A stretch of DNA of 64,000 bases, taken from assembly GCA_963726745.1 (NCBI GenBank), contig CAVSDR010000003.1, forward strand, positions 160,001-224,000, in the 5' to 3' direction. The notes beneath the pieces are model-generated. The model had not been told where the DNA came from, did no database searches, and saw only the letters and a list, made by a program, of their open reading frames with translations. This DNA comes from an uncultured Verrucomicrobiae bacterium (lineage in GTDB: Bacteria; Verrucomicrobiota; Verrucomicrobiia; Chthoniobacterales; UBA10450). This document shows, one piece after another, positions 1-64,000 of this stretch; the stretch's first letter is position 1, and every line of letters starts with the position of its first letter. Position numbers and translations under genes: made by a program.

Positions 1-478
1 GCAGGAGCGCCGCCGCCTCGATCTCGGTGCGGCCTTTCAATTTGTAGCCGCCTTCCTCGCGCACGCTTTGCGGCAGCATCCCGATGTGCGCCATGAAGGG
101 AATGCCCGCGCGCACGATTGCCTCGATCTGCGGGACGTGATTCGTCCCGCCCTCGAGCTTTACTCCCTGCGCACCCGCGGCCACCAAGGCTCGCGCCGTC
201 GCCACCGCCTGCTCCGGCGTGTCATAGGTGTGGATCGGCAGGTCGGCCACGAGGAAGGCGCGCTTCACCGCCCGCGCGGCGGCGCGCGTGTGATGGAGCA
301 TTTCCGCGAGGGTCACCTCGGTCGTGTCCTCGTAGCCGAGCACGACCATGCCTAACGAGTCGCCGACCAGGATGAGGTCGATCCCCGCTTCGTCGAGCAG
401 CCGCGCGGTCGGGTAATCGTAGGCCGTCAGGGCCGTGATTCGCTCGCCGCGCAGCTTCTTCTGGCGAAAATCTTCCAT
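1..478 (-). CDS. panB: 3-methyl-2-oxobutanoate hydroxymethyltransferase (3' end runs off window)
   Basis: Manual translation: MEDFRQKKLRGERITALTAYDYPTARLLDEAGIDLILVGDSLGMVVLG...GVKLEGG...AHIGMLPQ, typical PanB motifs. Confidence 0.95.
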   Translation of the reverse strand, partial: MEDFRQKKLRGERITALTAYDYPTARLLDEAGIDLILVGDSLGMVVLGYEDTTEVTLAEMLHHTRAAARAVKRAFLVADLPIHTYDTPEQAVATARALVAAGAQGVKLEGGTNHVPQIEAIVRAGIPFMAHIGMLPQSVREEGGYKLKGRTEIEAAALL

Positions 479-489
479 CGCCCGGAAGG

Positions 490-984
490 CTACCACCGGG
501 AAGCGACCCGCACCAATCCCTCTGTCGCCGGCAATTGCGCGAGCAACTGCGCGACTGTGCGCGCCTGTCCCGGCAGGATCAGCTCCGGACGAATCTCCGC
601 CAGCGGCGCGAGCACGAATCGGCGCGCGGTCATGCGCGGATGCGGCAACTCCAGCGTCTCCGTGTGGATGATCTCGCTGTCTAAATAAAGCAGGTCGAGA
701 TCGAGCGTGCGCGGGGCGTTCTTCGGGTGCTCCGGCGCGCGTCCCGCCGCCGCCTCGAACTCGCGCAGTTTAGCCAGCAACTCGAGCGCCTCTCCGGCCC
801 ACTCCAGCTCGACCACCGCGTTGAGGAATTTCGGGTCGTCCGGCGCGCACTCCACCGGCTCGGTCTCATAAATTGCGGAAGCCAGGACTGGCTCCCTAAC
901 GAGTCGTGCCAGCGCCGCCTTCGCGGCCGACAGGTGCGCCCGGCGGTCTCCCAGGTTCGAGCCGAGGGCAATGCCCGCCCTCAT
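490..984 (-). CDS. folK: 2-amino-4-hydroxy-6-hydroxymethyldihydropteridine diphosphokinase
   Basis: IALGSNLGD, FLNAVV, PRTLDLDLL, LPHPRM..RRFVLAPL; ATGA overlap with dapB stop. Confidence 0.95.
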   Translation of the reverse strand: MRAGIALGSNLGDRRAHLSAAKAALARLVREPVLASAIYETEPVECAPDDPKFLNAVVELEWAGEALELLAKLREFEAAAGRAPEHPKNAPRTLDLDLLYLDSEIIHTETLELPHPRMTARRFVLAPLAEIRPELILPGQARTVAQLLAQLPATEGLVRVASRW

Positions 985-1676
985 GAGAGGCCGAGCACGT
1001 CCTCCATCGAGTAAAGCCCGGGCGGCTTCCCCATGAGCCATTGCGCGGCGCGCAGCGCCCCGGCGGCGAAAGTGTCGCGGCTCGCGGCCTGGTGCATGAG
1101 CTCCAGGCGTTCGCCGGCCCCGGCAAAAATCACCGTGTGCTCGCCCACCACATCGCCACCACGCAGCGCGTGCATCCCGATCTGCCGGGCGGGCCGTTCG
1201 CCGGTCATCCCTTCGCGCCCGTGGACCACGTCCCGCTCGTAATCGAGCCCGCGCGCTTCACACAAAATTTCCGCCAACCGCCGGGCCGTGCCGCTGGGCG
1301 CATCCTTCTTCAGCCGATGGTGCATCTCCACCACCTCGAGCTCGAATTCGCTGCCTAACAACTCCGCCGCGCGCCGCGTGAGCGCGAAGAGCGCGTTCAC
1401 CCCGATGCTGAAATTAGCCGACAAGATCACCGGCAGACGCTCGGCCGCAGCCGCGATCTTATCCCGCTCCGCCTGCGCCTGCCCAGTGGTGCCGATGACC
1501 ACCGGCTTCCCGTGCGCCAGGGTGCTGGCGGTCGCGTTCGCGTGGCTGAAATCGATGATCACGTCACAGCGCTCGAGATCGGCAATCTCCACTTCCGGCA
1601 TCGTCCCGGCGAGGTGCACGATCGCCTGCCCCATCCGGCCGCCCGCGCCGACCAAGCCGATCTGCAGCGCGCTCAT
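981..1676 (-). CDS. dapB: 4-hydroxy-tetrahydrodipicolinate reductase
   Basis: GAGGRMG, VIGTTG, EMHHRLKKDAPSGTA; start at 1676 overlaps dapA stop (ATGA). Confidence 0.95.
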   Translation of the reverse strand: MSALQIGLVGAGGRMGQAIVHLAGTMPEVEIADLERCDVIIDFSHANATASTLAHGKPVVIGTTGQAQAERDKIAAAAERLPVILSANFSIGVNALFALTRRAAELLGSEFELEVVEMHHRLKKDAPSGTARRLAEILCEARGLDYERDVVHGREGMTGERPARQIGMHALRGGDVVGEHTVIFAGAGERLELMHQAASRDTFAAGALRAAQWLMGKPPGLYSMEDVLGLS

Positions 1677-2554
1677 GGCTCGCTGGCGTCGAAGGCGGCG
1701 AGCGTTTTCCGCAGGCGCACTTCGGTTTCCGGCGCCATCTCGCAGAGCGGCAGCCGCACTTCCGCCGACATCATCCCGCGCCAGGCGAGCGCGGTTTTCA
1801 CCGGCACCGGGTTGGGTTCCATGAAGAGATCCTTGAAGAGCGGGAGCAAGCGCTGATGCCGCCGCCGCGCTTCCACGATCTCGCCGCGCTCGAAGGCGCG
1901 CACCAGCGCGACCACTTCCGCTGGAACAAGATTCGAAGCCACGCTGACCACGCCGACCGCACCCGCAGCCATGAAGGGCAGCGTCAGGCCGTCGTCTCCG
2001 CTCAGGACGGTGAAGCTTTCCGGGAGGAGCGCGCGCAACTCGCTCACGCGATCGACGCTGCCGCTGGCCTCCTTGATCGAGACGATGTTGCCGCAGGCTT
2101 CCGCCAGACGCCGAACAGTCGCCGGCTGGATGTCGACGCCGCAGCGCCCGGGAATGTTGTAGAGCATGATCGGCAGTTTGGTCGCCTGCGCGATCGCCTG
2201 GAAATGCCGGAACAAACCTTCCTGGCTCGGCTTGTTGTAATACGGCGCGACCACCAGCGCGCCCTGCACCCCGAGCTTCTCCGCGGCCACAGTGGCGGCG
2301 ATCGCTTCGCTCGTGGCATACGACCCCGTGCCGGCCATGACCGTGCAACGCCCCTGCGCGATCTCCACCGCGAGCCGGATCGCCTGCTCGCGCTCGTCGT
2401 GCGACAGCGTGGGCGTTTCGCCGGTGGTGCCGATGGCGATGATCCCGGTGATGCCGGCCGCGACCTGGCTCTCGATCAATTTCTCGAACGCCGGGACGTC
2501 GATCGCGCCGTCGCGGAAAGGCGTGACCAGCGCGGTGTAGGTGCCCTTGAACAT
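1673..2554 (-). CDS. dapA: 4-hydroxy-tetrahydrodipicolinate synthase
   Basis: ALVTPF, GTTGE, YNIPGR, IKEASG, LSGDD, PNPVPVK. Confidence 0.97.
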   Translation of the reverse strand: MFKGTYTALVTPFRDGAIDVPAFEKLIESQVAAGITGIIAIGTTGETPTLSHDEREQAIRLAVEIAQGRCTVMAGTGSYATSEAIAATVAAEKLGVQGALVVAPYYNKPSQEGLFRHFQAIAQATKLPIMLYNIPGRCGVDIQPATVRRLAEACGNIVSIKEASGSVDRVSELRALLPESFTVLSGDDGLTLPFMAAGAVGVVSVASNLVPAEVVALVRAFERGEIVEARRRHQRLLPLFKDLFMEPNPVPVKTALAWRGMMSAEVRLPLCEMAPETEVRLRKTLAAFDASEP

Positions 2555-2558
2555 CTCG

Positions 2559-3368
2559 TTAGACCTCGACCGTGCCTTCGAAGACGAAGTCGGCCGGGCC
2601 GCTCAAGGTCACGCCGGTGAAAGTGCTGTCTGTTTTGGTGAAGCCGACCTCGAGCGCGTCGCCGCCTTTGACGTGCACGCGGATCGGGGAGGCCGCACCT
2701 TCCGTGGCCGCGAAGAGAATTGCGCTCGCGACCACGCCCGTGCCACAGGCCAGGGTCTCGTCCTCCACCCCGCGCTCGTAAGTGCGAATGGCAATCTCCT
2801 GCGGCCCGCGCCGTTCCAGGAAATCAACGTTGGTCCCGCGCGGGGCGAATTCCGCGTGGTGCCGCAACGCGGAGCCGAGCGGGCGGATATCGACCTCGGA
2901 AATAGCCGGCACGATCACAACCGCATGCGGCACGCCGCTGTCGACGTAATGGCAGGTGTAGGTATCACCCAGCGCTTCGACCTGGAGGCCGAGGCGCATG
3001 TCCTTCGGGTCGCTCATCTGCAAGGTCACCGCTTCGCCCTGAAGCTGCGCCGCGATCACGCCCGCGGGCGTTTCGAAGGAGAGGTTCTCGCCGGTCCCGG
3101 CGACGCGGTGCGCGAAGCGGGCAAAGCAGCGCGCGCCGTTGCCGCACATCTCCGCCTCGCCGCCGTCGGCATTGTAATAGCGCATCCGGAAATCGGCGCC
3201 GTTCGCCGCCGGCTCGATCAAAAGCACGCCGTCGGCCCCGATCCCGCGATGGCGATCGCACAGGCGCTCGATCTGTTTGGCGGAGAGCTGCAAGGCGCCC
3301 GCGCGGTTGTCGAGCATGACGAAGTCATTGCCCGCGCCGTTCATTTTGATGAAGTCCAACTTCGGCAT
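2559..3368 (-). CDS. dapF: diaminopimelate epimerase
   Basis: GAGNDF, GIGADG, EMCGNGARC, YERGVEDETLACGTG; GGAGG SD upstream. Confidence 0.97.
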   Translation of the reverse strand: MPKLDFIKMNGAGNDFVMLDNRAGALQLSAKQIERLCDRHRGIGADGVLLIEPAANGADFRMRYYNADGGEAEMCGNGARCFARFAHRVAGTGENLSFETPAGVIAAQLQGEAVTLQMSDPKDMRLGLQVEALGDTYTCHYVDSGVPHAVVIVPAISEVDIRPLGSALRHHAEFAPRGTNVDFLERRGPQEIAIRTYERGVEDETLACGTGVVASAILFAATEGAASPIRVHVKGGDALEVGFTKTDSTFTGVTLSGPADFVFEGTVEV

Positions 3369-3431
3369 GGTGGTCCTCCTCTAGCATGCGGAGCGCGCCC
3401 CGTCATCCGGAGGGCGCTTAAGACACCGCGC

Positions 3432-4222
3432 TTAGCGCCGCGTGGCGCGCGTGAGCGGTTCGACGAAGGCGCGAATTTTGCCGGCGAGATCGGGATCGCC
3501 TCCGTGTTTGGCGATCTGGTCGACAATCGCGCTGCCGACGACCACGCCATCGGCGTGCGCGGCCACGGTTTTAACTTGGTCGGGATTGGAGACGCCGAAA
3601 CCAACGGCAATCGGCAAGTCGGTGCAGCGCGCGAATCTCGGCCACGCGTTCGCCGAGCGAGGCGGCGACGCTGGTTTGCGCGCCGGTCACGCCTTCGCGC
3701 GAGACGTAATAGATGAAGCCCTCGCCGCGCCGGCAGATTTCCTTGAGCCGCGACGCCGGAAGTGGTCGGCGCGACTAGGCGAATGTGCGCGATCGCCGGG
3801 CGGTGCAGCTCCACATCTTCATCGGGCGGAAGATCGAGGATGAGCAAGCCATCGACGCCGGCGGCCTCGGCTTCGCGATAAAAGGCGTCGAGCCCAAACT
3901 GCACCATCGGGTTCAGGTAGGTGTAGAGCACGATCGGGATTTCCGATTGAGCACGCACGGCGCGCACGCACTCGAGCACTCCGCGCACCGTCGCGCCGGC
4001 CTCGAGCGCACGCTGCGCCGCCATTTGGTTCACGATCCCGTCGGCCAGCGGATCGGAGAAAGGGACGCCTAATTCCAGGAGATCGACGCCCGCAGCCTCA
4101 AGCGCGCCGGCGATCTCCAGGGTGCGCGGAAAATCCGGATCGCCCGCGCAGACGTAGGCAATGAAAGCCGCGCGGTTTTCTTTGCGGCATTGAGCGAAGA
4201 GGCGTGCGATACGGTCTGGCAT
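3432..4222 (-). CDS. trpA: tryptophan synthase alpha chain (two apparent +1 frameshifts at ~3760 and ~3630)
   Basis: [14 protein letters not shown], then [44 protein letters not shown] spread over three frames. Confidence 0.9.
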
Positions 4223-4261
4223 TCCGCGCACCTTTCTCCGAAAACCGCCCGCTGCAAAACG

Positions 4262-4909
4262 ATGACTCCCGCGACCTTGCTCAATGGCTTCGTGCTCGGT
4301 TGGTCGGTGGCCTGGCCGCCGGGACCGATCAACGCCGAGATGATCCGACGCGGGTTGGTCCCGAAAGCGCGCGGCGGCGGCTTCTGGGCCGCGTGGCCGA
4401 TCGCGCTTGGCGCCTGCACCGGCGATTTCCTCTGGGCGTTTTGCGTCTCGTTAGGCGCAGGCGCGATTCTGAACTCGCTGGCTATTCGCCGCACCCTCGC
4501 GGTCGTGAGCTTGTCGCTTCTTCTCTTCCTGGCGACCAAGTTTGCCCTGGCTGCGTGGCAGATTTACCAGACCCATCGCGCGGCCGAACCGGGCGTTTTC
4601 GGCGAGGAAAAGCGGACGCGCGGCGGCTATTTCCTGGGGCTGCTGGTGGTCCTGACCAGTCCGTGGAACGTCGGCTTCTGGCTCGCGGTCATCGGTTCGC
4701 AGACGAACCTGGCGCACGGCGTGCGGGAGTCGCTCGCGCTCGCCGCGTCGGTGGTCTTGGGCGCGTTTGTTTGGGGCGTGGTGCTTTGCACCGCGGTGCA
4801 ACTCGGCGCGCGCATCTTCGCCCGGCCCGCCTGGCAGATCGGCACCCAGGCGCTGACCGCGGTGGTCATGCTTTGGTTTGCCGCGCGGTTGCTCCTGAAC
4901 TTTCCGTAA
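4262..4909 (+). CDS. LysE/RhtB family amino-acid exporter
   Basis: PPGPINA, GACTGD, LTSPWNVGFW; about 6 hydrophobic helices. Confidence 0.85.
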   Translation: MTPATLLNGFVLGWSVAWPPGPINAEMIRRGLVPKARGGGFWAAWPIALGACTGDFLWAFCVSLGAGAILNSLAIRRTLAVVSLSLLLFLATKFALAAWQIYQTHRAAEPGVFGEEKRTRGGYFLGLLVVLTSPWNVGFWLAVIGSQTNLAHGVRESLALAASVVLGAFVWGVVLCTAVQLGARIFARPAWQIGTQALTAVVMLWFAARLLLNFP

Positions 4910-4919
4910 ACGCCCGGCG

Positions 4920-5801
4920 CTAGTGTTTCGGCGCGCGGACAGTGCCGGTCTCGATCGCGCTTCGGCGCTGGGCCACGATGCGGTTGGCGGTTTCCTCGAC
5001 CATCTGCTCGAGGAGCATGCGCAAGTGCGTCCCGCGGCGATAATCTGCCGGCGCCATGTGGCGCACGCGATCCGCATGAGTCGCGAGCTGGAAACATTTC
5101 TTGAAGCCGGCCCGCGCCGGGTCGTCCGGATTATAGACCGCGATCGCTTCGCCGCCGTTCTTCCGCATGACCGTGAAGCACGGGACGTCGGTCGGGCCGT
5201 CGCCCAGGTAAATCATGTTCGGGAACGGAATCGGCCGAATGTCCGGGTCCATGTGATCGTTTACATCCTCGCTCATTTCGAGCAGGCCCTTGTTGATCCG
5301 GAAAAGATACTGCGTCTTCTGCGTGTGACTGATCACGCGCTTCGGGAAGGTGATCCGGCCCTCCCGGTCCTCGGCAAATTCGCAGCCGAAAATCGCGCGC
5401 ACATACGGCGCCAGGCGGCTGCCCTCGATCAAAATCTTCATCCCGGAGGAGATGATGTAATGCTCCACGTTGATCCCGTGGCTGCGGTGTTCCTCGGTCA
5501 GGAGCGTGCTGGCAAAATCATCGAACATCTCCGGCAACCCTTGGTAGAAATTCAATTTGCCGCCTAACGACTTGAGCTCGGCGTTGGTCGGCCGGTCCAT
5601 CCCGAGCGTGTCCAGCAGCACCTTCATGTAGGCCAGCTCGCTATCGTAGCCTTCCTCGCGCACGAATTCGCTGCAGCGCCGCCAGAAGCTGTCCTTGTTG
5701 ATCCCGAAGGCGGGGAAGACCACCTCGTCCTGCATGTAGCTCGGGCTGAGCGTTTGGTCGTAGTCGTAGACGATCGCGATCGTGTTTTGCGGAGTGGCCA
5801 T
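4920..5801 (-). CDS. HAD-like hydrolase
   Basis: DYDQTL motif I, ISSG motif II, YLGDGPTD motif IV. Confidence 0.85.
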   Translation of the reverse strand: MATPQNTIAIVYDYDQTLSPSYMQDEVVFPAFGINKDSFWRRCSEFVREEGYDSELAYMKVLLDTLGMDRPTNAELKSLGGKLNFYQGLPEMFDDFASTLLTEEHRSHGINVEHYIISSGMKILIEGSRLAPYVRAIFGCEFAEDREGRITFPKRVISHTQKTQYLFRINKGLLEMSEDVNDHMDPDIRPIPFPNMIYLGDGPTDVPCFTVMRKNGGEAIAVYNPDDPARAGFKKCFQLATHADRVRHMAPADYRRGTHLRMLLEQMVEETANRIVAQRRSAIETGTVRAPKH

Positions 5802-5807
5802 GGCTGG

Positions 5808-6437
5808 TTAACGAGTCTGCAGCTGCGCCACGAAATCGGCAAAAAGCGTCTCGTAGCCGGGACTGCGCTCGGGATGATACTGCACCCCGACGACAAAAGG
5901 ATGACTCGTTAGGCGAACCTGCTCGATGATGTCGTCGTCTGCGCTCCAGGCCTCGACCACCAGCCCGTCGCCCAGGCGATCGATCGCCTGGTGATGCGCG
6001 CTGTTCACTTTTTCAAAGCGATGCCGCGCGGCGCGTTCCGTGCGCAGCGGCTGCACGTTCTCGTCGCGCTGCTCCGGCGCGTTGTGGCCGGGAATGTCGA
6101 GGCGCAGGGTGCCGTCGAGAGCGACGTTCAAAAGCTGGTGGCCTTTGCAAATGGCCAGGATCGGCAGGTCGTGCTCGAGCGCATATTTCGCGGCCGCAAA
6201 TTCCCAGGCATCGCGCACCGGATCGACATCCGTGTCGAGCACCGAAGGATCGGGGATCTCCTGGCGCAGGAATTCCGCCGAGACATCCGGGCCGCCGGTG
6301 AGGAGCAGGCCGTCCATCTCTTCCAACGGCACCGCGCGCTCCGCGGCGTTCCAAAATTCCACCTCCGGATGCGCGGCAAAGGCGCGTTGGAACGGCGGGA
6401 CATCCTTCGGCCGAATCCAGGAAGCCACTTTCAACAT
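5808..6437 (-). CDS. class I glutamine amidotransferase, peptidase C26 / gamma-glutamyl-GABA hydrolase family
   Basis: LLLTGGPD, AICKGHQLLNV, NSAHHQAI, GVQYHPE. Confidence 0.9.
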   Translation of the reverse strand: MLKVASWIRPKDVPPFQRAFAAHPEVEFWNAAERAVPLEEMDGLLLTGGPDVSAEFLRQEIPDPSVLDTDVDPVRDAWEFAAAKYALEHDLPILAICKGHQLLNVALDGTLRLDIPGHNAPEQRDENVQPLRTERAARHRFEKVNSAHHQAIDRLGDGLVVEAWSADDDIIEQVRLTSHPFVVGVQYHPERSPGYETLFADFVAQLQTR

Positions 6438-6530
6438 CGCGAAGTGTGGGGTCCTTCCGGAGAGTTGTAAACTCGACCGCGAGCGCTCAGCGCAAGGCCG
6501 GCAAGCGAGAGCCAGCCGTTTCTAAGGACG

Positions 6531-8225
6531 ATGAAACGTTTGCTTCTGCTCGGCCTGGCAGCGGTTTCTTTGCAGCTGAACGCGGCGGCGAAAACGGAGA
6601 AGCCAGCGCCACGCGTCGAGATGACCGTGCCGGAGATCCGCGATGCCTTGCAGCAACACCAGTTCTCGATCGAGCGCCTCACGCGTTTCTACCTCGACCG
6701 CATCGCGGCCTATGACGATGCCGGGCCAAAAATCAACGCCGTGCTTGCGCTCAACCCTGCGGCGCTCGATCAAGCGCGCGCGCTTGACCGGCAGCGCGCT
6801 CAAAAAACGCGGCCGCCGCTTTTTGGCGTGCCGATCTTGCTCAAAGACAACATCGACACCGCCGACCTGCCGACCACTGCGGGCAGCGTCGCCCTGCGCG
6901 ATTCCCGGCCACCAGACGACGCTTTCATCGTGCAACGCCTCCGCGCGGCGGGCGCGATCGTCCTCGGAAAAGCGACGCTGACCGAGTGGGCCAACTTCCT
7001 CGCGCCAAACACCCCCGCGGGCTACAGCTCGCTGGCTGGTTTCAGCTTCAATCCCTACGACCCGCGGCCGGACTCGCGCAGCGAGGCGCCGTTCAACGAC
7101 GGGCGCCCGGTGCTCCCGACCGGCGGCTCCAGTTCCGGCCCGGCGCTGGCGGTGAACGCGAACTTGGCCGCGGTTGCGATCGGCACAGAGACCGATGGCT
7201 CGATCCTGAGCCCGGCGAACGCCAACGGCGTGGTCGGAATCAAACCAACGCTTGGCCTGGTGAGCCGGGACGGCATCATCCCGATCACCGCCGATCAGGA
7301 TACTGCCGGCCCGATCACGCGCACGGTGACCGACGCGGCGATCGTCCTCGGTGTGATCGCGGGCCACGACCCGAAAGACCCGGCGACAGATGTTTGCCTA
7401 ACGAAAGGTCGCTGCCTGACGGATTACACCCGCTTCCTCGATCGGAAAGCACTGCGCGGCGCGCGGCTGGCGGTTTACACTCCGCGCACGCCGCTGCCGG
7501 CGAATCGCCAGGGACTCCTCGACGCCGCCGTGGCCGATCTTGAAAAGCAGGGCGCCACCGTGCGGCGCCTGGCCGCGGAAGACATTCCGGTTCAGGCCGA
7601 CTCTTGCACCACCTACCCCCTGCCCGCGGTGCCGGAGCCACCGGCGATCCCGTGCTCCTCGGTCCTCCTTTACGGTTTCCGGCGTGATCTTGATACCTAC
7701 TTGGCGAACACGCCCGGCGCACCGCGGCGGAACTTGCAGGAAGTGGTCGCCTTCAATGCAGAGCAAGTCCCGCCTTTGAAATACGGACAAGGCATCGCGG
7801 AAGCGGCGAGCCAGCTGGACCTCGCGCCGGAAAGCGCCGACACGCGGCGTTACCAGCAGGATCGCGCGCGCGATCTCGCGCGTTCGCGCGACGCGCTCAA
7901 CGCGATTTACTACGGGCCGGACGGCCAGCCAGGGACCGAGGACGACACGGATGCAATCATCGCCGTGGGCAACACCTTCAGCACCGCGCCCGCCAAGGCC
8001 GGCTTCCCGAGCGTGACCGTGCCCGGTGGCTTCATCACCGCCGGCCCGAAAGATCCGCCGATTGCGGGGCCCTACCCGCAGACGATCACCTTTTCCGGTC
8101 CGGCCTTCTCGGAACCGAAGCTGATCGCGCTCGCCTACGCTTACGAGCAGGCGACGCAACACCGACGGCCGCCCGCGAGCACGCCGGCTCTCACTGCGGA
8201 CGGCGCGAAGACTAAAGCCCCATGA
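6531..8225 (+). CDS. secreted amidase-signature family enzyme
   Basis: Signal peptide; LKDNIDT, GGSSSG, GTETDGSI (Ser-cisSer-Lys triad). Confidence 0.92.
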   Translation: MKRLLLLGLAAVSLQLNAAAKTEKPAPRVEMTVPEIRDALQQHQFSIERLTRFYLDRIAAYDDAGPKINAVLALNPAALDQARALDRQRAQKTRPPLFGVPILLKDNIDTADLPTTAGSVALRDSRPPDDAFIVQRLRAAGAIVLGKATLTEWANFLAPNTPAGYSSLAGFSFNPYDPRPDSRSEAPFNDGRPVLPTGGSSSGPALAVNANLAAVAIGTETDGSILSPANANGVVGIKPTLGLVSRDGIIPITADQDTAGPITRTVTDAAIVLGVIAGHDPKDPATDVCLTKGRCLTDYTRFLDRKALRGARLAVYTPRTPLPANRQGLLDAAVADLEKQGATVRRLAAEDIPVQADSCTTYPLPAVPEPPAIPCSSVLLYGFRRDLDTYLANTPGAPRRNLQEVVAFNAEQVPPLKYGQGIAEAASQLDLAPESADTRRYQQDRARDLARSRDALNAIYYGPDGQPGTEDDTDAIIAVGNTFSTAPAKAGFPSVTVPGGFITAGPKDPPIAGPYPQTITFSGPAFSEPKLIALAYAYEQATQHRRPPASTPALTADGAKTKAP

Positions 8226-9939
8226 GCTCGCGGACGTATTTCGCCGGCGGGCTGCCGAAGCTCAGGACTTCGTCGTTGTATTTCTTCAGGTCGAATTTTT
8301 CGCCCCGCTTCTTCTGCGCCGCGTTTCGCAGGTCAAGGTGCTCGGTGACGCCGACGAAGTAGGTTGAGAGCTGGGTCGAGGAGAGGCGGGCGCGTTTCCA
8401 TTTGGCCACGGCTTCGCCTTCCTGCTGAAAACCCTCCTTCATCATCAAGTCGAGCGCTTCCTGCTCGCTCATGTTCGCGGTGTGGATCCCCTGGTCGAGG
8501 ATGGCGTTGCAGATCACCCGCAGCCGCATTTTCAGCTGCTGCATCTTCACTTCCGGCCCGCCGTAGCCGGCCTCGGCCATGAATTGTTCCGAGTAAACCG
8601 CCCAGCCCTCGATGAAGCTCCCGCTTTGGAAAATCGCGCGCACCATCGTGGGCGCGCGGAACTTGTTCGAGTGCGCCAACTGCAGGAAATGCCCGGGCAT
8701 GGCCTCGTGCACCGTCAGGTCGCGCATCATGTAGTTGTTATACTCGCGAAAGAACGAGTCCTTCCGCTCCTGCGACCAGCCTGGCGGCGTCGGCTCGATC
8801 GCGAAGAAGGTGGCGCCGTTTTTCTCCAGCGGCCCGGGCGAATCGCAATAGGCGATCCCCTGCCCGCGTTTGAACTCCGGCATGACGATGATCTCGAGCG
8901 GCTCGTCGTAGACCGTGACCAGGTCCTTCTTTTTGGTGAACTCCGTCGCCTCGCGCAGGACCTTCTGCGCGTAGCCGACGATGGTCTCGTCGTTCGGGTG
9001 TTCCTCCGCGAGCTTGTCCAGCACCGCGGTCGTGACCTTGCGCTTGTCGCCTAACGACTCCTTGTCCGCCTGCGGGAAATACTTCCGGTAAAGCGGGAGC
9101 GCGGTCTGGTAGATCGCCGTCTGCGTGGCCGCGAGATCGGCCCGGGCTCGCTTCATGATCTCCTCCATCGACAAATCGGAGGCGAGCGCGAAGTGCAGCT
9201 TTTGCCGGAACTTCTCCGCGCCCAGGCGGAAGTCGCCATCGCTCCGCGGGAGCAGATCGGTCTCGAGCCACTTCTTGTATTCTTCCAAAGCGCTGGCTGT
9301 TTTCTCCTGCAACGGGGCCAGCTCCGCCTTCATCTCCGGCGCCTGGCTGAGCACCGGCTCCAGCCCTTCGCGCACGAAACTGATCGCGCCCTGCATCTGC
9401 TCGATCGCGGTCTCGGTGTAGATCTTCGGCGAATGCTGCAGATTCGCTTTCGCCTGCGCGATCACCGCGGGAATTCCTTCCATGCGCGCGCGCAAATTTG
9501 GGATGCGCTCCTTCGCCGGCGCGAAGTCGCGCGCGATCAATAGATAGAGGCTGTTGACCAGGCTCTGGTTGTAAACCAGCGGGTTCCACTCGGCCTCGCG
9601 CAGGACCTCGAGGCTGAAGATTTCGCCCTCGACGTTCTCTTTCAGGATGCGGAAGTCGACGTTGTTCGCACCCGTGAGCGCCTTCGGATTTTCGAAGCCG
9701 TTTAATTTAGCCAGCACTTCCTTCTGACGCGCAAGCTCGGCCGCGCGGGCATCATCCGAATAGTCGCTCAGTTTGCTGTCAAAACGGTGGTCGCCGAGGC
9801 CGGTCGCTTCCTCGGGGTGCGCGCGCAAGCGCTCCTCGAGGTAATTCGCGGCCAGTTTCTGGAATTGTTCATCCGCCGGAGCGGCCTGGGCGACCAGCGG
9901 CGCGGCCAGACTAACGAGGGCAAGCAGGGCGAGCTTCAT
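8212..9939 (-). CDS. DUF885 family secreted protein
   Basis: Signal peptide; HEAMPGHFLQ, FIEGWAVYSE, QLSTYFVG. Confidence 0.9.
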   Translation of the reverse strand: MKLALLALVSLAAPLVAQAAPADEQFQKLAANYLEERLRAHPEEATGLGDHRFDSKLSDYSDDARAAELARQKEVLAKLNGFENPKALTGANNVDFRILKENVEGEIFSLEVLREAEWNPLVYNQSLVNSLYLLIARDFAPAKERIPNLRARMEGIPAVIAQAKANLQHSPKIYTETAIEQMQGAISFVREGLEPVLSQAPEMKAELAPLQEKTASALEEYKKWLETDLLPRSDGDFRLGAEKFRQKLHFALASDLSMEEIMKRARADLAATQTAIYQTALPLYRKYFPQADKESLGDKRKVTTAVLDKLAEEHPNDETIVGYAQKVLREATEFTKKKDLVTVYDEPLEIIVMPEFKRGQGIAYCDSPGPLEKNGATFFAIEPTPPGWSQERKDSFFREYNNYMMRDLTVHEAMPGHFLQLAHSNKFRAPTMVRAIFQSGSFIEGWAVYSEQFMAEAGYGGPEVKMQQLKMRLRVICNAILDQGIHTANMSEQEALDLMMKEGFQQEGEAVAKWKRARLSSTQLSTYFVGVTEHLDLRNAAQKKRGEKFDLKKYNDEVLSFGSPPAKYVRELMGL

Positions 9940-9945
9940 GGGCCC

Positions 9946-9974
9946 ACGCTACGCAGGGGCGCGCGCTTGGACAA
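9946..9974 (-). promoter_or_regulatory. sigma70-like promoter directly ahead of the DUF885 start (leaderless type)
   Basis: TTGTCC-17 nt-TAGCGT-6 nt-ATG on the minus strand. Confidence 0.6.
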
Positions 9975-10029
9975 CCCGCACCCGCGTGATCCTCCCTTGC
10001 GGCGAAAAATCGTCGCCGCATACTCACGG

Positions 10030-10248
10030 GTGCCCTCAAACGAGAAAACCGCGCGCCCTCCGAGCTCGCCCGCGCCGCGCCGCGGCCTGTGGCTCATGGG
10101 GCTGATCCTCGTGGTCATGGCCGCGCTCGCGATCTACTCCAACCGCCAGCGCGCGCATCGCCACCGCATCGAGAAAGTCACCATCGCCCCGCCGCCGGCG
10201 GCTTCCTTTACGCCCACCCCAGAGCCAACACGAATCGAGTCCGATTGA
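10030..10248 (+). CDS. small single-TM hypothetical protein
   Basis: GTG start, GLWLMGLILVVMAALAIY helix, Pro-rich tail; fills the gap before the next gene. Confidence 0.55.
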   Translation: MPSNEKTARPPSSPAPRRGLWLMGLILVVMAALAIYSNRQRAHRHRIEKVTIAPPPAASFTPTPEPTRIESD

Positions 10249-10265
10249 ATAATCGCCGTTACCAG

Positions 10266-12323
10266 ATGTCCAAAAAGCACATGAAAATTTCTGCCCTGCT
10301 CGCCTTGGCCGCAGCCACGACCTTGCTCCTTTCCTGCGAAAAACCGGCGGTGACCGAAGCCGAGCGCAATGCCCAGGTCGAACGTGAAGTGCAAGCCCGC
10401 CTCGCGGCCGAACGTCAGACCGCCGATCAGCAACGCCTGGCGCAACAGGCCGCAGAGCTCGACGCCCGGGAACGCGCCCTGGCCGATAAGGAAGCGGACG
10501 CCAGCCGCCCGCGCGCGACCGTTCCCGCCGCGACTGCTGCCCCGCGCGAGCGCACGGTTACGACCACGCGAAGCACACGCACCGAGCGCGAAGACCGCGC
10601 AGCGCCCCGTTCCTACGACACCTTTTATCGCAAGCTCGAGCCCTATGGTGCCTGGCGGCAATCGGAGACCTACGGCTACGTCTTCCAGCCGCGCGAGGCC
10701 CGCGCGCGCAATTGGCGGCCCTATACCAACGGGCGCTGGACCTACACCGATGCGGGCTGGACCTGGATCTCGGACGAGCCGTTTGGCTGGGCCACTTATC
10801 ACTACGGGCGCTGGACGCGGATGAACGACATCGGCTGGGTTTGGGTGCCAGGTGAGGAATGGGCCCCGGCCTGGGTTTCGTGGCGCACGGGCGGCGATCA
10901 CGTTGGCTGGGCGCCGCTTCCGCCGGAAGCGCGTTTCGAGAAGCGCACCGGGATCAAGAAGTGGGCCGACAGCTATTATGACATCGACGCCGACGAGTAT
11001 GTCTTCATTCCCGATGAAGATATCGGCGCGGAAAACATCCAGCGTTATGTCGTCCCGCAGGAGCGCAACGTCACCATCGTCAACCAAACGACCAACGTGA
11101 CCAACATCACTTACAACAACACCACGGTGGTGAACGAAGGTCCGAACTACGATGAACTCCGCGGCCGTTCCCGCCGCCCGCTCGAGCGTATGCGGCTCCA
11201 GCGGGAATACGACGTGCAGCAGGAGCAATCGCCCGGCGCTTCCGTCACCGCGGGCGTGGTTGCGATGATGACGCCTCTTTTCACCGCGCGCTCCGCGGAA
11301 CGTCCGCGCACCGAGGGCGCGATGCTGCGCGGCGGACGCGCCGAACGCGTTCAGCCTAACGAGCGGAACAATCCTGCCGCCGAGCAGGCCCGCATGAAAA
11401 TGCGCGCCGAGGCGACGCCTCCGCCGGACGCGCCTTCGAAGCGCTACGAGAAGCCGGAAATCCCGGAAAATGCGCCCACAGTAGCTCCGCAGCCTGCAGC
11501 CGCTGCGACGGCCGCGCCGACCGCCACTCCCGCAGCCAGCGCCGCGCCGGCGATCACGCCGACGCCGGCCTCCACTCCCTTGGCAACGCCGACGCCGACG
11601 CCACGGCTACACCGACGCCATCAGCCACGGCGACTCCGCGCGTCCGGCCAACCGCGACTCCGACGGCAACGGCGACCGCAACCCCAGTGGCCACCGCCAC
11701 TCCGGAAGCAACCGCCACGCCCGTCGCCACCATTGCGCCGACCGCGACCCCGGTTGCAACCGTGACCCCCGAGCCCACCCGCCCGCGGCAGCGCCCCACG
11801 GCCACGCCCGCGGAGGAGCCCACCCCGGTGAAAGTGCCGGCTATTCCCCAGGCTGAACCGGTCGCAAGCGCCCCCAGCGCCGAGGAACTGCGCCAGCAGC
11901 GCGCCCTTGAGCGTTCCGATCGGATGCGCCAGCAACTGGAAGCCGGCCAGGCCCGCCGCGACGAAAACCAGCGTCGCCAACCAGACGGCCGCCGCACTCC
12001 GCCCGTGGCCGCTACGCCCGCACCGGTGAGCACGCCTGCGCCAACGGCGACGCCGGACAGCAACCGCTGCCGAGGCCGCCACTCCGCCGCGTTCCGGCCG
12101 GCCCCGCCCGGACTCGACCATGCCGCCGCCTCCGCGCGGGCCCAATGAGCCTGCGGCCGAAGCCCCCGCGGCCGCGGCCGACCCGGAAGGTGTGCAGAAT
12201 GGCCGGCGCGATCCGCGGAATTCCCGCGGGCATCCGCGCGGCGGCGTGCGCGCACTTCCCGCGGAAGCTCCCGAGGCGACGCCGACTGCCAGCGCGACCC
12301 CGGACGGGGCTAACGAGCCGTAG
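10266..12323 (+). CDS. lipoprotein with Trp/Tyr-rich DUF6600-like domain and long Pro/Thr/Ala tail (frameshifts in tail at ~11605 and ~12060-12120)
   Basis: Lipobox LLLSC; coiled coil; LEPYGAW..WRPYTNGRWTYTDAGWTWISDEPFGWATYHYGRW..WVPGEEWAPAWVSWR; low-complexity tail continues in other frames. Confidence 0.75.
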
Positions 12324-14985
12324 CCGGCAACATCTGGCCGGCGAGCTGCCGCGCGTAGGAGAGCGTATCGATCTGCTCCGGCGTCTTGTCGCGGCGGATC
12401 GCCTTGATCCGCGGGAAGCGCAGCGAGAGCCCGCTCGCGTGCCGCGTGCTTGGCTGCACGGAGTCGAACGCGACCTCGAGGACAATGTCCGGCTTCACCT
12501 GCCGGCGCCGGCCCCGCTCCACCAGTGTGTTCTTTTTGAAGTGCTCGGTCAGCTCGGCGATCTCCACGTCGGTCAATCCGCTATAAGCCTTGCCGATCGG
12601 CAGAAGCTCGCTGGTTAAATCATCGCGCACCGCAAAAGTGTAATCGCTCAGGACATGATTGCGCTTCCCGTGACCGAGCTCAGCCGCGACCACGACCACG
12701 TCCAGAGTCGCGAGCTCTTTCTTGAGCTTGAACCAAAACATCCCGCGCCGTCCGGGCGAGTAGATGCTTTCGGGATCCTTGATCATCAGGCCTTCGTTCA
12801 TCCGCCGGCGGGCGCGCTGGAAGATCTCCTCGATCTCGTCGGCAGAATGCGCCGCGGTGATCTCCGAAAGCTGAAACTGCTCCGGCAAAACCAGGCCGCG
12901 CAGGAGCTCACGCCGTTCGCGCAACGGCGCCTTCAAGAGCGAGCGCCCATCGAGCCAAAGGAGGTCGAAGGCGACAAAAACAACCGGCACATTGGCCGCG
13001 GCGGAGAAGAGATCCGCGCCTTCGCTTTTCCGCCCCAGCCGCTTTTGCAGATCGAAGAAGGTGAGCTTGCGCCCTTCCTCGAAGGCCATGATCTCGCCGT
13101 CTAAAATCAGCTCGGGCGCAAACCCGGCCGCGCGCTCCACGATCTCGTGAAATTGCCCGGTGATCCGTCGCAGGTCGCGCGAGAAAATTTCCACCCGTTC
13201 GCGGCCGCGATGGAGCTGCGCGCGGATGCCATCGAACTTGTCCTCCACGTAAATTTCCGGGTGCTCCGCAAAGCGCGCCCAGATCGCTTCCGCGGTCGGC
13301 TCGGGGCTGGCGAGCATGCTTTTGATCGGGCGAAAGAGCGCCAGCTCCGCTTCCGCGAGCGCGCCGCGCGCAGCCAGGGTGGCGCTTTGCCCGATGTCGC
13401 CTAACAACATGTTCGCTTCCTTGACGTCATCCACCGGCGCGTGGAAAGCGCTGGCAATTGCCTCCTCGACCAGGCCTTCGCGCAGGCCCAGGCGGAGGTC
13501 GCCGGTGAGAATTTTGACCACATAAGCGCCCTCGCGCGCACTCAACTTCGCCAGGCGCGCCTGCAGTTGCTCGGCCTTCGCGATCGGGCCGCGCGCCTTT
13601 TGCAGCGCGGTGAAAAAGTCGGCTGATTCCACGAGCGCAAAAGGTGCCGGCGCGGTCCGGCCTTCGAGCGCCTCGAGCGCGCTTTTGCCGGCATCGCCGT
13701 GCTTGCTCGAGATGGCGTAGAGCTCGGCCTCGCTCAGGCGCGTGGCGGAGACAAGCGCGCGGAAGATGACCGACCAACCGACCTGCAAAGTGCGCGGGTC
13801 GCTTTGCGCGAAGGCCTTTCCAGTAAGGTAGCGCGCAGCGATCGGAAGCTCCGCCTCGCCTAACGAGCGCAAATACTCCGCGAGCAGGCGCGTTTTCTCG
13901 AGCTTGGCCGCAGTCGCGGCGATCGCTTCGCCGATCTCGGCGAAGGTGCCGAATTCACTCGCAACCGCGGGCGCGGCAATTTTAGCCGGCACATTCACGC
14001 GCACGGCCGAGGGCAGGCTAAGCTCGAGCTGATTCTCCTGGTTGATCGCCCAGGCTTCGATCCCGCGGTCGCGCAGGTCGCGCGCAAACTCCGCGGCAAA
14101 CCCGTGCAAGGTGAGCACGCGCTTCGGTTGCACCAGCTCGACGTAGCGCAAGAGATCGGGGTAATCAGCGTGATCGGAGAGCGGGAAGGCGGCATCGGTC
14201 TGGTAGCGAAAGCGCGCGTTCGGGTCGACCGCCCAGCCGCTGATCATGGCCACGCGCTTGTTCGGGATCTTTTCGAGCATGCGCGAGCGGTTCGCGCTCG
14301 GCGGGCAGATGAGAACTTTGCCAGCAACTTGATCGACGTTGTAGCGGTCGTAGTCGCAAAACTTTTGCCCAAACTGCTCGTAAATCCGGGTCATGCGAAA
14401 GACCGAGCCATGGAGCATCGGATGGAGCCCGGCCTCGGCCAGGGCGCAGAGAATTTCCTGCGCCTTGCCTAACGAGTAACCGAGCAAAACCGGCACGGCG
14501 TTTTCCTCCAGGGCCTCGCGGGCGAAAGCGACGATCTGCGCGACCACCTGCTCGGTCGGCGGAAAAGCGTAACGCGGGAGACCGAAGGTGGTCTCCATGA
14601 TGAGCGTGTCGGCTGTCCTCCACTCGGTGGCCTCGGCGGACTTCCCCGGACGGAGTTTAAAGTCTCCGGTGTAAAGGAGCGACCCGGCCTCGCTTTCGAG
14701 GAAGCACTGCGCGGAGCCGAAGATGTGCCCCGCCGGCAGAAGAGTCACGCGCGCGCCGCGGATCTCACTCGTTAGGCCAAACGGCAGGACGTGCTCGTGC
14801 CGCTCGCCCGGGAGACGGGCCTGCATCAACCGCGAAGTGCGCTCGGAGACGATGATCTCCTGGTGGGCCGCGATATGGTCGCTGTGCGCATGGGAGACGA
14901 AAGCGAAAGGCTTCGCGTCCCACGGATCGAGCCAGAGATTTTGCGCCGGCAGAAAGACGCCGCGCTCGTATTGCACCGGGACCAC
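12310..14985 (-). CDS. metallo-beta-lactamase-fold exonuclease fused to ATP-dependent DNA ligase
   Basis: N-terminal SHAHSDH, AGHIFG, YTGDF, LSDHAD; C-terminal EDKFDG, LDGE, FDLL, EGLMIK, WFKLK, LRFPR. Confidence 0.92.
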   Translation of the reverse strand: MVPVQYERGVFLPAQNLWLDPWDAKPFAFVSHAHSDHIAAHQEIIVSERTSRLMQARLPGERHEHVLPFGLTSEIRGARVTLLPAGHIFGSAQCFLESEAGSLLYTGDFKLRPGKSAEATEWRTADTLIMETTFGLPRYAFPPTEQVVAQIVAFAREALEENAVPVLLGYSLGKAQEILCALAEAGLHPMLHGSVFRMTRIYEQFGQKFCDYDRYNVDQVAGKVLICPPSANRSRMLEKIPNKRVAMISGWAVDPNARFRYQTDAAFPLSDHADYPDLLRYVELVQPKRVLTLHGFAAEFARDLRDRGIEAWAINQENQLELSLPSAVRVNVPAKIAAPAVASEFGTFAEIGEAIAATAAKLEKTRLLAEYLRSLGEAELPIAARYLTGKAFAQSDPRTLQVGWSVIFRALVSATRLSEAELYAISSKHGDAGKSALEALEGRTAPAPFALVESADFFTALQKARGPIAKAEQLQARLAKLSAREGAYVVKILTGDLRLGLREGLVEEAIASAFHAPVDDVKEANMLLGDIGQSATLAARGALAEAELALFRPIKSMLASPEPTAEAIWARFAEHPEIYVEDKFDGIRAQLHRGRERVEIFSRDLRRITGQFHEIVERAAGFAPELILDGEIMAFEEGRKLTFFDLQKRLGRKSEGADLFSAAANVPVVFVAFDLLWLDGRSLLKAPLRERRELLRGLVLPEQFQLSEITAAHSADEIEEIFQRARRRMNEGLMIKDPESIYSPGRRGMFWFKLKKELATLDVVVVAAELGHGKRNHVLSDYTFAVRDDLTSELLPIGKAYSGLTDVEIAELTEHFKKNTLVERGRRRQVKPDIVLEVAFDSVQPSTRHASGLSLRFPRIKAIRRDKTPEQIDTLSYARQLAGQMLPATAR

Positions 14986-15069
14986 GGAAGAGATTACGCG
15001 CGGAAGATGCGCCGCGAAACCCGGAGGCGCGGATTGACTTCGCCACCCGGAGCCCGTTCTCTACGGGCG

Positions 15070-15624
15070 ATGAAATTCTGGGCCGGACTGGCCGCCATTT
15101 CGCTGCTGACTTCGTGCGCCTCGCCCGGCTTTCAGGCGACGCGGGCGAACGAATTCCGGCAGCTGCCGGAAGCGAATGCGCTCCCGACGGCGCTGGATCC
15201 GGCCTTCGAATTTCGCAAGACGAAGCTCTTCTTCCTGGGCGACGTGCCGGGGACGAAAGTGAAGTCTAATTTCTACCGCGGCGGCGCGCGCGATCCGGCG
15301 GTCGGTTTCGAGAATTCCTACCGGCTTTACGGCGCGGTCACCGCGCTCGACCAGCGCCGGCGTTACGGCAATTACTTCGACTTTTTCTGGCGCGCGGCGC
15401 GCCCGGCGGAGATTACCGTGCGGCTGGAGTATCGGCAGGAAAAGCTTCGCGGTTTCACCCAGGCGCGTGAGGTCACCTACACCGCGGCGCGCGGGAGCCA
15501 CAAGACAGCCTTCGCGGTGACCGGCGACGATTTCTGGAGCGACGGACGGGTGCTCGCGTGGCGTTGTCTCCTGATCGAAAAGGGCCGGATCGTGGCTGAG
15601 ACTCGATCTTATCTATGGCGATAA
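15070..15624 (+). CDS. hypothetical lipoprotein
   Basis: MKFWAGLAAISLLTSC lipobox; globular body. Confidence 0.75.
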   Translation: MKFWAGLAAISLLTSCASPGFQATRANEFRQLPEANALPTALDPAFEFRKTKLFFLGDVPGTKVKSNFYRGGARDPAVGFENSYRLYGAVTALDQRRRYGNYFDFFWRAARPAEITVRLEYRQEKLRGFTQAREVTYTAARGSHKTAFAVTGDDFWSDGRVLAWRCLLIEKGRIVAETRSYLWR

Positions 15625-15697
15625 ATAGAGGCGCAAAACGGAGTGGAAACCGGCCGTGCAGGCCGGTGATCTCGAGGGGCAGGCTCGGCGCCGAGGT

Positions 15698-15725
15698 TTG
15701 ACACCCCTACCCGTGACCTTATACT
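15698..15725 (+). promoter_or_regulatory. sigma70-like promoter of the STAS-PP2C-grpE-dnaJ unit
   Basis: TTGACA-16 nt-TATACT. Confidence 0.65.
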
Positions 15726-15739
15726 TTTCATAGCTAGCT

Positions 15740-16255
15740 GTGCAGTCATCGATTCAAGTCGGCGTGAACGGGCAGACCGTTTGGGTGAAAGTTCAAGGGA
15801 AGGGGAACTTTCTTAACAGTGGGAATTTCAAGGACTTCGCCCGGGTGATGGTGGGCCGCGGCTACCGCGAATTTGTCATCGACTTGGAAGAGTGCGCGAT
15901 GATGGACTCGACCTTCATGGGGACGATGGCGAGCGTGGCTTTGCGGCTCAAGGAAATCGGCCAGGGACACCTGCATGTGGTCCATTGCGGGGAGCGCAGC
16001 CGCGATCTTCTGACTGGCTTGGGCTTGGATCAGATTTTCGAGATTCACGCCAACGGCACCTCGGCGCCGACCTGTGAGACTTTGACCGGCGAAGCAAAAC
16101 CCCCAGCCGGCGAAGCGCAGAAGCAGGAACAAGCGCGCCAGATGCTCGATGCGCATGAAGCGCTCTGCGAAGTCGCCCCGGAAAATTTCTCCCGTTTCAA
16201 GGACGTCCTCGAATATCTAAAACAAGACCTGCACAGCGAGCCGAACAAGAAGTAA
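15740..16255 (+). CDS. STAS-domain anti-sigma-factor antagonist
   Basis: VIDLEECAMMDSTFMG (phospho-Ser motif), LGLDQIF. Confidence 0.85.
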   Translation: MQSSIQVGVNGQTVWVKVQGKGNFLNSGNFKDFARVMVGRGYREFVIDLEECAMMDSTFMGTMASVALRLKEIGQGHLHVVHCGERSRDLLTGLGLDQIFEIHANGTSAPTCETLTGEAKPPAGEAQKQEQARQMLDAHEALCEVAPENFSRFKDVLEYLKQDLHSEPNKK

Positions 16256-16270
16256 TCTGGCCCTCCCTGT

Positions 16271-17708
16271 ATGTGGCCAACACTTCTTCTCGGGCTGCTG
16301 GTGGCTTGTCTCGCAGCCTGGTTCGCCCATTGGCGCGCGCTTGGCCGGCGCATTCGCCAACTCGAGCGCTCGAACGAGGAAATCCAAGTCGAGGAAACGC
16401 TGGTTTTCGACTTTCTCCACGGGCTGGGAGCGGCTTTCACGGAGACGATTCGCGCGGCCGACCTGCACCGACTGATCGTAGAGGGCGCCGCCCGGATTCT
16501 CGATGCCCATGGCGGCGCGCTCTACATCCTCGACCGCAGCGGGAACAAGTTGCTGCCTGTTTTCGTTTCCAAAGGCTGCCCGCCGATGGTGGAAGTGCCA
16601 GAGCACATCCTCCAGCAGGCTGCGACCACGCCGATGGCGCTGGAGAGTTACCTGCGCATGCGCACGGTCGACGTGGGCGAGGGCGTAATTGGCCGCGCCT
16701 GGGCCCAGGAGCTCCCGCTCTTCCTGGCCGATCTCGCGGAGGCCCCGGAGCTGGCGAAGCTCCAGCAAACTCCCCTCGGCACCACCTCGATGATGGTCAC
16801 GCCGCTCCTTTACGGGAAACAAAACATGGGCGTGCTCGCAGTGGGGAACGGGCCCATGAGCGCGCCGTTTACGCAGAGCGATTTCGTGGTCTTCAAGTCG
16901 ATCGCGGAGCAATCGGCCTTTGCGCTCTACAACGCGATCATTTACTCCGAGGCGAACGAGAAGAAGCGGCTGGACCACGACCTCCAGATCGCGCGTGAGA
17001 TCCAGCGCATCCTTCTTCCGGATGAATCGCCGAGCGTTCCGGGGTTCGAGATCAGCGGGTTGAACATCCCCGCGAGCCAGGTCAGCGGCGATTACTTTGA
17101 CTACATTCAGGTGGACCAGGACCGTCTGGGCGTGGCGATTGCCGACGTCTCGGGGAAAGGCGTGCCGGCCTCGCTCATCATGGCCATTTGTCGAAGCGTG
17201 CTCCGGAGCCAGGCGCCGGATAATCCCTCTCCTTCCGATGTCCTGAAGAAGGTCAATCGCCAGCTCTACCCGGACATCCGCGAGGACATGTTTATCAGCA
17301 TGGCCTACCTGATTCTCGACCATGTGCGCGCCACCGTGACCCTCTCGCGCGCCGGGCCACGACGCCCCATTGCTTTACCGCCGCGCGACCGGCGAATTGA
17401 CCCAATTGAAGCCGCCCGGACTGGTCCTCGGAATTGACAGTGGAAGCGTGTTCGATAGGATCACCGGGGACTTCGCGGTCCCGCTCGAGCGCGACGATTG
17501 CCTGATCCTTTACACGGACGGCGTGACCGAGGCGCTCGACGCCAACGGGGACGAGTTCGGGTTCGAGCGCATGCTGCATTCGGTGCGCGCGACGGCCATG
17601 ACTGGCCCGGCGGCCGTGATCAAACGACTGATCGACGACCTCCGGAATTTCGTCGGGTCGACCCCGCAAAGCGACGACATCACTTTAATTGTAATCCGCA
17701 AGACATGA
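16271..17708 (+). CDS. membrane-anchored GAF + PP2C/SpoIIE (RsbU-like) phosphatase (+1 frameshift at ~17355)
   Basis: N-terminal TM, GAF, AREIQ..VSGDYFD, IADVSGKG, RAG|HDAP, LYTDGVTEA, DDITL. Confidence 0.88.
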
Positions 17709-18259
17709 GCCAGAGCCAGCAAACCGAGACGCCTGCCGAAGGCGAAGAAATCCCTGTCAACGTGCGCGACGCCGGTGCCGAAAACGAAGAGAACAGCGAC
17801 GATCCGGTCGCGACTTTGCAGGGCGACCTCGACCGTTTCCGCGACCTCGCGCTCCGCAGCCAGGCCGACTTCGAGAATTACAAAAAGCGCGCGGCCCGCG
17901 AGAAGGAAGACGCGATCAAATACGCCAATAGCTCCCTGCTCGAGCGCTTGATCGCGATCATCGACAACTTCGAGCTCGGCCTCTCCGCCGCCCGCGGCGA
18001 AGGCGAGAAGTCGCCCATCTTTGCCGGGATGAACATGGTCCTGAAGCAGCTGACTGATTTCCTGGCCGAGAACGGCCTCCAGCCGATTGATGCCGAGGGC
18101 CAGCCCTTTGACCCGAACCTGCACGAAGCGATCGCGCACGAATCGAGCAAGAGCGTGCCCGAGGGCAAAGTCATTCGCCAAACGCGCCGCGGCTACAAGC
18201 TCCGGGACCGGCTCCTCCGGCCCTCCAGCGTGGTCGTCTCCAGCGGCTCGTCGAAGTAG
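17705..18259 (+). CDS. grpE: nucleotide exchange factor GrpE
   Basis: ADFENYKKR, FDPNLHEA, GYKLRDRLLRPSSVVV. Confidence 0.95.
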   Translation: MSQSQQTETPAEGEEIPVNVRDAGAENEENSDDPVATLQGDLDRFRDLALRSQADFENYKKRAAREKEDAIKYANSSLLERLIAIIDNFELGLSAARGEGEKSPIFAGMNMVLKQLTDFLAENGLQPIDAEGQPFDPNLHEAIAHESSKSVPEGKVIRQTRRGYKLRDRLLRPSSVVVSSGSSK

Positions 18260-18280
18260 CTCTCGGTCGTTCGTCCTCTC

Positions 18281-19435
18281 ATGCCTGCGACCAAGCGCGA
18301 TTATTATGAAGTCTTGAGCGTGACCCGCTCGGCTACAGCCGACGAGATCAAGCGCTCCTACCGCAAGCTCGCGGTCAAATTTCACCCCGATAAAAATCCG
18401 GGCGATCCGCTGGCCGAGGAGCAGTTCAAGGAACTCGGCGAAGCCTACGACGTCCTGATGGACGAGGAAAAGCGAGCCGCCTATGACCGCTACGGACACG
18501 CGGCTTTTGCCCAGGGAAATGCCGGCCGCGGCGCGGGCGGCTTTCACGATCCGTTCGATATCTTCCGCGAAGTCTTCGGCGCCGCTGGTGGCGGTGGTGG
18601 CGGTGGAATTTTCGAGACTTTCTTCGGCGGTGGTGCCGCAGGGATGGATCGCGACGGCCGGCAGCGCGGTTCCGACCTGCGCTACGACATGCAGATCACG
18701 CTCGAGGAAGCGGCTTTCGGCGTGGAAAAAGAGATCGAGGTGCGCAAGCTTGATACCTGCGACGAATGCGATGGCAAAGGGTCCGAGGCCGGTTCGCGCA
18801 CAGTCAATTGCCCTACTTGCGGCGGCCGCGGCCAGGTGATCAGCTCCCGCGGTTTTTTCCAAGTCTCGCAAACCTGCCCGCGCTGCCGCGGCGCGGGCCA
18901 GATCATCGAGAAGCCATGCCGCGTTTGTGAAGGCGAAGGCCGGGTCGAGAAGCTTTCGCGGATCAAGCTTAAGATTCCCGCCGGCATCGCCGAGGGGTCG
19001 CGTTTGCGCTCGTCGCAGAATGGCGAGGCCGGCATCCGCGGCGGCCCGCCCGGCGACCTTTATGTCGTCCTGCATGTGAAGGAGCACCCGGTCTTCCAGC
19101 GCGAAGACGACAACCTTTACTGCGAAGTCCCCGTGCCTTTCACCCTGGCAGCTTTAGGCGGCGAGATCGCCATCCCGACTCTCGAAGGCAAGGCGAACGT
19201 CAAGGTCCCGGCCGGCACGCAGAGCGGCCAGGTCTTTAAGCTCCGCGACAAGGGCATTAAAAACGTCAACGGCCGCGAACGCGGCGACCTTTTTGCCAGC
19301 CTGATCGTCGAGGTTCCCAGCGCGCTCAACGCCGAGCAACGCCGCAAGCTCGAGGAATTCGCCGAGCTCTGCGGCGAGGAGAACACCCCGCTGCATCGCG
19401 GCTTCTTCGAGCGCGCGAAAGAATTTTTCCGCTAG
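18281..19435 (+). CDS. dnaJ: chaperone DnaJ
   Basis: J domain with HPD, G/F region, four CxxCxGxG repeats. Confidence 0.98.
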
Positions 19436-19531
19436 CGGACAATTTAGACGGCCGGTTCACGCCGAAAATTCCTCGGCGTTTCGCAGAAAAAGCGTCGCTT
19501 TCCGCGGCGCTTTTCCCTAGCCTCTCCCGCC

Positions 19532-22500
19532 ATCCTCCCCCGGGTCAAAGCGCTGGTCCTGCTTGCGAGCTGCCTTCTCGCGAGCGCGCCGTTTTCCCTC
19601 CGGGCCGATCCGCCGCCCGGCTATTACGACAGCGCGCAAGGCCTCTCCGGCGGCGCGCTCAAAGCCGCGCTGCACGAGCGAATCAAGGGCCAGACCGTCA
19701 TCCCTTACGTGAGCATTCTCGATCCGTTGCGCGTGCTCTACGAGGACCCGGCCGATCCGCACAACATCCTCCTCGTCTATTCGCAGACGAGCGTGAGCAA
19801 AAGCTCCTCCTCTTGGAATCGCGAGCATCTTTGGCCGCGCGCGCGCGGTGATTCCGACCAGGCCGGACCCGACGATAGCGACCTTTTCCACGTCGTCCCG
19901 GCCGACACCTCGGTGAACAACGTTCGCGGCAATCTCTACTTCGACGAGAGCAATCCGAACGATCCCGGCTACGTCATCCCAGCCGCGCCGCTCGCGCCGC
20001 AGACCAGCCGCGACAGCGATTCCTGGCAGCCCGCGCCGAGCGAGCGCGGCGACATCGCGCGCGCGCTTTTCTACATGGAAGTGCGCTACGACGGGACCGA
20101 GCCGAACACGACCGACATGGAGCTGGTCTCGTATCCACCGAGCGGCTCGCAGATGGCGAACCTGAACACGCTCCTCCTTTGGAATGAACAAGACCCGCCA
20201 GACGACGCCGAGCGTCGGCGGAACGACCTCATCTTTTCCGACTACCAGCACAATCGCAATCCGTTCATCGATCACCCGGAATGGGTCCAGGCCATCTGGG
20301 GCGTAGGCACGCCGAACGGCACCGGCACCCAGCCGATCGCGCAGGTGACCGCGCTCTCCGCTTCGGCCACGGAATTGCCGACGACTTCAGCGAACGTGCA
20401 GATCTCGCTCAATCAATTTGCCGGCAGCAGCGGCGTGACCGTTTTCTTCACCGTCAGCGGCACCGCGACCGCGGGCGCGGATTACAACCTCACCGGCCAG
20501 AACGTGAACTTCGATCCCGCGTCCGGCAGCGGGAGCTGTTTCATCCCGGCGAATTACAACAGCGCCGTGCTCACGCTCGTGCCCGTGGCTGACGGCATCG
20601 CGGAACCGGCGGAAAGCGCCACCATCACGCTCGCCTCGGGGATGAATTACACGATTGTCCCTGGCGCCGCGGCCACGGTTACGATCACCGACACGCCAGC
20701 GCTTCCGGCCTCGTGGAACTTCGACGCTGTGCCATACCCGAATCCCTTGCCGGCCACTTCCGGCTTTGGCTCGATCTCGTTCAGCGGCTGGGGCGGCACG
20801 GTGACGAACTTCTCCGGCACCTCGGGCAATGCGCTCGCGCTCGTCGGCCCTGGCGGGAACAACACCTTCATTGATTTCCGCTTTTCCATGCAGGGCTTCA
20901 TAAGCCTGCACATTGCCTTCGCCACCCGCGGGACCGCCAGCGGTTACGACACCGGCCGCTGGTCCTTCAGCGTCGACGGCGCGAATTTCACCACCCTGGC
21001 AAACATCAACACCGCCAGCCGCAGCGCCACTTTCGTGCAGCGCGCGGTCGACTTCTCCGCCTACAGCGAGCTGGATAATGCACCCAATGTCACCCTGCGT
21101 TACACCCTCAGCGGCGCCACCGGGAGCGCGGGCAACAATCGCATCGACGACTTCAGCATCACTGCCACCTCCGCCGCTACCGGCGATCAATTGCGCACCG
21201 TGCAAATCGCCGCCTCCGACGCCAGCGCCTCGGAAACCGGCGACCCTGGCGTCTTTGCCATCCGGATCAATGGCGTGGCCAATCCCGGCGGCCTCGCCGT
21301 TGGCTTTACCCTTTCCGGCAGCGCGACCGCACCCGGCCTCGCGAATGCCGATTACGAATTAGACGGCGCCTTCACCTACGACCCGGCGACGCGCAAAGGC
21401 ACGATCGTGATTCCGGAAGGCGCGGGCACGGCGCTTCTCCGCATTCTCCCGATTGCCGACACTTTCGTCGAGGGCACGGAGACGATTGTCTGCACGATCG
21501 ACCCGCGGCCGGGCGATTACCTCGTGGGCGCGGTCTCGAGCGCACTCATCAACCTGTTCGAGCCCCCGCCTAACGACCAGTTTGCCAGCGCGCTCACCGT
21601 GCCCGCCGGCGGCGGCGGCCTGAGCGGAAACAATCTCGAGGCCAGCGCGGAAGCGGGCGAGCCTCTCCACGCCGGTTACGCCGGCGGCCGCTCGGTCTGG
21701 TGGAATTGGACCGCGCCGAGCAGCGGCAGCGTGACCATTTCCACCGCCGGGAGCAGCTTCGACACGCTCCTCGCGGTCTACACCGGCGACGCGGTCAACG
21801 CGCTCACCGTCGTCGCGAGCGATACCAACAGCGGTGGCCAGCTCACCAGCGCGGTCCGTTTCGCAACCGTCGCCGGGACCACTTACCGGATCGCGGTCGA
21901 CGGCTACGGCGGCGCCACGGGCAACATCAACCTCACCGTGACCCCAAGCGCCAACGCGCCGATTCGCCCAGCGAACGACAATTTTGCCAGCAACATCGTG
22001 CTCACCGGCAACACCCCCTCCACCAGCGCGAGCAACGACTACGCGACCAAGGAAGCGAGCGAGCCGAACCACGCCGCCATCGCCGGCGGCAAATCCGTTT
22101 GGTGGCGCTGGACCGCGCTCTATTCCGGCAGCACCGTCGTCTCCACTTCCGGGAGCAACTTCGACACGCTCCTTGCGGTCTACACCGGCCCGGGCCTTGG
22201 CAGTCTCGCGCTCGTCGCGAGCAATAACGATTACAGCGGCACCACCAGTCGCGTGACCTTCAACGCCGTCGCCGGCACCACTTACTTCCTCGCGGTCGAT
22301 GGGAATTACGCCTCTTCCGGCACGGTCGCGCTCAGCGTCACCGGGTTCGCGCCGCCGCCGCCTAACGACAACTTCGTCAACGGCCTCGTCCTCACCGGGA
22401 CCAATCCCTCCGCCAGCGGCACCAACGCCGGCGCGACCAAGGAAACCGGCGAGCCGAACCACGCGAACAACAGCGGCGGTAAATCCGTTTGGTGGCGCTG

Positions 22501-23941
22501 GACCGCGCCCGCCAGCGGCACCTTCTCCATCACCACCGCGGGGAGTAACTTCGACACCACGCTCGGCGTTTACACCGGCAGCGCGGTCAACGCCCTCACC
22601 CTCATCGGCGGCGACGACGACAGCGGCCCCGGCGTCACCAGTCTGGTCACTTTCAACGCCACCGCCGGGGTCACTTACCAGATCGCGGTCGATGGCTACA
22701 GCGGCGCGTCCGGCAGCATCTCGCTGGCTCTTTCGCCGCCGGTCGCACCGCCCGCGAACGACAACTTTGCCAGCGCCTTCACCCTCACCGGCGACGCTCC
22801 GAGCACCAGCGGCACGAATTTGAGCGCCACCCGGGAACCCGGCGAGCCGAACCACGCGGGCGACCCCGGCGGGCACTCCGTCTGGTGGCGCTGGACCTCC
22901 ACGCGGACCGGCTACGTCTCCGTCTCCACCGCCGGGAGTAACTTCGACACGCTCCTCGCGGTCTACACCGGAAGCGCAGTCAACGCCCTCACCCTCGTGG
23001 CCGCGAACGACCAGGCAAACGACACCGACCAAAGCCAGCTCGTCTTCGCCGCTACCGCCGGGGTGGAGTATTTCCTCGCGGTCGATGGCTGGGCCGGCGG
23101 CCAGGGGAACGTCGCCCTTGCGCTCAATGGTCCGCTGCCGCCGCCGCAGGTCACCCTCTTCACCCTCGACGATTCCGCGGCCGAGCGCCCGCTCGATTCC
23201 GCCCGCTTCTACCTCTCGTTAGCCGACGCCCAGCCGCAGCCGGTCACGGTCGGCTTCACCGTCGGCGGCAGCGCTACCCCCGGGGTCGATTACACTCTCG
23301 ACGCGCCGCTGAGCGGCAATACCGGGAGCGTGACTTTCGCCCCTAACGAGACCATCAAGATGGTCACGCTCACCCCGTTGCCGGATGGCGACTTCACCGA
23401 GTTCGACGAAACCATCGTGCCCGCGCTCGTCGGCGGGAGCGGTTACGTCGTCGGCAATCCCGCCACCGGCGCGGTCATCACCCTGCACGACGACACCCCT
23501 TACAACGCCGCCTGGGCCCAGCTCTTCGCCCCCGCTTTCACCGGCCTCGCGACCCATCCGCTGGCTGATTTCTCCGGCAACGGCGTGGCCAACCTCCTCG
23601 TCTTCGCCTTCAACGGCGACCCGCGTTCCGCCAGCTTGCTCGACCTTAGCGGCCAGCCGCTTCTCCCTGTTGCCGGCACCGCCCTCCTGCCCGATCCCGC
23701 CGATGGCAATCTGCTCAAGCCCTACGCCACCCTCACTTTCAACCGCCGCACCGACGCCCCGCAGCTCTCTTACCTGGTGGAAACAGCCGACAACCTCACC
23801 GGCCCGTGGAGCACCGACGCCGTCCTGGCGAGCGTCACCACCACCGGTCTCCCGCCCGGCATCGAGCGCGTCACCTACCGCGCCGCGCAGCCCTTGCCCG
23901 CGCCCCGCAAATTCCTGCGCGTCCGCCTCACCGCGCCGTAG
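19532..23941 (+). CDS. large secreted endonuclease I family protein with Calx-beta-like domains, four ~130-aa beta-sandwich repeats and a C-terminal putative sorting domain
   Basis: WNREHLWP, DLFHVVPAD..NNVRGN, RGDIARALFYM, RNPFIDHPEW; signal-peptide-like stretch in frame upstream of the ORF-track start 19709; true start uncertain. Confidence 0.85.
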   Translation: MLPRVKALVLLASCLLASAPFSLRADPPPGYYDSAQGLSGGALKAALHERIKGQTVIPYVSILDPLRVLYEDPADPHNILLVYSQTSVSKSSSSWNREHLWPRARGDSDQAGPDDSDLFHVVPADTSVNNVRGNLYFDESNPNDPGYVIPAAPLAPQTSRDSDSWQPAPSERGDIARALFYMEVRYDGTEPNTTDMELVSYPPSGSQMANLNTLLLWNEQDPPDDAERRRNDLIFSDYQHNRNPFIDHPEWVQAIWGVGTPNGTGTQPIAQVTALSASATELPTTSANVQISLNQFAGSSGVTVFFTVSGTATAGADYNLTGQNVNFDPASGSGSCFIPANYNSAVLTLVPVADGIAEPAESATITLASGMNYTIVPGAAATVTITDTPALPASWNFDAVPYPNPLPATSGFGSISFSGWGGTVTNFSGTSGNALALVGPGGNNTFIDFRFSMQGFISLHIAFATRGTASGYDTGRWSFSVDGANFTTLANINTASRSATFVQRAVDFSAYSELDNAPNVTLRYTLSGATGSAGNNRIDDFSITATSAATGDQLRTVQIAASDASASETGDPGVFAIRINGVANPGGLAVGFTLSGSATAPGLANADYELDGAFTYDPATRKGTIVIPEGAGTALLRILPIADTFVEGTETIVCTIDPRPGDYLVGAVSSALINLFEPPPNDQFASALTVPAGGGGLSGNNLEASAEAGEPLHAGYAGGRSVWWNWTAPSSGSVTISTAGSSFDTLLAVYTGDAVNALTVVASDTNSGGQLTSAVRFATVAGTTYRIAVDGYGGATGNINLTVTPSANAPIRPANDNFASNIVLTGNTPSTSASNDYATKEASEPNHAAIAGGKSVWWRWTALYSGSTVVSTSGSNFDTLLAVYTGPGLGSLALVASNNDYSGTTSRVTFNAVAGTTYFLAVDGNYASSGTVALSVTGFAPPPPNDNFVNGLVLTGTNPSASGTNAGATKETGEPNHANNSGGKSVWWRWTAPASGTFSITTAGSNFDTTLGVYTGSAVNALTLIGGDDDSGPGVTSLVTFNATAGVTYQIAVDGYSGASGSISLALSPPVAPPANDNFASAFTLTGDAPSTSGTNLSATREPGEPNHAGDPGGHSVWWRWTSTRTGYVSVSTAGSNFDTLLAVYTGSAVNALTLVAANDQANDTDQSQLVFAATAGVEYFLAVDGWAGGQGNVALALNGPLPPPQVTLFTLDDSAAERPLDSARFYLSLADAQPQPVTVGFTVGGSATPGVDYTLDAPLSGNTGSVTFAPNETIKMVTLTPLPDGDFTEFDETIVPALVGGSGYVVGNPATGAVITLHDDTPYNAAWAQLFAPAFTGLATHPLADFSGNGVANLLVFAFNGDPRSASLLDLSGQPLLPVAGTALLPDPADGNLLKPYATLTFNRRTDAPQLSYLVETADNLTGPWSTDAVLASVTTTGLPPGIERVTYRAAQPLPAPRKFLRVRLTAP
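21566..23130 (+). repeat. four intragenic ~395-bp repeats (PPND.F...GEP.HA..GG.SVWW.WT...S.FDT.L.VYTG...Y..AVDG)
   Basis: Copies begin near 21566, 21967, 22358 and 22750; visible at DNA and protein level. Confidence 0.9.
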
Positions 23942-23981
23942 CGTTCGACGTTCGACGTCGCCTCCTCCCCTCGTTGATCCA

Positions 23982-24078
23982 TTGAACGTTGGAAGTTGAA
24001 CGTTGAACGTTCTGCCCCTCTCTTCCGATCGCTCTCCCGAGCGCTCACGAGCACGATCAGGAGCAAGAGCACGAGTAA
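23982..24078. repeat. intergenic heptamer (TTGAACG-type x4) plus hexamer (GAGCAC-type x5) simple repeats
   Basis: TTGAACG TTGGAAG TTGAACG TTGAACG; GAGCAC GATCAG GAGCAA GAGCAC GAGTAA. Confidence 0.75.
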
Positions 24079-24083
24079 ACCAG

Positions 24084-24815
24084 ATGCACCGCTTCCACCT
24101 TCCGCCTAACGACTGGTCCGCCACCCCGCTCCGTCTCCGCGGCCCCGAGGCGCGCCACGCCCGCACCGTCCTCCGCCTCGAGCCCGGCGCGAAGCTGGTC
24201 CTCTTCGACGGCCACGGCCGCGAAGCCACCGCCGAGATCACCGCCACGGAAAACCGCGAAATTAGCCTGCGCCTTCTGCACGAGACCCGCACCCCGCCGC
24301 TCCGCTGCCGCATCACCCTCGGCCAGGCCATTCCCAAGGGGAAAAACATGGACTTGATCGTGCAGAAAGCGGTCGAGCTCGGCGCGGCCGCGATCGTTCC
24401 GCTGCTCTCCGATCGCACCATCGTCCGGCTCGACCCGGCCGACGCCGCGGCCAAGCAGGCGAAGTGGCAGCAGATCGCGGTCGAGGCGGCCAAGCAATGC
24501 GGCCAGAATTGGCTCCCGGAAGTGCAGACCCCGCGCAGCCTCGCCGATTTCTTCGGCGCGCGCCCGCGCTTCGACCTCATGCTCATCGGCTCGCTGCAAA
24601 GCGACGCCCGCCACCTCCGGCAAATCCTCGCCGAGACCGCCACCCCGCCCGCCAGCGTCCTCATGCTCGTCGGCCCCGAGGGCGACTTCACCCCCGCCGA
24701 GCTCGGCCTCGCCAAGACCCACGGCTGCCGCCCGATCACCCTCGGCCCCATCATCCTCCGCGTGGAGACCGCCGCGCTCTATTGCCTGAGCGTCCTTTCC
24801 TACGAGCTGCTTTAG
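24084..24815 (+). CDS. rsmE: 16S rRNA m3U1498 methyltransferase
   Basis: HARTVLRL, KAVELG, EAAKQCG, VGPEGDF, LGPIILRVETA. Confidence 0.95.
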   Translation: MHRFHLPPNDWSATPLRLRGPEARHARTVLRLEPGAKLVLFDGHGREATAEITATENREISLRLLHETRTPPLRCRITLGQAIPKGKNMDLIVQKAVELGAAAIVPLLSDRTIVRLDPADAAAKQAKWQQIAVEAAKQCGQNWLPEVQTPRSLADFFGARPRFDLMLIGSLQSDARHLRQILAETATPPASVLMLVGPEGDFTPAELGLAKTHGCRPITLGPIILRVETAALYCLSVLSYELL

Positions 24816-24972
24816 GGGAACCGCCCCGCGGTCCGGCGATGGAAAACGCGTAAGCCGCTGGCGCCCCGCCCCCTCGGTCAGAAAAAAAGTTTCGAATTCT
24901 TCCAAAAAAGGATTGTCAGCCCGCCGACTGCCTGAGAATCTCGCCAGCACCCAGACAAACCTCGGAGAACAA

Positions 24973-25737
24973 ATGATTAAAACTCTATACGCCTCACTCA
25001 CTGCAGCCTTCGCACTTGTCTCGATTGGGACTGCGAGTGCCGTTACCTACACGGAAAATTTTGATAATCTTGCGAGCGGGCTGCCAGCGGGTTGGACCGT
25101 TTCCTCGAACGCCACCGCAACAACCATAGGCAACCAAAATGCGACGTATAACCCGGCGCAGATTCTCTGGAGTTCGACCACGGGCCAGTTCGGGAATTAT
25201 GCATCCGCGACCGGTTTAACTGCTGCTGCGACCGCCGCTGAGCAGAATGCTTCTACAAATCGCGCGCTTGCTGAGCGGCAAACGGGAGCGTTTGGCGATC
25301 CTGGGGTCGCCTTCAACTTCAACTTCAGCACCACGGGTGCAACGGTTTCAGCCCTTTCCATTGACCTGCAGATGTTGAGCGTTCAAACGCGTTCGACCGC
25401 TTTCACGCTGCAGTATGGTGTTGGCCCATCGCCTTCGACTTTTACCACGCTCGGCACCTATAACGACCCGGGAGTGTTCGGGTCGACGAGCTTCGCCTTC
25501 ACAAACGCCGATTTCGGGACGGCCTTGGACAACCAAGCTAATGTCACCTTCCGCATAGTTGCATTAACCGCCTCGGCGGGAAGTGGCAGCCGGGACACGG
25601 TTGGGATCGATAATTTCTCCCTGACCTCCTCCGCTCCGATTACTCCTGTCCAGATTCCCGAGCCTGCGACCTACATGCTTCTGGGCATGGGCGCGCTCGT
25701 TTGTGGGCAGCGCTTCCTCCGCCGCAAGCAGAGCTAA
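24973..25737 (+). CDS. PEP-CTERM sorting-domain surface protein
   Basis: Signal peptide; Thr/Ala/Ser-rich; ends IPEPATYMLLGMGALVCGQRFLRRKQS. Confidence 0.92.
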   Translation: MIKTLYASLTAAFALVSIGTASAVTYTENFDNLASGLPAGWTVSSNATATTIGNQNATYNPAQILWSSTTGQFGNYASATGLTAAATAAEQNASTNRALAERQTGAFGDPGVAFNFNFSTTGATVSALSIDLQMLSVQTRSTAFTLQYGVGPSPSTFTTLGTYNDPGVFGSTSFAFTNADFGTALDNQANVTFRIVALTASAGSGSRDTVGIDNFSLTSSAPITPVQIPEPATYMLLGMGALVCGQRFLRRKQS

Positions 25738-25760
25738 GAAAACGTCGGCTGTTTCTCCGC

Positions 25761-25799
25761 AACGCCTCTCCGGTTCGCCCGGAGAGGCGTTTTGCTTTT
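25761..25799 (+). terminator. rho-independent terminator
   Basis: AACGCCTCTCCGG-TTCGC-CCGGAGAGGCGTT followed by a T-rich tail. Confidence 0.85.
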
Positions 25800-25937
25800 C
25801 GGGGCGACCTTGAGGGGGCGGCGTTCCGTCTCCTCCAAGGTCGCCGGGCTCTCCGCGGGTAGAGCGCCGTTGCGGGACAAACGGGTGCCCCCTTGGCTAA
25901 TTTGCCTGCCATTATGGCCAACTCGTCTGCCGCTTTG

Positions 25938-26357
25938 GCCAACTGATCTGCCGTCTGGGCCAACTGATCTGCCGTCTGGGCCAACTGATCTGCCGTCTGG
26001 GCCAACTGATCTGCCGTCTGGGCCAACTGATCTGCCGTCTGGGCCAACTGATCTGCCGTCTGGGCCAACTGATCTGCCGTCTGGGCCAACTGATCTGCCG
26101 TCTGGGCCAACTGATCTGCCGTCTGGGCCAACTGATCTGCCGTCTGGGCCAACTGATCTGCCGTCTGGGCCAATGATTGCCGTCTGGCCAATGATCTGCC
26201 GTCTGGGCCAAGATGAGTTGCCGTCTGGGCCAAGATGAGTTGCCGTCTGGCGAAGATGAGTTGCCGTCTGGCGAAGATGAGTTGCCGTCTGGCGAAGATG
26301 AGTTGCCGTCTGGGCCAGATGAGTTGCCGTTTGGGCCAGCTGATCTGCCATCTTGGC
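25938..26357. repeat. 21-bp tandem array (GCCAACTGATCTGCCGTCTGG x11 perfect, then about 9 variant units)
   Basis: Perfect units 25938-26168; variants such as GCGAAGATGAGTTGCCGTCTG follow; no spacers. Confidence 0.97.
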
Positions 26358-26578
26358 CAACTCGCTGGCTGTTTTGCCCAGATCGATTCTCAGTCCGGCC
26401 AGTCCGCCGCCTGATTTGGCCAAAGCGCCCGCAGCCTGGCCAACTCGTTGGCTAATTTGGGCAACCTGAGCGATCCCTCGGGCAAAGGAGCCGACGCTTT
26501 GGCAAGGCGATCCCCCTCAATGCGGGGGCAAGCATGCGCGGATTTCGGCGCAGGATAGGCTTGGGTTTGGTTCTGTCG

Positions 26579-26723
26579 CTCTGCGTCCTCCGCGCCTCTG
26601 CGGTGAATTGGCCCGGTGGCCGTTCGCGGGCGGCCAGGGAGCCTTCCGCGTTGAGGCGTTGGAGGTTGAACGTTGGACGTTTCCCACTGCGGAGACATCG
26701 AGGACGAGGACGACGACGAGAGG
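26579..26723. repeat. cluster of simple repeats (CTCYGCG-type x3, TTGRASG heptamers, GAGGAC hexamers)
   Basis: CTCTGCGTCCTCCGCGCCTCTGCGGTGAA; TTGGAGG TTGAACG TTGGACG; GAGGAC GAGGAC GACGAC. Confidence 0.7.
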
Positions 26724-26727
26724 CCCG

Positions 26728-28017
26728 CTACTTCGCCGCGCTCACCCGCCAGATGGTGTTGTTCCCATCCTCGCTAAAAAGGAGCGCGCCGTCCTTCGCC
26801 ACCGTGATCCCAACCGGGCGGCCCCAGACGTTCCCCTCGGGCGTGACGAAACCGGTCACGAAATCCTCGTAGTCGCCGCGCGCTTTCCCGTCTTTCCCGA
26901 AGGGCACACGCACGATCTTGTAGCCGGTGCGGCGCTTTTTATTCCAGGAGCCGTGGAAGGCGGCGAAGAGGTCGCCCCGGTATTCCGCGGGGAATTGCTC
27001 GCCGGTGTAGAAGGTGAGGTTGAGCGACGCGGAATGGCTCTGCACGAGGACGTCGGGGACGATCGTCTTGCTCGCTAATTCCGGCTTCTTCCCTTGGTGC
27101 CGCGGGTCCTGGTGCGCCCCGAGGTAATACCAGGGCCAGCCGTAGAAGCCGCCGGGCTGGACCGAGCTGAGGTAATCCGGCACCAGGCCGTCGCCAAGCT
27201 CATCGCGTTCGTTCACGCTCATCCAGAGCTCGTCGGTGCCGGGGCGGAACTTGATCCCGACCGCATTGCGCACGCCCCAGGCGTAGACTTTTTGCCCGGT
27301 GCCGTCGGGGTTGAACTCGAAGATGCGGGCGCGATCGGCCTCGGCCGCATCGTCGGAGACATTCGAGCGCGAGCCGATGGAGACATACATCTTCTGCCCG
27401 TCGGGCGAGAAGGTCACGTCGCGCGTCCAATGCCCGCCGCCATGAAGCAGGCCACCGGGCGAGAGATGGGCTCCGAGCGTTTCCGCCGGGCCGCGCGCCT
27501 GGAGATCGCCTTTGCGGTAGGGAAAACGGATCACGCCATCGGTATTGGCCACATAGAGCCACTGCGGGTCGGGACCGGGCGGGTAAAAGGCGAGCCCGAA
27601 AGGCTGGTTCAGGCCTTTCTCGACGAAGACTTCGTTCGTCTCCGGTTTGCCATCGCCATCGGCATCGCGGAGGACGCGGATCTGGTTGGCTTTGCTCTCG
27701 GTCACGAAGAGGTCGCCATTCGGCGCGGCCAGGAGATAGCGCGGATTCCGGAAGCCGCTGGCAAAAAGCTCGACCCGGAAACCGGGCGGCACGCGCAGTT
27801 GCGCCCCCTCCGGCCGCGAGACCACGCGGGCGTCATTCGAGACCGACTCCGTCGCATAGGGCGCCGGCAAATCCGCCACCGTCAGCCGATGGCGCACGCC
27901 CGGCGCATCCTGCGTCCAATCCGCCGCGACCGCCGCCTTGCCGGAGATCAGCGGCCCGTCCGCCGCCCCAGCCGAAGACGCGAACGCGAAGACCAAAAGC
28001 AGCGAGAAGCAGCGCAT
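26728..28017 (-). CDS. PQQ-dependent glucose/sorbosone dehydrogenase family protein
   Basis: Signal peptide; GHWTRD, GVRNAVG, NERDELGD..VPDY, YGWPW, FHGSWN, GRPVG. Confidence 0.9.
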   Translation of the reverse strand: MRCFSLLLVFAFASSAGAADGPLISGKAAVAADWTQDAPGVRHRLTVADLPAPYATESVSNDARVVSRPEGAQLRVPPGFRVELFASGFRNPRYLLAAPNGDLFVTESKANQIRVLRDADGDGKPETNEVFVEKGLNQPFGLAFYPPGPDPQWLYVANTDGVIRFPYRKGDLQARGPAETLGAHLSPGGLLHGGGHWTRDVTFSPDGQKMYVSIGSRSNVSDDAAEADRARIFEFNPDGTGQKVYAWGVRNAVGIKFRPGTDELWMSVNERDELGDGLVPDYLSSVQPGGFYGWPWYYLGAHQDPRHQGKKPELASKTIVPDVLVQSHSASLNLTFYTGEQFPAEYRGDLFAAFHGSWNKKRRTGYKIVRVPFGKDGKARGDYEDFVTGFVTPEGNVWGRPVGITVAKDGALLFSEDGNNTIWRVSAAK

Positions 28018-28054
28018 CCCAAAAAATAGACAGCAGGCTCCGGAAGAGAAATTC

Positions 28055-28223
28055 AATTTGGAAACCAGGAAGGAGAAGGAATCAGGAATTGAGGAAAGCA
28101 GGAAAGAGAAGACGGAGAAATTTGAAAATTAGAAAACCAGAAAAAGGGACGAGATCGGGAAGTGAGGAGGCAGAAAAATCCATTCCGCTGCCTCCTCCTT
28201 TGTGGCTTCCTGGTTTCCAAATT
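28055..28223. repeat. 169-bp intergenic element bounded by a perfect 18-bp inverted repeat
   Basis: AATTTGGAAACCAGGAAG (28055-28072) ... CTTCCTGGTTTCCAAATT (28206-28223). Confidence 0.8.
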
Positions 28224-28328
28224 CCCTTCCTTCCCGCTTTCTCACCGGTAATTTCCTGTCACCATCTGGCTCCGGTTCCGAATTCTTTCGCCAGGAAAAC
28301 GGTCGGCGCTCGCCCGGCCGTTCTCAGA

Positions 28329-28568
28329 GATGCTTTGCTGTCCGCCGCCCGCGTGGCTCGCCGCTGGGGTTAAAGATCTTCTTCGGCCTGCTGCTGGTGC
28401 TTGTCCTCTTTGCCGGGCGTTTACATCGTGCGGAATCGCGCGCGTTTTTTCCACCACCGCGCGGACGCAGGCGACAGCTACGCCTCAGCCAATTTGCGCA
28501 TGTGGATGATCATCCTCGTCTGGATCCACGCAGTCGTGATCCTGACCCTGATGATCTTCGAAACCTGA
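28329..28568 (+). CDS. small two-TM membrane protein (frameshifted; start uncertain)
   Basis: [23 protein letters not shown]...[27 protein letters not shown] after a +1 shift at ~28415. Confidence 0.5.
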
Positions 28569-28666
28569 GCCGCCACGCCCGGGCCGGCGGCCGCCAGCTT
28601 GCGTTTGCAATTTTGCCGGAGCCGCAGGAAGGTGTGCGCCCCGCAGCCCGAGATAACTTTCATCCC

Positions 28667-29008
28667 ATGAGCACGATCATCGACACCATCGAAAAAGAGC
28701 AGGAGAAGAGCGAAGTCACCAACTTCAAGGTGGGCGACGGCGTGAAGGTGCACACGAAGGTGAAGGAAGGCGACAAAGAGCGCATCCAGATTTTCGCCGG
28801 GATCGTGATTGGTCGGAAAGGCCGCGGGATCAACGAAACCTTCACCGTCCGCCGCATCTCCTACGGCGAAGGCGTCGAGCGCGTGTTTCCCTTGCACTCG
28901 CCGCGCATCTCGAAGGTGGAAGTGGAAAAAGCCGGCAAAGCGCGCCGCGCAAAGCTGAATTACCTGCGCGACCGCAAGGGCAAGGAAGCGACCGCGGTTC
29001 GGGAGTAA
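28667..29008 (+). CDS. rplS: 50S ribosomal protein L19
   Basis: [41 protein letters not shown]. Confidence 0.98.
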
Positions 29009-29112
29009 GCGCACGCTTCCTCGATCGAGCACTGCACCCGTAAGGCGGGTGTTTTGAGGCTTGTCGACACCTTTGCCCTGCCGCTAGACTGCCGCTCAGC
29101 AGGAGAGGGCAA

Positions 29113-31410
29113 ATGGTAGCAAAGTGCTGGACCGGCGAAGAAGGCCGCGGCGTGCAAGCGCAGCGCGCGGAAACAACTTTGCATGGCCCGCGCCGGTTGC
29201 GATCGCGCGGACAGAAGCCCGTCGGCCTTTGCGCGGCGCTCGGGGCCTTGCTTGCGCTCGCGCCGATCACCGCCCGCGCAGTCCTGGAAGAGTGGACCGG
29301 CTTGTCCGGAACCGGCTCGAATTTTTCGGACGACGCCAACTGGAGTGATGGCAGCGCCCCGGCGAGCAATCTTTCCTTCACCGACGTGAGATTCGGACAG
29401 GTGACCTCAGCGTTCGCCTGGCGAAACCCGAATGTGGATGGGCCCTACATGGTCCACAGTGTCGGCTTTTACTCGAACGCGCCGGAGTATGTCTTTTACG
29501 GCACGACGTTGAAGGTCGGCACCGGCGGCATCAGTAATCAATCTTCCGCTCTCAACCAGGAGTTCGTCTGCCCGGTCGACTTTAGCGGAGTCGCTAATAG
29601 CAGCGTGAGCGTGGGCAACTCGAATGGCTTCCTTCGATTCACCGGCGCGACCACGCGGCCCACGGGCACACTGACGGTCGATACCATCGGATCGGTCCGG
29701 TTCAACAGCCTGGGCGGCTCGAGTTCCAGCGGCCTGACGAAGCAGGGCATCGGCACGCTTTACTGCACGTTCTCCGGCAGTGTGGGAGGCACTTTGGCGG
29801 TGAGCGGCGGCCGGCTTGAGACTGGCACGGCTTCGGGCACGGATGTCTTTACCAGCACAGGCGCGATCTCCGTTTCCGCATCGGGCGAGTTGGTCCTGAA
29901 TCGCAACCTGACCCTGGACGGAGCCACGCTCACCGTTATCACCATTGGCAACCTGCAGATTGCTTCCGGCAAAACGCTCCGGGTGCAGAACGGCGGAAGC
30001 GTTTCGCTCACCGGCACGAACGATCGCGTATTCAGCAGTGCAAACGTCGTCGTGACCGGCCCGGGATCCTCCTTTGTCAGTTCGGGAAACACCACCTCCT
30101 TTCCCGGCAGCACGGTCAGTGTCCAGGCAGGCGCCAGTTTCTCCGGTAATCTCATCACGTTCGCAGGGACGAATCTCTCGAGCCTGACGGTGTCCGGCGC
30201 CGGCTCCACCGCCACGGCCTCGCTCTTGAGACTGAACGGGGGGAACGGCACCGCCACCTTCAACCTTGGAAGCAGCGGAAGTTTCACCGCGGTCGAGATC
30301 GGGATGGCGGCGCCGAGCGCCAATGGCTCGCTGCAGGTGCAGGGCGGAGCGTCGGTGGTTGCAGACTCGTTAGGCGTGGCGGCGACGGATGCTTCCGGCA
30401 CAGGCAGCGTGACTGTTTCCGCCACTGGCTCGCAGCTGGCCGCGACCGGCGCGATCACGATCGGCAGCGCGAACAACAGCAGCGCCATGCTGACGGTGCA
30501 GAATGGCGCGTTCCTCACCACGGGCACTTCCACGCAGATCAATGCCACCGGGACGTTGAACATTCAGGCCGGCGGCACGCTCCGCGGCGCCTCCAGCTAC
30601 ACCGGCGTGGGATCCGTCATGCTGGCGGGTAATTTGCAGCCAGGGATGCCGTCGGGGCCGGATCGGACCAGGAGCATCAGCTTTGCGCAGAGCATCGCTT
30701 TCCAATCCACCAGTCACACGACCATGGAGCTGGCCGGGACGACGGCTGGGACGGATTACGACCAGATCACCTTCAACGGCGGCGGCCTCGCGCAGGTGAC
30801 CTGGGACGGCACGCTCAACGTCGTGCCCATCCTCGGATTCATTCCGCAGAACGGCGACGTCTTCGACCTCTTCAACTTCGACCCGGCGAAGGCGTTCGGC
30901 GCGTTTGCCACGATCAATCTTCCCGCGCTCCCGTCCGGCCGCTTTTGGCGCAACAATCTCTACAGCGATGGCACTCTGCGCGTCAGCTCCGTCCCGGACA
31001 GTTACGCCGAGTGGCAGATCGCCTACGGCACCGGCGCCTTCGAGCTCGATGACGACAACGATGGCATTCCCAACGGCGTCGAGTTTCTGCTTGGGACAAA
31101 TCCGAAGTTTTCCAGTGCCTCGCCCTTGCGCGAACTTGCTCCCGTTGTCGTCGGGTTCAATCTCCAGGTCGGCATGACCTTCCAGATGCCGCAGACGCCT
31201 GCGGCCGACGCGCGCTATCGCATCGAAGGCAGCGACGACATGCGCACGTGGCGCGAGATCGCGAGCAAGGACGGCGCGGGGCCGTGGAGCGGCACGGCCA
31301 GCGTTGCCACGGCCGCGCCCGTCGCGGGCTATGTGCAGGTCACGGTCACGGAGATGCGCACCTTCTCGACCGTGCGGCGTTTCCATCGGCTGGTCGCGGC
31401 GCTCCCGTAG
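29113..31410 (+). CDS. secreted beta-helix passenger-like protein with C-terminal putative sorting domain
   Basis: Signal-like segment; FSDDANW, LTKQGIGTL, Gly/Ser/Thr-rich strands, GTDYDQI, GDVFDLF, DDDNDGIPNGVEFLLGTNP; no autotransporter barrel seen; start uncertain. Confidence 0.8.
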   Translation: MVAKCWTGEEGRGVQAQRAETTLHGPRRLRSRGQKPVGLCAALGALLALAPITARAVLEEWTGLSGTGSNFSDDANWSDGSAPASNLSFTDVRFGQVTSAFAWRNPNVDGPYMVHSVGFYSNAPEYVFYGTTLKVGTGGISNQSSALNQEFVCPVDFSGVANSSVSVGNSNGFLRFTGATTRPTGTLTVDTIGSVRFNSLGGSSSSGLTKQGIGTLYCTFSGSVGGTLAVSGGRLETGTASGTDVFTSTGAISVSASGELVLNRNLTLDGATLTVITIGNLQIASGKTLRVQNGGSVSLTGTNDRVFSSANVVVTGPGSSFVSSGNTTSFPGSTVSVQAGASFSGNLITFAGTNLSSLTVSGAGSTATASLLRLNGGNGTATFNLGSSGSFTAVEIGMAAPSANGSLQVQGGASVVADSLGVAATDASGTGSVTVSATGSQLAATGAITIGSANNSSAMLTVQNGAFLTTGTSTQINATGTLNIQAGGTLRGASSYTGVGSVMLAGNLQPGMPSGPDRTRSISFAQSIAFQSTSHTTMELAGTTAGTDYDQITFNGGGLAQVTWDGTLNVVPILGFIPQNGDVFDLFNFDPAKAFGAFATINLPALPSGRFWRNNLYSDGTLRVSSVPDSYAEWQIAYGTGAFELDDDNDGIPNGVEFLLGTNPKFSSASPLRELAPVVVGFNLQVGMTFQMPQTPAADARYRIEGSDDMRTWREIASKDGAGPWSGTASVATAAPVAGYVQVTVTEMRTFSTVRRFHRLVAALP

Positions 31411-31461
31411 GCGCGCGGTAATTTCTTCGAGCGCGTCCGCTTTTCCCGCTACACTTCCGCG

Positions 31462-32103
31462 ATGCGCCGCTGCGGGTTTCGCTATGAGAAAAAAACACGC
31501 GCGCTCGGTTTCACGGTCATCGCGGGACTCGATGAAGCGGGCCGGGGCGCGCTCGCCGGCCCGGTCGTGGCGGCGGCGGTCATTCTGCCCGAGAAATTCA
31601 AACACAAGCGGCTGAAGGATTCGAAACAACTCCTGCCGGAGCGGCGCGAGCAGATTTACCACGAGCTCGTGGGGCAGAGCGACATCGCCTGGGCGGTGGG
31701 GATGGTCGATTCGGTGGAAATCGATCGCATCAATATCCTGCGCGCGACTCATTCCGCCATGCGCGCCGCCGTGGCCGCGCTCGCCGCAACGCCCGACCAT
31801 GTCCTGATCGATGGCCTGCCCGTTTATCCTTTTCCGCTGCCGCAAACCGCGATCATCGACGGCGATTGCTACAGCCTGAGCATCGCGGCCGCGAGCGTGA
31901 TCGCGAAGGTCACGCGCGACCGGATCATGCGGGAATTTTGCGCGCGTTATCCGGAGTATTGCTTCAGCCAGCACAAGGGCTACGCAACCGAGCTGCACGT
32001 CGCCCGGCTCCAGGCGCACGGGCCGTGTCCGATTCACCGGCGGTCGTTCGAGCCGGTGGCGCAGCCGCTTTTCGCCTTCGTGAAAAGTGAAGTCGCTGTC
32101 TAA
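31462..32103 (+). CDS. rnhB: ribonuclease HII
   Basis: GLDEAGRGALAGPV, DSKQL, LIDG, SIAAASVIAKVTRD, HKGY. Confidence 0.97.
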   Translation: MRRCGFRYEKKTRALGFTVIAGLDEAGRGALAGPVVAAAVILPEKFKHKRLKDSKQLLPERREQIYHELVGQSDIAWAVGMVDSVEIDRINILRATHSAMRAAVAALAATPDHVLIDGLPVYPFPLPQTAIIDGDCYSLSIAAASVIAKVTRDRIMREFCARYPEYCFSQHKGYATELHVARLQAHGPCPIHRRSFEPVAQPLFAFVKSEVAV

Positions 32104-32228
32104 TTCTCGCGCGGGCGTCCCGCTGTAGCCCTGCACATTTTGTCGCTTGTAGCCCGCCGGGTCGCTGGACGTCGCTGGCGCTCCCCGGATGACAAAACGA
32201 GCGTGTTTTGGTATGCCTCGATCTCGCG

Positions 32229-32681
32229 ATGCGAAGAAGTCTGCCGCCTTCCTTCCGGACCTTGCTCTCGGGGTGGCGCGCGCAGCTTTTTCGCCGTGGT
32301 CCGGCGCATCTGCGCCAGGGGCGGCGCGGGGAGAAATTAGCCGCCCGCTTCCTCCGCCGCCACGGCTACAAAGTGCTGTATAAAAACTTCCGCGGCCGCA
32401 CCGGCGGCGAGATCGATCTCATTTGTCGCGACCGCGACACGCTCGTTTTTGTGGAGGTAAAAACGCGCGCGAGCGAAGACTTCGGCCGCCCAAGCGCGGC
32501 GATCCACGCGGAGCAGCGGCGGCGGATTTCGCGCGGCGCGCTCGCCTGGCTGCGCCTGCTCGACCACCCGGAGATCCTCTTCCGCTTCGATGTGGTGGAA
32601 GTGCTCCTGCCCGCCGGCGAAGCACCGCGGCTCGAGCTTCTGCGCGACGCTTTCGGCCTGGCGGAACCGTATCGCTACTGA
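32229..32681 (+). CDS. yraN: YraN family (UPF0102) endonuclease-like protein
   Basis: GRRGEKLA, GEIDLI, LVFVEVKTR, RFDVV. Confidence 0.92.
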   Translation: MRRSLPPSFRTLLSGWRAQLFRRGPAHLRQGRRGEKLAARFLRRHGYKVLYKNFRGRTGGEIDLICRDRDTLVFVEVKTRASEDFGRPSAAIHAEQRRRISRGALAWLRLLDHPEILFRFDVVEVLLPAGEAPRLELLRDAFGLAEPYRY

Positions 32682-32695
32682 GTTCGCGGCGGCGG

Positions 32696-32723
32696 TTGTG
32701 ATCGCGCACGAGGCCGTTATAAT
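32696..32723 (+). promoter_or_regulatory. sigma70-like promoter of tRNA-Arg
   Basis: TTGTGA-16 nt-TATAAT, 14 nt before the tRNA. Confidence 0.65.
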
Positions 32724-32737
32724 CCCGGCCACGAGCT

Positions 32738-32811
32738 GCGCCCGTAGCTCAATTGGATAGAGTGACAGCCTCCGAAGCTGTAGGTTGCGCGTTCGAGCCG
32801 CGCCGGGCGCA
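32738..32811 (+). tRNA. tRNA-Arg(CCG), CCA not encoded
   Basis: GCGCCCG/CGGGCGC acceptor stem, TAGCTCAATTGGATAGAG D arm, ACAGC-CTCCGAA-GCTGT anticodon arm, GTTCGAG T loop. Confidence 0.96.
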
Positions 32812-32858
32812 CTTTCCGGGGAAAGCGGGCGCTACGACGCGGCCGCGCCACCGAGGAT

Positions 32859-33188
32859 TTAGGCGAGCGCCTCGATCCGGCCTAACAAGTCCTTCTTGCT
32901 GGTCATGCCGGTGATCTGATCCATCACCTGGCCATTCTTAAAGAAGAGGAGCGTGGGAATGGCGCGCACGTTGAAACGCGCGGAGAGGCCTTGGTTATGG
33001 TCGATGTTCACCTTGGCCACCTTGATCGTGCCGGCTTTTTCCTTCGCGATCTCGTCCAGCACCGGGGCGATCATTTTGCACGGGCCGCACCATTCGGCCC
33101 AGAAGTCCACCAGCACGGGCGTGTCGCTCTTGGTTACCTGGTCGTCAAAATTGCTCTCGTCGATCGTCAGCGTGGTCGAGTTATCCAT
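32859..33188 (-). CDS. trxA: thioredoxin
   Basis: DFWAEWCGPCK, IPTLL. Confidence 0.97.
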   Translation of the reverse strand: MDNSTTLTIDESNFDDQVTKSDTPVLVDFWAEWCGPCKMIAPVLDEIAKEKAGTIKVAKVNIDHNQGLSARFNVRAIPTLLFFKNGQVMDQITGMTSKKDLLGRIEALA

Positions 33189-33190
33189 AG

Positions 33191-34129
33191 TCAGGAAACG
33201 TAGTTCCAAATCTGGATAAGCAAAGTGACCGTGGAAGCGCCGAGGATGAGCCAGCAAACGCCCAGCGGGACGGAATCGAGCCGATCGACGAAGCTCTCGT
33301 TAGGCGACAAGACGGGCGCTTTCGGCGAAGTCGTGAGCACGGGCGGCGCGTTGTGGATCGTGACCGCCGGCACCGTCTTCTGTAACGGCTGCGTCTTCGA
33401 CATTTTCACCGTCGGCTGCGGCGCGGCGCGCTCCGGCAGGATATTGATCCGCGCAGTTTCCTTCTTCGGGCCGGACTGTGTGCCGGAGCCGGGATAATTT
33501 GCCGGCGCGGCGGAAACGGAACCGGGCGCCGCGGCTGGCGGGGTGACGCGCGGGGGCGGCGGAAGCACTCGGGGGCGGGAAGGCATCGCGGGCACCGGAG
33601 CCGGCGCTGGCGTGGACGCCGCCGGCGGCGGAATCACTGGCGGCGCAGTCGGCGTGGGCACACTGGCGGGCGGCGGCGGGGGCGTGGCAGCCGCCGGCAC
33701 CGACTCGGAAGGAGGCGGAGTGACCGGCGAAGGGGGGCGGGGCGGGGGCGGCGGAACACTCGCGGCCGGAGGACGGGGAACCGCGGGAGGCGGAGGCGGC
33801 GGAGCCCCGGGCGGGCGGGCGGCAAGAGGCGCGCCCGAGGGCGGCGCTGGCGGCTTGAAGGAAGGGGGACGCACTGCGCCAGCGGCGGCGGGCGGCGGAA
33901 CCGGCGGACGGGCCATAGGCGGCGGCGCGACCGGCCGCGAGGGCGGCGGAGGCATGGGCGGCGCAGACCGCTTCGGGCCGCCGACGGTGCCGCTGGCTCC
34001 CGGAGGTTTAGGCGGCAAATTGATCTTTCGGGTGTCGCCCGAATCGTCTCCGGCAGCCCCTTTCTGGGGCAGGCGCGGCGGAAGAGTGATGCGAACAGTT
34101 TCTTTTTTCGGCTCGTTCAGATCACTCAT
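33191..34129 (-). CDS. proline-rich disordered protein with C-terminal TM anchor
   Basis: Repeated KKETxRI motifs separated by Pro-rich linkers; C-terminal hydrophobic helix; abuts trxA. Confidence 0.8.
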   Translation of the reverse strand: MSDLNEPKKETVRITLPPRLPQKGAAGDDSGDTRKINLPPKPPGASGTVGGPKRSAPPMPPPPSRPVAPPPMARPPVPPPAAAGAVRPPSFKPPAPPSGAPLAARPPGAPPPPPPAVPRPPAASVPPPPPRPPSPVTPPPSESVPAAATPPPPPASVPTPTAPPVIPPPAASTPAPAPVPAMPSRPRVLPPPPRVTPPAAAPGSVSAAPANYPGSGTQSGPKKETARINILPERAAPQPTVKMSKTQPLQKTVPAVTIHNAPPVLTTSPKAPVLSPNESFVDRLDSVPLGVCWLILGASTVTLLIQIWNYVS

Positions 34130-34233
34130 GGGCGCAGCGAATTGCGTCAGGGAACTTCTCTGAAAGGCCAACCTTTGTCACTGGTTAAATCCAAGGACTA
34201 CCAGTTTTTTCCGACCGCGCGCCGCGCCACCGT

Positions 34234-35616
34234 TCACGCGAGCAAATCATAGCCGCGGCTGCCGGTGATTCGGCGAAAGACGAACTCGCCCACGGGCGCG
34301 GGCTGCGCCAGAACCACGGTGGCATCCACGTCCGGCGCATCGGCTTCGGTGCGGGCGATGTGCGGCTGCTCGACCAGCATTTTCAACTCCTGGCCCACGC
34401 GCGCGGCGGCGAGCTCACGAGCGATCCGCTGTTGCGCGAGCATTGCGCGCCGGAAGCGGGCGTTCTTCGTTCGCGCCGGCACCTGGTCAGGCATCTTGGC
34501 CGCGCGCGAGCCTTCCTCCTGCGAATATTTGAAGATCCCCAGCCGCTCGAAGCGCACCCGCTCGATGAACTCCAGGAGGGTCTCGAATTCCTCCTCCGTC
34601 TCCCCGGGAAAACCGACGATGAAAGTCGTCCGGAGCGCGATCCCGGGAAGGCCGGCGCGCAGCGCGACGATCAAATCCTCAATGTGCTGCTTGCCGGTCT
34701 CCCGGCGCATCCGGCCGAGCATGGCTTCGTGGATGTGCTGCAGTGGCATGTCGATGTAGCGCGCGACCTTGGGGCAGGCCGCGATCGTCTCGATGAGCTC
34801 GCCGCTCCAATGCGCCGGGTGCGTGTAAAGCAGGCGCACCCAAAACTCGCCCGGCACTTCCTGGATCTCGCGGAGCAAAGTCGAGAGCGTGGTCCCGCGG
34901 GCGGAATCCACCGGCTGGCGCGGCCCGGCCTTTTCGTTCCAGGAATCCATCCCGTAATAAGTCGTGTCCTGGCTGATGAGGTTGATCTCCTTGACCCCTT
35001 CCGCGACTAACGAGCGGACTTCCGCGAGGATCGATTCCGGTGGCCGGCTGCGATGCCGCCCGCGCATCTGCGGGATCACGCAGAAACTGCACGGATGGTT
35101 GCAACCCTCGGCGATCTTGAGGTAGGCGGTGTGCGGCGGGGTGAGGCGAAAGCGCGGCGTGTCGTAGGACGGGATGTAAGTCGGCCGCGCGGTCACGAGG
35201 TTGAGCGGATCCGCCTCGTCCGCCGCGGGCGACGCTGCGAGCACGCGTTCGGCGATCTCGCCGAGTTGCGTCACCTGGTCGAGCCCGATGAAGGCGTCCA
35301 CTTCCGGCAACTGCGCGCGCAGTTCGTTGGAAAATCGCTGCGACATGCAGCCGCTCACGATCAGGCGCTGGCCGGCGCGCTTCGCCAGGCCGCGCTGCTG
35401 GTGCGCGTCGAGGATCGCGTCGATCGATTCCTCTTTCGCGGAGTCAATGAAAGCGCAGGTGTTAATCACGAGCACGTCGGCGTCCTCGGCGCTGGCGGTG
35501 ATCTCCATCCCGCGCGCGCGCACGCTCCCGAGCATGATCTCGGCATCGACTAAATTTTTCGCGCAACCGAGCGAGATCATTCCGACCTTCGGCCGCGCGG
35601 ACAGAGTCTCGATCAT
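34234..35616 (-). CDS. rimO: ribosomal protein S12 methylthiotransferase
   Basis: SLGCAKNLVDAE, NTCAFI, CNHPCSFC, LRTTFIVGFPGETEE. Confidence 0.96.
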   Translation of the reverse strand: MIETLSARPKVGMISLGCAKNLVDAEIMLGSVRARGMEITASAEDADVLVINTCAFIDSAKEESIDAILDAHQQRGLAKRAGQRLIVSGCMSQRFSNELRAQLPEVDAFIGLDQVTQLGEIAERVLAASPAADEADPLNLVTARPTYIPSYDTPRFRLTPPHTAYLKIAEGCNHPCSFCVIPQMRGRHRSRPPESILAEVRSLVAEGVKEINLISQDTTYYGMDSWNEKAGPRQPVDSARGTTLSTLLREIQEVPGEFWVRLLYTHPAHWSGELIETIAACPKVARYIDMPLQHIHEAMLGRMRRETGKQHIEDLIVALRAGLPGIALRTTFIVGFPGETEEEFETLLEFIERVRFERLGIFKYSQEEGSRAAKMPDQVPARTKNARFRRAMLAQQRIARELAAARVGQELKMLVEQPHIARTEADAPDVDATVVLAQPAPVGEFVFRRITGSRGYDLLA

Positions 35617-35618
35617 CG

Positions 35619-36647
35619 CTACTCGACCCTCACATCGGCGTCGCCGCCGCTGACGATTTTGCCGTTCTTGCGGATGACCAGGTCGGCGCGATCGAGCGAT
35701 TTTACCGCGATGCTTTTGCCGCGGAGTTGCAGCGGTGTGTTCACGTCGACCCAGCGCTGGAACGAGGAGCGGCCGCGGTCGGTGTCGAGCGTGACACGCA
35801 CAAAAGTTTTCTTGAGCGGACGGATGTCGAAGATCTTGGCCGCGGGCGTGGGGGAAATAGACGGCGAGATGGCGGCTACAGGCGCCGCGGTCGGCATCGG
35901 GGCGACCGTCGCGGTCGGCGAAGGCGTTGGTGCCGGAGTGGAAGCGGCTACCGGCGGCGGCGTGGCCTTGTTGACCTCATCCGCGCGCACCGGCTCGGCG
36001 CGGCGCACCTCCGGTTCGCCCTCGGTAAGCGGGAGCGCGGCGATGGGAGTTTGTTCGGGAGTGGCCGAGGCGCTCGGGAGAGGAATGGGCGTCGCCACCG
36101 CGAGCGCGGCCCGCGCCGGGGCCGGCGTCGGATCCACCGGCAAGGCTTTGGGCGCGACGATCGTCTCCGAGGCCGCCGGCGTGGGGCTGGCGCTGGAGGC
36201 CGCAAGCGCCTGCGCATCGCGCTCGCTCGGCTTCAGCCTCCGCAAATCCATCATGAATTTGAGCAGCAAAAATCCGCCTACGAGCACGACCACGCCGATG
36301 ACCAGCGGCGTGAGCGAAGAGCGATTGCCGGAGCGCGGCTCGCGCCGGACGACCTCGGTGCGGCGCGGCGCCGGCACAGGGTTGTCCTGCAAATAAGAAT
36401 AGCCATCGACGGTCATCGTCTCTGGCGCTTCGAAGGCCTCGAGATACGGCGTGACGTCGACGTTGAGAAACTTCCCATAGATCACGAGGAAGCCCTTGGC
36501 ATAGGCCAGGCTGGGAAAGTGCGAGAAATCTTCCGCTTCGAGCTCGGCCAGTTTCGCGGGACGGATCTTCGTCATCCGCGCGGCTTCCTCGAGCGTGAGA
36601 TTGCGCGCCTGCCGCGCTTTTTGAAACTTATCGCCTAGACCTTCCAT
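35619..36647 (-). CDS. rodZ: RodZ-like HTH membrane protein
   Basis: N-terminal HTH (AYAKGFLVIYGKFL), one TM, Pro/Ala linker; ftsK-rodZ-rimO order. Confidence 0.75.
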   Translation of the reverse strand: MEGLGDKFQKARQARNLTLEEAARMTKIRPAKLAELEAEDFSHFPSLAYAKGFLVIYGKFLNVDVTPYLEAFEAPETMTVDGYSYLQDNPVPAPRRTEVVRREPRSGNRSSLTPLVIGVVVLVGGFLLLKFMMDLRRLKPSERDAQALAASSASPTPAASETIVAPKALPVDPTPAPARAALAVATPIPLPSASATPEQTPIAALPLTEGEPEVRRAEPVRADEVNKATPPPVAASTPAPTPSPTATVAPMPTAAPVAAISPSISPTPAAKIFDIRPLKKTFVRVTLDTDRGRSSFQRWVDVNTPLQLRGKSIAVKSLDRADLVIRKNGKIVSGGDADVRVE

Positions 36648-36666
36648 GGAGGGATGCCCGGCGTTG

Positions 36667-39132
36667 TTAAACCGCCGCGTCGAGGTCGACGAGAATCTCG
36701 CGCGGCTTCGCGCCTTCGCCGGGCCCCAAAATGCCGCGCTGCTCCAGAATGTCAACGATCCGGGCCGCGCGCGTATAGCCCAGCCGCAAGCGGCGTTGCA
36801 GCAGCGAAGTAGAGGCGCGTTTCTCCTGACGGATAATTTCGAGACATTTCTCGACCAGCTCCTCGTCTTCTTCGGTCACGTCCTCGCCTTCTTCGCCCGA
36901 CATCCCGCCGGCTAATTTCTCGCTGATCGCGAGGTCGTAGGCTGGCGGGCTCTGCGCGCCGACAAACTCGACCAGCCGCTTGATCTCGTCGTCGGTCACA
37001 AGCACGCCCTGCGCGCGGATCAGGCGCGAAGTGCTCGGCGGGAGATAGAGCATGTCGCCCTGGCCTAACAAGCGGTCGGCGCCGTTCTCGTCCAGGATCA
37101 CGCGGCTGTCGATCTTGCTCGCAACCTGGAAGGCGATGCGGCTGGGAATATTCGCCTTGATCACGCCGGTGATGACATCCGCGCGCGGCGTTTGCGTGGC
37201 CACGATCAAGTGAATTCCGGCGGCGCGCGCCATCTGCGTGATCCGCGCGATCGCGCTTTCCACATCGGCCGGCGCGGTCTGCATGAGGTCGGCTAATTCG
37301 TCAATGATCACGACGATATACGGCAGCTTCTCCGGGATGATTGGCTCGTCGTCGCGCGGGACGACGATGTTCAGCTTCTGGGTGTATTCCTCGACCGAGC
37401 CCATTGGCGGCTTTTCCTCGAGCGGCAATTGTTCGCCCTTCGCTTCGGCTTCTTCGTCGAGTTCCCGCTGCGTTTTCTTCTTCGGCCGGCCGTTGAAGCT
37501 GGTGATATTGCGCACGCCGGTCTTGGCGAAAATCTTGTAGCGATTCTCCATTTCCAAAATCACGTGGCGCAGCGCGAGCAGCACTTTCTTCGGATCGGTC
37601 ACCACCGGGATGATGAGATGCGGCAGCTCGTTGTAGACCTGCATCTCGACCACCTTCGGATCGATCATGATGAAGCGGAGCTCATCCGGGGTGAAGCGGT
37701 AGAGCATCGAGGCGATGAGCGCGTTGATACAGACGCTCTTGCCGCTGCCGGTGGTCCCGGCGACGAGCAAATGCGGCATCTGCGCGAGGTCGGCGATGAT
37801 GGTTTTGCCGTAAACATCCTTGCCCAAAGCGATGGGTAATTTCTGCTTCGCGTCCGTCCAATCAGGTGACTGCATCAGCTCGCGCAGCGTCACCTTGACC
37901 TTGCGGCTATTCGCCAGCTCGATGCCGACGGTGTCCTTGCCGGGAATGGGCGCGAGGATGTTGATTCGCTCCGCGCGCGTGGCCCGGGCGAGGTCGCGCT
38001 CGAGGCTCACGATCTTGTCCACGCGCACGCCTTTGGCCGGATAAACTTCGTAGCGGGTGATCGTGGGGCCGCGGGTGATATCGCCCGGCGCGACCGAGAT
38101 GCCGAACTGCAGGAGCGTGTCGATCAAGGTCGCCTGGATGCGCTCGAGCTCCGCGGGATCCGCGGCCACGCGGCCCTCGAGATCGTGCTCGTCGAGCAGG
38201 TCGAGGCCAGGAAGTTCGTAGTTTTCGAGATCGATTTTGGCACTCGTTAGACCATCGAGGCTTTTGTTGCCGGATTTGTCTTTGCCGCGGAGTTCTGCCA
38301 ACGACGGCTTCTTTTTCGCAGCCGGCAATTCCGTCGGCAGCGCGGTGGTATCGACCACTTTTGGCTTCGGACGATTCGCCAATTCCTCCGAAACAGACAG
38401 CGCGCTCGCCGGCTCCGGGACGGGCGCGCCTTTCTTCTTCAGCTGCCGCTCGATCGAGCGCTGCTGCTTGGCAAGCTCGCGCTGGCTGATTTCCAATTGC
38501 CCCTTGAGGTCGGTGCGCTGAAGGCTGCGCTTCAGGCGCCAATTGCGGTAGTCCGCCACGCTCCGGCGCATCCCGGCGACGCCTTCGCGCACCAGGTGAA
38601 TCGGCCGCAGGCCGGTCATCATGATCAAGCTCGTGAGGTAGAGTCCGCTCAGGAGAAGGAGCGAGCCGACCTGCCCCATGAGCAGCAGGAAGATGTGCCG
38701 CCCGAAATAGTAGCCGACCCAACCGCCCGGACCCTGGATATTAAAAAGCGTCCGCCAATCGCTCAGGAAATGCGTTTGCAGATGCAGCAGGCACGCGCCC
38801 GTGCCGACGAAAAGCGCGATCCAGCCGGCGCGCTTGCCGACGTGCAGCTGCGCGTAGAAGAGCTTGGCCGCGCCGAAGCCGAGGAGCGCCACCGCCAGCA
38901 GGTACGAAGCGCCGCCGATCATGAAGTAGGAAAAGCCGGCCACGATCGCGCCCAGCGGCCCGATGAAATTCTGCGCCGGCGAATTCGGCGAGGAAACTTT
39001 GCTGAACCAGACCCAGGCGGGTAAATCGCGGGGCGAATAGGAGATCAACGCCAGGAAAAGCAGCGTCCCGACGAAGAGGAGAATGAGCGCGAAGACTTCA
39101 TCCCAGGCATTGTTTTTCGCTGTGCGGGCCAC
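36667..39132 (-). CDS. ftsK: DNA translocase FtsK
   Basis: N-terminal TMs; AGTTGSGKS, IDPKVVE, IIDELADLM, LLGQGDML, gamma domain LQRRLRLGYTRAARI; start GTG 39132 or TTG 39141. Confidence 0.97.
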   Translation of the reverse strand: MARTAKNNAWDEVFALILLFVGTLLFLALISYSPRDLPAWVWFSKVSSPNSPAQNFIGPLGAIVAGFSYFMIGGASYLLAVALLGFGAAKLFYAQLHVGKRAGWIALFVGTGACLLHLQTHFLSDWRTLFNIQGPGGWVGYYFGRHIFLLLMGQVGSLLLLSGLYLTSLIMMTGLRPIHLVREGVAGMRRSVADYRNWRLKRSLQRTDLKGQLEISQRELAKQQRSIERQLKKKGAPVPEPASALSVSEELANRPKPKVVDTTALPTELPAAKKKPSLAELRGKDKSGNKSLDGLTSAKIDLENYELPGLDLLDEHDLEGRVAADPAELERIQATLIDTLLQFGISVAPGDITRGPTITRYEVYPAKGVRVDKIVSLERDLARATRAERINILAPIPGKDTVGIELANSRKVKVTLRELMQSPDWTDAKQKLPIALGKDVYGKTIIADLAQMPHLLVAGTTGSGKSVCINALIASMLYRFTPDELRFIMIDPKVVEMQVYNELPHLIIPVVTDPKKVLLALRHVILEMENRYKIFAKTGVRNITSFNGRPKKKTQRELDEEAEAKGEQLPLEEKPPMGSVEEYTQKLNIVVPRDDEPIIPEKLPYIVVIIDELADLMQTAPADVESAIARITQMARAAGIHLIVATQTPRADVITGVIKANIPSRIAFQVASKIDSRVILDENGADRLLGQGDMLYLPPSTSRLIRAQGVLVTDDEIKRLVEFVGAQSPPAYDLAISEKLAGGMSGEEGEDVTEEDEELVEKCLEIIRQEKRASTSLLQRRLRLGYTRAARIVDILEQRGILGPGEGAKPREILVDLDAAV

Positions 39133-39140
39133 CGGCGCCA

Positions 39141-39169
39141 ATAGTAGGCGCGCGCCCCGGGCAATTCAA
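39141..39169 (-). promoter_or_regulatory. sigma70-like promoter directly ahead of ftsK
   Basis: TTGAAT-17 nt-TACTAT-8 nt-GTG. Confidence 0.6.
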
Positions 39170-39253
39170 TGACCCACCTTTGCCATTGCAACGCGCGAGG
39201 CGGTCGTTCTTTCCACTTGCTGCGAATCTAACCGGATGGCTACTGTCCGCCCA

Positions 39254-39505
39254 ATGTCGCGCTTTTCTCCTCGCCGCCTTATCGCCACCACCGCCGCCGT
39301 CGCGCTCGTCTGTTTTTGCTCCTGTGAGCGCCATCACCCGGACGAGCTGCATTCTGAGACGCTGCAAGAGACGACCTCGCAGCACGTCGGCCAGCACCAG
39401 GACGGCGAGCACCTGAAGGCGGACAAAGGCGCTCCCGCCGCCGCCGATATGAGCCCGCTGCCTAGTTCCACGCCGGTGGAGTTTTTCCCCTCGCCCACAC
39501 CTTAA
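39254..39505 (+). CDS. small hypothetical lipoprotein
   Basis: ALVCFCSCERH lipobox-like; TACTGT 7 nt before ATG. Confidence 0.65.
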   Translation: MSRFSPRRLIATTAAVALVCFCSCERHHPDELHSETLQETTSQHVGQHQDGEHLKADKGAPAAADMSPLPSSTPVEFFPSPTP

Positions 39506-39535
39506 GCCTCAGAGTTAACCCGGAGCCCACCGACC

Positions 39536-40960
39536 ATGGCCAAGCATCAATACGCGACCAAGCCGCCAAACTTGAGCACGATGCCTCCGGGCGTGCCCTA
39601 CATCATCGGGAACGAAGCCGCGGAGCGTTTCTCGTTCTACGGGATGCGCTCGATCCTGATCGTGTTCATGACGACCTACCTGGTCAACGTGACCGGGAAG
39701 CTCGCGCCGATGGGCGATGCCGAGGCCCGCGCCTGGTTCGCCACTTTCGTCTCCGCGGTTTATTTCCTGCCGATCCTGGGCGCCATCCTCGCCGAGGGCG
39801 TTCTCGGGAAATACCGGACGATCCTCTATCTCTCGATCGTCTACTGCCTGGGCCATCTCACGCTCGCCTTCATGGACACCGATTGGGGCATCGGCTTCGG
39901 CCAGGAAAAGGTGCTCGCGATTGGCCTGGGCCTGATCGCCTTTGGCTCCGGCGGAATCAAGCCCTGCGTCTCGGCGAACGTGGGCGACCAGTTCGGCGAG
40001 TCGAACAAGCATCTCCTCTCGAAGGTCTTTGGCTGGTTCTATTTTTCGATCAACGCCGGTTCCTTCCTTTCGACCATTTTCTGCCCGTTGATGCTGGCGA
40101 ATCCCGCTTGGGGCCCGCGCTGGGCCTTCGGCATTCCCGGGGTGGCCATGTTCATCGCTACGGTTTTCTTCTGGCTCGGCCGCAAGAAATTCGTTCACAT
40201 CCCGCCGGCTGGCTGGGGCTTTGTGAAGCAGATGTTCAGCAAGGAAGGCCTCGGCGCCCTTGGACGGTTGGTGATTGTCTACATCTTTGTCGCCATCTTC
40301 TGGTCGCTCTGGGACCAAAGCTCGGGCGGTTCCTGGACGCTGCAGGCGCGGAACATGGATTTGAATTTCTTCGGCCTGCAACTGCTCCCGGCCCAGGTGC
40401 AGACGGCCAACCCGATTCTCATCCTGCTGTTTATTCCGTTGATGAACTACCTGATCTATCCCGCGATCGAGAAGGTTTTCCCGCTCACGCCGCTGCGAAA
40501 GATCGGCATCGGCCTCTTCCTCACTGGGTTCAGCTTCGTCGTCATTGCTTTCATCCAAAGCATGATCGACGCGGGCCAGCAGCCGACCATCTGGTGGCAA
40601 TTCCTCGCCTACGTCATCCTGACTGCGGGCGAGACCATGGTCTCGATCACCGGCCTCGAGCTCTCCTATACTCAGGCGCCGAACAAGATGAAGAGCGCGG
40701 TCATGGCCGCGTGGCTTTTCTGCGTCTCGTTAGGCAACGCTTTCACCGCGGGAGTGAACTTTTTCATCTCCAATCCCGACGGCAGCTCGAAGATGACCGA
40801 CTTCCACTACTACCTCTTCTTTGCGGGCTTGATGATCGTGGCCTCGCTCATCTTTGCGGTGGTCGCGAAGTTCTATCGCTACCGGACTTACCTGCAATCG
40901 CAGGAAACGCCGGCTGAAGAAGCGACCGAGCCGCTCCTCGCTGGCGGGACCCCGACCTAA
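39536..40960 (+). CDS. POT/PTR family proton-dependent oligopeptide transporter
   Basis: EAAERFSFYG (ExxER), GGIKPCVSA, FYFSINAG. Confidence 0.95.
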   Translation: MAKHQYATKPPNLSTMPPGVPYIIGNEAAERFSFYGMRSILIVFMTTYLVNVTGKLAPMGDAEARAWFATFVSAVYFLPILGAILAEGVLGKYRTILYLSIVYCLGHLTLAFMDTDWGIGFGQEKVLAIGLGLIAFGSGGIKPCVSANVGDQFGESNKHLLSKVFGWFYFSINAGSFLSTIFCPLMLANPAWGPRWAFGIPGVAMFIATVFFWLGRKKFVHIPPAGWGFVKQMFSKEGLGALGRLVIVYIFVAIFWSLWDQSSGGSWTLQARNMDLNFFGLQLLPAQVQTANPILILLFIPLMNYLIYPAIEKVFPLTPLRKIGIGLFLTGFSFVVIAFIQSMIDAGQQPTIWWQFLAYVILTAGETMVSITGLELSYTQAPNKMKSAVMAAWLFCVSLGNAFTAGVNFFISNPDGSSKMTDFHYYLFFAGLMIVASLIFAVVAKFYRYRTYLQSQETPAEEATEPLLAGGTPT

Positions 40961-41862
40961 AGTTTCGCCACCGCCGCAACCATCCGCGCGCGCATCTGCT
41001 CGTTAGGCAACGGGCCGGTGCCGGCAGTCATGTTGTCGGCTAAATGCCGCGGGTTCGAGGTCGCCGGGATCGCGCAGGTGACCGCCGGGTGCGCCACGAT
41101 CCACTTGAGGAAGAATTGCGCCCACGACTTGCAGCCAAATTCCGCCGCCCACTCCGGCAACGGCTGTGCCCGCACTCGTGGAAATAAGCCGCCGCCGCCG
41201 AAGGGCCGGTTAATGATCACCGCCACGCCACGCTCCTGCGCCAGTGGGAGGACGCGCTCCTCGGCTTCGCGTTCCATGAGCGAGTAATTAATCTGCACGA
41301 AGTCGATCGGCTCGTTCGCGAGCACGCGCGCGACTTCCGCGTGGCTCCCCGCGGTGTAATGCGTGATCCCGAGGTAGCGCAGCTTCCCCTCCTCTTTCCA
41401 CGCGCGCAGAGTCGGGAGGTGCGTCGGGAGATCGACTAAATTATGCACCTGCATCAGGTCGAGCCGTTTTGTCCGAAGCAGGTCCAACGAGCGCTGCATC
41501 GACTCGATCCCGGCTTCGCGGCCCGTGGTCCAAATCTTGGTCGCGAGAAAAAGCGGCAGCTCGAGCTTCGCCGCGAGCTCCCCCAGGACCGCTTCCGCGC
41601 GGCCATACATCGGCGAGCTGTCGACCAACTTGCCGCCTAATTTCACGAAGCTTCGCAACACTTCCTCGAGCGGCGCGCGTTCGGCGGCGGAAGCGCCCAC
41701 GTCAAACGTCTGCCACGTTCCCAAGCCGATAACCGGCAACTTCTCGCCCGATGAAGGGATGGAGCGCTCGAGCATGGCGACACTTTCCGCGCGCCCCGAC
41801 GGAAGGAGCAAGCCAGCAGCTCCACCGACGAGGATGCGCGTCGCCGCCCGCCGCGTGATCAT
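40957..41862 (-). CDS. aldo/keto reductase with twin-arginine-like N-terminus
   Basis: TRR leader; IGLGTW, DSSPMYG, LATK, DLMQVH, AIPATS. Confidence 0.9.
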   Translation of the reverse strand: MITRRAATRILVGGAAGLLLPSGRAESVAMLERSIPSSGEKLPVIGLGTWQTFDVGASAAERAPLEEVLRSFVKLGGKLVDSSPMYGRAEAVLGELAAKLELPLFLATKIWTTGREAGIESMQRSLDLLRTKRLDLMQVHNLVDLPTHLPTLRAWKEEGKLRYLGITHYTAGSHAEVARVLANEPIDFVQINYSLMEREAEERVLPLAQERGVAVIINRPFGGGGLFPRVRAQPLPEWAAEFGCKSWAQFFLKWIVAHPAVTCAIPATSNPRHLADNMTAGTGPLPNEQMRARMVAAVAKL

Positions 41863-42471
41863 CTACTCGAGCGCCGCGATCGCGGCCATCACGCGCTCGC
41901 TCAGTTGCTGGTAAACGTCTTTCCCGCGCGCACTCAATTCCTCGTCCGTAAAACGAATCGGCTCGCCGATGACCACGCGAATGGGATGGAAGCGCAGCTT
42001 CGAACTTCCGCGCGGCAGCGCCTCGTGCGCGCCGAAAATCCGCATCGGCAAAACTGGCGCGCGCGTCTTCGCGATCACGAAGCCGATGCCCGGGAGCGCC
42101 GGTTGCAAGTTGCCGTCTAAAGTCCGCGCGCCTTCCGGGAAAACCACCGTCGCATGCCCCGCTTTCAGGATTCGAATCAACGCTTTCAAGGCGCTGCGGT
42201 CGGTCCCTTCCTGGTCCACCGGGACGACATTCAGCTTCGGCAAAAGCCAGCCGAGCACGGGTGCATCGAGGAGTGTCTTGCGCGCGAGAAAATAAGTTTC
42301 GCGCCCGGAGGCAACGCCGGCCAGCGGCGGGTCGAGATAGCTTTGGTGATTCATCGCCAGGATCACCGGGCCCTCAAGGATGCGATGCTCGCGATGCTCG
42401 ACGTGGAAGCGAAAAAAGAGGCGGCCGATCGCCTTCGCGAGGTGGTAGCCGGTCCAGAACCAGAGATTCAT
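41863..42471 (-). CDS. plsC: 1-acyl-sn-glycerol-3-phosphate acyltransferase
   Basis: NHQSYLDP, FPEGART. Confidence 0.9.
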   Translation of the reverse strand: MNLWFWTGYHLAKAIGRLFFRFHVEHREHRILEGPVILAMNHQSYLDPPLAGVASGRETYFLARKTLLDAPVLGWLLPKLNVVPVDQEGTDRSALKALIRILKAGHATVVFPEGARTLDGNLQPALPGIGFVIAKTRAPVLPMRIFGAHEALPRGSSKLRFHPIRVVIGEPIRFTDEELSARGKDVYQQLSERVMAAIAALE

Positions 42472-43145
42472 CTGGCCGAAGGCAGCGCGAGGCCTTTGCT
42501 CTTCAAGCGTTCGATGATCTCGCGCACGACTTCCTCGATACTAATGGCGGAGCTGTCGATAATGTGCGCATCGCTCGCGATCGTCAGCGGCGAGGCGCGG
42601 CGGGAAGAGTCGGCGCGATCGCGGGCGGCGATGCGGTCGGTTTGTCCCTGGTCCGCGCGGCGCTTCGCGCGAATCTCCTGCGAGGCATCGATGTAAAACT
42701 TGTAGGGCGTGTGCGGGAAAACGGCCGAGCCAATGTCGCGACCTTCCATGACCACGTCGTCCTGCAAGGCATAGGCGCGCATCTTTTCCACGAGCACTTC
42801 GCGCACATGGGCCACACTGCTGACCGGCGAAACGGATTCGTTCACGCTCTGGTCGCGCATGTGCTCGGTCGGGTCGATGCCGTCGATGCAGATGCGGGAC
42901 GAGCGCTCTTCCAGGTCGCAGACGATATTGGCTTCATCGGTCGCCCGGGCGACCGCCGCGACATCGAAGGGGTCGATCCCGCGAGCGAGCACATACCAGG
43001 TGATCGCGCGATACATCGCGCCGGAGTTTACGTAAAGAAAACCGAGCCGCTCCGCGAGCATGCGGGCGACGCTGCTTTTCCCGGAGGCGGCCGGGCCGTC
43101 GATCGCGACCACCCGGTGAAACGCAGGCGCGGCGCTACTCGTCAT
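42468..43145 (-). CDS. cmk: cytidylate kinase
   Basis: AIDGPAASGKS, SGAMYRA, MEGRDIG. Confidence 0.96.
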   Translation of the reverse strand: MTSSAAPAFHRVVAIDGPAASGKSSVARMLAERLGFLYVNSGAMYRAITWYVLARGIDPFDVAAVARATDEANIVCDLEERSSRICIDGIDPTEHMRDQSVNESVSPVSSVAHVREVLVEKMRAYALQDDVVMEGRDIGSAVFPHTPYKFYIDASQEIRAKRRADQGQTDRIAARDRADSSRRASPLTIASDAHIIDSSAISIEEVVREIIERLKSKGLALPSAR

Positions 43146-44487
43146 CGGCACGCGAAGGGGTCAGCGAGCTGATGACCGGGGTGGTGACGCGCGCCCGTTT
43201 CGTGTTCATGAAATCCTCGAGCGCCTTGCCAAACTCGGGATACGACTCTTCCACGCATTGCGCATCCTGCACGATGGTCTCGCCATCGGCAAAAAGTCCT
43301 GCCACCGCGAAAGCCATGGCAATGCGGTGATCGCCGAAGCTGGCCACGCGCGCGCCGCGGAGCGAACCGCGCCCGTGGATTTCCAAGCCATCGTTTAACT
43401 CGATCACCTGTGCGCCCATCGCGCGAAGATTGTGCGCGATCGCCGCGATGCGGTCGGTTTCTTTCACACGCAATTCCTGTGCGTGCCGGATGGTGGTGGT
43501 GCCGCTGGCGAGCGCGCCGGCGACCGCGAGGATCGGGAGCTCGTCGATCACCTGTGGGATTTCTTTCCCCTGGATGACCGTGCCCTTGAGCGCGGCGCCG
43601 GTTACTTCCACGGTCCCGCGCGGTTCGATCTGGTCGACATCCTCGATCGCCTCACGCACCTGCGCGCCCATGCGCACGAGCACGCCGAGAAGGGCAGTGC
43701 GGGTGTCGTTCAAGCCCACATCCCTAACGAGTAGTCGGCCGCCCGGCTGGACCGCGGCCGCGACCAGCCAAAAAGCAGCCGACGAGATGTCGCCCGGGAT
43801 GGTGAAGTCGCGCGACTCCGGCGTTTGGTCGCCGAAGATGGTGATCCCGCCGTCTTCCTCCTTGACCGTGCGCACGAGAAAATAGTTCAGCATCAGCTCG
43901 GTGTGATTCCGGCTGGGCGAGGGCTCGGTCACGGTGGTTTTGCCCTTGGCAAAAAGCCCGGCGAGCAGGAGCGCGCTCTTGATTTGCGCGCTGGAGATGG
44001 GCGAAGCGTACTCGATCCCGCGCAGCTTCGAGCCGGTGATGCGCAAAGGCGCAGTGTCGTTAGGCCCCTCGGCGCTGAGGAGCGCGCCCATTTCTCGCAA
44101 CGGGGTAATGACGCGCTCCATCGGGCGGCGGCCGAGCGTGGCGCCACTGACCAGCCGGCTGTCAAACGGCTGGCCCGCCAGCAAGCCCGCGAGCAGGCGC
44201 ATGGTCGTGCCGGAGTTTCCGCAATCGATGTCGCCCGGCGGTGCGGTCAGGAGCCGACGTTTGCCGTGGACGATGAGCATGTCCGGCTCCGGTTGCTCGA
44301 TGCGAATCCCGAGCGCGCGCAAAGCTTGCACCGTGCGCAGGCAATCTTCGCTCGCGAGGAAACCGCGGAGCACGCAGACGCCATTGGAAAGCGCGGCGAT
44401 GATCACGGCCCGGTGCGAGATGCTTTTATCACCGGGGACGATGATCTCGGCGTCGATGCGCGGGGCTCGTTTTACGCGGAATTCCAT
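43135..44487 (-). CDS. aroA: 3-phosphoshikimate 1-carboxyvinyltransferase
   Basis: PGDKSISHR, CGNSGTTMR, SAQIKS, ELRVKETDR, DHRIAM. Confidence 0.97.
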   Translation of the reverse strand: MEFRVKRAPRIDAEIIVPGDKSISHRAVIIAALSNGVCVLRGFLASEDCLRTVQALRALGIRIEQPEPDMLIVHGKRRLLTAPPGDIDCGNSGTTMRLLAGLLAGQPFDSRLVSGATLGRRPMERVITPLREMGALLSAEGPNDTAPLRITGSKLRGIEYASPISSAQIKSALLLAGLFAKGKTTVTEPSPSRNHTELMLNYFLVRTVKEEDGGITIFGDQTPESRDFTIPGDISSAAFWLVAAAVQPGGRLLVRDVGLNDTRTALLGVLVRMGAQVREAIEDVDQIEPRGTVEVTGAALKGTVIQGKEIPQVIDELPILAVAGALASGTTTIRHAQELRVKETDRIAAIAHNLRAMGAQVIELNDGLEIHGRGSLRGARVASFGDHRIAMAFAVAGLFADGETIVQDAQCVEESYPEFGKALEDFMNTKRARVTTPVISSLTPSRADDE

Positions 44488-44623
44488 GTGCCTATGAGTT
44501 CGTGCCGGCATCCGCCGAGGGCGGCACGATTATCGGAAATTCGCGCGCGGTGCCTAGCATCGGCAGAACGCCGGAGTTGTCCAGCGCGAGCACGCCGGAC
44601 GGTTCGACCCGCAGGACGACTCG

Positions 44624-45058
44624 TTAGGGAACGAGGAAGATTTTCCCGGTGTAGGGATCCTTCACTTCCGTGCCCGGAGCGTAGCCGCGCACGTCGGTCA
44701 TCTTGTCGGGTGAAAACGGGCTGCGGACAAAGCCGGGCTTCCCAGGAACCGGAATGGCGTAGGGATAATCACCCTTCGCCGTCGTCTGCGTGGCCGGCTG
44801 GCTTGGAGGATTATTTGACGGCGCCGAGACAGCTTCGGTCGTGGTGCTCTCGTGCAGCGCCGGCGCAGAGCCGGTCGTCGTGGTCGTGGTCGTTACGCCA
44901 TCTTCGGCGAACGGCTGGGGCTGCGCAGGATATTGCGTCTGCTGCGGGGTGGGATATTTCGCGACCGGGCGGCGAACATTCCGCCGGGGCGGCTCATCGA
45001 TTTCGCAGGAGGTGAGGGCAAAAGCCGCGAGCAGACCGATCGAGAGCGCAAGTTTCAT
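44624..45058 (-). CDS. hypothetical lipoprotein
   Basis: ALTSC lipobox, disordered linker, compact C-terminal PVPGKPGFVRSP..DVRG..GTEVKDPYTGKIFLVP. Confidence 0.8.
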   Translation of the reverse strand: MKLALSIGLLAAFALTSCEIDEPPRRNVRRPVAKYPTPQQTQYPAQPQPFAEDGVTTTTTTTGSAPALHESTTTEAVSAPSNNPPSQPATQTTAKGDYPYAIPVPGKPGFVRSPFSPDKMTDVRGYAPGTEVKDPYTGKIFLVP

Positions 45059-45197
45059 AGGCGATAGGACGAACAGGCTTGGTTCTAATTCAATGTCGCA
45101 GGGCTGACAATGGCTAATTACCCGCGGCGCAGGGGCGTGCGCTCGAGAAAAAAATAGCTGGGTGCAGAGCGGCGCTTCCGAAACTATCAGTGAAACA

Positions 45198-46367
45198 ATG
45201 GCGGCTCACGGCGGACCGGAAATCCTGGTGGTAGATGACGATCCGCTGAGCCGGCGTCTCCTGACGCGCACTCTCACCGCGGCCGGTTTCCACTGCCGGG
45301 AATCGACCGATGGAAGCGATGCCTTGCGGCAATTACACGACAAGTTGCCCGCGCTCGTGCTGCTCGATTTCGACATGCCGGGAATCAACGGCGCCCAAGT
45401 GCTCGAACGCCTCCGCGCGGATCCCGATCCGCAGGTCGCGCAGTTGCCTGCGATCATGCTCACGGGCCATGGCGGCGAGGAAAGCGAAGTCCATTGCCTC
45501 GAAGCGGGTGCGAATGACTTCGTGACCAAGCCGATCAACGACGCCGTCCTGCGCGCGCGCATCGAGACGCAGCTGCGCTTGCAATCCTTGCGCCGGCAAT
45601 TGCAGCAGCAGAACGACGAACTCGAAGCCTGGCGGACGAATCTCGAGCGCGACCTCGAGGCGGCGCGCCTGACCCAGCAATCGCTGATTCCGCAGAGAGG
45701 CCCGGCCCTCGACGGCTGGGAAGTGGCCGCGGTTTATCGGCCGGTCATTCAGGTAGGCGGCGACATCTACGGCTGGCTGCGGCTGGCTGACGGGCGGACG
45801 CTTTTCTGGATGGTCGACGCCACCGGGCACGGCGCTTCCGCGGCCTTGCTCACGACCCTGGCCAAATTGCTTTTCCATCACGGCGGAATGGAGCATTCGA
45901 ACCCGGCCGCGATCATGCGCGCGGTCAACGACGACTTCCGCAGCATCTTCGGCGCGCGCTCGTTCATGACCGCAATGTGCGTCGCGCTCGACCCGCAGAC
46001 CGGCGCGGCCGCCGTCGTGGGCGCCGGCCATCCCCCGCTCTTCTTGCGCCGGCGCGACGGGCGCACGGAAGCGGTGGCTTCCTCGGCGCCGCCTTTGGGA
46101 TTAATGGAGCGCACGGAGTTTGCCGAGAGCGCGATCGAGGTCGGCCCGGGCGATGCCTTCCTGCTTTATACCGATGGGCTCTTCGGCGCGGAAAACGCGC
46201 ACGGTCCGCGGCTCACTCCAGAGAAGCTGGCGCAATTGCTCGCCAGCCCGGGGGCAGATGCACAGGCATTGCTCGATCGTGTCCTGGCGCACACCCTGGC
46301 GGAGCATGGCGAGAAGACGCTGCCAGATGACGTGGCCGCGATTGTGGTGCGGCGCGAGGGAGAATAA
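45198..46367 (+). CDS. response-regulator receiver + PP2C/SpoIIE phosphatase
   Basis: VVDDD, LLDFDMPG, FVTKP; VGGDIY, DATGHG, AGHPP, YTDGL, DDVA. Confidence 0.92.
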   Translation: MAAHGGPEILVVDDDPLSRRLLTRTLTAAGFHCRESTDGSDALRQLHDKLPALVLLDFDMPGINGAQVLERLRADPDPQVAQLPAIMLTGHGGEESEVHCLEAGANDFVTKPINDAVLRARIETQLRLQSLRRQLQQQNDELEAWRTNLERDLEAARLTQQSLIPQRGPALDGWEVAAVYRPVIQVGGDIYGWLRLADGRTLFWMVDATGHGASAALLTTLAKLLFHHGGMEHSNPAAIMRAVNDDFRSIFGARSFMTAMCVALDPQTGAAAVVGAGHPPLFLRRRDGRTEAVASSAPPLGLMERTEFAESAIEVGPGDAFLLYTDGLFGAENAHGPRLTPEKLAQLLASPGADAQALLDRVLAHTLAEHGEKTLPDDVAAIVVRREGE

Positions 46368-46427
46368 CGCGCCCAGAGCGCAAAATTTAGTGTTGCCCTG
46401 CTATGGGCCACGGATTAATCAGCCTCT

Positions 46428-46727
46428 ATGCCGAAAACCACTTCCTCTGCGAAAGCACCCGCTAAACGTAAACCGAACCCGGCCTTCATGCGTCCGGTCC
46501 AGCCAGACGACAAGCTGGCCGAAATCGTCGGTTCCAAACCCCTCCCGCGCTCTGAACTGACCAAGAAGCTCTGGGATTACATCAAGAAAAACAATCTGCA
46601 GGACAAAAAGAAGCGCACGCAGATCAACGCCGACGACGCGCTCAAGCCCGTCTTCAATGGCAAGACTCAGGTGAGCATGTTCGAGATGACCAAGCTCGTC
46701 TCCGGCCACATCAAAGCGACTGCCTAA
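46428..46727 (+). CDS. stand-alone SWIB/MDM2 domain protein
   Basis: LAEIVG..PRSELTKKLWDYIKKNNLQD..INADDAL..VSMFEMTKLVSGH. Confidence 0.92.
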   Translation: MPKTTSSAKAPAKRKPNPAFMRPVQPDDKLAEIVGSKPLPRSELTKKLWDYIKKNNLQDKKKRTQINADDALKPVFNGKTQVSMFEMTKLVSGHIKATA

Positions 46728-46757
46728 ACCCCCACCCTTACCAAAAAATTCCCCACG

Positions 46758-46790
46758 AGCCCGGCGTTTTACACGCCGGGCTTCTGTTGT
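46758..46790 (+). terminator. putative terminator hairpin
   Basis: AGCCCGGCGT-TTTAC-ACGCCGGGCT then TCTGTTGT. Confidence 0.7.
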
Positions 46791-46846
46791 ACTGGAGGCG
46801 CGCAAGCGTCCTTGCACCCGGGCCGAAGCTGCGGAAAACTGAGGCC

Positions 46847-47296
46847 GTGAAAACCCTGCGCTCCGCTTTTTTAGCCATCACTTTCACTGCCCTCGTGGCG
46901 GTGGCCTGCGCCGCGGGCAAGCCAGGATGGCTGACGGATTTCAAGCAGGCCAGGGATGAAGCCAAGGCGAAGAACAAGCTCATCCTGGTGGACTTTACTG
47001 GCTCCGATTGGTGCGGCTGGTGCATCAAGCTCGATCGCGAAGTCTTCTCGAAGCCGGAGTTCAAGGAATATGCCGAGAAGAATCTTGTCCTTCTGGAAGT
47101 AGATTTCCCGCACGGGAAAAAGCAGTCGGAGGCCGAGCAGATCCAGAATCAAAAGCTCGCGCAGGAATACGGCATCCAGGGTTTTCCCACGATCATCGTC
47201 CTCGATGGTGCCGGGAAAAAAGTCGGCGAGCTCGGCTACATGCCGGGCGGCCCCAGCGCCTTCCTCGCGGAGCTGGACCGGCTGCGCAAAGGTTAG
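46847..47296 (+). CDS. exported thioredoxin-family protein
   Basis: Signal peptide; DFTGSDWCGWC, GFPT. Confidence 0.9.
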   Translation: MKTLRSAFLAITFTALVAVACAAGKPGWLTDFKQARDEAKAKNKLILVDFTGSDWCGWCIKLDREVFSKPEFKEYAEKNLVLLEVDFPHGKKQSEAEQIQNQKLAQEYGIQGFPTIIVLDGAGKKVGELGYMPGGPSAFLAELDRLRKG

Positions 47297-47313
47297 CGCC
47301 TAACGAGTGCTTC

Positions 47314-49203
47314 TTAGGCCGCGGCCGGCGCCTGCAGGAGACGCTTGAGCGCCTCCGCGAGATCGCTCCGCGTGAACGGTTTTGGCAGCGCGCCACGGAA
47401 ACCGTAAGCGATAAATTCCGAAAGTGCCGCTTCGTCCGAGTAGCCGCTGCAAATGATCGCGCTCACTTCGGGATCGATCGCGCGCAGGCGTTCGATCGTA
47501 GCCACGCCGCCGAGGCCGCCGCGCACGGTCGCATCGAGGATCACGGCCTGGAACCCCTCGCCCCGGCGGAAAGCGCGCTCGTAGGCCTTGATCGCCTCCG
47601 TCCCATCGGGCACGGCGGTGACTTCGTAGCCCAAAGTGCCGAGTAATTGCGAGGTCAACTCGCGAATCGCCGGCTCGTCATCCATCACCAGCACGCGCAA
47701 CTGCGCGGTGTGGCTCGTGGTGGCGCTTTGTTTTTCCTGCGCCGCCAGCGGACCGGCACTGGCCGGCAGATAGAAACTGAAAGTTGAGCCCTGCGCCGAG
47801 GAATCTTCGAGCAGGAGAAGGCCGCCGTGTTTTTTCACAATGGAATAACTGATCGCGAGCCCCAGGCCGGTGGCCGTGGGTTTGGTGGTAAAGTAAGGGT
47901 CGAAAATCTTCGTCATCAGCTCGTCGGGAATGCCCAAGCCGCCATCGGAGATCGAGATTTTGAGGTAACGTCCGGCCGGCAGGAGCGCGCCCGCTTTTTC
48001 CTCCAGCTCGACGTTTCGTGCAGAGACGCTCACGGTGCCCCCGTGCGGCATGGCCTCGCGCGCATTCAGGATGAGTGCGTTGACCACTTGCTCGATCTGC
48101 GAGGCGTCCACTTCCGACTTCCAGAGATTGGCCGCGATGTCGATGTGCGCGCGCACACTCGAGCCGTAGAGCGAAAACTCCGAGGCCTGCGCAAGCAGCG
48201 GGGCCATCGCCACCACTTTCTTGAGCGGCGCGCCGCCCTTGGAAAAAGTCAGCAGCTGGCTGGAAAGATGGGCCGCGTGCTGCGCCGCCTGCGCCGCCTT
48301 CGAGAGGAAGGATTGCAGGTTGGCGTTCTCCCCCGGGGCCTCGATCTGCGCCAGCCCGATGTTCCCGGAGATGACCGTGAGAATGTTGTTTAAATCATGC
48401 GCGATCCCGCCCGCGAGCGTGCCTAACGACTCCAGCTTGCCGGTGGTAAGCCGTTCTTCCTCGCTCCGTCGCCGCTCCGTAATGTCGCGGAAGAAGACCG
48501 ACACGCCGCCGCCGCTCGGGTAGGCGTGCACTTCAAACCACTTCCGCCCCTCGGCGTCGCTGGCCTCGAATTCCGTGGCCACGTTTTCCGCGAGCACCCG
48601 CCGGTAGTTCGTCTCGAAGACCGAGTCGCGCAGTTCCGGGAGCGTCTCCCAGAGATTTGCCCCCAGGATCTCCTCGCGGCGGCGCGCGAGCAGCAGCTCG
48701 GCCTCCGCGTTCATGTAGGTGATGTTCCAGGCCGCATCGACCGCGAAAAAGCCGTCGGTCGTGTTCTCGAGGATGTTGCTTAAATTCCGGCTGGAATCCT
48801 GGAGCGCGGCTCGAGCCTGGTTGCGCTCGGCGAGATCGCTAATCTGGCGCTCCGCGACCGAGAGGCGCACATTCAGCAAGGAGAGGTTGATCGGCTTGAT
48901 CAGGTAATCGTTCGCGCCCGCCTCCAGCGCCTGTTGCAGGTCTTCGCTGTCGCCGCGCGCGGTGACCAAGAGGATGAACATCTCGTCGCCGCCGGGGCGG
49001 GCGCGCAGCTCGCGGCAGAGCTCGACGCCGCTTTTACCCGGCAACATCCAATCAAGCAGGAGGAACGGAAACGACTCCTGCGCGAGGGCGCGCTCGGCCT
49101 CCTCCGCGCTGGCCAGCGCGGTCACTTCGTGACCACGGCGCTCGATTAGCCGTTGCAGGTTGCGACGACTATCCGCGTGGTCCTCGACTAGCAGGATTTT
49201 CAT
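47314..49203 (-). CDS. hybrid histidine kinase (REC-PAS-HisKA-HATPase-REC)
   Basis: LLDWMLPG; AGGIAHDLNN, NAREAM, FDPYFTTK, GLGLA; VMDDE. Confidence 0.93.
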   Translation of the reverse strand: MKILLVEDHADSRRNLQRLIERRGHEVTALASAEEAERALAQESFPFLLLDWMLPGKSGVELCRELRARPGGDEMFILLVTARGDSEDLQQALEAGANDYLIKPINLSLLNVRLSVAERQISDLAERNQARAALQDSSRNLSNILENTTDGFFAVDAAWNITYMNAEAELLLARRREEILGANLWETLPELRDSVFETNYRRVLAENVATEFEASDAEGRKWFEVHAYPSGGGVSVFFRDITERRRSEEERLTTGKLESLGTLAGGIAHDLNNILTVISGNIGLAQIEAPGENANLQSFLSKAAQAAQHAAHLSSQLLTFSKGGAPLKKVVAMAPLLAQASEFSLYGSSVRAHIDIAANLWKSEVDASQIEQVVNALILNAREAMPHGGTVSVSARNVELEEKAGALLPAGRYLKISISDGGLGIPDELMTKIFDPYFTTKPTATGLGLAISYSIVKKHGGLLLLEDSSAQGSTFSFYLPASAGPLAAQEKQSATTSHTAQLRVLVMDDEPAIRELTSQLLGTLGYEVTAVPDGTEAIKAYERAFRRGEGFQAVILDATVRGGLGGVATIERLRAIDPEVSAIICSGYSDEAALSEFIAYGFRGALPKPFTRSDLAEALKRLLQAPAAA

Positions 49204-49400
49204 CTGGTTTAAAACCTCCGGCACACAAAAGCGCGCGCTGCGGCAGCCTGTGTGTGGAGCAGGATAACTGCCAGCAAGTGGGCTTTCTCAATGAGCGAGT
49301 GCGGCAGGGGACGGGATGTGCTTTCTTCCGGTGGCCAGGCTCCGGAGATTGCGCGGGGCAACCACTCTGCTAGATACACCTTCCCTCGCTCGCTTTCCTC

Positions 49401-50253
49401 ATGCCCTTTATACGGTTCTTCCTGTTCCTTGGTTTGTCTTTCCCTGCGCTGGTTCAACTCTCCGCGCAAGTTTCTTCCCCGTCGCCCGTGGCCACGCCGC
49501 TCCCGTTGGCCAGCACCAGCCCCGGCAGTTTCGGCCGCGCCGCAGATCACTTTCAATTCCGTGCACGTCGACGGCCCCTATGTGGCCATGACCTTCGACG
49601 ACGGCCCGAGCGCGGCCCTCACCCCGAAGCTGCTCGACCTGCTCGCGCAGCATAAAATGAAGGCGACCTTCTTCGTCGTCGGCCAGAACGCCGCGGATCA
49701 TCCGGAGATCCTGAAGCGCGCCGTGCGCGAAGGCCACGAGATTGCAAACCATTCCTGGTCGCATCCGAATCTCGCGCGCATGGGCGACGAGGCCGTGCGC
49801 CGCGAGCTGCAGAAAACAGACGACGCGATCAAGGCCGCGATCGGCACCCGCCCCACCCTCATGCGCCCGCCTTACGGGGCAATCACTCCCCGCCAGAAAG
49901 CGTGGATTCACTCGGACTTCGGCTATCGGATCATCATCTGGGACGTCGACCCGCTCGATTGGCGCCGCCCCGGCCCGAGCGTGGTCACGCATCGGATCGT
50001 GAGCGAAGCGCGCCCCGGCTCGATCATTCTTGCGCACGACATCCATCCGCCCACGATCGAGGCGATGCCGGCCACCTTCGATCAACTCGAAGGCAAAGGC
50101 TTCAAGTTCGTGACCGTCTCGGAATTACTCGCGATGGCCCGGCCGACGCCGCCGAAGGCACCGGTCGTCGCGCGTCCCGCAGCCTCGCCCGCCTCCGCCT
50201 CGCCCGCTGGGGCCAACGCGCCGGCCGCGCCGCCCGCGCAACCCAACGGCTGA
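49401..50253 (+). CDS. secreted polysaccharide deacetylase (CE4/NodB), +1 frameshift at ~49520
   Basis: Signal peptide in one frame; TFDDGP, NHSWSH, RPPYG, DPLDW, ILAHD in the next. Confidence 0.88.
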
Positions 50254-50261
50254 TTCGCGGC

Positions 50262-51986
50262 ATGCTGGCCGACGATTACCTGCAGCTGCGGAGCGAACTG
50301 GAGACAGCGCTCGCCGGGGTCCTCAAGCTCAGCTCGGAATTGCGCCGCGACCCGGCGGCGATCGAGACGCTCCAGGGATTGCTCACCGATCTGCGTGAGC
50401 CGCTGCTTTTTGTAGTCGTAGGCGAAGTGAAGGCGGGCAAGTCTTCCCTGCTGAACGCGCTTTTTGGCCAGGAATTTGCCCGCGTCGATGTGCTCCCGGC
50501 AACCGATCGCGTCTGCATCTTCCGCTACGGCGAAACGCCGAAGACGGTCGAGGTCTCGCCGCAACTGCTCGAGCGCTACGAGCCGATCGAGTTCCTGCGG
50601 AACTTCAACGTCGTCGACACCCCGGGGACGAACACCATGGTCGAGAAGCACCAGGAGATCACCGAGGGTTTCATCCCGCGCGCCGACCTCGTGCTCTTCG
50701 TTTTCTCGGTCACCAATCCGTGGACGCAATCCGCCTGGGCGCTACTCGATCTGGTGCAAAAGAAATGGCTCAAGAACGTCGTCTTCGTCTTGCAGCAAGC
50801 CGACCTGCGCGACCCGGCCGAGGTGGAAATTATCCAGCGACATCTGGAGGATACCGCGCTCCAGCGGCTCGGCTTCAAGCCGCCGATCTTTGCCGTCTCC
50901 GCGCGCAAGGCGCTCCTCGCCCGCACCACCGGAATCGACAAGGAAGGCCTCTGGACCGAAAGCCATTTCGAGGCGCTCGAGGAACAGATCACGCGCATGG
51001 TCACCGAAGGGAGCGCGCGTATGCTCAAGCTCCAGTCGGCCGGCCGCACCGCCGCGCTTATGCTCAACGAAGTGGCCGAGGAAGTGCGCGGCAGCTTCGA
51101 GACCATCCGGCGCGACGAGCTGCATCTCGCGCGCATCTCCGAGTTTCTTGAAGCGCGGAAAGCGCAAACGCTCCGGCAGGTGGCCGGCTTCCTCCGCGGG
51201 GTGGAACGCGCCTGCCGCGATTGCGCCGACCACGGCACGAAGTTGATCGAGGAAAAGCTTTCGTTTTGGAAGACCTGGCGCCTGATCTTCTCGCGCGCGC
51301 AATGGCAGCAGGATTTCCAGCAGGAAGTGGAAGCAAAGCTTCGGCAAACGGTCCAGCCACAGGTGGAAAACGCGGTGCAGTTGCTCGAGACCGACCTGCG
51401 CGGGCTCTGGCCGCAATTGCAGGATAACCTCGAGGCGCAGTTCGCCTCCGCCGGGCGCGCCCGCGTCGGCAAAAGCGCGCCCGATTTTGCACGCCAGCGC
51501 CGCGAACTTCTGCAATCGATCGAGCTCACGCTCATGGAACGTGTCGCCGGCAAAGGGATCGAGGAACAGCTCAGCCGCATGTTTGCCGAAAGCGCGGCCT
51601 GGTTGCGCGTGCCCGCGGGGGTGGCCGCAGCCGGCGGCCTCGCAACCGTTCTGGCGGCCATGATCAGCGCCTCGGTTGCCGACGTTACCGGGATCATCGC
51701 CGGTTCCGCACTCGCGCTCGGAACGTTCTTCGCCTTCACCCAACGACGAAAAATTCTCCGGACCTACGAGAAGGAAATGGAGACGAAGCGGGTGGAATTA
51801 GTCAGCGCGATCGAAGCGCAGATGGAGCACGCGATTGATCTTTTCTACAAAGAAATCGCGATCGCCTTCGAGCCGCTCGCGGCCTTCTGCTCCACCGAGC
51901 GCAAGCGCTACGAGCCGCTGCTCACCAGGGTGGAAACGCTGCGCGAAAACTTCGGCTCCTTGAAGACGCGCCTGGGCCAGGCCTAA
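50262..51986 (+). CDS. dynamin-like GTPase with C-terminal membrane segment
   Basis: GEVKAGKS, LPATD, DTPG; helical body; hydrophobic hairpin near the C-terminus. Confidence 0.85.
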   Translation: MLADDYLQLRSELETALAGVLKLSSELRRDPAAIETLQGLLTDLREPLLFVVVGEVKAGKSSLLNALFGQEFARVDVLPATDRVCIFRYGETPKTVEVSPQLLERYEPIEFLRNFNVVDTPGTNTMVEKHQEITEGFIPRADLVLFVFSVTNPWTQSAWALLDLVQKKWLKNVVFVLQQADLRDPAEVEIIQRHLEDTALQRLGFKPPIFAVSARKALLARTTGIDKEGLWTESHFEALEEQITRMVTEGSARMLKLQSAGRTAALMLNEVAEEVRGSFETIRRDELHLARISEFLEARKAQTLRQVAGFLRGVERACRDCADHGTKLIEEKLSFWKTWRLIFSRAQWQQDFQQEVEAKLRQTVQPQVENAVQLLETDLRGLWPQLQDNLEAQFASAGRARVGKSAPDFARQRRELLQSIELTLMERVAGKGIEEQLSRMFAESAAWLRVPAGVAAAGGLATVLAAMISASVADVTGIIAGSALALGTFFAFTQRRKILRTYEKEMETKRVELVSAIEAQMEHAIDLFYKEIAIAFEPLAAFCSTERKRYEPLLTRVETLRENFGSLKTRLGQA

Positions 51987-52013
51987 GCGTCTCTGCCAGC
52001 GTGAAAGCGCTGG

Positions 52014-52841
52014 CTATTTCTTCTTGCTGTTCGTCTCCTGCACCAGCCGCTGCTGGCTTTGCCGCTGGGCGATCACAAAGTGATTGTTGTCGCCGTAGGA
52101 GCGCCACGGCCCGGGCGGGACATCACGCACCTCGACAAACTGCCAGTCGGTCACGTCCGTGCTCGAAAGGCCGAGGTAATCGCGCACTGCCGGGGAAACG
52201 TCGAGGCCGGCGCCGCGGTTCAGGTTCGGCTTCGGCCGTTCATTCTGGAAGACGTATTGGAAGTGATCGGTGCGAAACGGCCCGCAATCTTCCCACTGCG
52301 CGTAGCACACGCGGTTGCCCTTGCGCACCGCGAGCCAGCGGCCTTTGCAAACCGATTGCCCGGGCGCGGTGTAGGATTGCTTGAACCACGGGATGACCAG
52401 CGCCGCCTCCGGCTTGAACTGGCCGTGCGTGACGTCGTTATACGGCAGCGCGACGTAAAAGGGATTTTGGCGCGGGACGAAATTCACCGGGATGTAATTG
52501 CGCCGGCTGGAAGGATCGGGTGAATCATAGCCGCCGTAGTTTCCCACCCAGTTCGCGTCCCAGGAGCTCTTGTTGTTCGGCACCGGGTTGTTCTCCGTAG
52601 GCTGCTCGCCGATCCAGAAAACCGTGGTCACGATCCCGGTTTTCCACGGGTAACGCTGGGTGCTGGTCCGCGAGGTCGTGGGCACGAAAACCTGCGGCTC
52701 CACCTTCAGCATGGCCTGCTCGCGCAGCTTCATCGCGTACTTCGCGAAGTCGGCCGCGCTCTCGTAGGGCGACATCGATTGCCCTTCCACGGCCAGGGCG
52801 CTCCCGGCGAGCAGGAAAGTGAGGGCGAGGAGTCGTTTCAT
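52014..52841 (-). CDS. secreted hypothetical protein, possibly double-psi beta-barrel (RlpA/expansin-like)
   Basis: Signal peptide; YVALP, QWEDCGP, GLDVSPAVRDYLG. Confidence 0.7.
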   Translation of the reverse strand: MKRLLALTFLLAGSALAVEGQSMSPYESAADFAKYAMKLREQAMLKVEPQVFVPTTSRTSTQRYPWKTGIVTTVFWIGEQPTENNPVPNNKSSWDANWVGNYGGYDSPDPSSRRNYIPVNFVPRQNPFYVALPYNDVTHGQFKPEAALVIPWFKQSYTAPGQSVCKGRWLAVRKGNRVCYAQWEDCGPFRTDHFQYVFQNERPKPNLNRGAGLDVSPAVRDYLGLSSTDVTDWQFVEVRDVPPGPWRSYGDNNHFVIAQRQSQQRLVQETNSKKK

Positions 52842-52963
52842 GGAGCGAATTGCCGGGCTTTAAGTATCCGAAAACAAGGGGGCGGGCAAGCGCCTTTCCC
52901 CTCGCGGAAACGCGGCCAAACCGCGCTTCCACACCTCGTCAAAGCAGCATCCATTCCACCGCT

Positions 52964-54562
52964 TCACATCCGGCTGAGACGCGTGTCGTTTTGGAAGCGT
53001 CGCTCATCCGGCTCCGGATAGTCGAGCGTGTAATGCAGCCCGCGGCTTTCCCGCCGACTAAGCGCCGAGTCGACGATCAAGGCCGCGACCGTCGCGAGGT
53101 TGCGCAATTCCAGCAGGTCGACCGTGATCTTGAAGTTCCAGTAAAATTCCCGGATCTCGCGCTGGAGATTCCGCAGCCGCGCGCTGGCCCGCTGCAGGCG
53201 CTTGGTCGTGCGCACGATGCCCACGTAATCCCACATCAGCCGCCGGATCTCGCCCCAGTTGTGGTAGATCACCACCAGCTCATCGACGTTCTGCACATCT
53301 CCCGGTTCCCACTGCGGCAGCACCACCTGGCGCATCAGGTGCGCGGGTGGTTGCTCGCGGAGCGCGGCCTCGAGCGCGCGATGCGCCACCACCAAGCCTT
53401 CGAGGAGGGAATTGCTCGCGAGCCGGTTCGCCCCATGCAAACCAGTGCAGCCGACCTCGCCCACGGCATACAAACCCGGGAGCGTAGTCGCGCCGTTCAC
53501 GTCCGTCTGGATCCCGCCGCACTGGTAGTGCGCCGCCGGCACCACCGGGATCGGCTGCTTCGTCATGTCGATGCCAAAACGCAGGCAGGTCTCGTAGATA
53601 TGCGGGAAACGCTCGCGCAAAAACTCCGGCGCCTGCTCCGTGATATCGAGGTAAACGCAGGGGTCGCCCGCGCGTTTGATCTCGCTGTCAATCGCGCGGG
53701 CCACGATATCGCGCGGCGCGAGCGAGCCGCGCGGGTCGTAGCGCTTCATGAAATCTTCCCCGCGACTGTTGCGCAAAATTCCGCCCTCGCCGCGGACCGC
53801 CTCCGAGATCAGGAACGACTTTGCCTCCGCGTGAAACAAACACGTCGGATGAAATTGGATGAACTCCATGTTCGCGATCGTCGCCCCCGCGCGCCAGGCC
53901 ATGGCCACGCCGTCGCCCGTCGCGATGTCGGGATTGGTCGTGTAGAGGTAAACCTTCCCGCAGCCGCCGGTGGCCAGGACCAGGCGATCCGTCCGGATGG
54001 TTTCCACCTCGGTGGATTTTTCATCGAGCACGTAAACGCCCAGGCAGCGATCCTCTGTCGCGAAGCCCAGCTTGCCCGCGGTGATCAAGTCCACCGCCAT
54101 GTGATGCTCGAAGAGCGTCACCCGCGGCGCCCGCGCGAGCTCACGCAGCAGAGTCTTCTCGATTTCCAACCCGGTCACGTCCTGCACATGCAGCACGCGG
54201 CGCTTTGAGTGGCCGCCTTCCCGCCCAAGATCGAGCTCCCGATGTCCCTCGACCGTCCGGCGATCGAACTCCATCCCCAGCTCGATCAGTTCGTTGATCC
54301 GCGCCGGTCCCTCGGTCACGATCGTGCGCACCGTCGCCTCGTCACATAATCCCGCGCCGGCGATCAAGGTGTCGCGCACATGCAACTCGAAGGAATCCTC
54401 CTCGCTGGTCACGCAAGCCACGCCGCCCTGCGCCCAGGCGGTGTTCGAGTCGGCGCCCTTGCGTTTCGTGAAGACTGCGACCGAGCCATGCTTCGCGGCC
54501 TTGAGCGCAAAAGTCAGCCCGGCGATCCCGCTGCCGATGACGACGAAATCAAACTCCTTCAT
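52964..54562 (-). CDS. nadB: L-aspartate oxidase
   Basis: GSGIAG, WAQGG, EGGHS, QFHPT, AAHYQCGG, GLHGANRLASNSLLE. Confidence 0.97.
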   Translation of the reverse strand: MKEFDFVVIGSGIAGLTFALKAAKHGSVAVFTKRKGADSNTAWAQGGVACVTSEEDSFELHVRDTLIAGAGLCDEATVRTIVTEGPARINELIELGMEFDRRTVEGHRELDLGREGGHSKRRVLHVQDVTGLEIEKTLLRELARAPRVTLFEHHMAVDLITAGKLGFATEDRCLGVYVLDEKSTEVETIRTDRLVLATGGCGKVYLYTTNPDIATGDGVAMAWRAGATIANMEFIQFHPTCLFHAEAKSFLISEAVRGEGGILRNSRGEDFMKRYDPRGSLAPRDIVARAIDSEIKRAGDPCVYLDITEQAPEFLRERFPHIYETCLRFGIDMTKQPIPVVPAAHYQCGGIQTDVNGATTLPGLYAVGEVGCTGLHGANRLASNSLLEGLVVAHRALEAALREQPPAHLMRQVVLPQWEPGDVQNVDELVVIYHNWGEIRRLMWDYVGIVRTTKRLQRASARLRNLQREIREFYWNFKITVDLLELRNLATVAALIVDSALSRRESRGLHYTLDYPEPDERRFQNDTRLSRM

Positions 54563-55392
54563 GGCAAACGCAGATTGTCGATCAGCCGAGTCTGGCCAAA
54601 GCGCACCGCCAGCGCGAGCAGCGAGTTCGCTTCCACGCGACTGCGCGGCGCAAGCGTTTCCGCATCCACCACGGCCACGTAATCAATCCGCGCCGCGGGC
54701 TGCGTCTCGATCCGCGAACGGATTTTTGCGATGAGGTTGTCGGCTATTTTTTCACCGCTCGCGGCCGCTTCCATGAGCGCGATGCGCAACACCGGCGCCT
54801 GCGCTCGTTCCTCCGCGCTCAGGTATTTATTGCGCGAGCTGCAGGCCAGGCCATCGGCTTCGCGCACCGTCGGCGCGCCGATGATCTCGATCGGGAAATC
54901 GAGGTCGCGCACCATTCGCCGGATGATCGCAAGCTGCTGCCAGTCCTTCTCACCAAAGACCGCCGCGTGCGGCCCGAGCAGGTGAAACAACTTCGCCACC
55001 ACCGTGCAGACCCCGCGGAAATGCCCCGGCCGCGAAGCTCCTTCGAGCACCAGTGAAAGCGCTGTCTCTTCCACGTAAGCCGAGCGCTCGTCGAGATACA
55101 TCTCGCCCGGCCGCGGCCGGAAAAGCACGTCCACCCCAGCCGCGCGGCATAACTCTTCGTCCGCCTCCTGCGGGCGCGGATAACGCTCGAAATCCGAGCC
55201 CGGCTCGAACTGCAGCGGGTTCACAAAAATGCTCGCCGCCAGCTCGCCGTCGGCGCCTGCGAGTTCGCGGCCGAGGCGCAGCAGCTCCGCATGCCCGCGG
55301 TGGAGCGCACCCATCGTCGGCACAAGCACACGGCGCGCGCGGCTCTGCGCGGCATAGGCGTGCGCCTCTTTCACAGTCTCGATGATTTGCAT
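54559..55392 (-). CDS. panC: pantoate--beta-alanine ligase
   Basis: VPTMGALHRGH, FVNPLQF, RPGHFRGV, FGEKDWQQ, SSRN, RLIDN. Confidence 0.96.
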   Translation of the reverse strand: MQIIETVKEAHAYAAQSRARRVLVPTMGALHRGHAELLRLGRELAGADGELAASIFVNPLQFEPGSDFERYPRPQEADEELCRAAGVDVLFRPRPGEMYLDERSAYVEETALSLVLEGASRPGHFRGVCTVVAKLFHLLGPHAAVFGEKDWQQLAIIRRMVRDLDFPIEIIGAPTVREADGLACSSRNKYLSAEERAQAPVLRIALMEAAASGEKIADNLIAKIRSRIETQPAARIDYVAVVDAETLAPRSRVEANSLLALAVRFGQTRLIDNLRLP

Positions 55393-55394
55393 GC

Positions 55395-56094
55395 TCAAGT
55401 CTTCTCCAGCCAGATCGCCTGGCGCGCCCAGCGGAATTTCCCCGCGCCAAAACTTCCGCCAGCCGGCCTTCTCCGCGAGCGCGCGGAGCTCCGCAAAGCT
55501 AAACGCCCGCGCCGCGGAAACGCGGCCATCTTCCCGCGTCATCCGGTCGCGAAAGATCAGGGCCGTTAGCAAATAAACGCCCACGTGCGCGAGCCAGCCG
55601 CGCCGAAGATCCGTCACCAGGACAAAGTGCCGGCTAATTTCCCGACATCTTCGCAGGAGCGCGACCGCGTCCTCGTCGCTGAAGTGGTGCAGCGCGAGCG
55701 AGCAGATCACCAGGTCGAAGGAGCCCTTCGCGCCAAACGTCAGCACATCCGCCTGCTCGCAGGTGATCTCCGGATAATCGCCGCTTAAGGCCTGCGCGGT
55801 CGCGAGCGTTCGTGGCTGGAAATCGACCGCTACGATCTCGACCTCGGCTCCGACCTGGCGTGCAAAATCCGCCACCAGCCGCGGAATATCGGCCGAGCCT
55901 GTCGCCAGATCCGCCACCCGCCAGCGATCCCCCGGCCGCAGCCAGCGGCGGAGAAATTTCTCCACCATCCGGTGGCTGCCGAACCAGCGATTGAGCGCGC
56001 GCAGGCTCCGGAGCGCGGCCGCCAATTCCGCCGCGGAGGCGTCCGGCCGGTCCATCAATTCCGGCTCCCCGGAGGCAAACTCCCGCCGGCTCAT
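55395..56094 (-). CDS. class I SAM-dependent methyltransferase (probable +1 frameshift at ~55450)
   Basis: ELMD, DLATGSAD, SLALHHF, DLRR; alternative-frame end ARQAIWLEKT* stops 2 nt before the panC ATG. Confidence 0.85.
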
Positions 56095-56102
56095 CTTGCT
56101 GC

Positions 56103-56849
56103 CTAACGAGCGAGAAAACGGCTCCACGATTCCGGCAGCGGCGCGCTTTCCACCTCGGCCGCGATCCGGCCTTCGAACTCCGGGTGAAAGGAAACGCTCG
56201 TCCCGTAAACCATGATCAGATCTTCCGAGCCTTCCGCGCGCAGCGCATGCGCCACGCCTGCGGGAATGACCACGCCGCAGTTGTTCGGACCGCGATGGTT
56301 GTCGCCCTCGATCAGGAAACGCATCGTCCGCGGCGGCAGGCCCGCGCGCGCCTCCTGCAGGATCATCTCCGCGTTTCCCTGCACGAAAAACATCACGTCC
56401 CACTGCTCCCGATCGTAGGGACGCGCCGCAAAATCTTCCGGCGCGCGCACGAAGAGTTCCTCGAACCATTGCGCTGCCTCTTTCCCTTCCGGGATGTGCG
56501 GCGGATGCACATGGAAGCCTTTTGCGGTCTGGGCAAACATCCGCGCGGTGGCCCACTGCGCCGGCCAAAAGCCGATCTTCGCCAGCAACCCTTCGTCGCG
56601 CCGCGCAAACTCCCCGAAGAAGCCGCGATGCCGCTGCGGATAAATCGCGCGCGCGAAAAGCTCCACCCCGGGAATCCAGGCCGCGCGCACTTCCGGCGTG
56701 TTCCGGTCCGCGGCCAGGAGCTTTCCAGCCTCGATCCCGGCGCCGCCGAGTTGCTCGGCCAGGCTGCCGCTGGCGTAGTCCCGCGTGGCCAGGGCGGCGC
56801 GCGCCTCCGCGGAGAGACCGGCCCAAAGGTTGTCGTCTGTTTTTTTCAT
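56103..56849 (-). CDS. RmlC-like cupin (dTDP-4-dehydrorhamnose 3,5-epimerase related)
   Basis: HRGFFGE, KGFHVH, IPAGVAHAL. Confidence 0.7.
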   Translation of the reverse strand: MKKTDDNLWAGLSAEARAALATRDYASGSLAEQLGGAGIEAGKLLAADRNTPEVRAAWIPGVELFARAIYPQRHRGFFGEFARRDEGLLAKIGFWPAQWATARMFAQTAKGFHVHPPHIPEGKEAAQWFEELFVRAPEDFAARPYDREQWDVMFFVQGNAEMILQEARAGLPPRTMRFLIEGDNHRGPNNCGVVIPAGVAHALRAEGSEDLIMVYGTSVSFHPEFEGRIAAEVESAPLPESWSRFLAR

Positions 56850-56856
56850 CGAGGAA

Positions 56857-59289
56857 TCATCTGCCTAACGAGAAATCCGCCTGCTCGCGAGAAAGATTTG
56901 GATTGTAGTAGGGATCGCATGCGATCACCTCCGCCCAGCGCTCGCGCATCACCTCGGTCTCGCGCGCTTCCACGCTCCGCCGGCGCGTGGCCGACTCGTG
57001 ATGATAAAGCTTGGCGAAGGGCGTGTAGACCACCAGGTAACCCGCGCGCCAGAGCTTCAAACACAGGTCGACATCGTTGAAGGTCACGGGCAGGCGCGCT
57101 TCATCGAACCCGCCGACCGCCTCGAAGACTTCCCGCCGCGTGAGCAGGCACGCGCCCGTGACCGCGCAATAATTCCGCGTCACCTGAAGTTGCCGGCAAA
57201 CTCCCGGCTCCTCCGCGCCAAAGCCGCGAAAAGCATGCTGCGCGATTCCGCCCACGCCCAGGACCACGCCGGCATGCTGGATGGTCTCGTCCGGGTAAAG
57301 CAGGCGCGCGCCAACTGCGCCCACCTCGGGACGCTGGACATGCTGGACCATCGCATGGAGCCACTCGCCCTCGATCACCTCGACGTCGTTGTTCAGGAAA
57401 AGCAGCCACGGGCAATCCGTCTGCTCGACCGCGAAATTGTTGATCGCGGAAAAGTTAAAGGGCCCCGGGTAACGCAGGACGCGGTGCGGGGTGCGCGCGA
57501 AATACTCCTGCGCTTCGGCGGTGACGCTGTCGTTATCCACCAGCACGATCTCGTAGTTCTCGTAGCTGGTCTTCTCGACCACGCTTTCGACGCAGCGCGC
57601 CAGCAGCTCGATCTGGTCGCGCACCGGGATGATGATGCAAACCTTGCGCGCCTCGCGCACGTCGCGCTTCACCCGGTAGGCATGCGTGGGCCAGTCGACC
57701 GTCACGTGTCCGGCTACGCCAGTGCGCTGGAGATGTTCCTCGATTGCTTTCTTCCCGGCTTCGAGCGCGAGCGGCTTCCGCCGGATGTTATCCGAGGTCG
57801 AGGAAGCGCTCCGTCGCCAGTGGTAAAGCACCCGCGGGAGATGATGGATGCGCTGCGTCCGCTCCGTCACCCGCAGGAGCAAATCGTAATCCTGCGCGCC
57901 ATCGAACTCCGGCCGGAAGCCCCCCACTTCTTCGATCAAACGCCGCCGCAGCACCGTCAGGTGCACGATGTAGTTGTAGGAGAGAAAAAAATCCGGCGAC
58001 CAATCCGGCTTGAAGATCGGCGCCTCCGGTCCTTGCTCGGTCAGCTTGTCTTCATCGGAATAGACCAGGTCGATCTCCGGGTTTTCCGCGAGCGCCTGGA
58101 CCACGCGGAAAAGCGCATCCGGCTCGAGCAGGTCGTCATGGTCCAGGAGCGCGATCCACTCACCCTGCGCGAGCGCGAGCCCGCGATTCGAAGCCACGGA
58201 AATTCCCCCACCCGCGGGCAGTCGCTCGTGCCGAATGCGAGCGTCGCGCGCGGCGATCTGCGGCAGCGCCGCGATCGTTTGCTCGTTCGTCGAGCCGTCG
58301 TCAATCAAGAGCAACTCCCAGTTTTCGTAGGCCTGCGCGCGGACCGATTCCACCGCCGCCTCGAGCCACTCGACCGGCGTGTTGAAGACCGGAGTGAGAA
58401 TGCTGATCGTCGGCGCGCAGGCAAACTTCGCCGCTTCCGCGCGCATTTGCGCGAGCGCTTGCGCGGTCGGCTGCTGGCGTTGCAGCCACGCTTGATATGC
58501 ACTGGCGCTCGCCGTCTCAGTTTCCCGGCGGCGCGGCTTTGGCGGCGCATCGCCCTGGAGGCGTTTGCGCACTTCGCGGAAGAGCTTTTGCGGCAGTCGA
58601 TAGGGCGCAAGGATCACCTGGCCGACCTTGCGCTCGGGACATTTCCGCAGCGCCTGCTTCTCCTGCTTCAGCTGGCGGACGGTTTTCTTGGCCTCCTTCA
58701 AGGCGAGCACTTTTTCCTCCAGCTTCGCGATGTGGCGATCGGCCGCTTCCAGCTCCGACATCCGCGTGCGCAAGGTCCGCTCGAGCGCCCGCTGGCGCTG
58801 GCTGGCGCGCGCAATCGCCTGCTCGACCGAGGCGATCGCGGCGGAGCCATCGGCTTCCGGCCGCCGCACCAGCAAGAGCGCGCCCGCCTCGAACTCGCTC
58901 ACGTCGAAATCGTAATCCGGGACGAAGCCGAGCCGCTGGAATTGCTCGACCAAAGACGGCCGCTGGCGCGCGACCTCGGCCGCCGGGCCGGGGACGAGCA
59001 CGATGGTTTGCGCGGCGGCGGCCAGCGCGCGCACCGCCGCCTCCTCGCTCCCGACGTTCTTCGGGTAAAGCCAGATGAGAATGTCGGCTAACGAGTGGTG
59101 TCGGTTCTCCGGGAGGGCCTGGCGCAGGTCTGCCGGCTCCGCAAAGGTGGGCAGGCCCGCGAGGGGAATCTCCCCCGCTTCCGCCGGCCAGCCGACGACC
59201 GCAAGCCGCGCGCTCCCGAACTTGCCCGCGAGGAGACGCGCGAAATCCGAGCGGAGCGAATGACTCGGCGGCTGCAGCACGGGGGACAT
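56857..59289 (-). CDS. glycosyltransferase with N-terminal domain, coiled coil and two GT2 domains
   Basis: ILTPVFN..IDDGS..LDHDD; IIIPVRD..VDNDS..LNNDVE..NDVDLCL. Confidence 0.92.
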   Translation of the reverse strand: MSPVLQPPSHSLRSDFARLLAGKFGSARLAVVGWPAEAGEIPLAGLPTFAEPADLRQALPENRHHSLADILIWLYPKNVGSEEAAVRALAAAAQTIVLVPGPAAEVARQRPSLVEQFQRLGFVPDYDFDVSEFEAGALLLVRRPEADGSAAIASVEQAIARASQRQRALERTLRTRMSELEAADRHIAKLEEKVLALKEAKKTVRQLKQEKQALRKCPERKVGQVILAPYRLPQKLFREVRKRLQGDAPPKPRRRETETASASAYQAWLQRQQPTAQALAQMRAEAAKFACAPTISILTPVFNTPVEWLEAAVESVRAQAYENWELLLIDDGSTNEQTIAALPQIAARDARIRHERLPAGGGISVASNRGLALAQGEWIALLDHDDLLEPDALFRVVQALAENPEIDLVYSDEDKLTEQGPEAPIFKPDWSPDFFLSYNYIVHLTVLRRRLIEEVGGFRPEFDGAQDYDLLLRVTERTQRIHHLPRVLYHWRRSASSTSDNIRRKPLALEAGKKAIEEHLQRTGVAGHVTVDWPTHAYRVKRDVREARKVCIIIPVRDQIELLARCVESVVEKTSYENYEIVLVDNDSVTAEAQEYFARTPHRVLRYPGPFNFSAINNFAVEQTDCPWLLFLNNDVEVIEGEWLHAMVQHVQRPEVGAVGARLLYPDETIQHAGVVLGVGGIAQHAFRGFGAEEPGVCRQLQVTRNYCAVTGACLLTRREVFEAVGGFDEARLPVTFNDVDLCLKLWRAGYLVVYTPFAKLYHHESATRRRSVEARETEVMRERWAEVIACDPYYNPNLSREQADFSLGR

Positions 59290-59359
59290 TATATTGATTG
59301 AAGGGGCGCGCAGGCAAATTTACGGTGCCGCGCCCGCGCCCGCTGCGCCGGCCGCTCGC

Positions 59360-61240
59360 ATGCTCGACCTCGGCATCTACCTTTTCTACCGGCTCGTGAC
59401 CGGTCTCGTGAGCGCGCTCCCCCTGCGGTTTCTCTTCTCGTTAGGCCAATTCCTCGGCCTGCTCGCCTGGTTCGTCTCGGGGAAATATCGCCGCCTGGCG
59501 CAGCGCAATCTCCGCATCGCATTCCCTGCGGAAACAGCCGGCAACTTGCGCGCGCTCAGCCGCCAGCATTTCCAGCGTCTGGGCGCGAACCTCCTCTGCA
59601 GCGTCAAGCTCGGGACCATGCCGCTCGCGGAAGTCGCGGAGCGCGTCACCCTGGAAAATGCCGACGCTTTGCACGCGCCGCTGCGCGCCGGCCGCGGCGT
59701 CGTCCTGGCCCTGAGTCACTTCGGGAGCTGGGAACTTTTCGCGCAAATCTTTACCCACCACTTCGGCTACGCGCCCATCAGCACCGTCTTCCAGCCGCTC
59801 GCGAACCAGCGGATCGACGCCGATGTGCGGCAAAAGCGCAGCCGCTCCGGCGCGATCTTGTTCGACCGGCGCGACGGTTTCCAGAAGCCGATGGAATTGC
59901 TCCGGCGCGGCGGTTTGGTCGGCGTCCTTTGCGATCAACACGCCGGCGACCAGGGCCTTTGGACGCCGTTTTTCGGCCGGCTCGCTTCGACCACACCGCT
60001 GCCGGGATTGCTCGCGCGACGCACCGGCGCGGCCGTGATCGTGGCCGCGATTTACACCGAGACGCCGGGACGGTGGCGCATGGTTTTTGCGCCGCCGCTA
60101 AATGACGCCGGCGACTCCGTGGAGGCGATCACCGCAAAGGCGAATGCCGCGGTCGCGGAGCAAATCCGGCGCGCGCCGGCGGATTGGTTTTGGGTGCACA
60201 ATCGCTGGAAAACGCCGCGGCCAAATTTCCTCCTCGCGCGCTACAAACGCGGCGTCTATTTGCCGGCAGATTCTCCCGCGGAAACGTTGCAACCCTTCCG
60301 CATTCTGGTGCGCGCGAGCAACTGGCTGGGCGATTGCATCATCAGCGCGCCCGCGGTGCGCGCGCTCAAGCGCGGCCGTCCCGATGCCCACGTGACCGTA
60401 GCCGTGCCGGCCAAACTTGCGCCGGTCTGGCGGCTCATCCCGGAGGTCGACGAAGTCCTGCCGTTGCCCTCGAAAAGTTTGTGGGAAACGCGCCGGCTTT
60501 TCGCGCGGCAAAAGCCGTTCGACGTGGCCGTCTTGCTGCCAAATTCCCTCCGCGTCGCGCTCGAGGCCTGGGGCATTCCGCGCGTGGTCGGCTTCCGCGG
60601 GCACCGGCGCGCCTGGCTGCTCGACCAGATCGTCCCGCCGCGCGTGGTCGCCGGGCCGATCGAGCACCAGGTGCGGCATTACCTCCATCTGGCGCGCGAT
60701 CTCGGCGCGAAAACAGACAGCGCTTTGGATGCCAGGCCGCGCCGCCTAACGAGTGGTCGCCGGCTGGGCCTTTGTCCGGGCGCGGAATACGGCCCGGCGA
60801 AGCGCTGGCTCCCGGAGCGTTTCGCAGAAGTGGCGGCGGCTTTCCCGGATCGAGAGTGGATCCTTTTCGGCACCGAGAAGGACGCCAGGGCGGGCGCAGA
60901 AATAGCCAGCACTTTGGGCGCGCGCGCCGTCAACCGCATCGGCCAGACGACGCTCGAGGAGCTGATCGCGGAGCTGCAAGAATGCCGGCTCTTATTGACG
61001 AACGACACCGGCACGATGCATCTCGCGACGCTGCTCGGCGTGCCCGTGGTCGCGATTTTCGGCTCGACCGAGGACCGGCTCACCGGTCCGCTCGGCCCCG
61101 GAAATCTCGTCGTGCGCCATCACGTCGCCTGCAGCCCTTGTTTCCTGCGCGAGTGCCCGATCGATTTTCGCTGTATGACCGAGGTGACCGCGGAGGAAGT
61201 GATCGCCGCGGTGCGCGCGCAGCTCGCACTCCCGGAGTAA
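59360..61240 (+). CDS. lipid A secondary acyltransferase (LpxL-like) fused to heptosyltransferase II (WaaF-like, GT9)
   Basis: HFGSWE, CDQHAG, WFWVHNRWK; NWLGD, CPGAEYGPAKRW, TNDTGTMHLA, CSPCFLRECP. Confidence 0.92.
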   Translation: MLDLGIYLFYRLVTGLVSALPLRFLFSLGQFLGLLAWFVSGKYRRLAQRNLRIAFPAETAGNLRALSRQHFQRLGANLLCSVKLGTMPLAEVAERVTLENADALHAPLRAGRGVVLALSHFGSWELFAQIFTHHFGYAPISTVFQPLANQRIDADVRQKRSRSGAILFDRRDGFQKPMELLRRGGLVGVLCDQHAGDQGLWTPFFGRLASTTPLPGLLARRTGAAVIVAAIYTETPGRWRMVFAPPLNDAGDSVEAITAKANAAVAEQIRRAPADWFWVHNRWKTPRPNFLLARYKRGVYLPADSPAETLQPFRILVRASNWLGDCIISAPAVRALKRGRPDAHVTVAVPAKLAPVWRLIPEVDEVLPLPSKSLWETRRLFARQKPFDVAVLLPNSLRVALEAWGIPRVVGFRGHRRAWLLDQIVPPRVVAGPIEHQVRHYLHLARDLGAKTDSALDARPRRLTSGRRLGLCPGAEYGPAKRWLPERFAEVAAAFPDREWILFGTEKDARAGAEIASTLGARAVNRIGQTTLEELIAELQECRLLLTNDTGTMHLATLLGVPVVAIFGSTEDRLTGPLGPGNLVVRHHVACSPCFLRECPIDFRCMTEVTAEEVIAAVRAQLALPE

Positions 61241-61241
61241 G

Positions 61242-61661
61242 ATGGAGGCGATGAAGTCCGAGACGCCGCGCATTCGCACCGAGGTGCAGGTGATGTTTTT
61301 CGACACCGACTGCGCGGCCGTGGTGCACAACATCGCCTACCTGCGTTTCATCGAGACTGCGCGCACCTTGCTCGCGGAGCAGCTCGGGCTCGAGCTCGTG
61401 CAGATGGGCGAGGAGAAAAAATATCCGGTGGTTGTGCGCACCGAAATTGATTACCGCCGCCCCGCGAAATTAGGCGACAAGCTGGTGGTCGAAGGCTGGC
61501 TCGACCGGATGGAGCGGGTGCGCTTCTGGTGCGGCTTCCGCATCACCCGCCCGGCGGACGAGACGCTGATCGTCGAGTGCCGGCAAAGCCTGGCGATCGT
61601 CGAAATGCCCTCGGCGAAACTCCTGCGCCTCCCGGAGGATTGGGAAAAATTCCGCGCCTAA
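61242..61661 (+). CDS. acyl-CoA thioesterase (4HBT/YbgC family)
   Basis: DTDCAAVVHNIAYLRFIE, IDYRRPAKLGD. Confidence 0.9.
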   Translation: MEAMKSETPRIRTEVQVMFFDTDCAAVVHNIAYLRFIETARTLLAEQLGLELVQMGEEKKYPVVVRTEIDYRRPAKLGDKLVVEGWLDRMERVRFWCGFRITRPADETLIVECRQSLAIVEMPSAKLLRLPEDWEKFRA

Positions 61662-61667
61662 CGAACG

Positions 61668-63308
61668 ATGGCCGCCGGCGCCCACACCTTTGCCTTGGGA
61701 GAAACGCTCCTGGAGCCGCAGGTGCTCCCGCCGCCGCCCACGCGGCACGCGCTCCTGGCTTTCCTGCTCGCGCTCGCTGCCATTCTTCATCTCGGCACCG
61801 CTGGCTGGAGCGAAATTCACAACGGCCCCGAGGGCTATTACGCAGGCGCGGCCCGGGAATTGATCGCGCACCCGGCGGAGGCCGGCAGACTCCCACATGA
61901 TCCCCCGCTCCTGCTTTGGCTGCTGCTGGGTTCGCTGAAAACCTTTGGGCTCTCGGCGATGGCTGCGCGGGTGCCGATCGCACTCGCGAGCATCAGCGCG
62001 GTCGCCTTCACTTTTCTTATCGGCGAACGGCTGGCGGATTACTGGCGCGGCTTTCTCGCCGGGCTGCTGCATCTTTGCTCGTTAGGCATGTTCGTCTGGG
62101 GGCGGCTGGTCGCGCCCGAGCCGCTCTTCGCCGCAATTCTCGGCGCGGCGCTCTTCTGCGCGGTCTGCGGCTACCAACGGCAACGCCGGCGGCAATGGTG
62201 GTTCACTGGAGTCTGGCTCTGCGCTGGTCTCGCCGGGCTGGCGAAAGGTCCGGCTGGGCCGCTCTACCTGGGCGCGATCCTGCTGCTGCTCGCGCTTCCT
62301 TTTCGCGAAGCGCGGTTGCGTTTTCGCCAAATCTTCCGCTGGCCCGGCCTGCTGCTTTTCGCCGCTCTGCTGGCGGCCTGGCCGCTGTGGCTACGCTGGA
62401 TGTCGGTCGAGACGCCGGGCGTCTGGTTCCTCCCCTTCGCGGTCAATTTCCGCGAGCCGCAGGCCTTGCGGCTGGCGCGCTTCCTCGCGACTCATCTCGT
62501 CTGGTGGTTTCCGGCGTGGACGCTCATCCTGCCGGGTCTGCTTTTCGCGTGGAGGAAAATTATCCGGCCACATGAGTTCGGCTTCGCCGAGGCGTTGCCG
62601 CTCGTCTGGATGGCAGTCGGCTTCGTCCCGTTCCTTTTTCTCCCGGCGCGCAACGAATACCATTCCGTCGCGATGTGGAGCGGGCTCGCGCTCTGGGCCG
62701 CGTGCGCCTGGGAGCGCATGCCGCCGCGGCTGCGGACCGCCGGCCTGGCGATGACCGCGGCCGGCGCGCTCTTCATGGTCGCGGCCACTTTTGGGAAATG
62801 GCTTCCGCGCTTGCTGCCGGCGCCCGCGTGGGAGCCAGCGCTTTGGGTGGTCGCGTCCATGGCGGCAATCCTGTGCGCAGCTGTGGCGGTGGCGGCGTTT
62901 TTCGTGCACCGGCAACGGGATACCCTCGCGCTCACGATCGTGCTCCTGGCGGTCGCGCCGGCGGGCTTGAGCATCGCCGAGGCGATGGTGCGCTTTGAGC
63001 CGGAGCTTTCCTTCGCGAGCGCGGTTCGCTTTCTCGAACCGCGCCTGGGCGAACGCGGCGAGGTGCTTTTCGAGGGCAACGCCCGTAGCGGCAGCAGCCT
63101 GCGTTTTTATCTCGATCGGCCATTCACCCTCGTGGCCCCGGCGACGACCGCGCAAGCCCTCGAGCGCATGCGCGCGCCGCATCCGGTTTACCTGATCGTG
63201 GAGAAATCGCGGCTGGTCCTGTGGCAGGCGCGTTTAACCAGCGAGTTCCACGTTTTCCACCAGGAACACACCTGCGGGCGGCACGTGATTCTGAGCAATC
63301 AGCCCTGA
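61668..63308 (+). CDS. ArnT/PMT-like (GT-C) membrane glycosyltransferase
   Basis: EGYYAGAARE, PPLLLW, LAKGPAG; multi-TM. Confidence 0.8.
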   Translation: MAAGAHTFALGETLLEPQVLPPPPTRHALLAFLLALAAILHLGTAGWSEIHNGPEGYYAGAARELIAHPAEAGRLPHDPPLLLWLLLGSLKTFGLSAMAARVPIALASISAVAFTFLIGERLADYWRGFLAGLLHLCSLGMFVWGRLVAPEPLFAAILGAALFCAVCGYQRQRRRQWWFTGVWLCAGLAGLAKGPAGPLYLGAILLLLALPFREARLRFRQIFRWPGLLLFAALLAAWPLWLRWMSVETPGVWFLPFAVNFREPQALRLARFLATHLVWWFPAWTLILPGLLFAWRKIIRPHEFGFAEALPLVWMAVGFVPFLFLPARNEYHSVAMWSGLALWAACAWERMPPRLRTAGLAMTAAGALFMVAATFGKWLPRLLPAPAWEPALWVVASMAAILCAAVAVAAFFVHRQRDTLALTIVLLAVAPAGLSIAEAMVRFEPELSFASAVRFLEPRLGERGEVLFEGNARSGSSLRFYLDRPFTLVAPATTAQALERMRAPHPVYLIVEKSRLVLWQARLTSEFHVFHQEHTCGRHVILSNQP

Positions 63309-63390
63309 GCCGTCGCCCTGCGATCTCTGGTTGAAAACCGGGGCTTGCCGGCTACTGTGCGGGCTCACTTTTCCTCAGGAACCGAATCTT

Positions 63391-63546
63391 ATGTCCCAGC
63401 ATCGCAGCCTCAAAGGCGCCAGCACCATCACCGCGAAACGCAACGTCCTGAAACGATTCGAGCGCGTCGACCTGCTCAAGAAGCGCGGGCAGTGGAAGAG
63501 CGAGCAGAAGGTCCTCGGCCTGCCGAAGACCAAGCCCGACGCCTAA
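63391..63546 (+). CDS. PVC-type small basic protein
   Basis: MSQHRSLK..KRNVLKRFERV..LKKRGQW..VLGLPK matches the Chlamydiae/Verrucomicrobia/Planctomycetes signature protein as I recall it. Confidence 0.88.
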   Translation: MSQHRSLKGASTITAKRNVLKRFERVDLLKKRGQWKSEQKVLGLPKTKPDA

Positions 63547-63588
63547 GGTCGCTCGCCTCGACGCAGCGAGGCGGCTACAGTTCCCGGC

Positions 63589-64000
63589 GTGCGCCTCAAT
63601 AAATTTCTCGCCGCGGCCGGGGTCGGTTCGCGGCGTCATTGCGACGAGCTCATCGCCGCCGGCCGGGTCACGGTCAATGGCCGCGTCTGCGAGGATTTCA
63701 GCTACCAGCCGACGGCGACCGATCACGTCAAAGTAGGCAGCAAGATGGTGCACGCCGAGCGGCGGCTCGACATTATCCTGCACAAGCCCGCCGGCTTCGT
63801 TTCCACCCGGAGCGACCCGAATGCGCGCGATACGATTTTCGATCTCCTCCCGCCGAAAATGCCGCGCCTGTTCAACGTGGGCCGGCTCGACACCCAGAGC
63901 GAAGGCCTGCTCATCCTGACGAATGACGGCGAGCTCGCGCAACGCCTGACGCATCCGCGTTACAAGGTCGACAAGGAATACGAGGTCACGCTCGACAAAG
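63589..64000 (+). CDS. RsuA/RluB-family pseudouridine synthase (partial)
   Basis: RLNKFLAAAGVGSRR S4 domain; HKPAG, VGRLDTQSEGLLILTNDG. Confidence 0.93.
   Translation, partial: MRLNKFLAAAGVGSRRHCDELIAAGRVTVNGRVCEDFSYQPTATDHVKVGSKMVHAERRLDIILHKPAGFVSTRSDPNARDTIFDLLPPKMPRLFNVGRLDTQSEGLLILTNDGELAQRLTHPRYKVDKEYEVTLDK

Follow-up and report, generated by a model that had tools for sequence, protein, structure and literature searches.

The 64-kb stretch of an uncultured Verrucomicrobiae genome analyzed here (64,000 nucleotides, hereafter the window) raises the question of why one short word, CCTAACGA, recurs throughout it and what might read it. An earlier note made from the letters had counted 30 exact copies, 19 on the forward and 11 on the reverse strand. 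Recounting gave the same numbers with every copy in its place, including the 17 that extend to the full 10-mer GCCTAACGAG. The flanks described there were also recovered, with G (26 copies) or C (4) preceding the word and G (21), C (7) or A (2) following it, as were all 11 of the listed one-mismatch copies, the window total of which is 21. Mononucleotide composition predicts 1.37 copies, close to the ~1.3 calculated previously at ~65% GC. In 100 dinucleotide shuffles of the window, CCTAACGA averaged 0.77 copies (maximum of 3, with none reaching 30) and GCCTAACGAG averaged 0.07 (maximum of 1).

The enrichment extends over the whole 3.41-Mb genome, which contains 1514 copies of the 8-mer and 820 of the 10-mer. 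GCCTAACGAG is the most frequent 10-mer of the genome, trailed by GCGCGCGCGC with 634 copies, and exceeds the expectation of an order-3 Markov model with words masked (2.99) by ~274-fold. Called coding sequences hold 1047 8-mers and 603 10-mers, compared to means of 42.4 (maximum of 56) and 8.25 (maximum of 16) in 20 synonymous-codon shuffles and of 18.8 (maximum of 28) and 2.6 (maximum of 5) in 20 codon shuffles; the excess therefore survives both codon-preserving nulls. The motif is better described as G-N-CTAAC-R-A-V than as an invariant 10-mer, GCCTAACGAG being its commonest form.

The word is a DNA-level signal and not the product of codon use, a protein motif or a repeat. All four stop-free frames of coding sequences are occupied (229, 268, 450 and 100 8-mer copies), the rare codons TTA, CTA and AGG occur within the word and noncoding DNA, which makes up 17% of the genome, holds 467 of the 1514 copies (31%), an intergenic enrichment. 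In agreement with the earlier view that this is not a repeat element, no flank conservation was found outside −1 and +8 to +12, where a weak downstream signal consists of T at +9 and A/T at +12. One-off variants of the core are depleted (76 observed versus 124 expected), and no single transition-type neighbor stands out among the one-off variants of the word. Copies cover all contigs evenly at ~20–25 per 50 kb, the largest desert being a 35-kb, low-GC (0.593) O-antigen-type cluster. Gaps of ≤200 bp are rarer than expected (3.6% versus 8.6%), and the 21 pairs of copies <100 bp apart show no preference for inverted orientation. Across 129 bins, no polarity was detected relative to GC skew (rho of −0.09) or gene strand (0.11), and the 121 family genomes together contain 16216 forward and 16237 reverse copies. 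The partial Chi-like polarity that had been left possible is absent genome-wide. Since the word is nonpolar, it is neither KOPS-like nor Chi-like.

The 30 copies in the window illustrate these properties (strand in parentheses; full denotes GCCTAACGAG; G numbers denote relatives in which an aligned copy is kept). Intergenic copies lie at 351..358 (+, full; G010, G013 and G024), 33297..33304 (−, full; in none of three aligned relatives), 44621..44628 (−; G013), 47299..47306 (+, full; in none of five aligned relatives), 56102..56109 (+, full; the G013 word is shifted by one alignment column, to 56101) and 61657..61664 (+). Sense frame 0 contains those at 11355..11362 (+, full), 21569..21576, 22361..22368 and 23342..23349 (these three +; no relative aligned), 24105..24112 (+; G013 and G024), 41000..41007 (−, full; G010 and G024) and 44057..44064 (−; G002, G010, G013 and G024). 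Sense frame 2 is used at 5906..5913 (−, full; G013 and G024), 7397..7404 (+), 14769..14776 (−, full; G010) and 60745..60752 (+, full), and antisense frame 1 at 895..902 (+; in none of three aligned relatives) and 43723..43730 (+; G013 and G024). The remaining copies occupy antisense frame 0, at 4448..4455 (−, full; G007), 5563..5570 (+; G007, G013 and G024, not G002), 9050..9057 (+; G007 and G024), 13859..13866 (+, full; G010), 14468..14475 (+, full; G002, G010, G013 and G024), 30367..30374 (−, full), 40727..40734 (−, full; G007), 48422..48429 (+; G007, G010, G013 and G024), 56864..56871 (+, full; G010, G013 and G024), 59438..59445 (−, full; G024) and 62079..62086 (−, full).

A survey of relatives showed that the word is enriched in the family as well. 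Within this uncultured family of soil Chthoniobacterales, 52 of 121 genomes reach at least fivefold enrichment, as does at least one genome in 18 of 30 genera, while 16 genomes from 15 sister families showed no excess (0–14 copies each). The word outnumbers its reversed-word control in each of the 24 congeners sampled, although only barely in the word-poor G002 (51 versus 40). Density within one genus forms a continuum from 1.3-fold to 44-fold, an ~30-fold range, and is not a present-or-absent trait. In four word-rich relatives with ~75% nucleotide identity, 35 of 66 word sites are intact, compared to 13.7–15.6% of all 8-mers; in G002, 2 of 19 are intact, compared to 13.5% of all 8-mers. Each rich lineage also has many private sites, and orthologous word sites differ by substitutions, not insertions.

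A second hyperabundant word, A-N4-GYYGGCTAA, has 928 copies in this genome and is nearly private to it, being strong in only two of the 121 genomes, which are distant from each other. In the window, it lies on the reverse strand at 1414..1427, where CTAA is missing in four aligned relatives, and at 13982..13995, where it is missing in four aligned relatives, and on the forward strand at 26442..26455, 36902..36915, 37283..37296, 41030..41043, 55624..55637 and 59078..59091. At second-word sites of this lineage, synonymous Leu codons have moved two steps to TTA. So patchy a word needs a second or mobile reader, and its strength in two distant genomes speaks against a transfer signal as the role of the first word.

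The earlier statement that the word matches no known site stands in that our literature search found no published description of GCCTAACGAG; it fails in that GCCTAAC/GTTAGGC, contained within the word, is the canonical integron R''/R' box. Passages of PMC12901181 give R'' as RYYYAAC and R' as GTTRRRY, and attI1 also bears GCCTAAC/GTTAGGC (PMC2811028, Table 3). The invariant part of the word, CTAACGAG, is identical to the invariant, conserved crossover end of the attC and attI sites of the clade: attC arrays begin with RY-CTAACGAG in this genome (G000) and six others, and CTAACGAG is present at five of five attI-side sites. One attC array of this genome has 17 sites. Of its 1293 CTAACGAG copies, only 17 lie in attC elements, a bare-to-attC ratio of ~75:1. 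The constraint on the bare word differs from that on integron sites. The dinucleotide preceding CTAACGAG is GC in 813, GG in 166, CC in 99, GA in 81 and AT in 0 of the 1276 bare copies, whereas the 17 attC copies have GC (7), AT (7), AC (2) or GT (1); AT-CTAACGAG is thus codominant in attC, and the RY rule is obeyed by 70% of bare copies. Bare copies reside in housekeeping genes on both strands, with no nearby integrase and no 100–125-nt hairpin, and neither a hairpin partner nor conserved flanks were found at them.

Integrase presence does not track word density. IntI scores above cut-off in 78 of the 121 family genomes, and a hand tally found it in 24 of 30 genomes with at least tenfold enrichment and in 9 of 17 below twofold. 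No IntI match was detected in the assemblies of G000 (820 copies), G024 (1549), G089 (1338) or G077 (624), and IntI is present in G065, despite its nine 10-mers genome-wide, as well as in G082 and G146. In word-poor G065, nearly all copies lie in the array beside intI, with 12 on one strand within 20 kb. For three of the five attC clusters of G000, a bare word in the correct orientation lies no more than ~600 bp from the cluster start.

As the best reading of this comparative analysis, we tentatively propose that G-N-CTAAC-R-A-V is a real DNA-level recognition word kept by a candidate sequence-specific reader, possibly a DUS/USS-like transfer signal linked to integron sites. A transfer step, modeled on uptake through a type IV pilus, ComEA and ComEC, would favor word-bearing DNA, and homologous recombination would then spread the alleles carrying the word. 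Such transfer and recombination would let copies accumulate in intergenic DNA and in all usable frames of genes, irrespective of strand, and persist at orthologous places. We infer a protein that reads the word, DNA uptake as the biased step and an order of origin of bare word and integron site in which integron sites may have seeded the specificity of the reader or may be its target. A link between transformation and cassette recruitment has been published (PMC8191803 and PMC12614218); if the proposal is true, transformation and cassette capture would be coupled. The original interpretation holds up in part, in its DNA-level, nonpolar, DUS/USS-like statistics, and had missed the integron identity, the degeneracy of the motif and the second word.

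In favor of uptake, the genome encodes ComEC, DprA, a ComEA-like gene, secretins, PilB/PilT/PilC and ~18 pilin-like open reading frames. Competence genes prove little, because they are near-universal and also match in most control genomes. The ComP_DUS Pfam model gave one pilin at 20–22 bits, below the 27.3 cut-off. Neither this pilin, the minor pilin beside dprA nor a pilus-cluster protein tracks word density, and no receptor was found among these candidate pilin and pilus proteins. The nontracking pilins, the within-genus density continuum and the lack of DUS-like inverted-pair terminators speak against a transfer signal.

Four other explanations were weighed against the proposed transfer signal. 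An artefact, whether produced by chance or composition, by codon use or by a recurrent protein motif or dispersed repeat, has virtually no prospect of being the right explanation: a GC-rich composition alone makes A/T-containing words rare, but shuffles and Markov models exclude chance and composition, four occupied frames and intergenic copies exclude a protein motif, and the unconserved flanks and the few CTAACGAG copies in attC elements oppose a repeat, so that an artefactual origin of the excess is refuted. A mutational or repair drive is a long shot. Conversion of near-words to words by a sequence-specific methyltransferase or short-patch repair, along the lines considered for HIP1 of cyanobacteria and for Vsr repair in E. 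coli, would fit the depletion of core variants and the two-step Leu changes, and the patchy second word suits a mobile enzyme; however, no transition-type neighbor is singled out, the word is nonpalindromic and known repair drives yield only a few-fold excess. Another chromosomal reader, such as a nucleoid organizer or the basis of a self mark protecting the cell's own DNA against a nuclease or defense system (Chi-like protection without polarity), is decidedly unlikely. Even spread over all contigs, the deficit of very short gaps, the word-scarce low-GC island, positional conservation and the distinct flank rules of the word could each reflect such a reader. Yet the word lacks the polarity of Chi and KOPS, the known nucleoid sites (those of matS, parS, Noc and SlmA type) are few, palindromic or regional, 274-fold enrichment with rapid lineage-specific turnover is atypical of them and the congener G002 lives without the word.

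It is also unlikely, though less so, that bare words are attI-core-like (attG-like) sites bound or used by IntI or a partner, for example as cassette landing or excision points, their abundance stemming from integron biology instead of uptake. The fit to both boxes, the invariance of CTAACGAG at attC and attI ends, the confinement of nearly all G065 copies to the array beside intI, the somewhat commoner IntI in rich genomes and the bare words near attC cluster starts are all consistent with this account. Against it, IntI is neither necessary nor sufficient for the word in the assemblies, and bare copies violate the RY rule and lack a hairpin partner or conserved flanks. Orthologous sites change by substitution, not insertion, and we know of no integrase mechanism that turns near-sites into sites. 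Sites within genes would moreover invite harmful insertions, and attG sites diverge significantly from classical att sites, as a passage of PMC12901181 describes its cited source.

Among known systems, the word resembles HIP1, Chi and KOPS in being short and strongly over-represented chromosome-wide. HIP1 is palindromic, and Chi and KOPS are replication-polar and far less enriched, whereas the word here is neither palindromic nor polar. With attC/attI it shares the R'' box GCCTAAC and CTAACGAG at the site ends of the clade, from which bare copies differ in lacking a hairpin or nearby integrase, lying in housekeeping genes and not obeying RY at positions 1–2. Neisseriaceae DUS, with ComP as receptor, has dialects (PMC3630211 and PMC2397512). 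Unlike DUS, the word forms no inverted-pair terminators, the ComP_DUS model stays below its cut-off and the additional word is restricted to individual genomes; the same word is found across 30 genera, whereas DUS drifted into clear dialects. Like DUS, it is the commonest genomic 10-mer, is clade-wide with some positions tolerating change, is conserved with recombination-type turnover and is scarce in foreign DNA. For Pasteurellaceae USS, the predicted receptor is the minor pilin ComN/PpdA (PMC12616744). The word departs from USS in its sequence and phylum, in having yielded no receptor here, in a density varying 30-fold within a genus, in coinciding with integron site ends and in having a second word in one genome. 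It shares with USS a nonpalindromic 9–10-mer form at ~1 copy per 2 kb, a mostly intragenic location in several frames yet with enrichment between genes, equal strands, a shortage of very close pairs relative to random placement, occurrence throughout a family and a weak extra downstream signal.

A recount of the window reproduced the figures behind the earlier claim of an over-represented word. The 8-mer CCTAACGA, reported 30 times, was found 30 times (19 plus, 11 minus) compared to an average of 0.77 and never more than 3 in 100 dinucleotide-preserving shuffles, and the full 10-mer GCCTAACGAG 17 times as reported, compared to a shuffle mean of 0.07. A preceding G in 26 of the 30 8-mers and a following G or C in 28 were likewise recounted, all 11 one-mismatch copies listed earlier were located within a window total of 21, and the mononucleotide expectation, put at about 1.3, was recomputed as 1.37. 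The earlier note had tied its claim to enrichment elsewhere in the same genome, and across the 3.41 Mb of this uncultured soil Chthoniobacterales assembly (3,406,779 bp, 7 contigs, GC ~0.64), in which the window occupies C3:160001-224000, the 8-mer occurs in 1514 copies (790 plus, 724 minus) and the 10-mer in 820 (445 plus, 375 minus). GCCTAACGAG is the top 10-mer of this GC-rich genome, followed by GCGCGCGCGC with 634 copies. With the words masked during training, an order-3 Markov model predicted 2.99 copies of the 10-mer, a 274-fold excess; under an unmasked order-4 model the 10-mer was still in 34-fold and the 8-mer in 10-fold excess, and a maximal-order model is uninformative for the 10-mer.

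The one-off variant spectrum of the 10-mer refined the word, with its core CGTTAGGC, to G-N-CTAAC-R-A-V (word 1). Any base is accepted at position 2 (C 820, G 166, A 81 and T 54), position 8 is A in 93 copies, and position 10 is G in 820, C in 237 and A in 226, with T being rare (29). The 17 variants that alter CTAAC or A9 sum to 76 observed compared to 124 expected. Around the 8-mer, information is present only at −1 (G 0.87), +8 (G 0.63), +9 (T 0.44) and +12 (A/T 0.70), and because it is confined to −1 to +12, word 1 does not belong to anything longer.

By the gene calls of a simple codon-likelihood ORF caller (2554 genes, 82.6% coding), which are approximate and carry some error in the frame counts, 467 of the 1514 8-mers (31%) fall in non-coding DNA, which makes up 17% of the genome. 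Coding sequences contain 1047 8-mers and 603 10-mers, with the 8-mers distributed over four frames (sense 0, 229; sense 2, 268; antisense 0, 450; antisense 1, 100); the two frames without copies are those in which the word would contain TAA or TAG. The frames in use need TTA, CTA and AGG, which are the least used codons for Leu and Arg in this genome (2849, 1476 and 1270 occurrences, respectively, in all coding sequences). A codon-preserving null had been proposed as a way to make the enrichment disappear. Synonymous shuffling per gene (n = 20) gave 42.4 8-mers (maximum 56) and 8.25 10-mers (maximum 16), and codon shuffling (n = 20) gave 18.8 (maximum 28) and 2.6 (maximum 5), so the excess survives both. 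The four frames, the intergenic enrichment and the codon shuffles rule out word 1 as a product of codon use or of a protein motif. A separate repeat of this genome is the hexamer CCAACG, which occurs in runs genome-wide (CCAACGCCAA, 158 copies, almost all intragenic and mostly in one frame) that probably encode Pro-Thr linkers.

Word 1 is evenly spread, at ~20–25 copies per 50 kb on every contig. In 129 bins of 25 kb, its orientation correlated with neither GC skew (Spearman rho −0.09, p 0.31) nor gene strand (rho 0.11, p 0.23), a comparison that subtle polarity could escape given the weak GC skew and the 7 contigs. The strong replication-linked orientation bias of Chi and KOPS sites is not seen among the 790 plus and 724 minus copies, in line with the preference of the earlier note for an uptake or nucleoid-binding site over KOPS. 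Close spacing is underrepresented, with gaps of up to 200 bp accounting for 3.6% of the total compared to 8.6% under random placement, and only 21 pairs lie <100 bp apart, in all four orientations. The proposal that the word is no IS or REP element holds on both counts: REP, MITE and IS remnants were rejected because flanks beyond −1 to +12 are not conserved and paired inverted copies were not found. The largest word 1 desert, C7:60030-95400 (35 kb, GC 0.593), is an O-antigen/surface-polysaccharide cluster encoding Wzz, Wzy, Wzt and many glycosyltransferases. Its genes are nearly all on one strand. In Neisseria, exchangeable islands such as surface-polysaccharide clusters are known to lack DNA uptake sequences (DUS).

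Close relatives, on which the earlier note had also made its claim depend, share the enrichment. All 24 sampled congeners lie above the reversed-word control, unevenly, with 51 to 1549 copies compared to controls of 10–60, and 16 genomes from 15 other families of the order have 0–14 copies. The family survey covered 121 genomes, each at least 80% complete, in 30 genera; unpublished genomes in the comparison are the congeners G001 and G008 and also G051, from another genus. The 10-mer reached at least 10 times its control in 30 of these genomes and at least 5 times in 52, and stayed below 2 times in 17. Of the 30 genera, 18 include one or more genomes at 5 times or above and three are uniformly rich (g37, 10/10 genomes; g30, 5/5; g18, 5/5), and the strand totals over the 121 genomes are 16216 forward and 16237 reverse. 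Since it is enriched across family genomes and genera, word 1 is an old, family-wide feature whose density varies greatly.

Orthologous sites were compared by aligning positions 1-60000 of the window with five congeners, all at 75–76% nucleotide identity. Word 1 sites were intact at 5/14 places in G007, 8/15 in G010, 10/18 in G013 and 12/19 in G024, all word-rich, and at 2/19 in the word-poor G002. Pooled over the four rich relatives, 35 of 66 sites were intact (53%) compared to 13.7–15.6% of all 8-mers across those alignments; for G002, which is equally distant and 96% complete, the all-8-mer background is 13.5%. Lineage-specific sites occur in every rich genome as well (about 10 in G013, 7 in G024, 5 in G010 and 3 in the genome under study), and among 17 sites common to at least two other rich genomes the genome under study retains 11. 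Differences between relatives are substitutions, not insertions. A replacement dialect in G002 was rejected from a 254-kb sample, in which the other over-represented words were tandem heptamers and one polar coding motif. The heptamer units in that sample (L001-L013) are TTCCGCA and GGAAGTA, and the strand-biased motif is TTGCCGTCCG.

Word 1 also occurs at the ends of integron sites. In G028, a genome of another family without genome-wide excess, the few copies are clustered in elements of 100–150 nt that start with GCCTAACGAG, end with GGTTAGGC and recur every 400–900 bp in one direction. These ends, spacing and single direction identify the elements as integron attC sites, and their arrays, at contig ends C7:93629-97732 and C21:53993-56421 of that genome (L120 and L121), contain most of its copies. 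The att consensus given in PMC12901181 is RYYYAAC for R″ and GTTRRRY for R′, with crossover after the first base of R′, and the same source gives GCCTAAC as R″ of attC(aadB); the wild-type attI1 oligo in Table 3 of PMC2811028 holds the same heptamer. The GCCTAAC/GTTAGGC of word 1 conforms to this consensus, and its invariant part, CTAACGAG, ends the attC and attI sites of the clade. Integron integrase (TIGR02249) scored above cut-off in 78 of the 121 family genomes and in none of the 14 controls. In five genomes, each of a different genus, the 20 kb adjoining intI contain same-strand sites that start with [AG][CT]CTAACGAG and recur every 400–600 bp, and the attI-side site nearest intI had this same start in 5/5. 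The word-poor G065 has 12 8-mers, on one strand, in its intI-side array, and nine 10-mers genome-wide. G002 has an integrase gene that is split into two pieces.

A profile built from 53 attC sites found 24 in the genome under study; detectors based on ungapped arm identity or a strict fold-energy cut missed most sites. Seventeen lie outside the window at C6:736275-744893, in one orientation and ~500 bp apart. The locus is a CALIN-type cassette array, with no integron integrase nearby or elsewhere in the assembly: the best TIGR02249 match reached 80 bits compared to a cut-off of 265, in a genome whose 94.7% completeness falls short of proving loss. The profile also found small clusters of one or two sites at C4:24532-25437, C4:150072-151067, C3:633143-634739 and C2:58979-59085, the last adjoining a weak integrase-like fragment (C2:58736-58894, E 1.5e-4). 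With the C6 array counted, three of five clusters have a bare word (a copy outside attC) in the correct orientation no more than ~600 bp from their start.

A second word, A-N4-GYYGGCTAA (typical form CAAnTCGCTGGCTAATTT), is present in 928 copies compared to 47 of its reversed control (477 forward, 451 reverse), between genes and in several frames; if the variable place is left free, the summed count is 1594. Both words contain G-N-CTAA, and the AAC triplet is missing from the second. Its copies in the window are at 1414, 13982, 26442, 36902, 37283, 41030, 55624 and 59078. In 22 of 24 congeners it is at or below control, with a mild excess in G011 (124 versus 43) and G015 (88 versus 37), and among the 121 family genomes it is rich only in the genome under study and in G051 (531 copies versus 36), which is poor in word 1. 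Window positions 1-20000 contain eight sites (any base at the variable place), seven of them alignable. At five of the seven, CTAA is absent from all aligned relatives, which have CGAG, CCAG or CGAA instead; GCCTAA at site 1345 is shared by G002 only, and the exception, site 5554, overlaps a word 1 copy. Because the aligned relatives mostly lack CTAA at these places, the second word is, as judged from the alignments, derived in the lineage under study, often through two-step synonymous changes to TTA. Such a patchy, fast-arising word argues for a putative reader that is swappable or acquirable.

The genome encodes ComEC, DprA (beside topA and ssb), a ComEA-like protein, three secretins, ten T2SSE-family ATPases and ~18 pilin-like ORFs, three minor-pilin clusters among them. 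Just upstream of the window, C3:153137-158639 encodes two MshE/PilB-type ATPases, a PilC-type platform protein and a pseudopilin in a row; in G028, homologous ATPase genes adjoin one cassette array (L121). Competence genes permit an uptake reading and discriminate weakly, since most such families also match control genomes and are near-universal. Three candidate readers were followed across genomes, and none tracks either word. The pilin at C3:432284 scored 20–22 bits with the ComP_DUS model (cut-off 27.3) and is 46–58% identical in nearly all congeners, G002 included. Orthologues of the minor pilin at C6:624015 at ~70% identity were found only in G018, G015 and the word-poor G002, and no orthologue was found in G013. 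The third, an 813-aa protein, is encoded with three minor-pilin genes at C3:1026045-1034900, a stretch that had no DNA match in five relatives and lies inside a word desert; its homologues are patchy in 9 other genera (42–54% identity), and it was not found in G051. No high-identity DNA segment is shared between two pilin clusters of the genome under study and G051.

Word 1 is real, strong and ancient, and by every available statistical test it behaves as an uptake sequence would. We best read it, with somewhat less than even confidence, as a transfer signal like DUS or the uptake sequences (USS) of Pasteurellaceae. The retention in rich relatives looks like selection or biased drive acting on the word and switched off in G002. 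A repair drive that generates the word we consider very unlikely. An integron-linked role is unlikely. It draws on CTAACGAG, which is invariant in integron sites and bare words alike, far too much identity for chance. Against it, only 17 of the 1293 CTAACGAG copies lie inside attC elements, and positions 1–2, which vary in both classes, obey different rules: the attC copies are always purine-pyrimidine (17/17; GC 7, AT 7, AC 2, GT 1), whereas the 1276 bare copies (GC 813, GG 166, CC 99, GA 81, GT 53, AC 28, AT 0) are 70% purine-pyrimidine, which departs from the R″ rule. Nor do the bare words have the build of attC sites, as they have no conserved flanks and form no folding R″-L″…L′-R′ imperfect palindromes of ~60–150 nt in one-way arrays. 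The integrase was rejected as the driver because its presence does not track word density across family genomes: by hand tally it was found in 24 of 30 genomes at 10 times control or above and in 9 of 17 below 2 times. It was not found in the word-rich genome under study, G024 (1549 copies), G089 (1338) and G077 (624), absences that are soft in draft genomes where integrons assemble badly. Given the different rules at positions 1–2 and the lack of an integrase–density link, the putative reader of the bare words is, on sequence grounds, distinct from the constraint that shapes att sites and would recognize their G-headed subset. A different chromosomal reader of the word is a further option, which we regard as improbable.

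The transfer-signal reading can be made more specific in a form that is quite unlikely to hold in full: a receptor for uptake, or for another kind of transfer, would be attuned to the conserved end of integron cassette sites, with the bare words as a by-product and a swappable specificity. Through such a receptor the cell would preferentially fish cassette-bearing DNA from the soil gene pool, and the same bias acting on kin DNA would leave thousands of bare words in housekeeping genes. In the genome under study this specificity would be joined by that of the nearly private second word, with the same G-N-CTAA core. If true, Proteobacteria would no longer be the only group with an uptake signal, and uptake specificity would for the first time be directly coupled to integrons. 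The earlier note knew of no such word described for Verrucomicrobiota. Searches on uptake sequences in Verrucomicrobia or Chthoniobacterales, and on GTTAGGC with these taxa, returned nothing on word 1, and no precedent was found for tying an uptake-like word to integron sites, in literature that includes few subscription journals; the exact 10-mer gave unrelated uses among the matches listed, mostly primer or gene-expression studies. Natural transformation has been linked experimentally to cassette recruitment in Vibrio (PMC8191803, PMC12614218), and a word that is also the integron crossover end would join two gene-exchange routes that, as far as is known, have been linked only by experiments in Vibrio. 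In soil metagenomes, word 1 could be used in practice to mark kin DNA, islands and cassette traffic.

To our knowledge, sequence-specific DNA uptake is known from two proteobacterial families only. Word 1, if read correctly, would add a third case in an abundant uncultured soil phylum, with a breadth that we give as at least 30 genera (18 of the 30 sampled genera contain a genome at 5 times control or above), and would offer a new system for how uptake words arise, spread and change, in which natural 'off' lineages, equally diverged, are available as controls. The inverted-pair terminator hairpins of DUS were not found for word 1 in the genome under study. Competence machinery is encoded as in the known systems, though its genes are near-universal. 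As with DUS and USS, the word is short, non-palindromic and hyper-abundant at ~1 per 1–2 kb, uses any available coding frame with enrichment between genes, occurs in near-equal orientations without replication or transcription polarity and is shared across its clade, retained at orthologous places with turnover.

Follow-up and report, generated by a model that had tools for sequence, protein, structure and literature searches.

Comparison with known systems

Sequence-specific uptake tags are known from two proteobacterial families, and the cyanobacterial HIP1 is a debated third case. The USS of Pasteurellaceae and the DUS of Neisseriaceae, the latter with ComP as receptor, are non-palindromic words with a core of 9–10 bp, present in 1,000–2,000 copies in both orientations. 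They are evenly spaced, enriched as tripeptides, placed in variable protein stretches and scarce in foreign DNA (PMC2817400, PMC2397512), and are under-represented in ORFs (PMC2817400). HIP1 (GCGATCGC) is a palindrome, described as hyper-abundant, selected at the DNA level, connected to DmtA/DmtC and linked to transformation (PMC5861425, PMC13756078, 10.1101/2024.09.10.611283).

The word studied here, GCCTAACGA (word A), is present in the genes of a soil Verrucomicrobia family in hundreds to thousands of copies per genome. It resembles USS/DUS in each of the listed properties except the deficit in ORFs, and HIP1 in abundance and DNA-level selection, but it is not a palindrome. By analogy with USS/DUS, word A may be a lineage-specific self tag with a saturating benefit in DNA acquisition; this is the preferred reading, although its probability falls a little short of even. 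Four elements of the comparison are new, namely a second word (motif B), the self-avoidance and mutual independence of the words, the identity of the core of word A with an integron att core, and the same 8-mer in the cultured Gemmatirosa kalamazoonensis, a member of another phylum.

Word A in the window and in the genome

The window, i.e. the whole analysed stretch of 64,000 nucleotides, contains 30 exact copies of CCTAACGA (19 on the plus and 11 on the minus strand) and 41 weight-matrix sites on both strands between positions 350 and 62087, with the consensus GCCTAACGAG(T)nnW. The 3.4 Mb genome (G000) has 1,514 copies. After synonymous shuffling, the 23 copies in the coding sequences of the window fell to 0.25 (maximum 1 in 12 shuffles), and the 1,073 coding copies genome-wide fell to 24.6, a 44-fold excess. 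The word is non-palindromic, occurs in both orientations at a density within the range of about one per 1–2 kb, and has a graded consensus in which edge variants are tolerated, while the flanks of its copies are unrelated to each other. An Rfam scan of the window matched only a tRNA.

All positions listed by the first-pass annotation carry CCTAACGA or its reverse complement, and the reading frames were as it had described. S-L-G (TCG-TTA-GGC) is read at 351, 4448, 5563, 9050, 13859, 14468, 40727 and 48422; the first site (350–359, plus strand) lies inside a minus-strand gene that had been annotated as panB, and that at 5563 (plus strand, S-L-G in a minus-strand gene) overlaps a motif B site, the two having a common GNCTAA core (5553–5571). 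The aroA gene holds two copies (43722–44065), read as L-V-R at 43723 and as P-N-D at 44057. In folK, the plus-strand variant CCCTAACGAG at 894–903 gives L-V-R at 895, a frame set by coordinate arithmetic from the ORF 490–1041, as the gene caller placed the start too late. P-N-E is read at 11355 (11354–11363, plus strand), and four further P-N-D/E copies lie on the plus strand within 21568–24113, three of them in an ORF of 1,410 aa (21569, 22361, 23342) and one in rsmE (24105). L-T is read at 5906 (R-L-T-S, 5905–5914, minus strand), 7397, 14769 and 60745. The gene for an ATP-dependent DNA ligase carries three copies (13858–14777), two as S-L-G and one as G-L-T-S. Word A supplies TAA stops at 44621 (44620–44629, minus strand) and 61657 (61656–61665, plus strand) and, where it again overlaps motif B (56092–56110, plus strand), a minus-strand TAG stop at 56102; one copy (47299; 47298–47307, plus strand) lies between convergent genes. 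The proposal that the word occupies six frames stands for four sense frames inside genes, the other two occurring solely as terminal stop codons.

Codon usage and DNA-level conservation

Among the codons used by the word, TTA (1.1% of Leu outside the motifs), CTA (0.9%) and AGG (0.8%) are otherwise very rare, as previously proposed, whereas CCT is not, at 6.0%; of the TTA codons, 867 fall within motif B and 784 within word A. Codon use is not equal inside and outside motif contexts. SLG was encoded as word A in 480 of 735 cases (6.2 expected) and PN[DE] in 230 of 368 (16.5 expected). At sites with unchanged amino acids, the DNA word was kept in 7/7 cases in high-density congeners and in 1/27 in low-density genera. 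The codon use of these tripeptides and the retention in congeners support the earlier proposal that selection or drive acts on the DNA word rather than on the peptide. One-step neighbours of the word are depleted: TCG-TTG was found in none of 81 non-word TCG-Leu-Gly, and CCT-AAT once versus 230 times for CCT-AAC. The sites of word A are found where protein conservation is lower, and are retained as DNA. The two unused opportunities pointed out previously (in trpA near 3655, and near 8995) are present; trpA is frameshifted in the assembly, and the SLG near 3655 falls in the shifted frame.

The tripeptides themselves were enriched, with an observed/expected ratio of 1.68 for SLG (reversed, 0.89) and 2.18 for PN[DE] (reversed, 1.20), compared with 0.97 and 0.68 in outgroup loci. 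The enrichment reported for USS/DUS is 1.8–2.7 fold (PMC2817400), and the proximity of these values was counted in favor of a self tag.

An origin of the word in a peptide or codon effect, a repeat element or an assembly artefact has a negligible probability. Indel-type errors do exist in the assembly, as in trpA, but this origin is refuted by the four reading frames plus stops, the unrelated flanks, the shuffle control, the DNA-level retention in congeners and the occurrence of the word across 150 independent assemblies.

Distribution and polarity

Word A is confined to one Chthoniobacterales family, in which its density ranges from 10 to 1,425 per Mb. In the present genome the density was 392 per Mb in coding and 423 per Mb in non-coding DNA, the latter class being diluted by uncalled foreign genes. 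Bins of 10 kb with no copies mostly had 57–62% GC versus 64%, and counts were correlated with GC (Spearman 0.44), indicating scarcity in acquired DNA where low GC is taken as a proxy for foreign origin. Reads from one partial holder were near-identical and of low cover, and no variation that could be used was seen in them at word sites.

On contigs of uniform GC skew the word showed no polarity relative to the replichore, its copies being balanced between the strands (335/331 on contig C6 and 137/136 on contig C4). A word that is non-palindromic, 8–10 bp long and situated within genes could in principle be a polar signal of the Chi or KOPS type for AddAB/RecBCD or FtsK. The missing polarity argues against such a role, and Chi and KOPS have a density and rare-codon use below those of word A, making this explanation extremely improbable.

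Motif B and the spacing of the words

Motif B (SAWNKYGYYGNCTAAW) is a second word in this genome, 51-fold enriched and nearly private to it. In the window, the form SAWNKYGYYGNCTAAWW is matched strictly 25 times, and 115 sites have a weight-matrix posterior >0.5, on both strands between 670 and 63747, for example at 1413–1428 (minus strand) and at 41029–41044 (plus strand), the latter about 20 bp from the word A site at 40999–41008.

Each of the two words shuns its own copies within about 300 bp and ignores the other word. For word A, the pair correlation was 0.29–0.70 at 20–300 bp, gaps below 200 bp numbered 64 versus 173 expected, and the spacing was more even than random. The avoidance below 300 bp holds in all four orientations. 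The cost of pseudo-attC hairpins was rejected as its cause, as direct and inverted pairs were both depleted (0.37–0.64). Self-avoidance and mutual independence were replicated for word A and a further word (word C) in another genus. The avoidance of close copies matches the published finding that two USS within 100 bp bring no additional uptake (PMC7811141), while the fact that words A and B are not mutually exclusive argues against two alternative receptors at one uptake step. Close inverted pairs of word A, as at terminators, were not in excess (8 inverted neighbours below 80 bp among 1,748 gaps). Apparent words were also seen in genomes G080 and G063, one being a local repeat and the other about 3.6-fold enriched.

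Competence genes and candidate receptors

The gene comEC was found in 142 of 151 genomes and dprA in 5/5. The present genome has pilus genes for two PilB-type ATPases, PilC and pilins. A ComEA-like protein of SNase-HhH type was detected in 94/151 genomes, the same query giving no match in 57/151; in the present genome the HhH part of its gene has been lost, and HHH_3 was absent from one genome that is 100% complete and has word C at high density.

Two proteins of the present genome combine a pilin with a beta-solenoid (DUF7305). The predicted fold of one had its best solved match in ComZ of Thermus thermophilus (PDB 6QVI; Foldseek E 2e-7, TM only 0.23), and a sequence search of solved structures with this pilin gave no match. 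The ComZ-like family occurs in 91/151 genomes and was not found in some dense ones, e.g. G013 and G024; the tree of these pilins does not sort by word. Thermus uptake is described as lacking apparent sequence specificity (PMC6561018), and the DUF7305 family is patchy. Both the ComEA-like protein and the ComZ-like pilins were rejected as receptors, as neither follows word A, B or C across the 151 genomes. No variable DNA-binding gene was detected among 39 proteins scanned in the comEC neighbourhood (12 of 20 loci), and no ComP_DUS match among 116 proteins scanned around pilin loci.

The previously proposed analogy with DUS/USS fits the statistics, while identity with these systems is not supported, in view of the two independent words within one genome, the absence of close inverted terminator pairs, the equal coding and non-coding density and the broken ComEA-like gene. 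Word A is not classed as a DUS or USS because it lacks terminator pairs, comEA is broken in this genome, none of the candidate receptors follows the word and uptake is putative.

In the self-tag reading, a sequence-specific protein involved in DNA acquisition would prefer fragments bearing word A, either during binding and uptake of outside DNA or during processing before homologous recombination. Point mutations that create the word would become fixed at all places where the protein can accommodate them, and little would be gained from a second copy closer than about 300 bp. A separate step or process, acting over a similar length, would read motif B and, in other genera, word C. The parts that we infer are the reader, the step of uptake and what the 300 bp mean. 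If a large family of soil Verrucomicrobia has its proteome reshaped by such a signal, this would change the view of how gene exchange is gated in soil.

Relation to integron sites

The sequence CTCG|TTAG forms the core of word A and is also found at the crossover point of the attI and attC sites in the family's integrons, as their core. Word A contains GTTAGGC, which fits the G|TT crossover core GTTRRRY, together with the CTC spacer of the family. Of 20 attI examined next to intI, two were cut by contig ends and the 18 that could be read all have CTC|GTTAGRY as their core, and CTCGTTAG ends 17/23 attC in the present genome and 28/33 in other family genomes. Fourteen of the 23 attC scored within the range of genomic word A sites, versus 1 of 300 resampled controls. 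IntI occurs in 92/151 genomes, and the family attC type in 22/22 family genomes, with at least eight matches in only 3 of 179 others.

These results suggest that the reader of word A may have evolved for the conserved crossover core, in cassette capture or processing, or may be an integrase-like protein, the core having then spread chromosomally as a by-product. In Vibrio cholerae, transformation supplies single-stranded cassettes to chromosomal integrons (PMC12614218), which was counted in favor of this link, as was the arrival of an unrelated phylum at GCCTAACG, taken as convergence. Several observations make it a doubtful explanation. The present genome retains only a fragment of intI although word A looks actively maintained, IntI is common to dense and sparse genera alike, and CTAACGA numbered merely 28–165 in five outside genomes chosen for matches to the family attC motif. 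Word A rejects GTTAGAT, which the integrase accepts (7 copies genome-wide, equal to the number of attC so ending), and GTTAGGC ends just 2/18 attI. The overlap also represents one evolutionary event per phylum. Compared with att sites, word A consists of half-sites only, is narrower than GTTRRRY, and is kept under selection in about 2,000 copies in core genes of a genome without intact intI. Paired boxes or a hairpin around a cassette were not found at word A in general (19 of 2,025 CTAACGA lie within attC), and CTAA-N6-TTAG, with five occurrences, showed no enrichment relative to spacers of other lengths.

Motif B and word C had no significant match to att sites, which also speaks against the integron link. 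On attI, the scores of motif B stayed below the range of its own sites; by eye its right part is similar to the IntI1 attG hotspot pattern GWT-n3-CRGM (10.1101/2022.09.11.507474). GATCTTG is common by eye to word C and attC, but not significantly. A dif-like TAA-N6-TTA at a GC-skew peak (C5:120,899) resembled motif B by eye and was rejected, with a score of -5 bits and conservation across 151 genomes not above control; the canonical dif pattern showed no excess over control in five genomes.

The cultured G. kalamazoonensis carries the same 8-mer as word A, GCCTAACG, which counts against a pure species tag. It is conceivable, though improbable, that an acquisition reader tuned to the cassette crossover core arose independently in two soil phyla, or is common to them through gene transfer, that a cassette-capture signal thereby became a genome-wide self tag, and that lineages stack further independent words (B, C), each with its own step. 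If true, this would link the biology of integrons with the evolution of uptake sequences, and one of the soil's most abundant lineages would have an uptake signal of a third kind, made up of multiple words. The signal would consist of several stackable words, with a core common to integron crossover sites and a cultured member of another phylum. The identity of the core provides a testable lead on the self-tag reader; the question is open to experiment because a strain is in culture, the word is defined, the length scale is set at 300 bp and candidate proteins have been named.

Methylation

As in HIP1 with DmtA/DmtC, the word could be, or contain, a site modified by a resident methyltransferase, and could have multiplied by way of repair or transformation that depends on methylation. 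HIP1 increases transformation in a way that depends on methylation (10.1101/2024.09.10.611283), and this was counted in favor of a methylation tag. A syntenic orphan beta-class methyltransferase was found in 6/6 family genomes tested (66–72% identity) and was absent from 4/4 outside genomes. It is, however, conserved to the same degree in G063, where the word is missing, and in genomes that have other words, and was rejected as a reader candidate; Type I-like methyltransferases are patchy (4/5 genomes). Moreover, the graded consensus of 10–16 bp is not methyltransferase-like. m5C is poorly seen by the sequencing used for the Gemmatirosa methylome. As published, that methylome lists only RGATCY, ATGCAC and CCAGN7TCA (PMC3974934), so that, unlike HIP1, the 8-mer is not among the reported methylated motifs, yet a plasmid of this strain has GCCTAAC at 820 per Mb. 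A methylation tag is accordingly very unlikely.

Intracellular marks and viral loci

The words could also be sites of proteins that organise the nucleoid or mark self DNA against nuclease or defence, one site per few hundred bases being enough. Independent words agree with independent proteins, word A is equally dense in coding and non-coding DNA, and the words persist where comEA is broken or missing. A role in chromosome architecture has been argued for HIP1 (PMC5861425), and was counted as support. No candidate protein was found, however, and a 100-fold density range within one family would be odd for an essential architecture site, so that such marks are a rather unlikely explanation. A temperate phage contig of 44 kb, in which 17 copies of CTAACGA (control 4) are spread over both strands, was also placed on their side, but it has no named host, was chosen by a pattern requiring two copies, and has 15 of the 17 copies clustered in 13 kb around integrase and replication genes. 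General mimicry of word A by phages is not claimed.

The words are already usable as markers for binning and phage–host assignment. Two-word patterns yielded 17 viral loci, of which one (L164) looks host-like; in L158 and L165 the copies are all in the coding strand, which looks like an effect of codon bias.

Form and maintenance of the word

The over-represented word (word A) was CCTAACGA, with the extended consensus GCCTAACGAG(T)nnW. Thirty copies lay within the window and 1,514 in the whole 3.41-Mb source genome (G000), at 353–632 per Mb on every one of its seven contigs. Genes were taken from a self-trained caller, with a number of starts and low-GC genes missed; of its 2,909 calls, the 2,565 with a score >20 were used. 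Synonymous codons were permuted with proteins and codon usage held constant. The coding sequences held 1,073 copies versus 24.6 after this shuffle (23 versus 0.25 in the window), while the reversed control word gave 109 observed and 45 shuffled; the probability that such an excess is an artefact is negligible. No paper on word A was found in the literature searched, in which coverage of subscription journals was thin. Word A is real, strong and undescribed in that literature, and is of the hyper-abundant self-tag kind.

The first-pass annotation had reported the word in all six frames. It occupied four frames within genes (SLG 480, xLTx 273, PN[DE] 230 and xVR 90), and beyond those it overlapped stop codons (109 of 757 TAA and 105 of 920 TAG). 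The individual positions and frames reported for the window were all confirmed; the names panB, LysE, HAD and trpA for genes there are presumed from sequence. TTA was as rare as had been thought, making up 61% of leucine codons inside word A, 24% inside motif B (a second word of this genome) and 1.1% outside both.

The suggestion that selection acts on the DNA word rather than the peptide was supported, as 480 of 735 SLG tripeptides were written as word A, with 6.2 expected. The tripeptides SLG (O/E 1.68; reversed 0.89) and PN[DE] (2.18; reversed 1.20) were themselves enriched in G000; 39 outgroup loci gave 0.97 and 0.68, and dense relatives, those with a high word density, gave 1.75 and 4.73. 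The predicted tripeptide enrichment did not extend to LVR and [RG]LT in G000.

Among orthologs from retrieved loci that shared ≥55% identity, sites were exactly kept in 8 of 16 cases in dense congeners, 9 of 32 in congeners of medium density, 5 of 26 in dense other genera, 1 of 86 in sparse genera and 0 of 8 outside the family. Where the amino acids agreed, the DNA was kept in 7 of 7 cases in dense congeners versus 1 of 27 in sparse genera. Flanks were more conserved than word-encoded residues in all six groups (e.g. 69% vs 62%), indicating that many sites arose through amino-acid replacement where the protein tolerates it. In G000, variants one step away from the word were rare (TCG-TTG 0 of 81, CCT-AAT 1), suggesting that word A is being maintained now or was until very recently.

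Other features of the window include a tRNA gene (32738–32811; Rfam RF00005) and a 21-bp tandem repeat (25916–26362; 21 copies, 93% matches) that reads on the minus strand as a seven-residue coiled-coil-like repeat; a CRISPR array was rejected here, as there are no spacers. The trpA-like gene (3341–4231) is frameshifted about midway and, together with other split genes (hsdM-like, DUF885, recQ), suggests indel errors in the assembly.

Distribution and further words

The closest named relatives of G000 are Chthoniobacterales/Spartobacteria MAGs. Across the family (150 genomes of 36 genera, which are kin and not independent samples) the density of GNCTAACGA ranged from 10 to 1,425 per Mb, exceeding 400 per Mb in 31 genomes by hand count. 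Outside the family, GCCTAACGA occurred in 0–18 copies per genome (199 genomes of the phylum) and, within the order, in 1–19 copies (16 genomes). The tallies include unpublished genomes (G001, G008, G042, G046, G053, G169 and G507); only the motif B dialect and the statements on G046 rest on one of these.

Motif B was SAWNKYGYYGNCTAAWW, with about 6,000 weight-matrix sites in G000. Its strict form occurred 1,024 times in coding sequences versus 19.9 after shuffling. Genome-wide, G000 had 1,429 strict copies, G046 had 528 and G015 had 92, and none of the other 148 genomes exceeded 49. A related dialect, WGAKCGCGYYGGCTAA, was present in 206 kb of the unpublished G046. Word C, AAGATCGACA, reached at least 500 copies in 37 of 150 genomes (hand count), and words A and C occur together in one genus.

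In a second phylum, 200 of the 1,106 kb of plasmid 1 of Gemmatirosa kalamazoonensis held 164 GCCTAAC (76 on the plus and 88 on the minus strand), accounting for 164 of 189 CTAA. G followed in 86% of copies and A in 9%, a tolerance shared with G000 (92% and 7%). That word A is a methyl tag is very unlikely. An orphan beta-class DNA methyltransferase (C3:981,230–982,020), adjoining an OB-HD nuclease gene, was conserved in each family genome checked (6 of 6), and 4 outside genomes gave no match, but it also occurs in a word-free genome, and the published Gemmatirosa methylome comprises three motifs, all other than word A (PMC3974934).

The same plasmid stretch carries a second over-represented word, AGGACTGAAG (16–25 copies in 200 kb). 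A 44-kb IMG/VR contig (L164), a temperate phage, carries CTAACGA 17 times, with copies on either strand, and 15 of these fall in a 13-kb stretch surrounding the genes for integrase and replication; it is possibly a phage of a word-A host. In one genome (G080), eight near-identical short repeats are clustered in 10 kb.

Spacing and possible function

Word A avoids itself in G000 (pair correlation 0.29–0.70 at 20–300 bp, 1.1–1.2 beyond 400 bp), with close pairs depleted in each of four orientations. SLG/PN[DE] opportunities were used in 9 of 26 cases with another copy <60 bp away, 20 of 44 with the nearest at 60–120 bp, and 67–74% at 200–1,000 bp; distance to motif B had no effect up to 700 bp. 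Motif B also avoids itself (0.47–0.89 at 20–300 bp), and the two words are mutually indifferent (1.0–1.2). In 340 kb of a genome of another genus (G066), the values were 0.16–0.81 below 400 bp for A-A, 0.34–0.91 below 300 bp for C-C, and 0.84–1.26 for A-C. This spacing suggests that each word's benefit would saturate over a few hundred bases, and that different words may belong to different steps or processes.

The best-supported reading, still a tentative one, is that word A is a DUS/USS-like tag with a saturating benefit in DNA acquisition. The analogy drawn in the first-pass annotation stands in that word A would work like DUS/USS; however, the terminator and non-coding features of DUS/USS were tested and not found. 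For this reason, and because uptake is putative, word A is not filed as DUS/USS. Comparison literature was PMC2817400, PMC2397512, PMC7811141, PMC5861425, PMC13756078, PMC6561018 and 10.1101/2024.09.10.611283.

A role as intracellular binding sites is a less probable account. A Chi or KOPS signal is highly improbable; word A showed no strand polarity in G000. Close inverted pairs were not over-represented there. An intergenic TAA-N6-TTA site (C5:120,899), 15 bp from a cumulative GC-skew maximum, is a possible dif, with conservation not above control.

Of the competence genes, comEC, split in three, occurred in 142 of 151 genomes and dprA in 5 of 5. G000 encodes two PilB-type ATPases, PilC, one further secretion ATPase and 18 pilin-type N-termini, and has two minor-pilin operons (C3:585,491–586,936; C6:624,781–626,133) ending in a ComZ-like DUF7305 pilin. 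The predicted model of one of the two pilins (pLDDT 80) best matched Thermus ComZ, and across the family there are 0–7 paralogs per genome. The SNase-HhH ComEA-like gene of G000 is split by rearrangement (C4:17,176–17,874, with a broken HhH piece at C2:230,178–230,300); several congeners have an intact copy, and comEA is frameshifted in the unpublished G046. Neither the ComEA-like nor the DUF7305 family tracks the words across genomes.

Relation to integrons

Outside the family, word A was met in cassette-spaced clusters, which are attC sites. A profile search of G000 gave 25 attC matches, 17 of them (one partial) within an array headed by an attI-like site with a TTCTCG spacer (C6:736,300–745,300). 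Further cassette arrays without intact integrase lie at C4:149,600–151,100, C4:24,500–25,400, C3:632,300–634,700 and C2:58,600–60,500, with an intI fragment at C2:58,610. Three attI-like sites in these arrays have TAA-N6-TTA arms and a TTCTCG spacer. The integrase IntI occurs in 92 of 151 genomes and is absent from G000, G015 and G046. Integron literature was 10.1101/2022.09.11.507474 and PMC12614218.

That the reader of word A derives from integron crossover-core recognition is, like the intracellular account, a less probable reading. Word A shares an 8-bp core with the family's attI/attC sites, which is unlikely to be chance given 1 in 300 controls; attC ended in CTCGTTAG in 17 of 23 full G000 sites and in 28 of 33 elsewhere in the family, and the attI core was CTC|GTTAGRY in 18 of 18 readable sites adjoining intI. 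However, GTTAGAT or GTTAGAC closes most att sites, and word A disfavours both, which speaks against the reader simply being the integrase. A 17-letter attC motif was searched with 2 mismatches allowed, a setting at which some matches in word-dense genomes may be nothing more than word A. Each of 22 family genomes had the motif, and at least 8 matches were reached in only 3 of 179 others; outside genomes that match it do not carry word A genome-wide, which also counts against that identity. Only 19 of 2,025 CTAACGA lay within attC, so att sites do not explain the word count.

The attI regions upstream of intI (L335–L354) carry a box, GATTAGRC or GATTATAC, on their upstream side and a short inverted repeat; by eye, the box looks like motif B in its right half.
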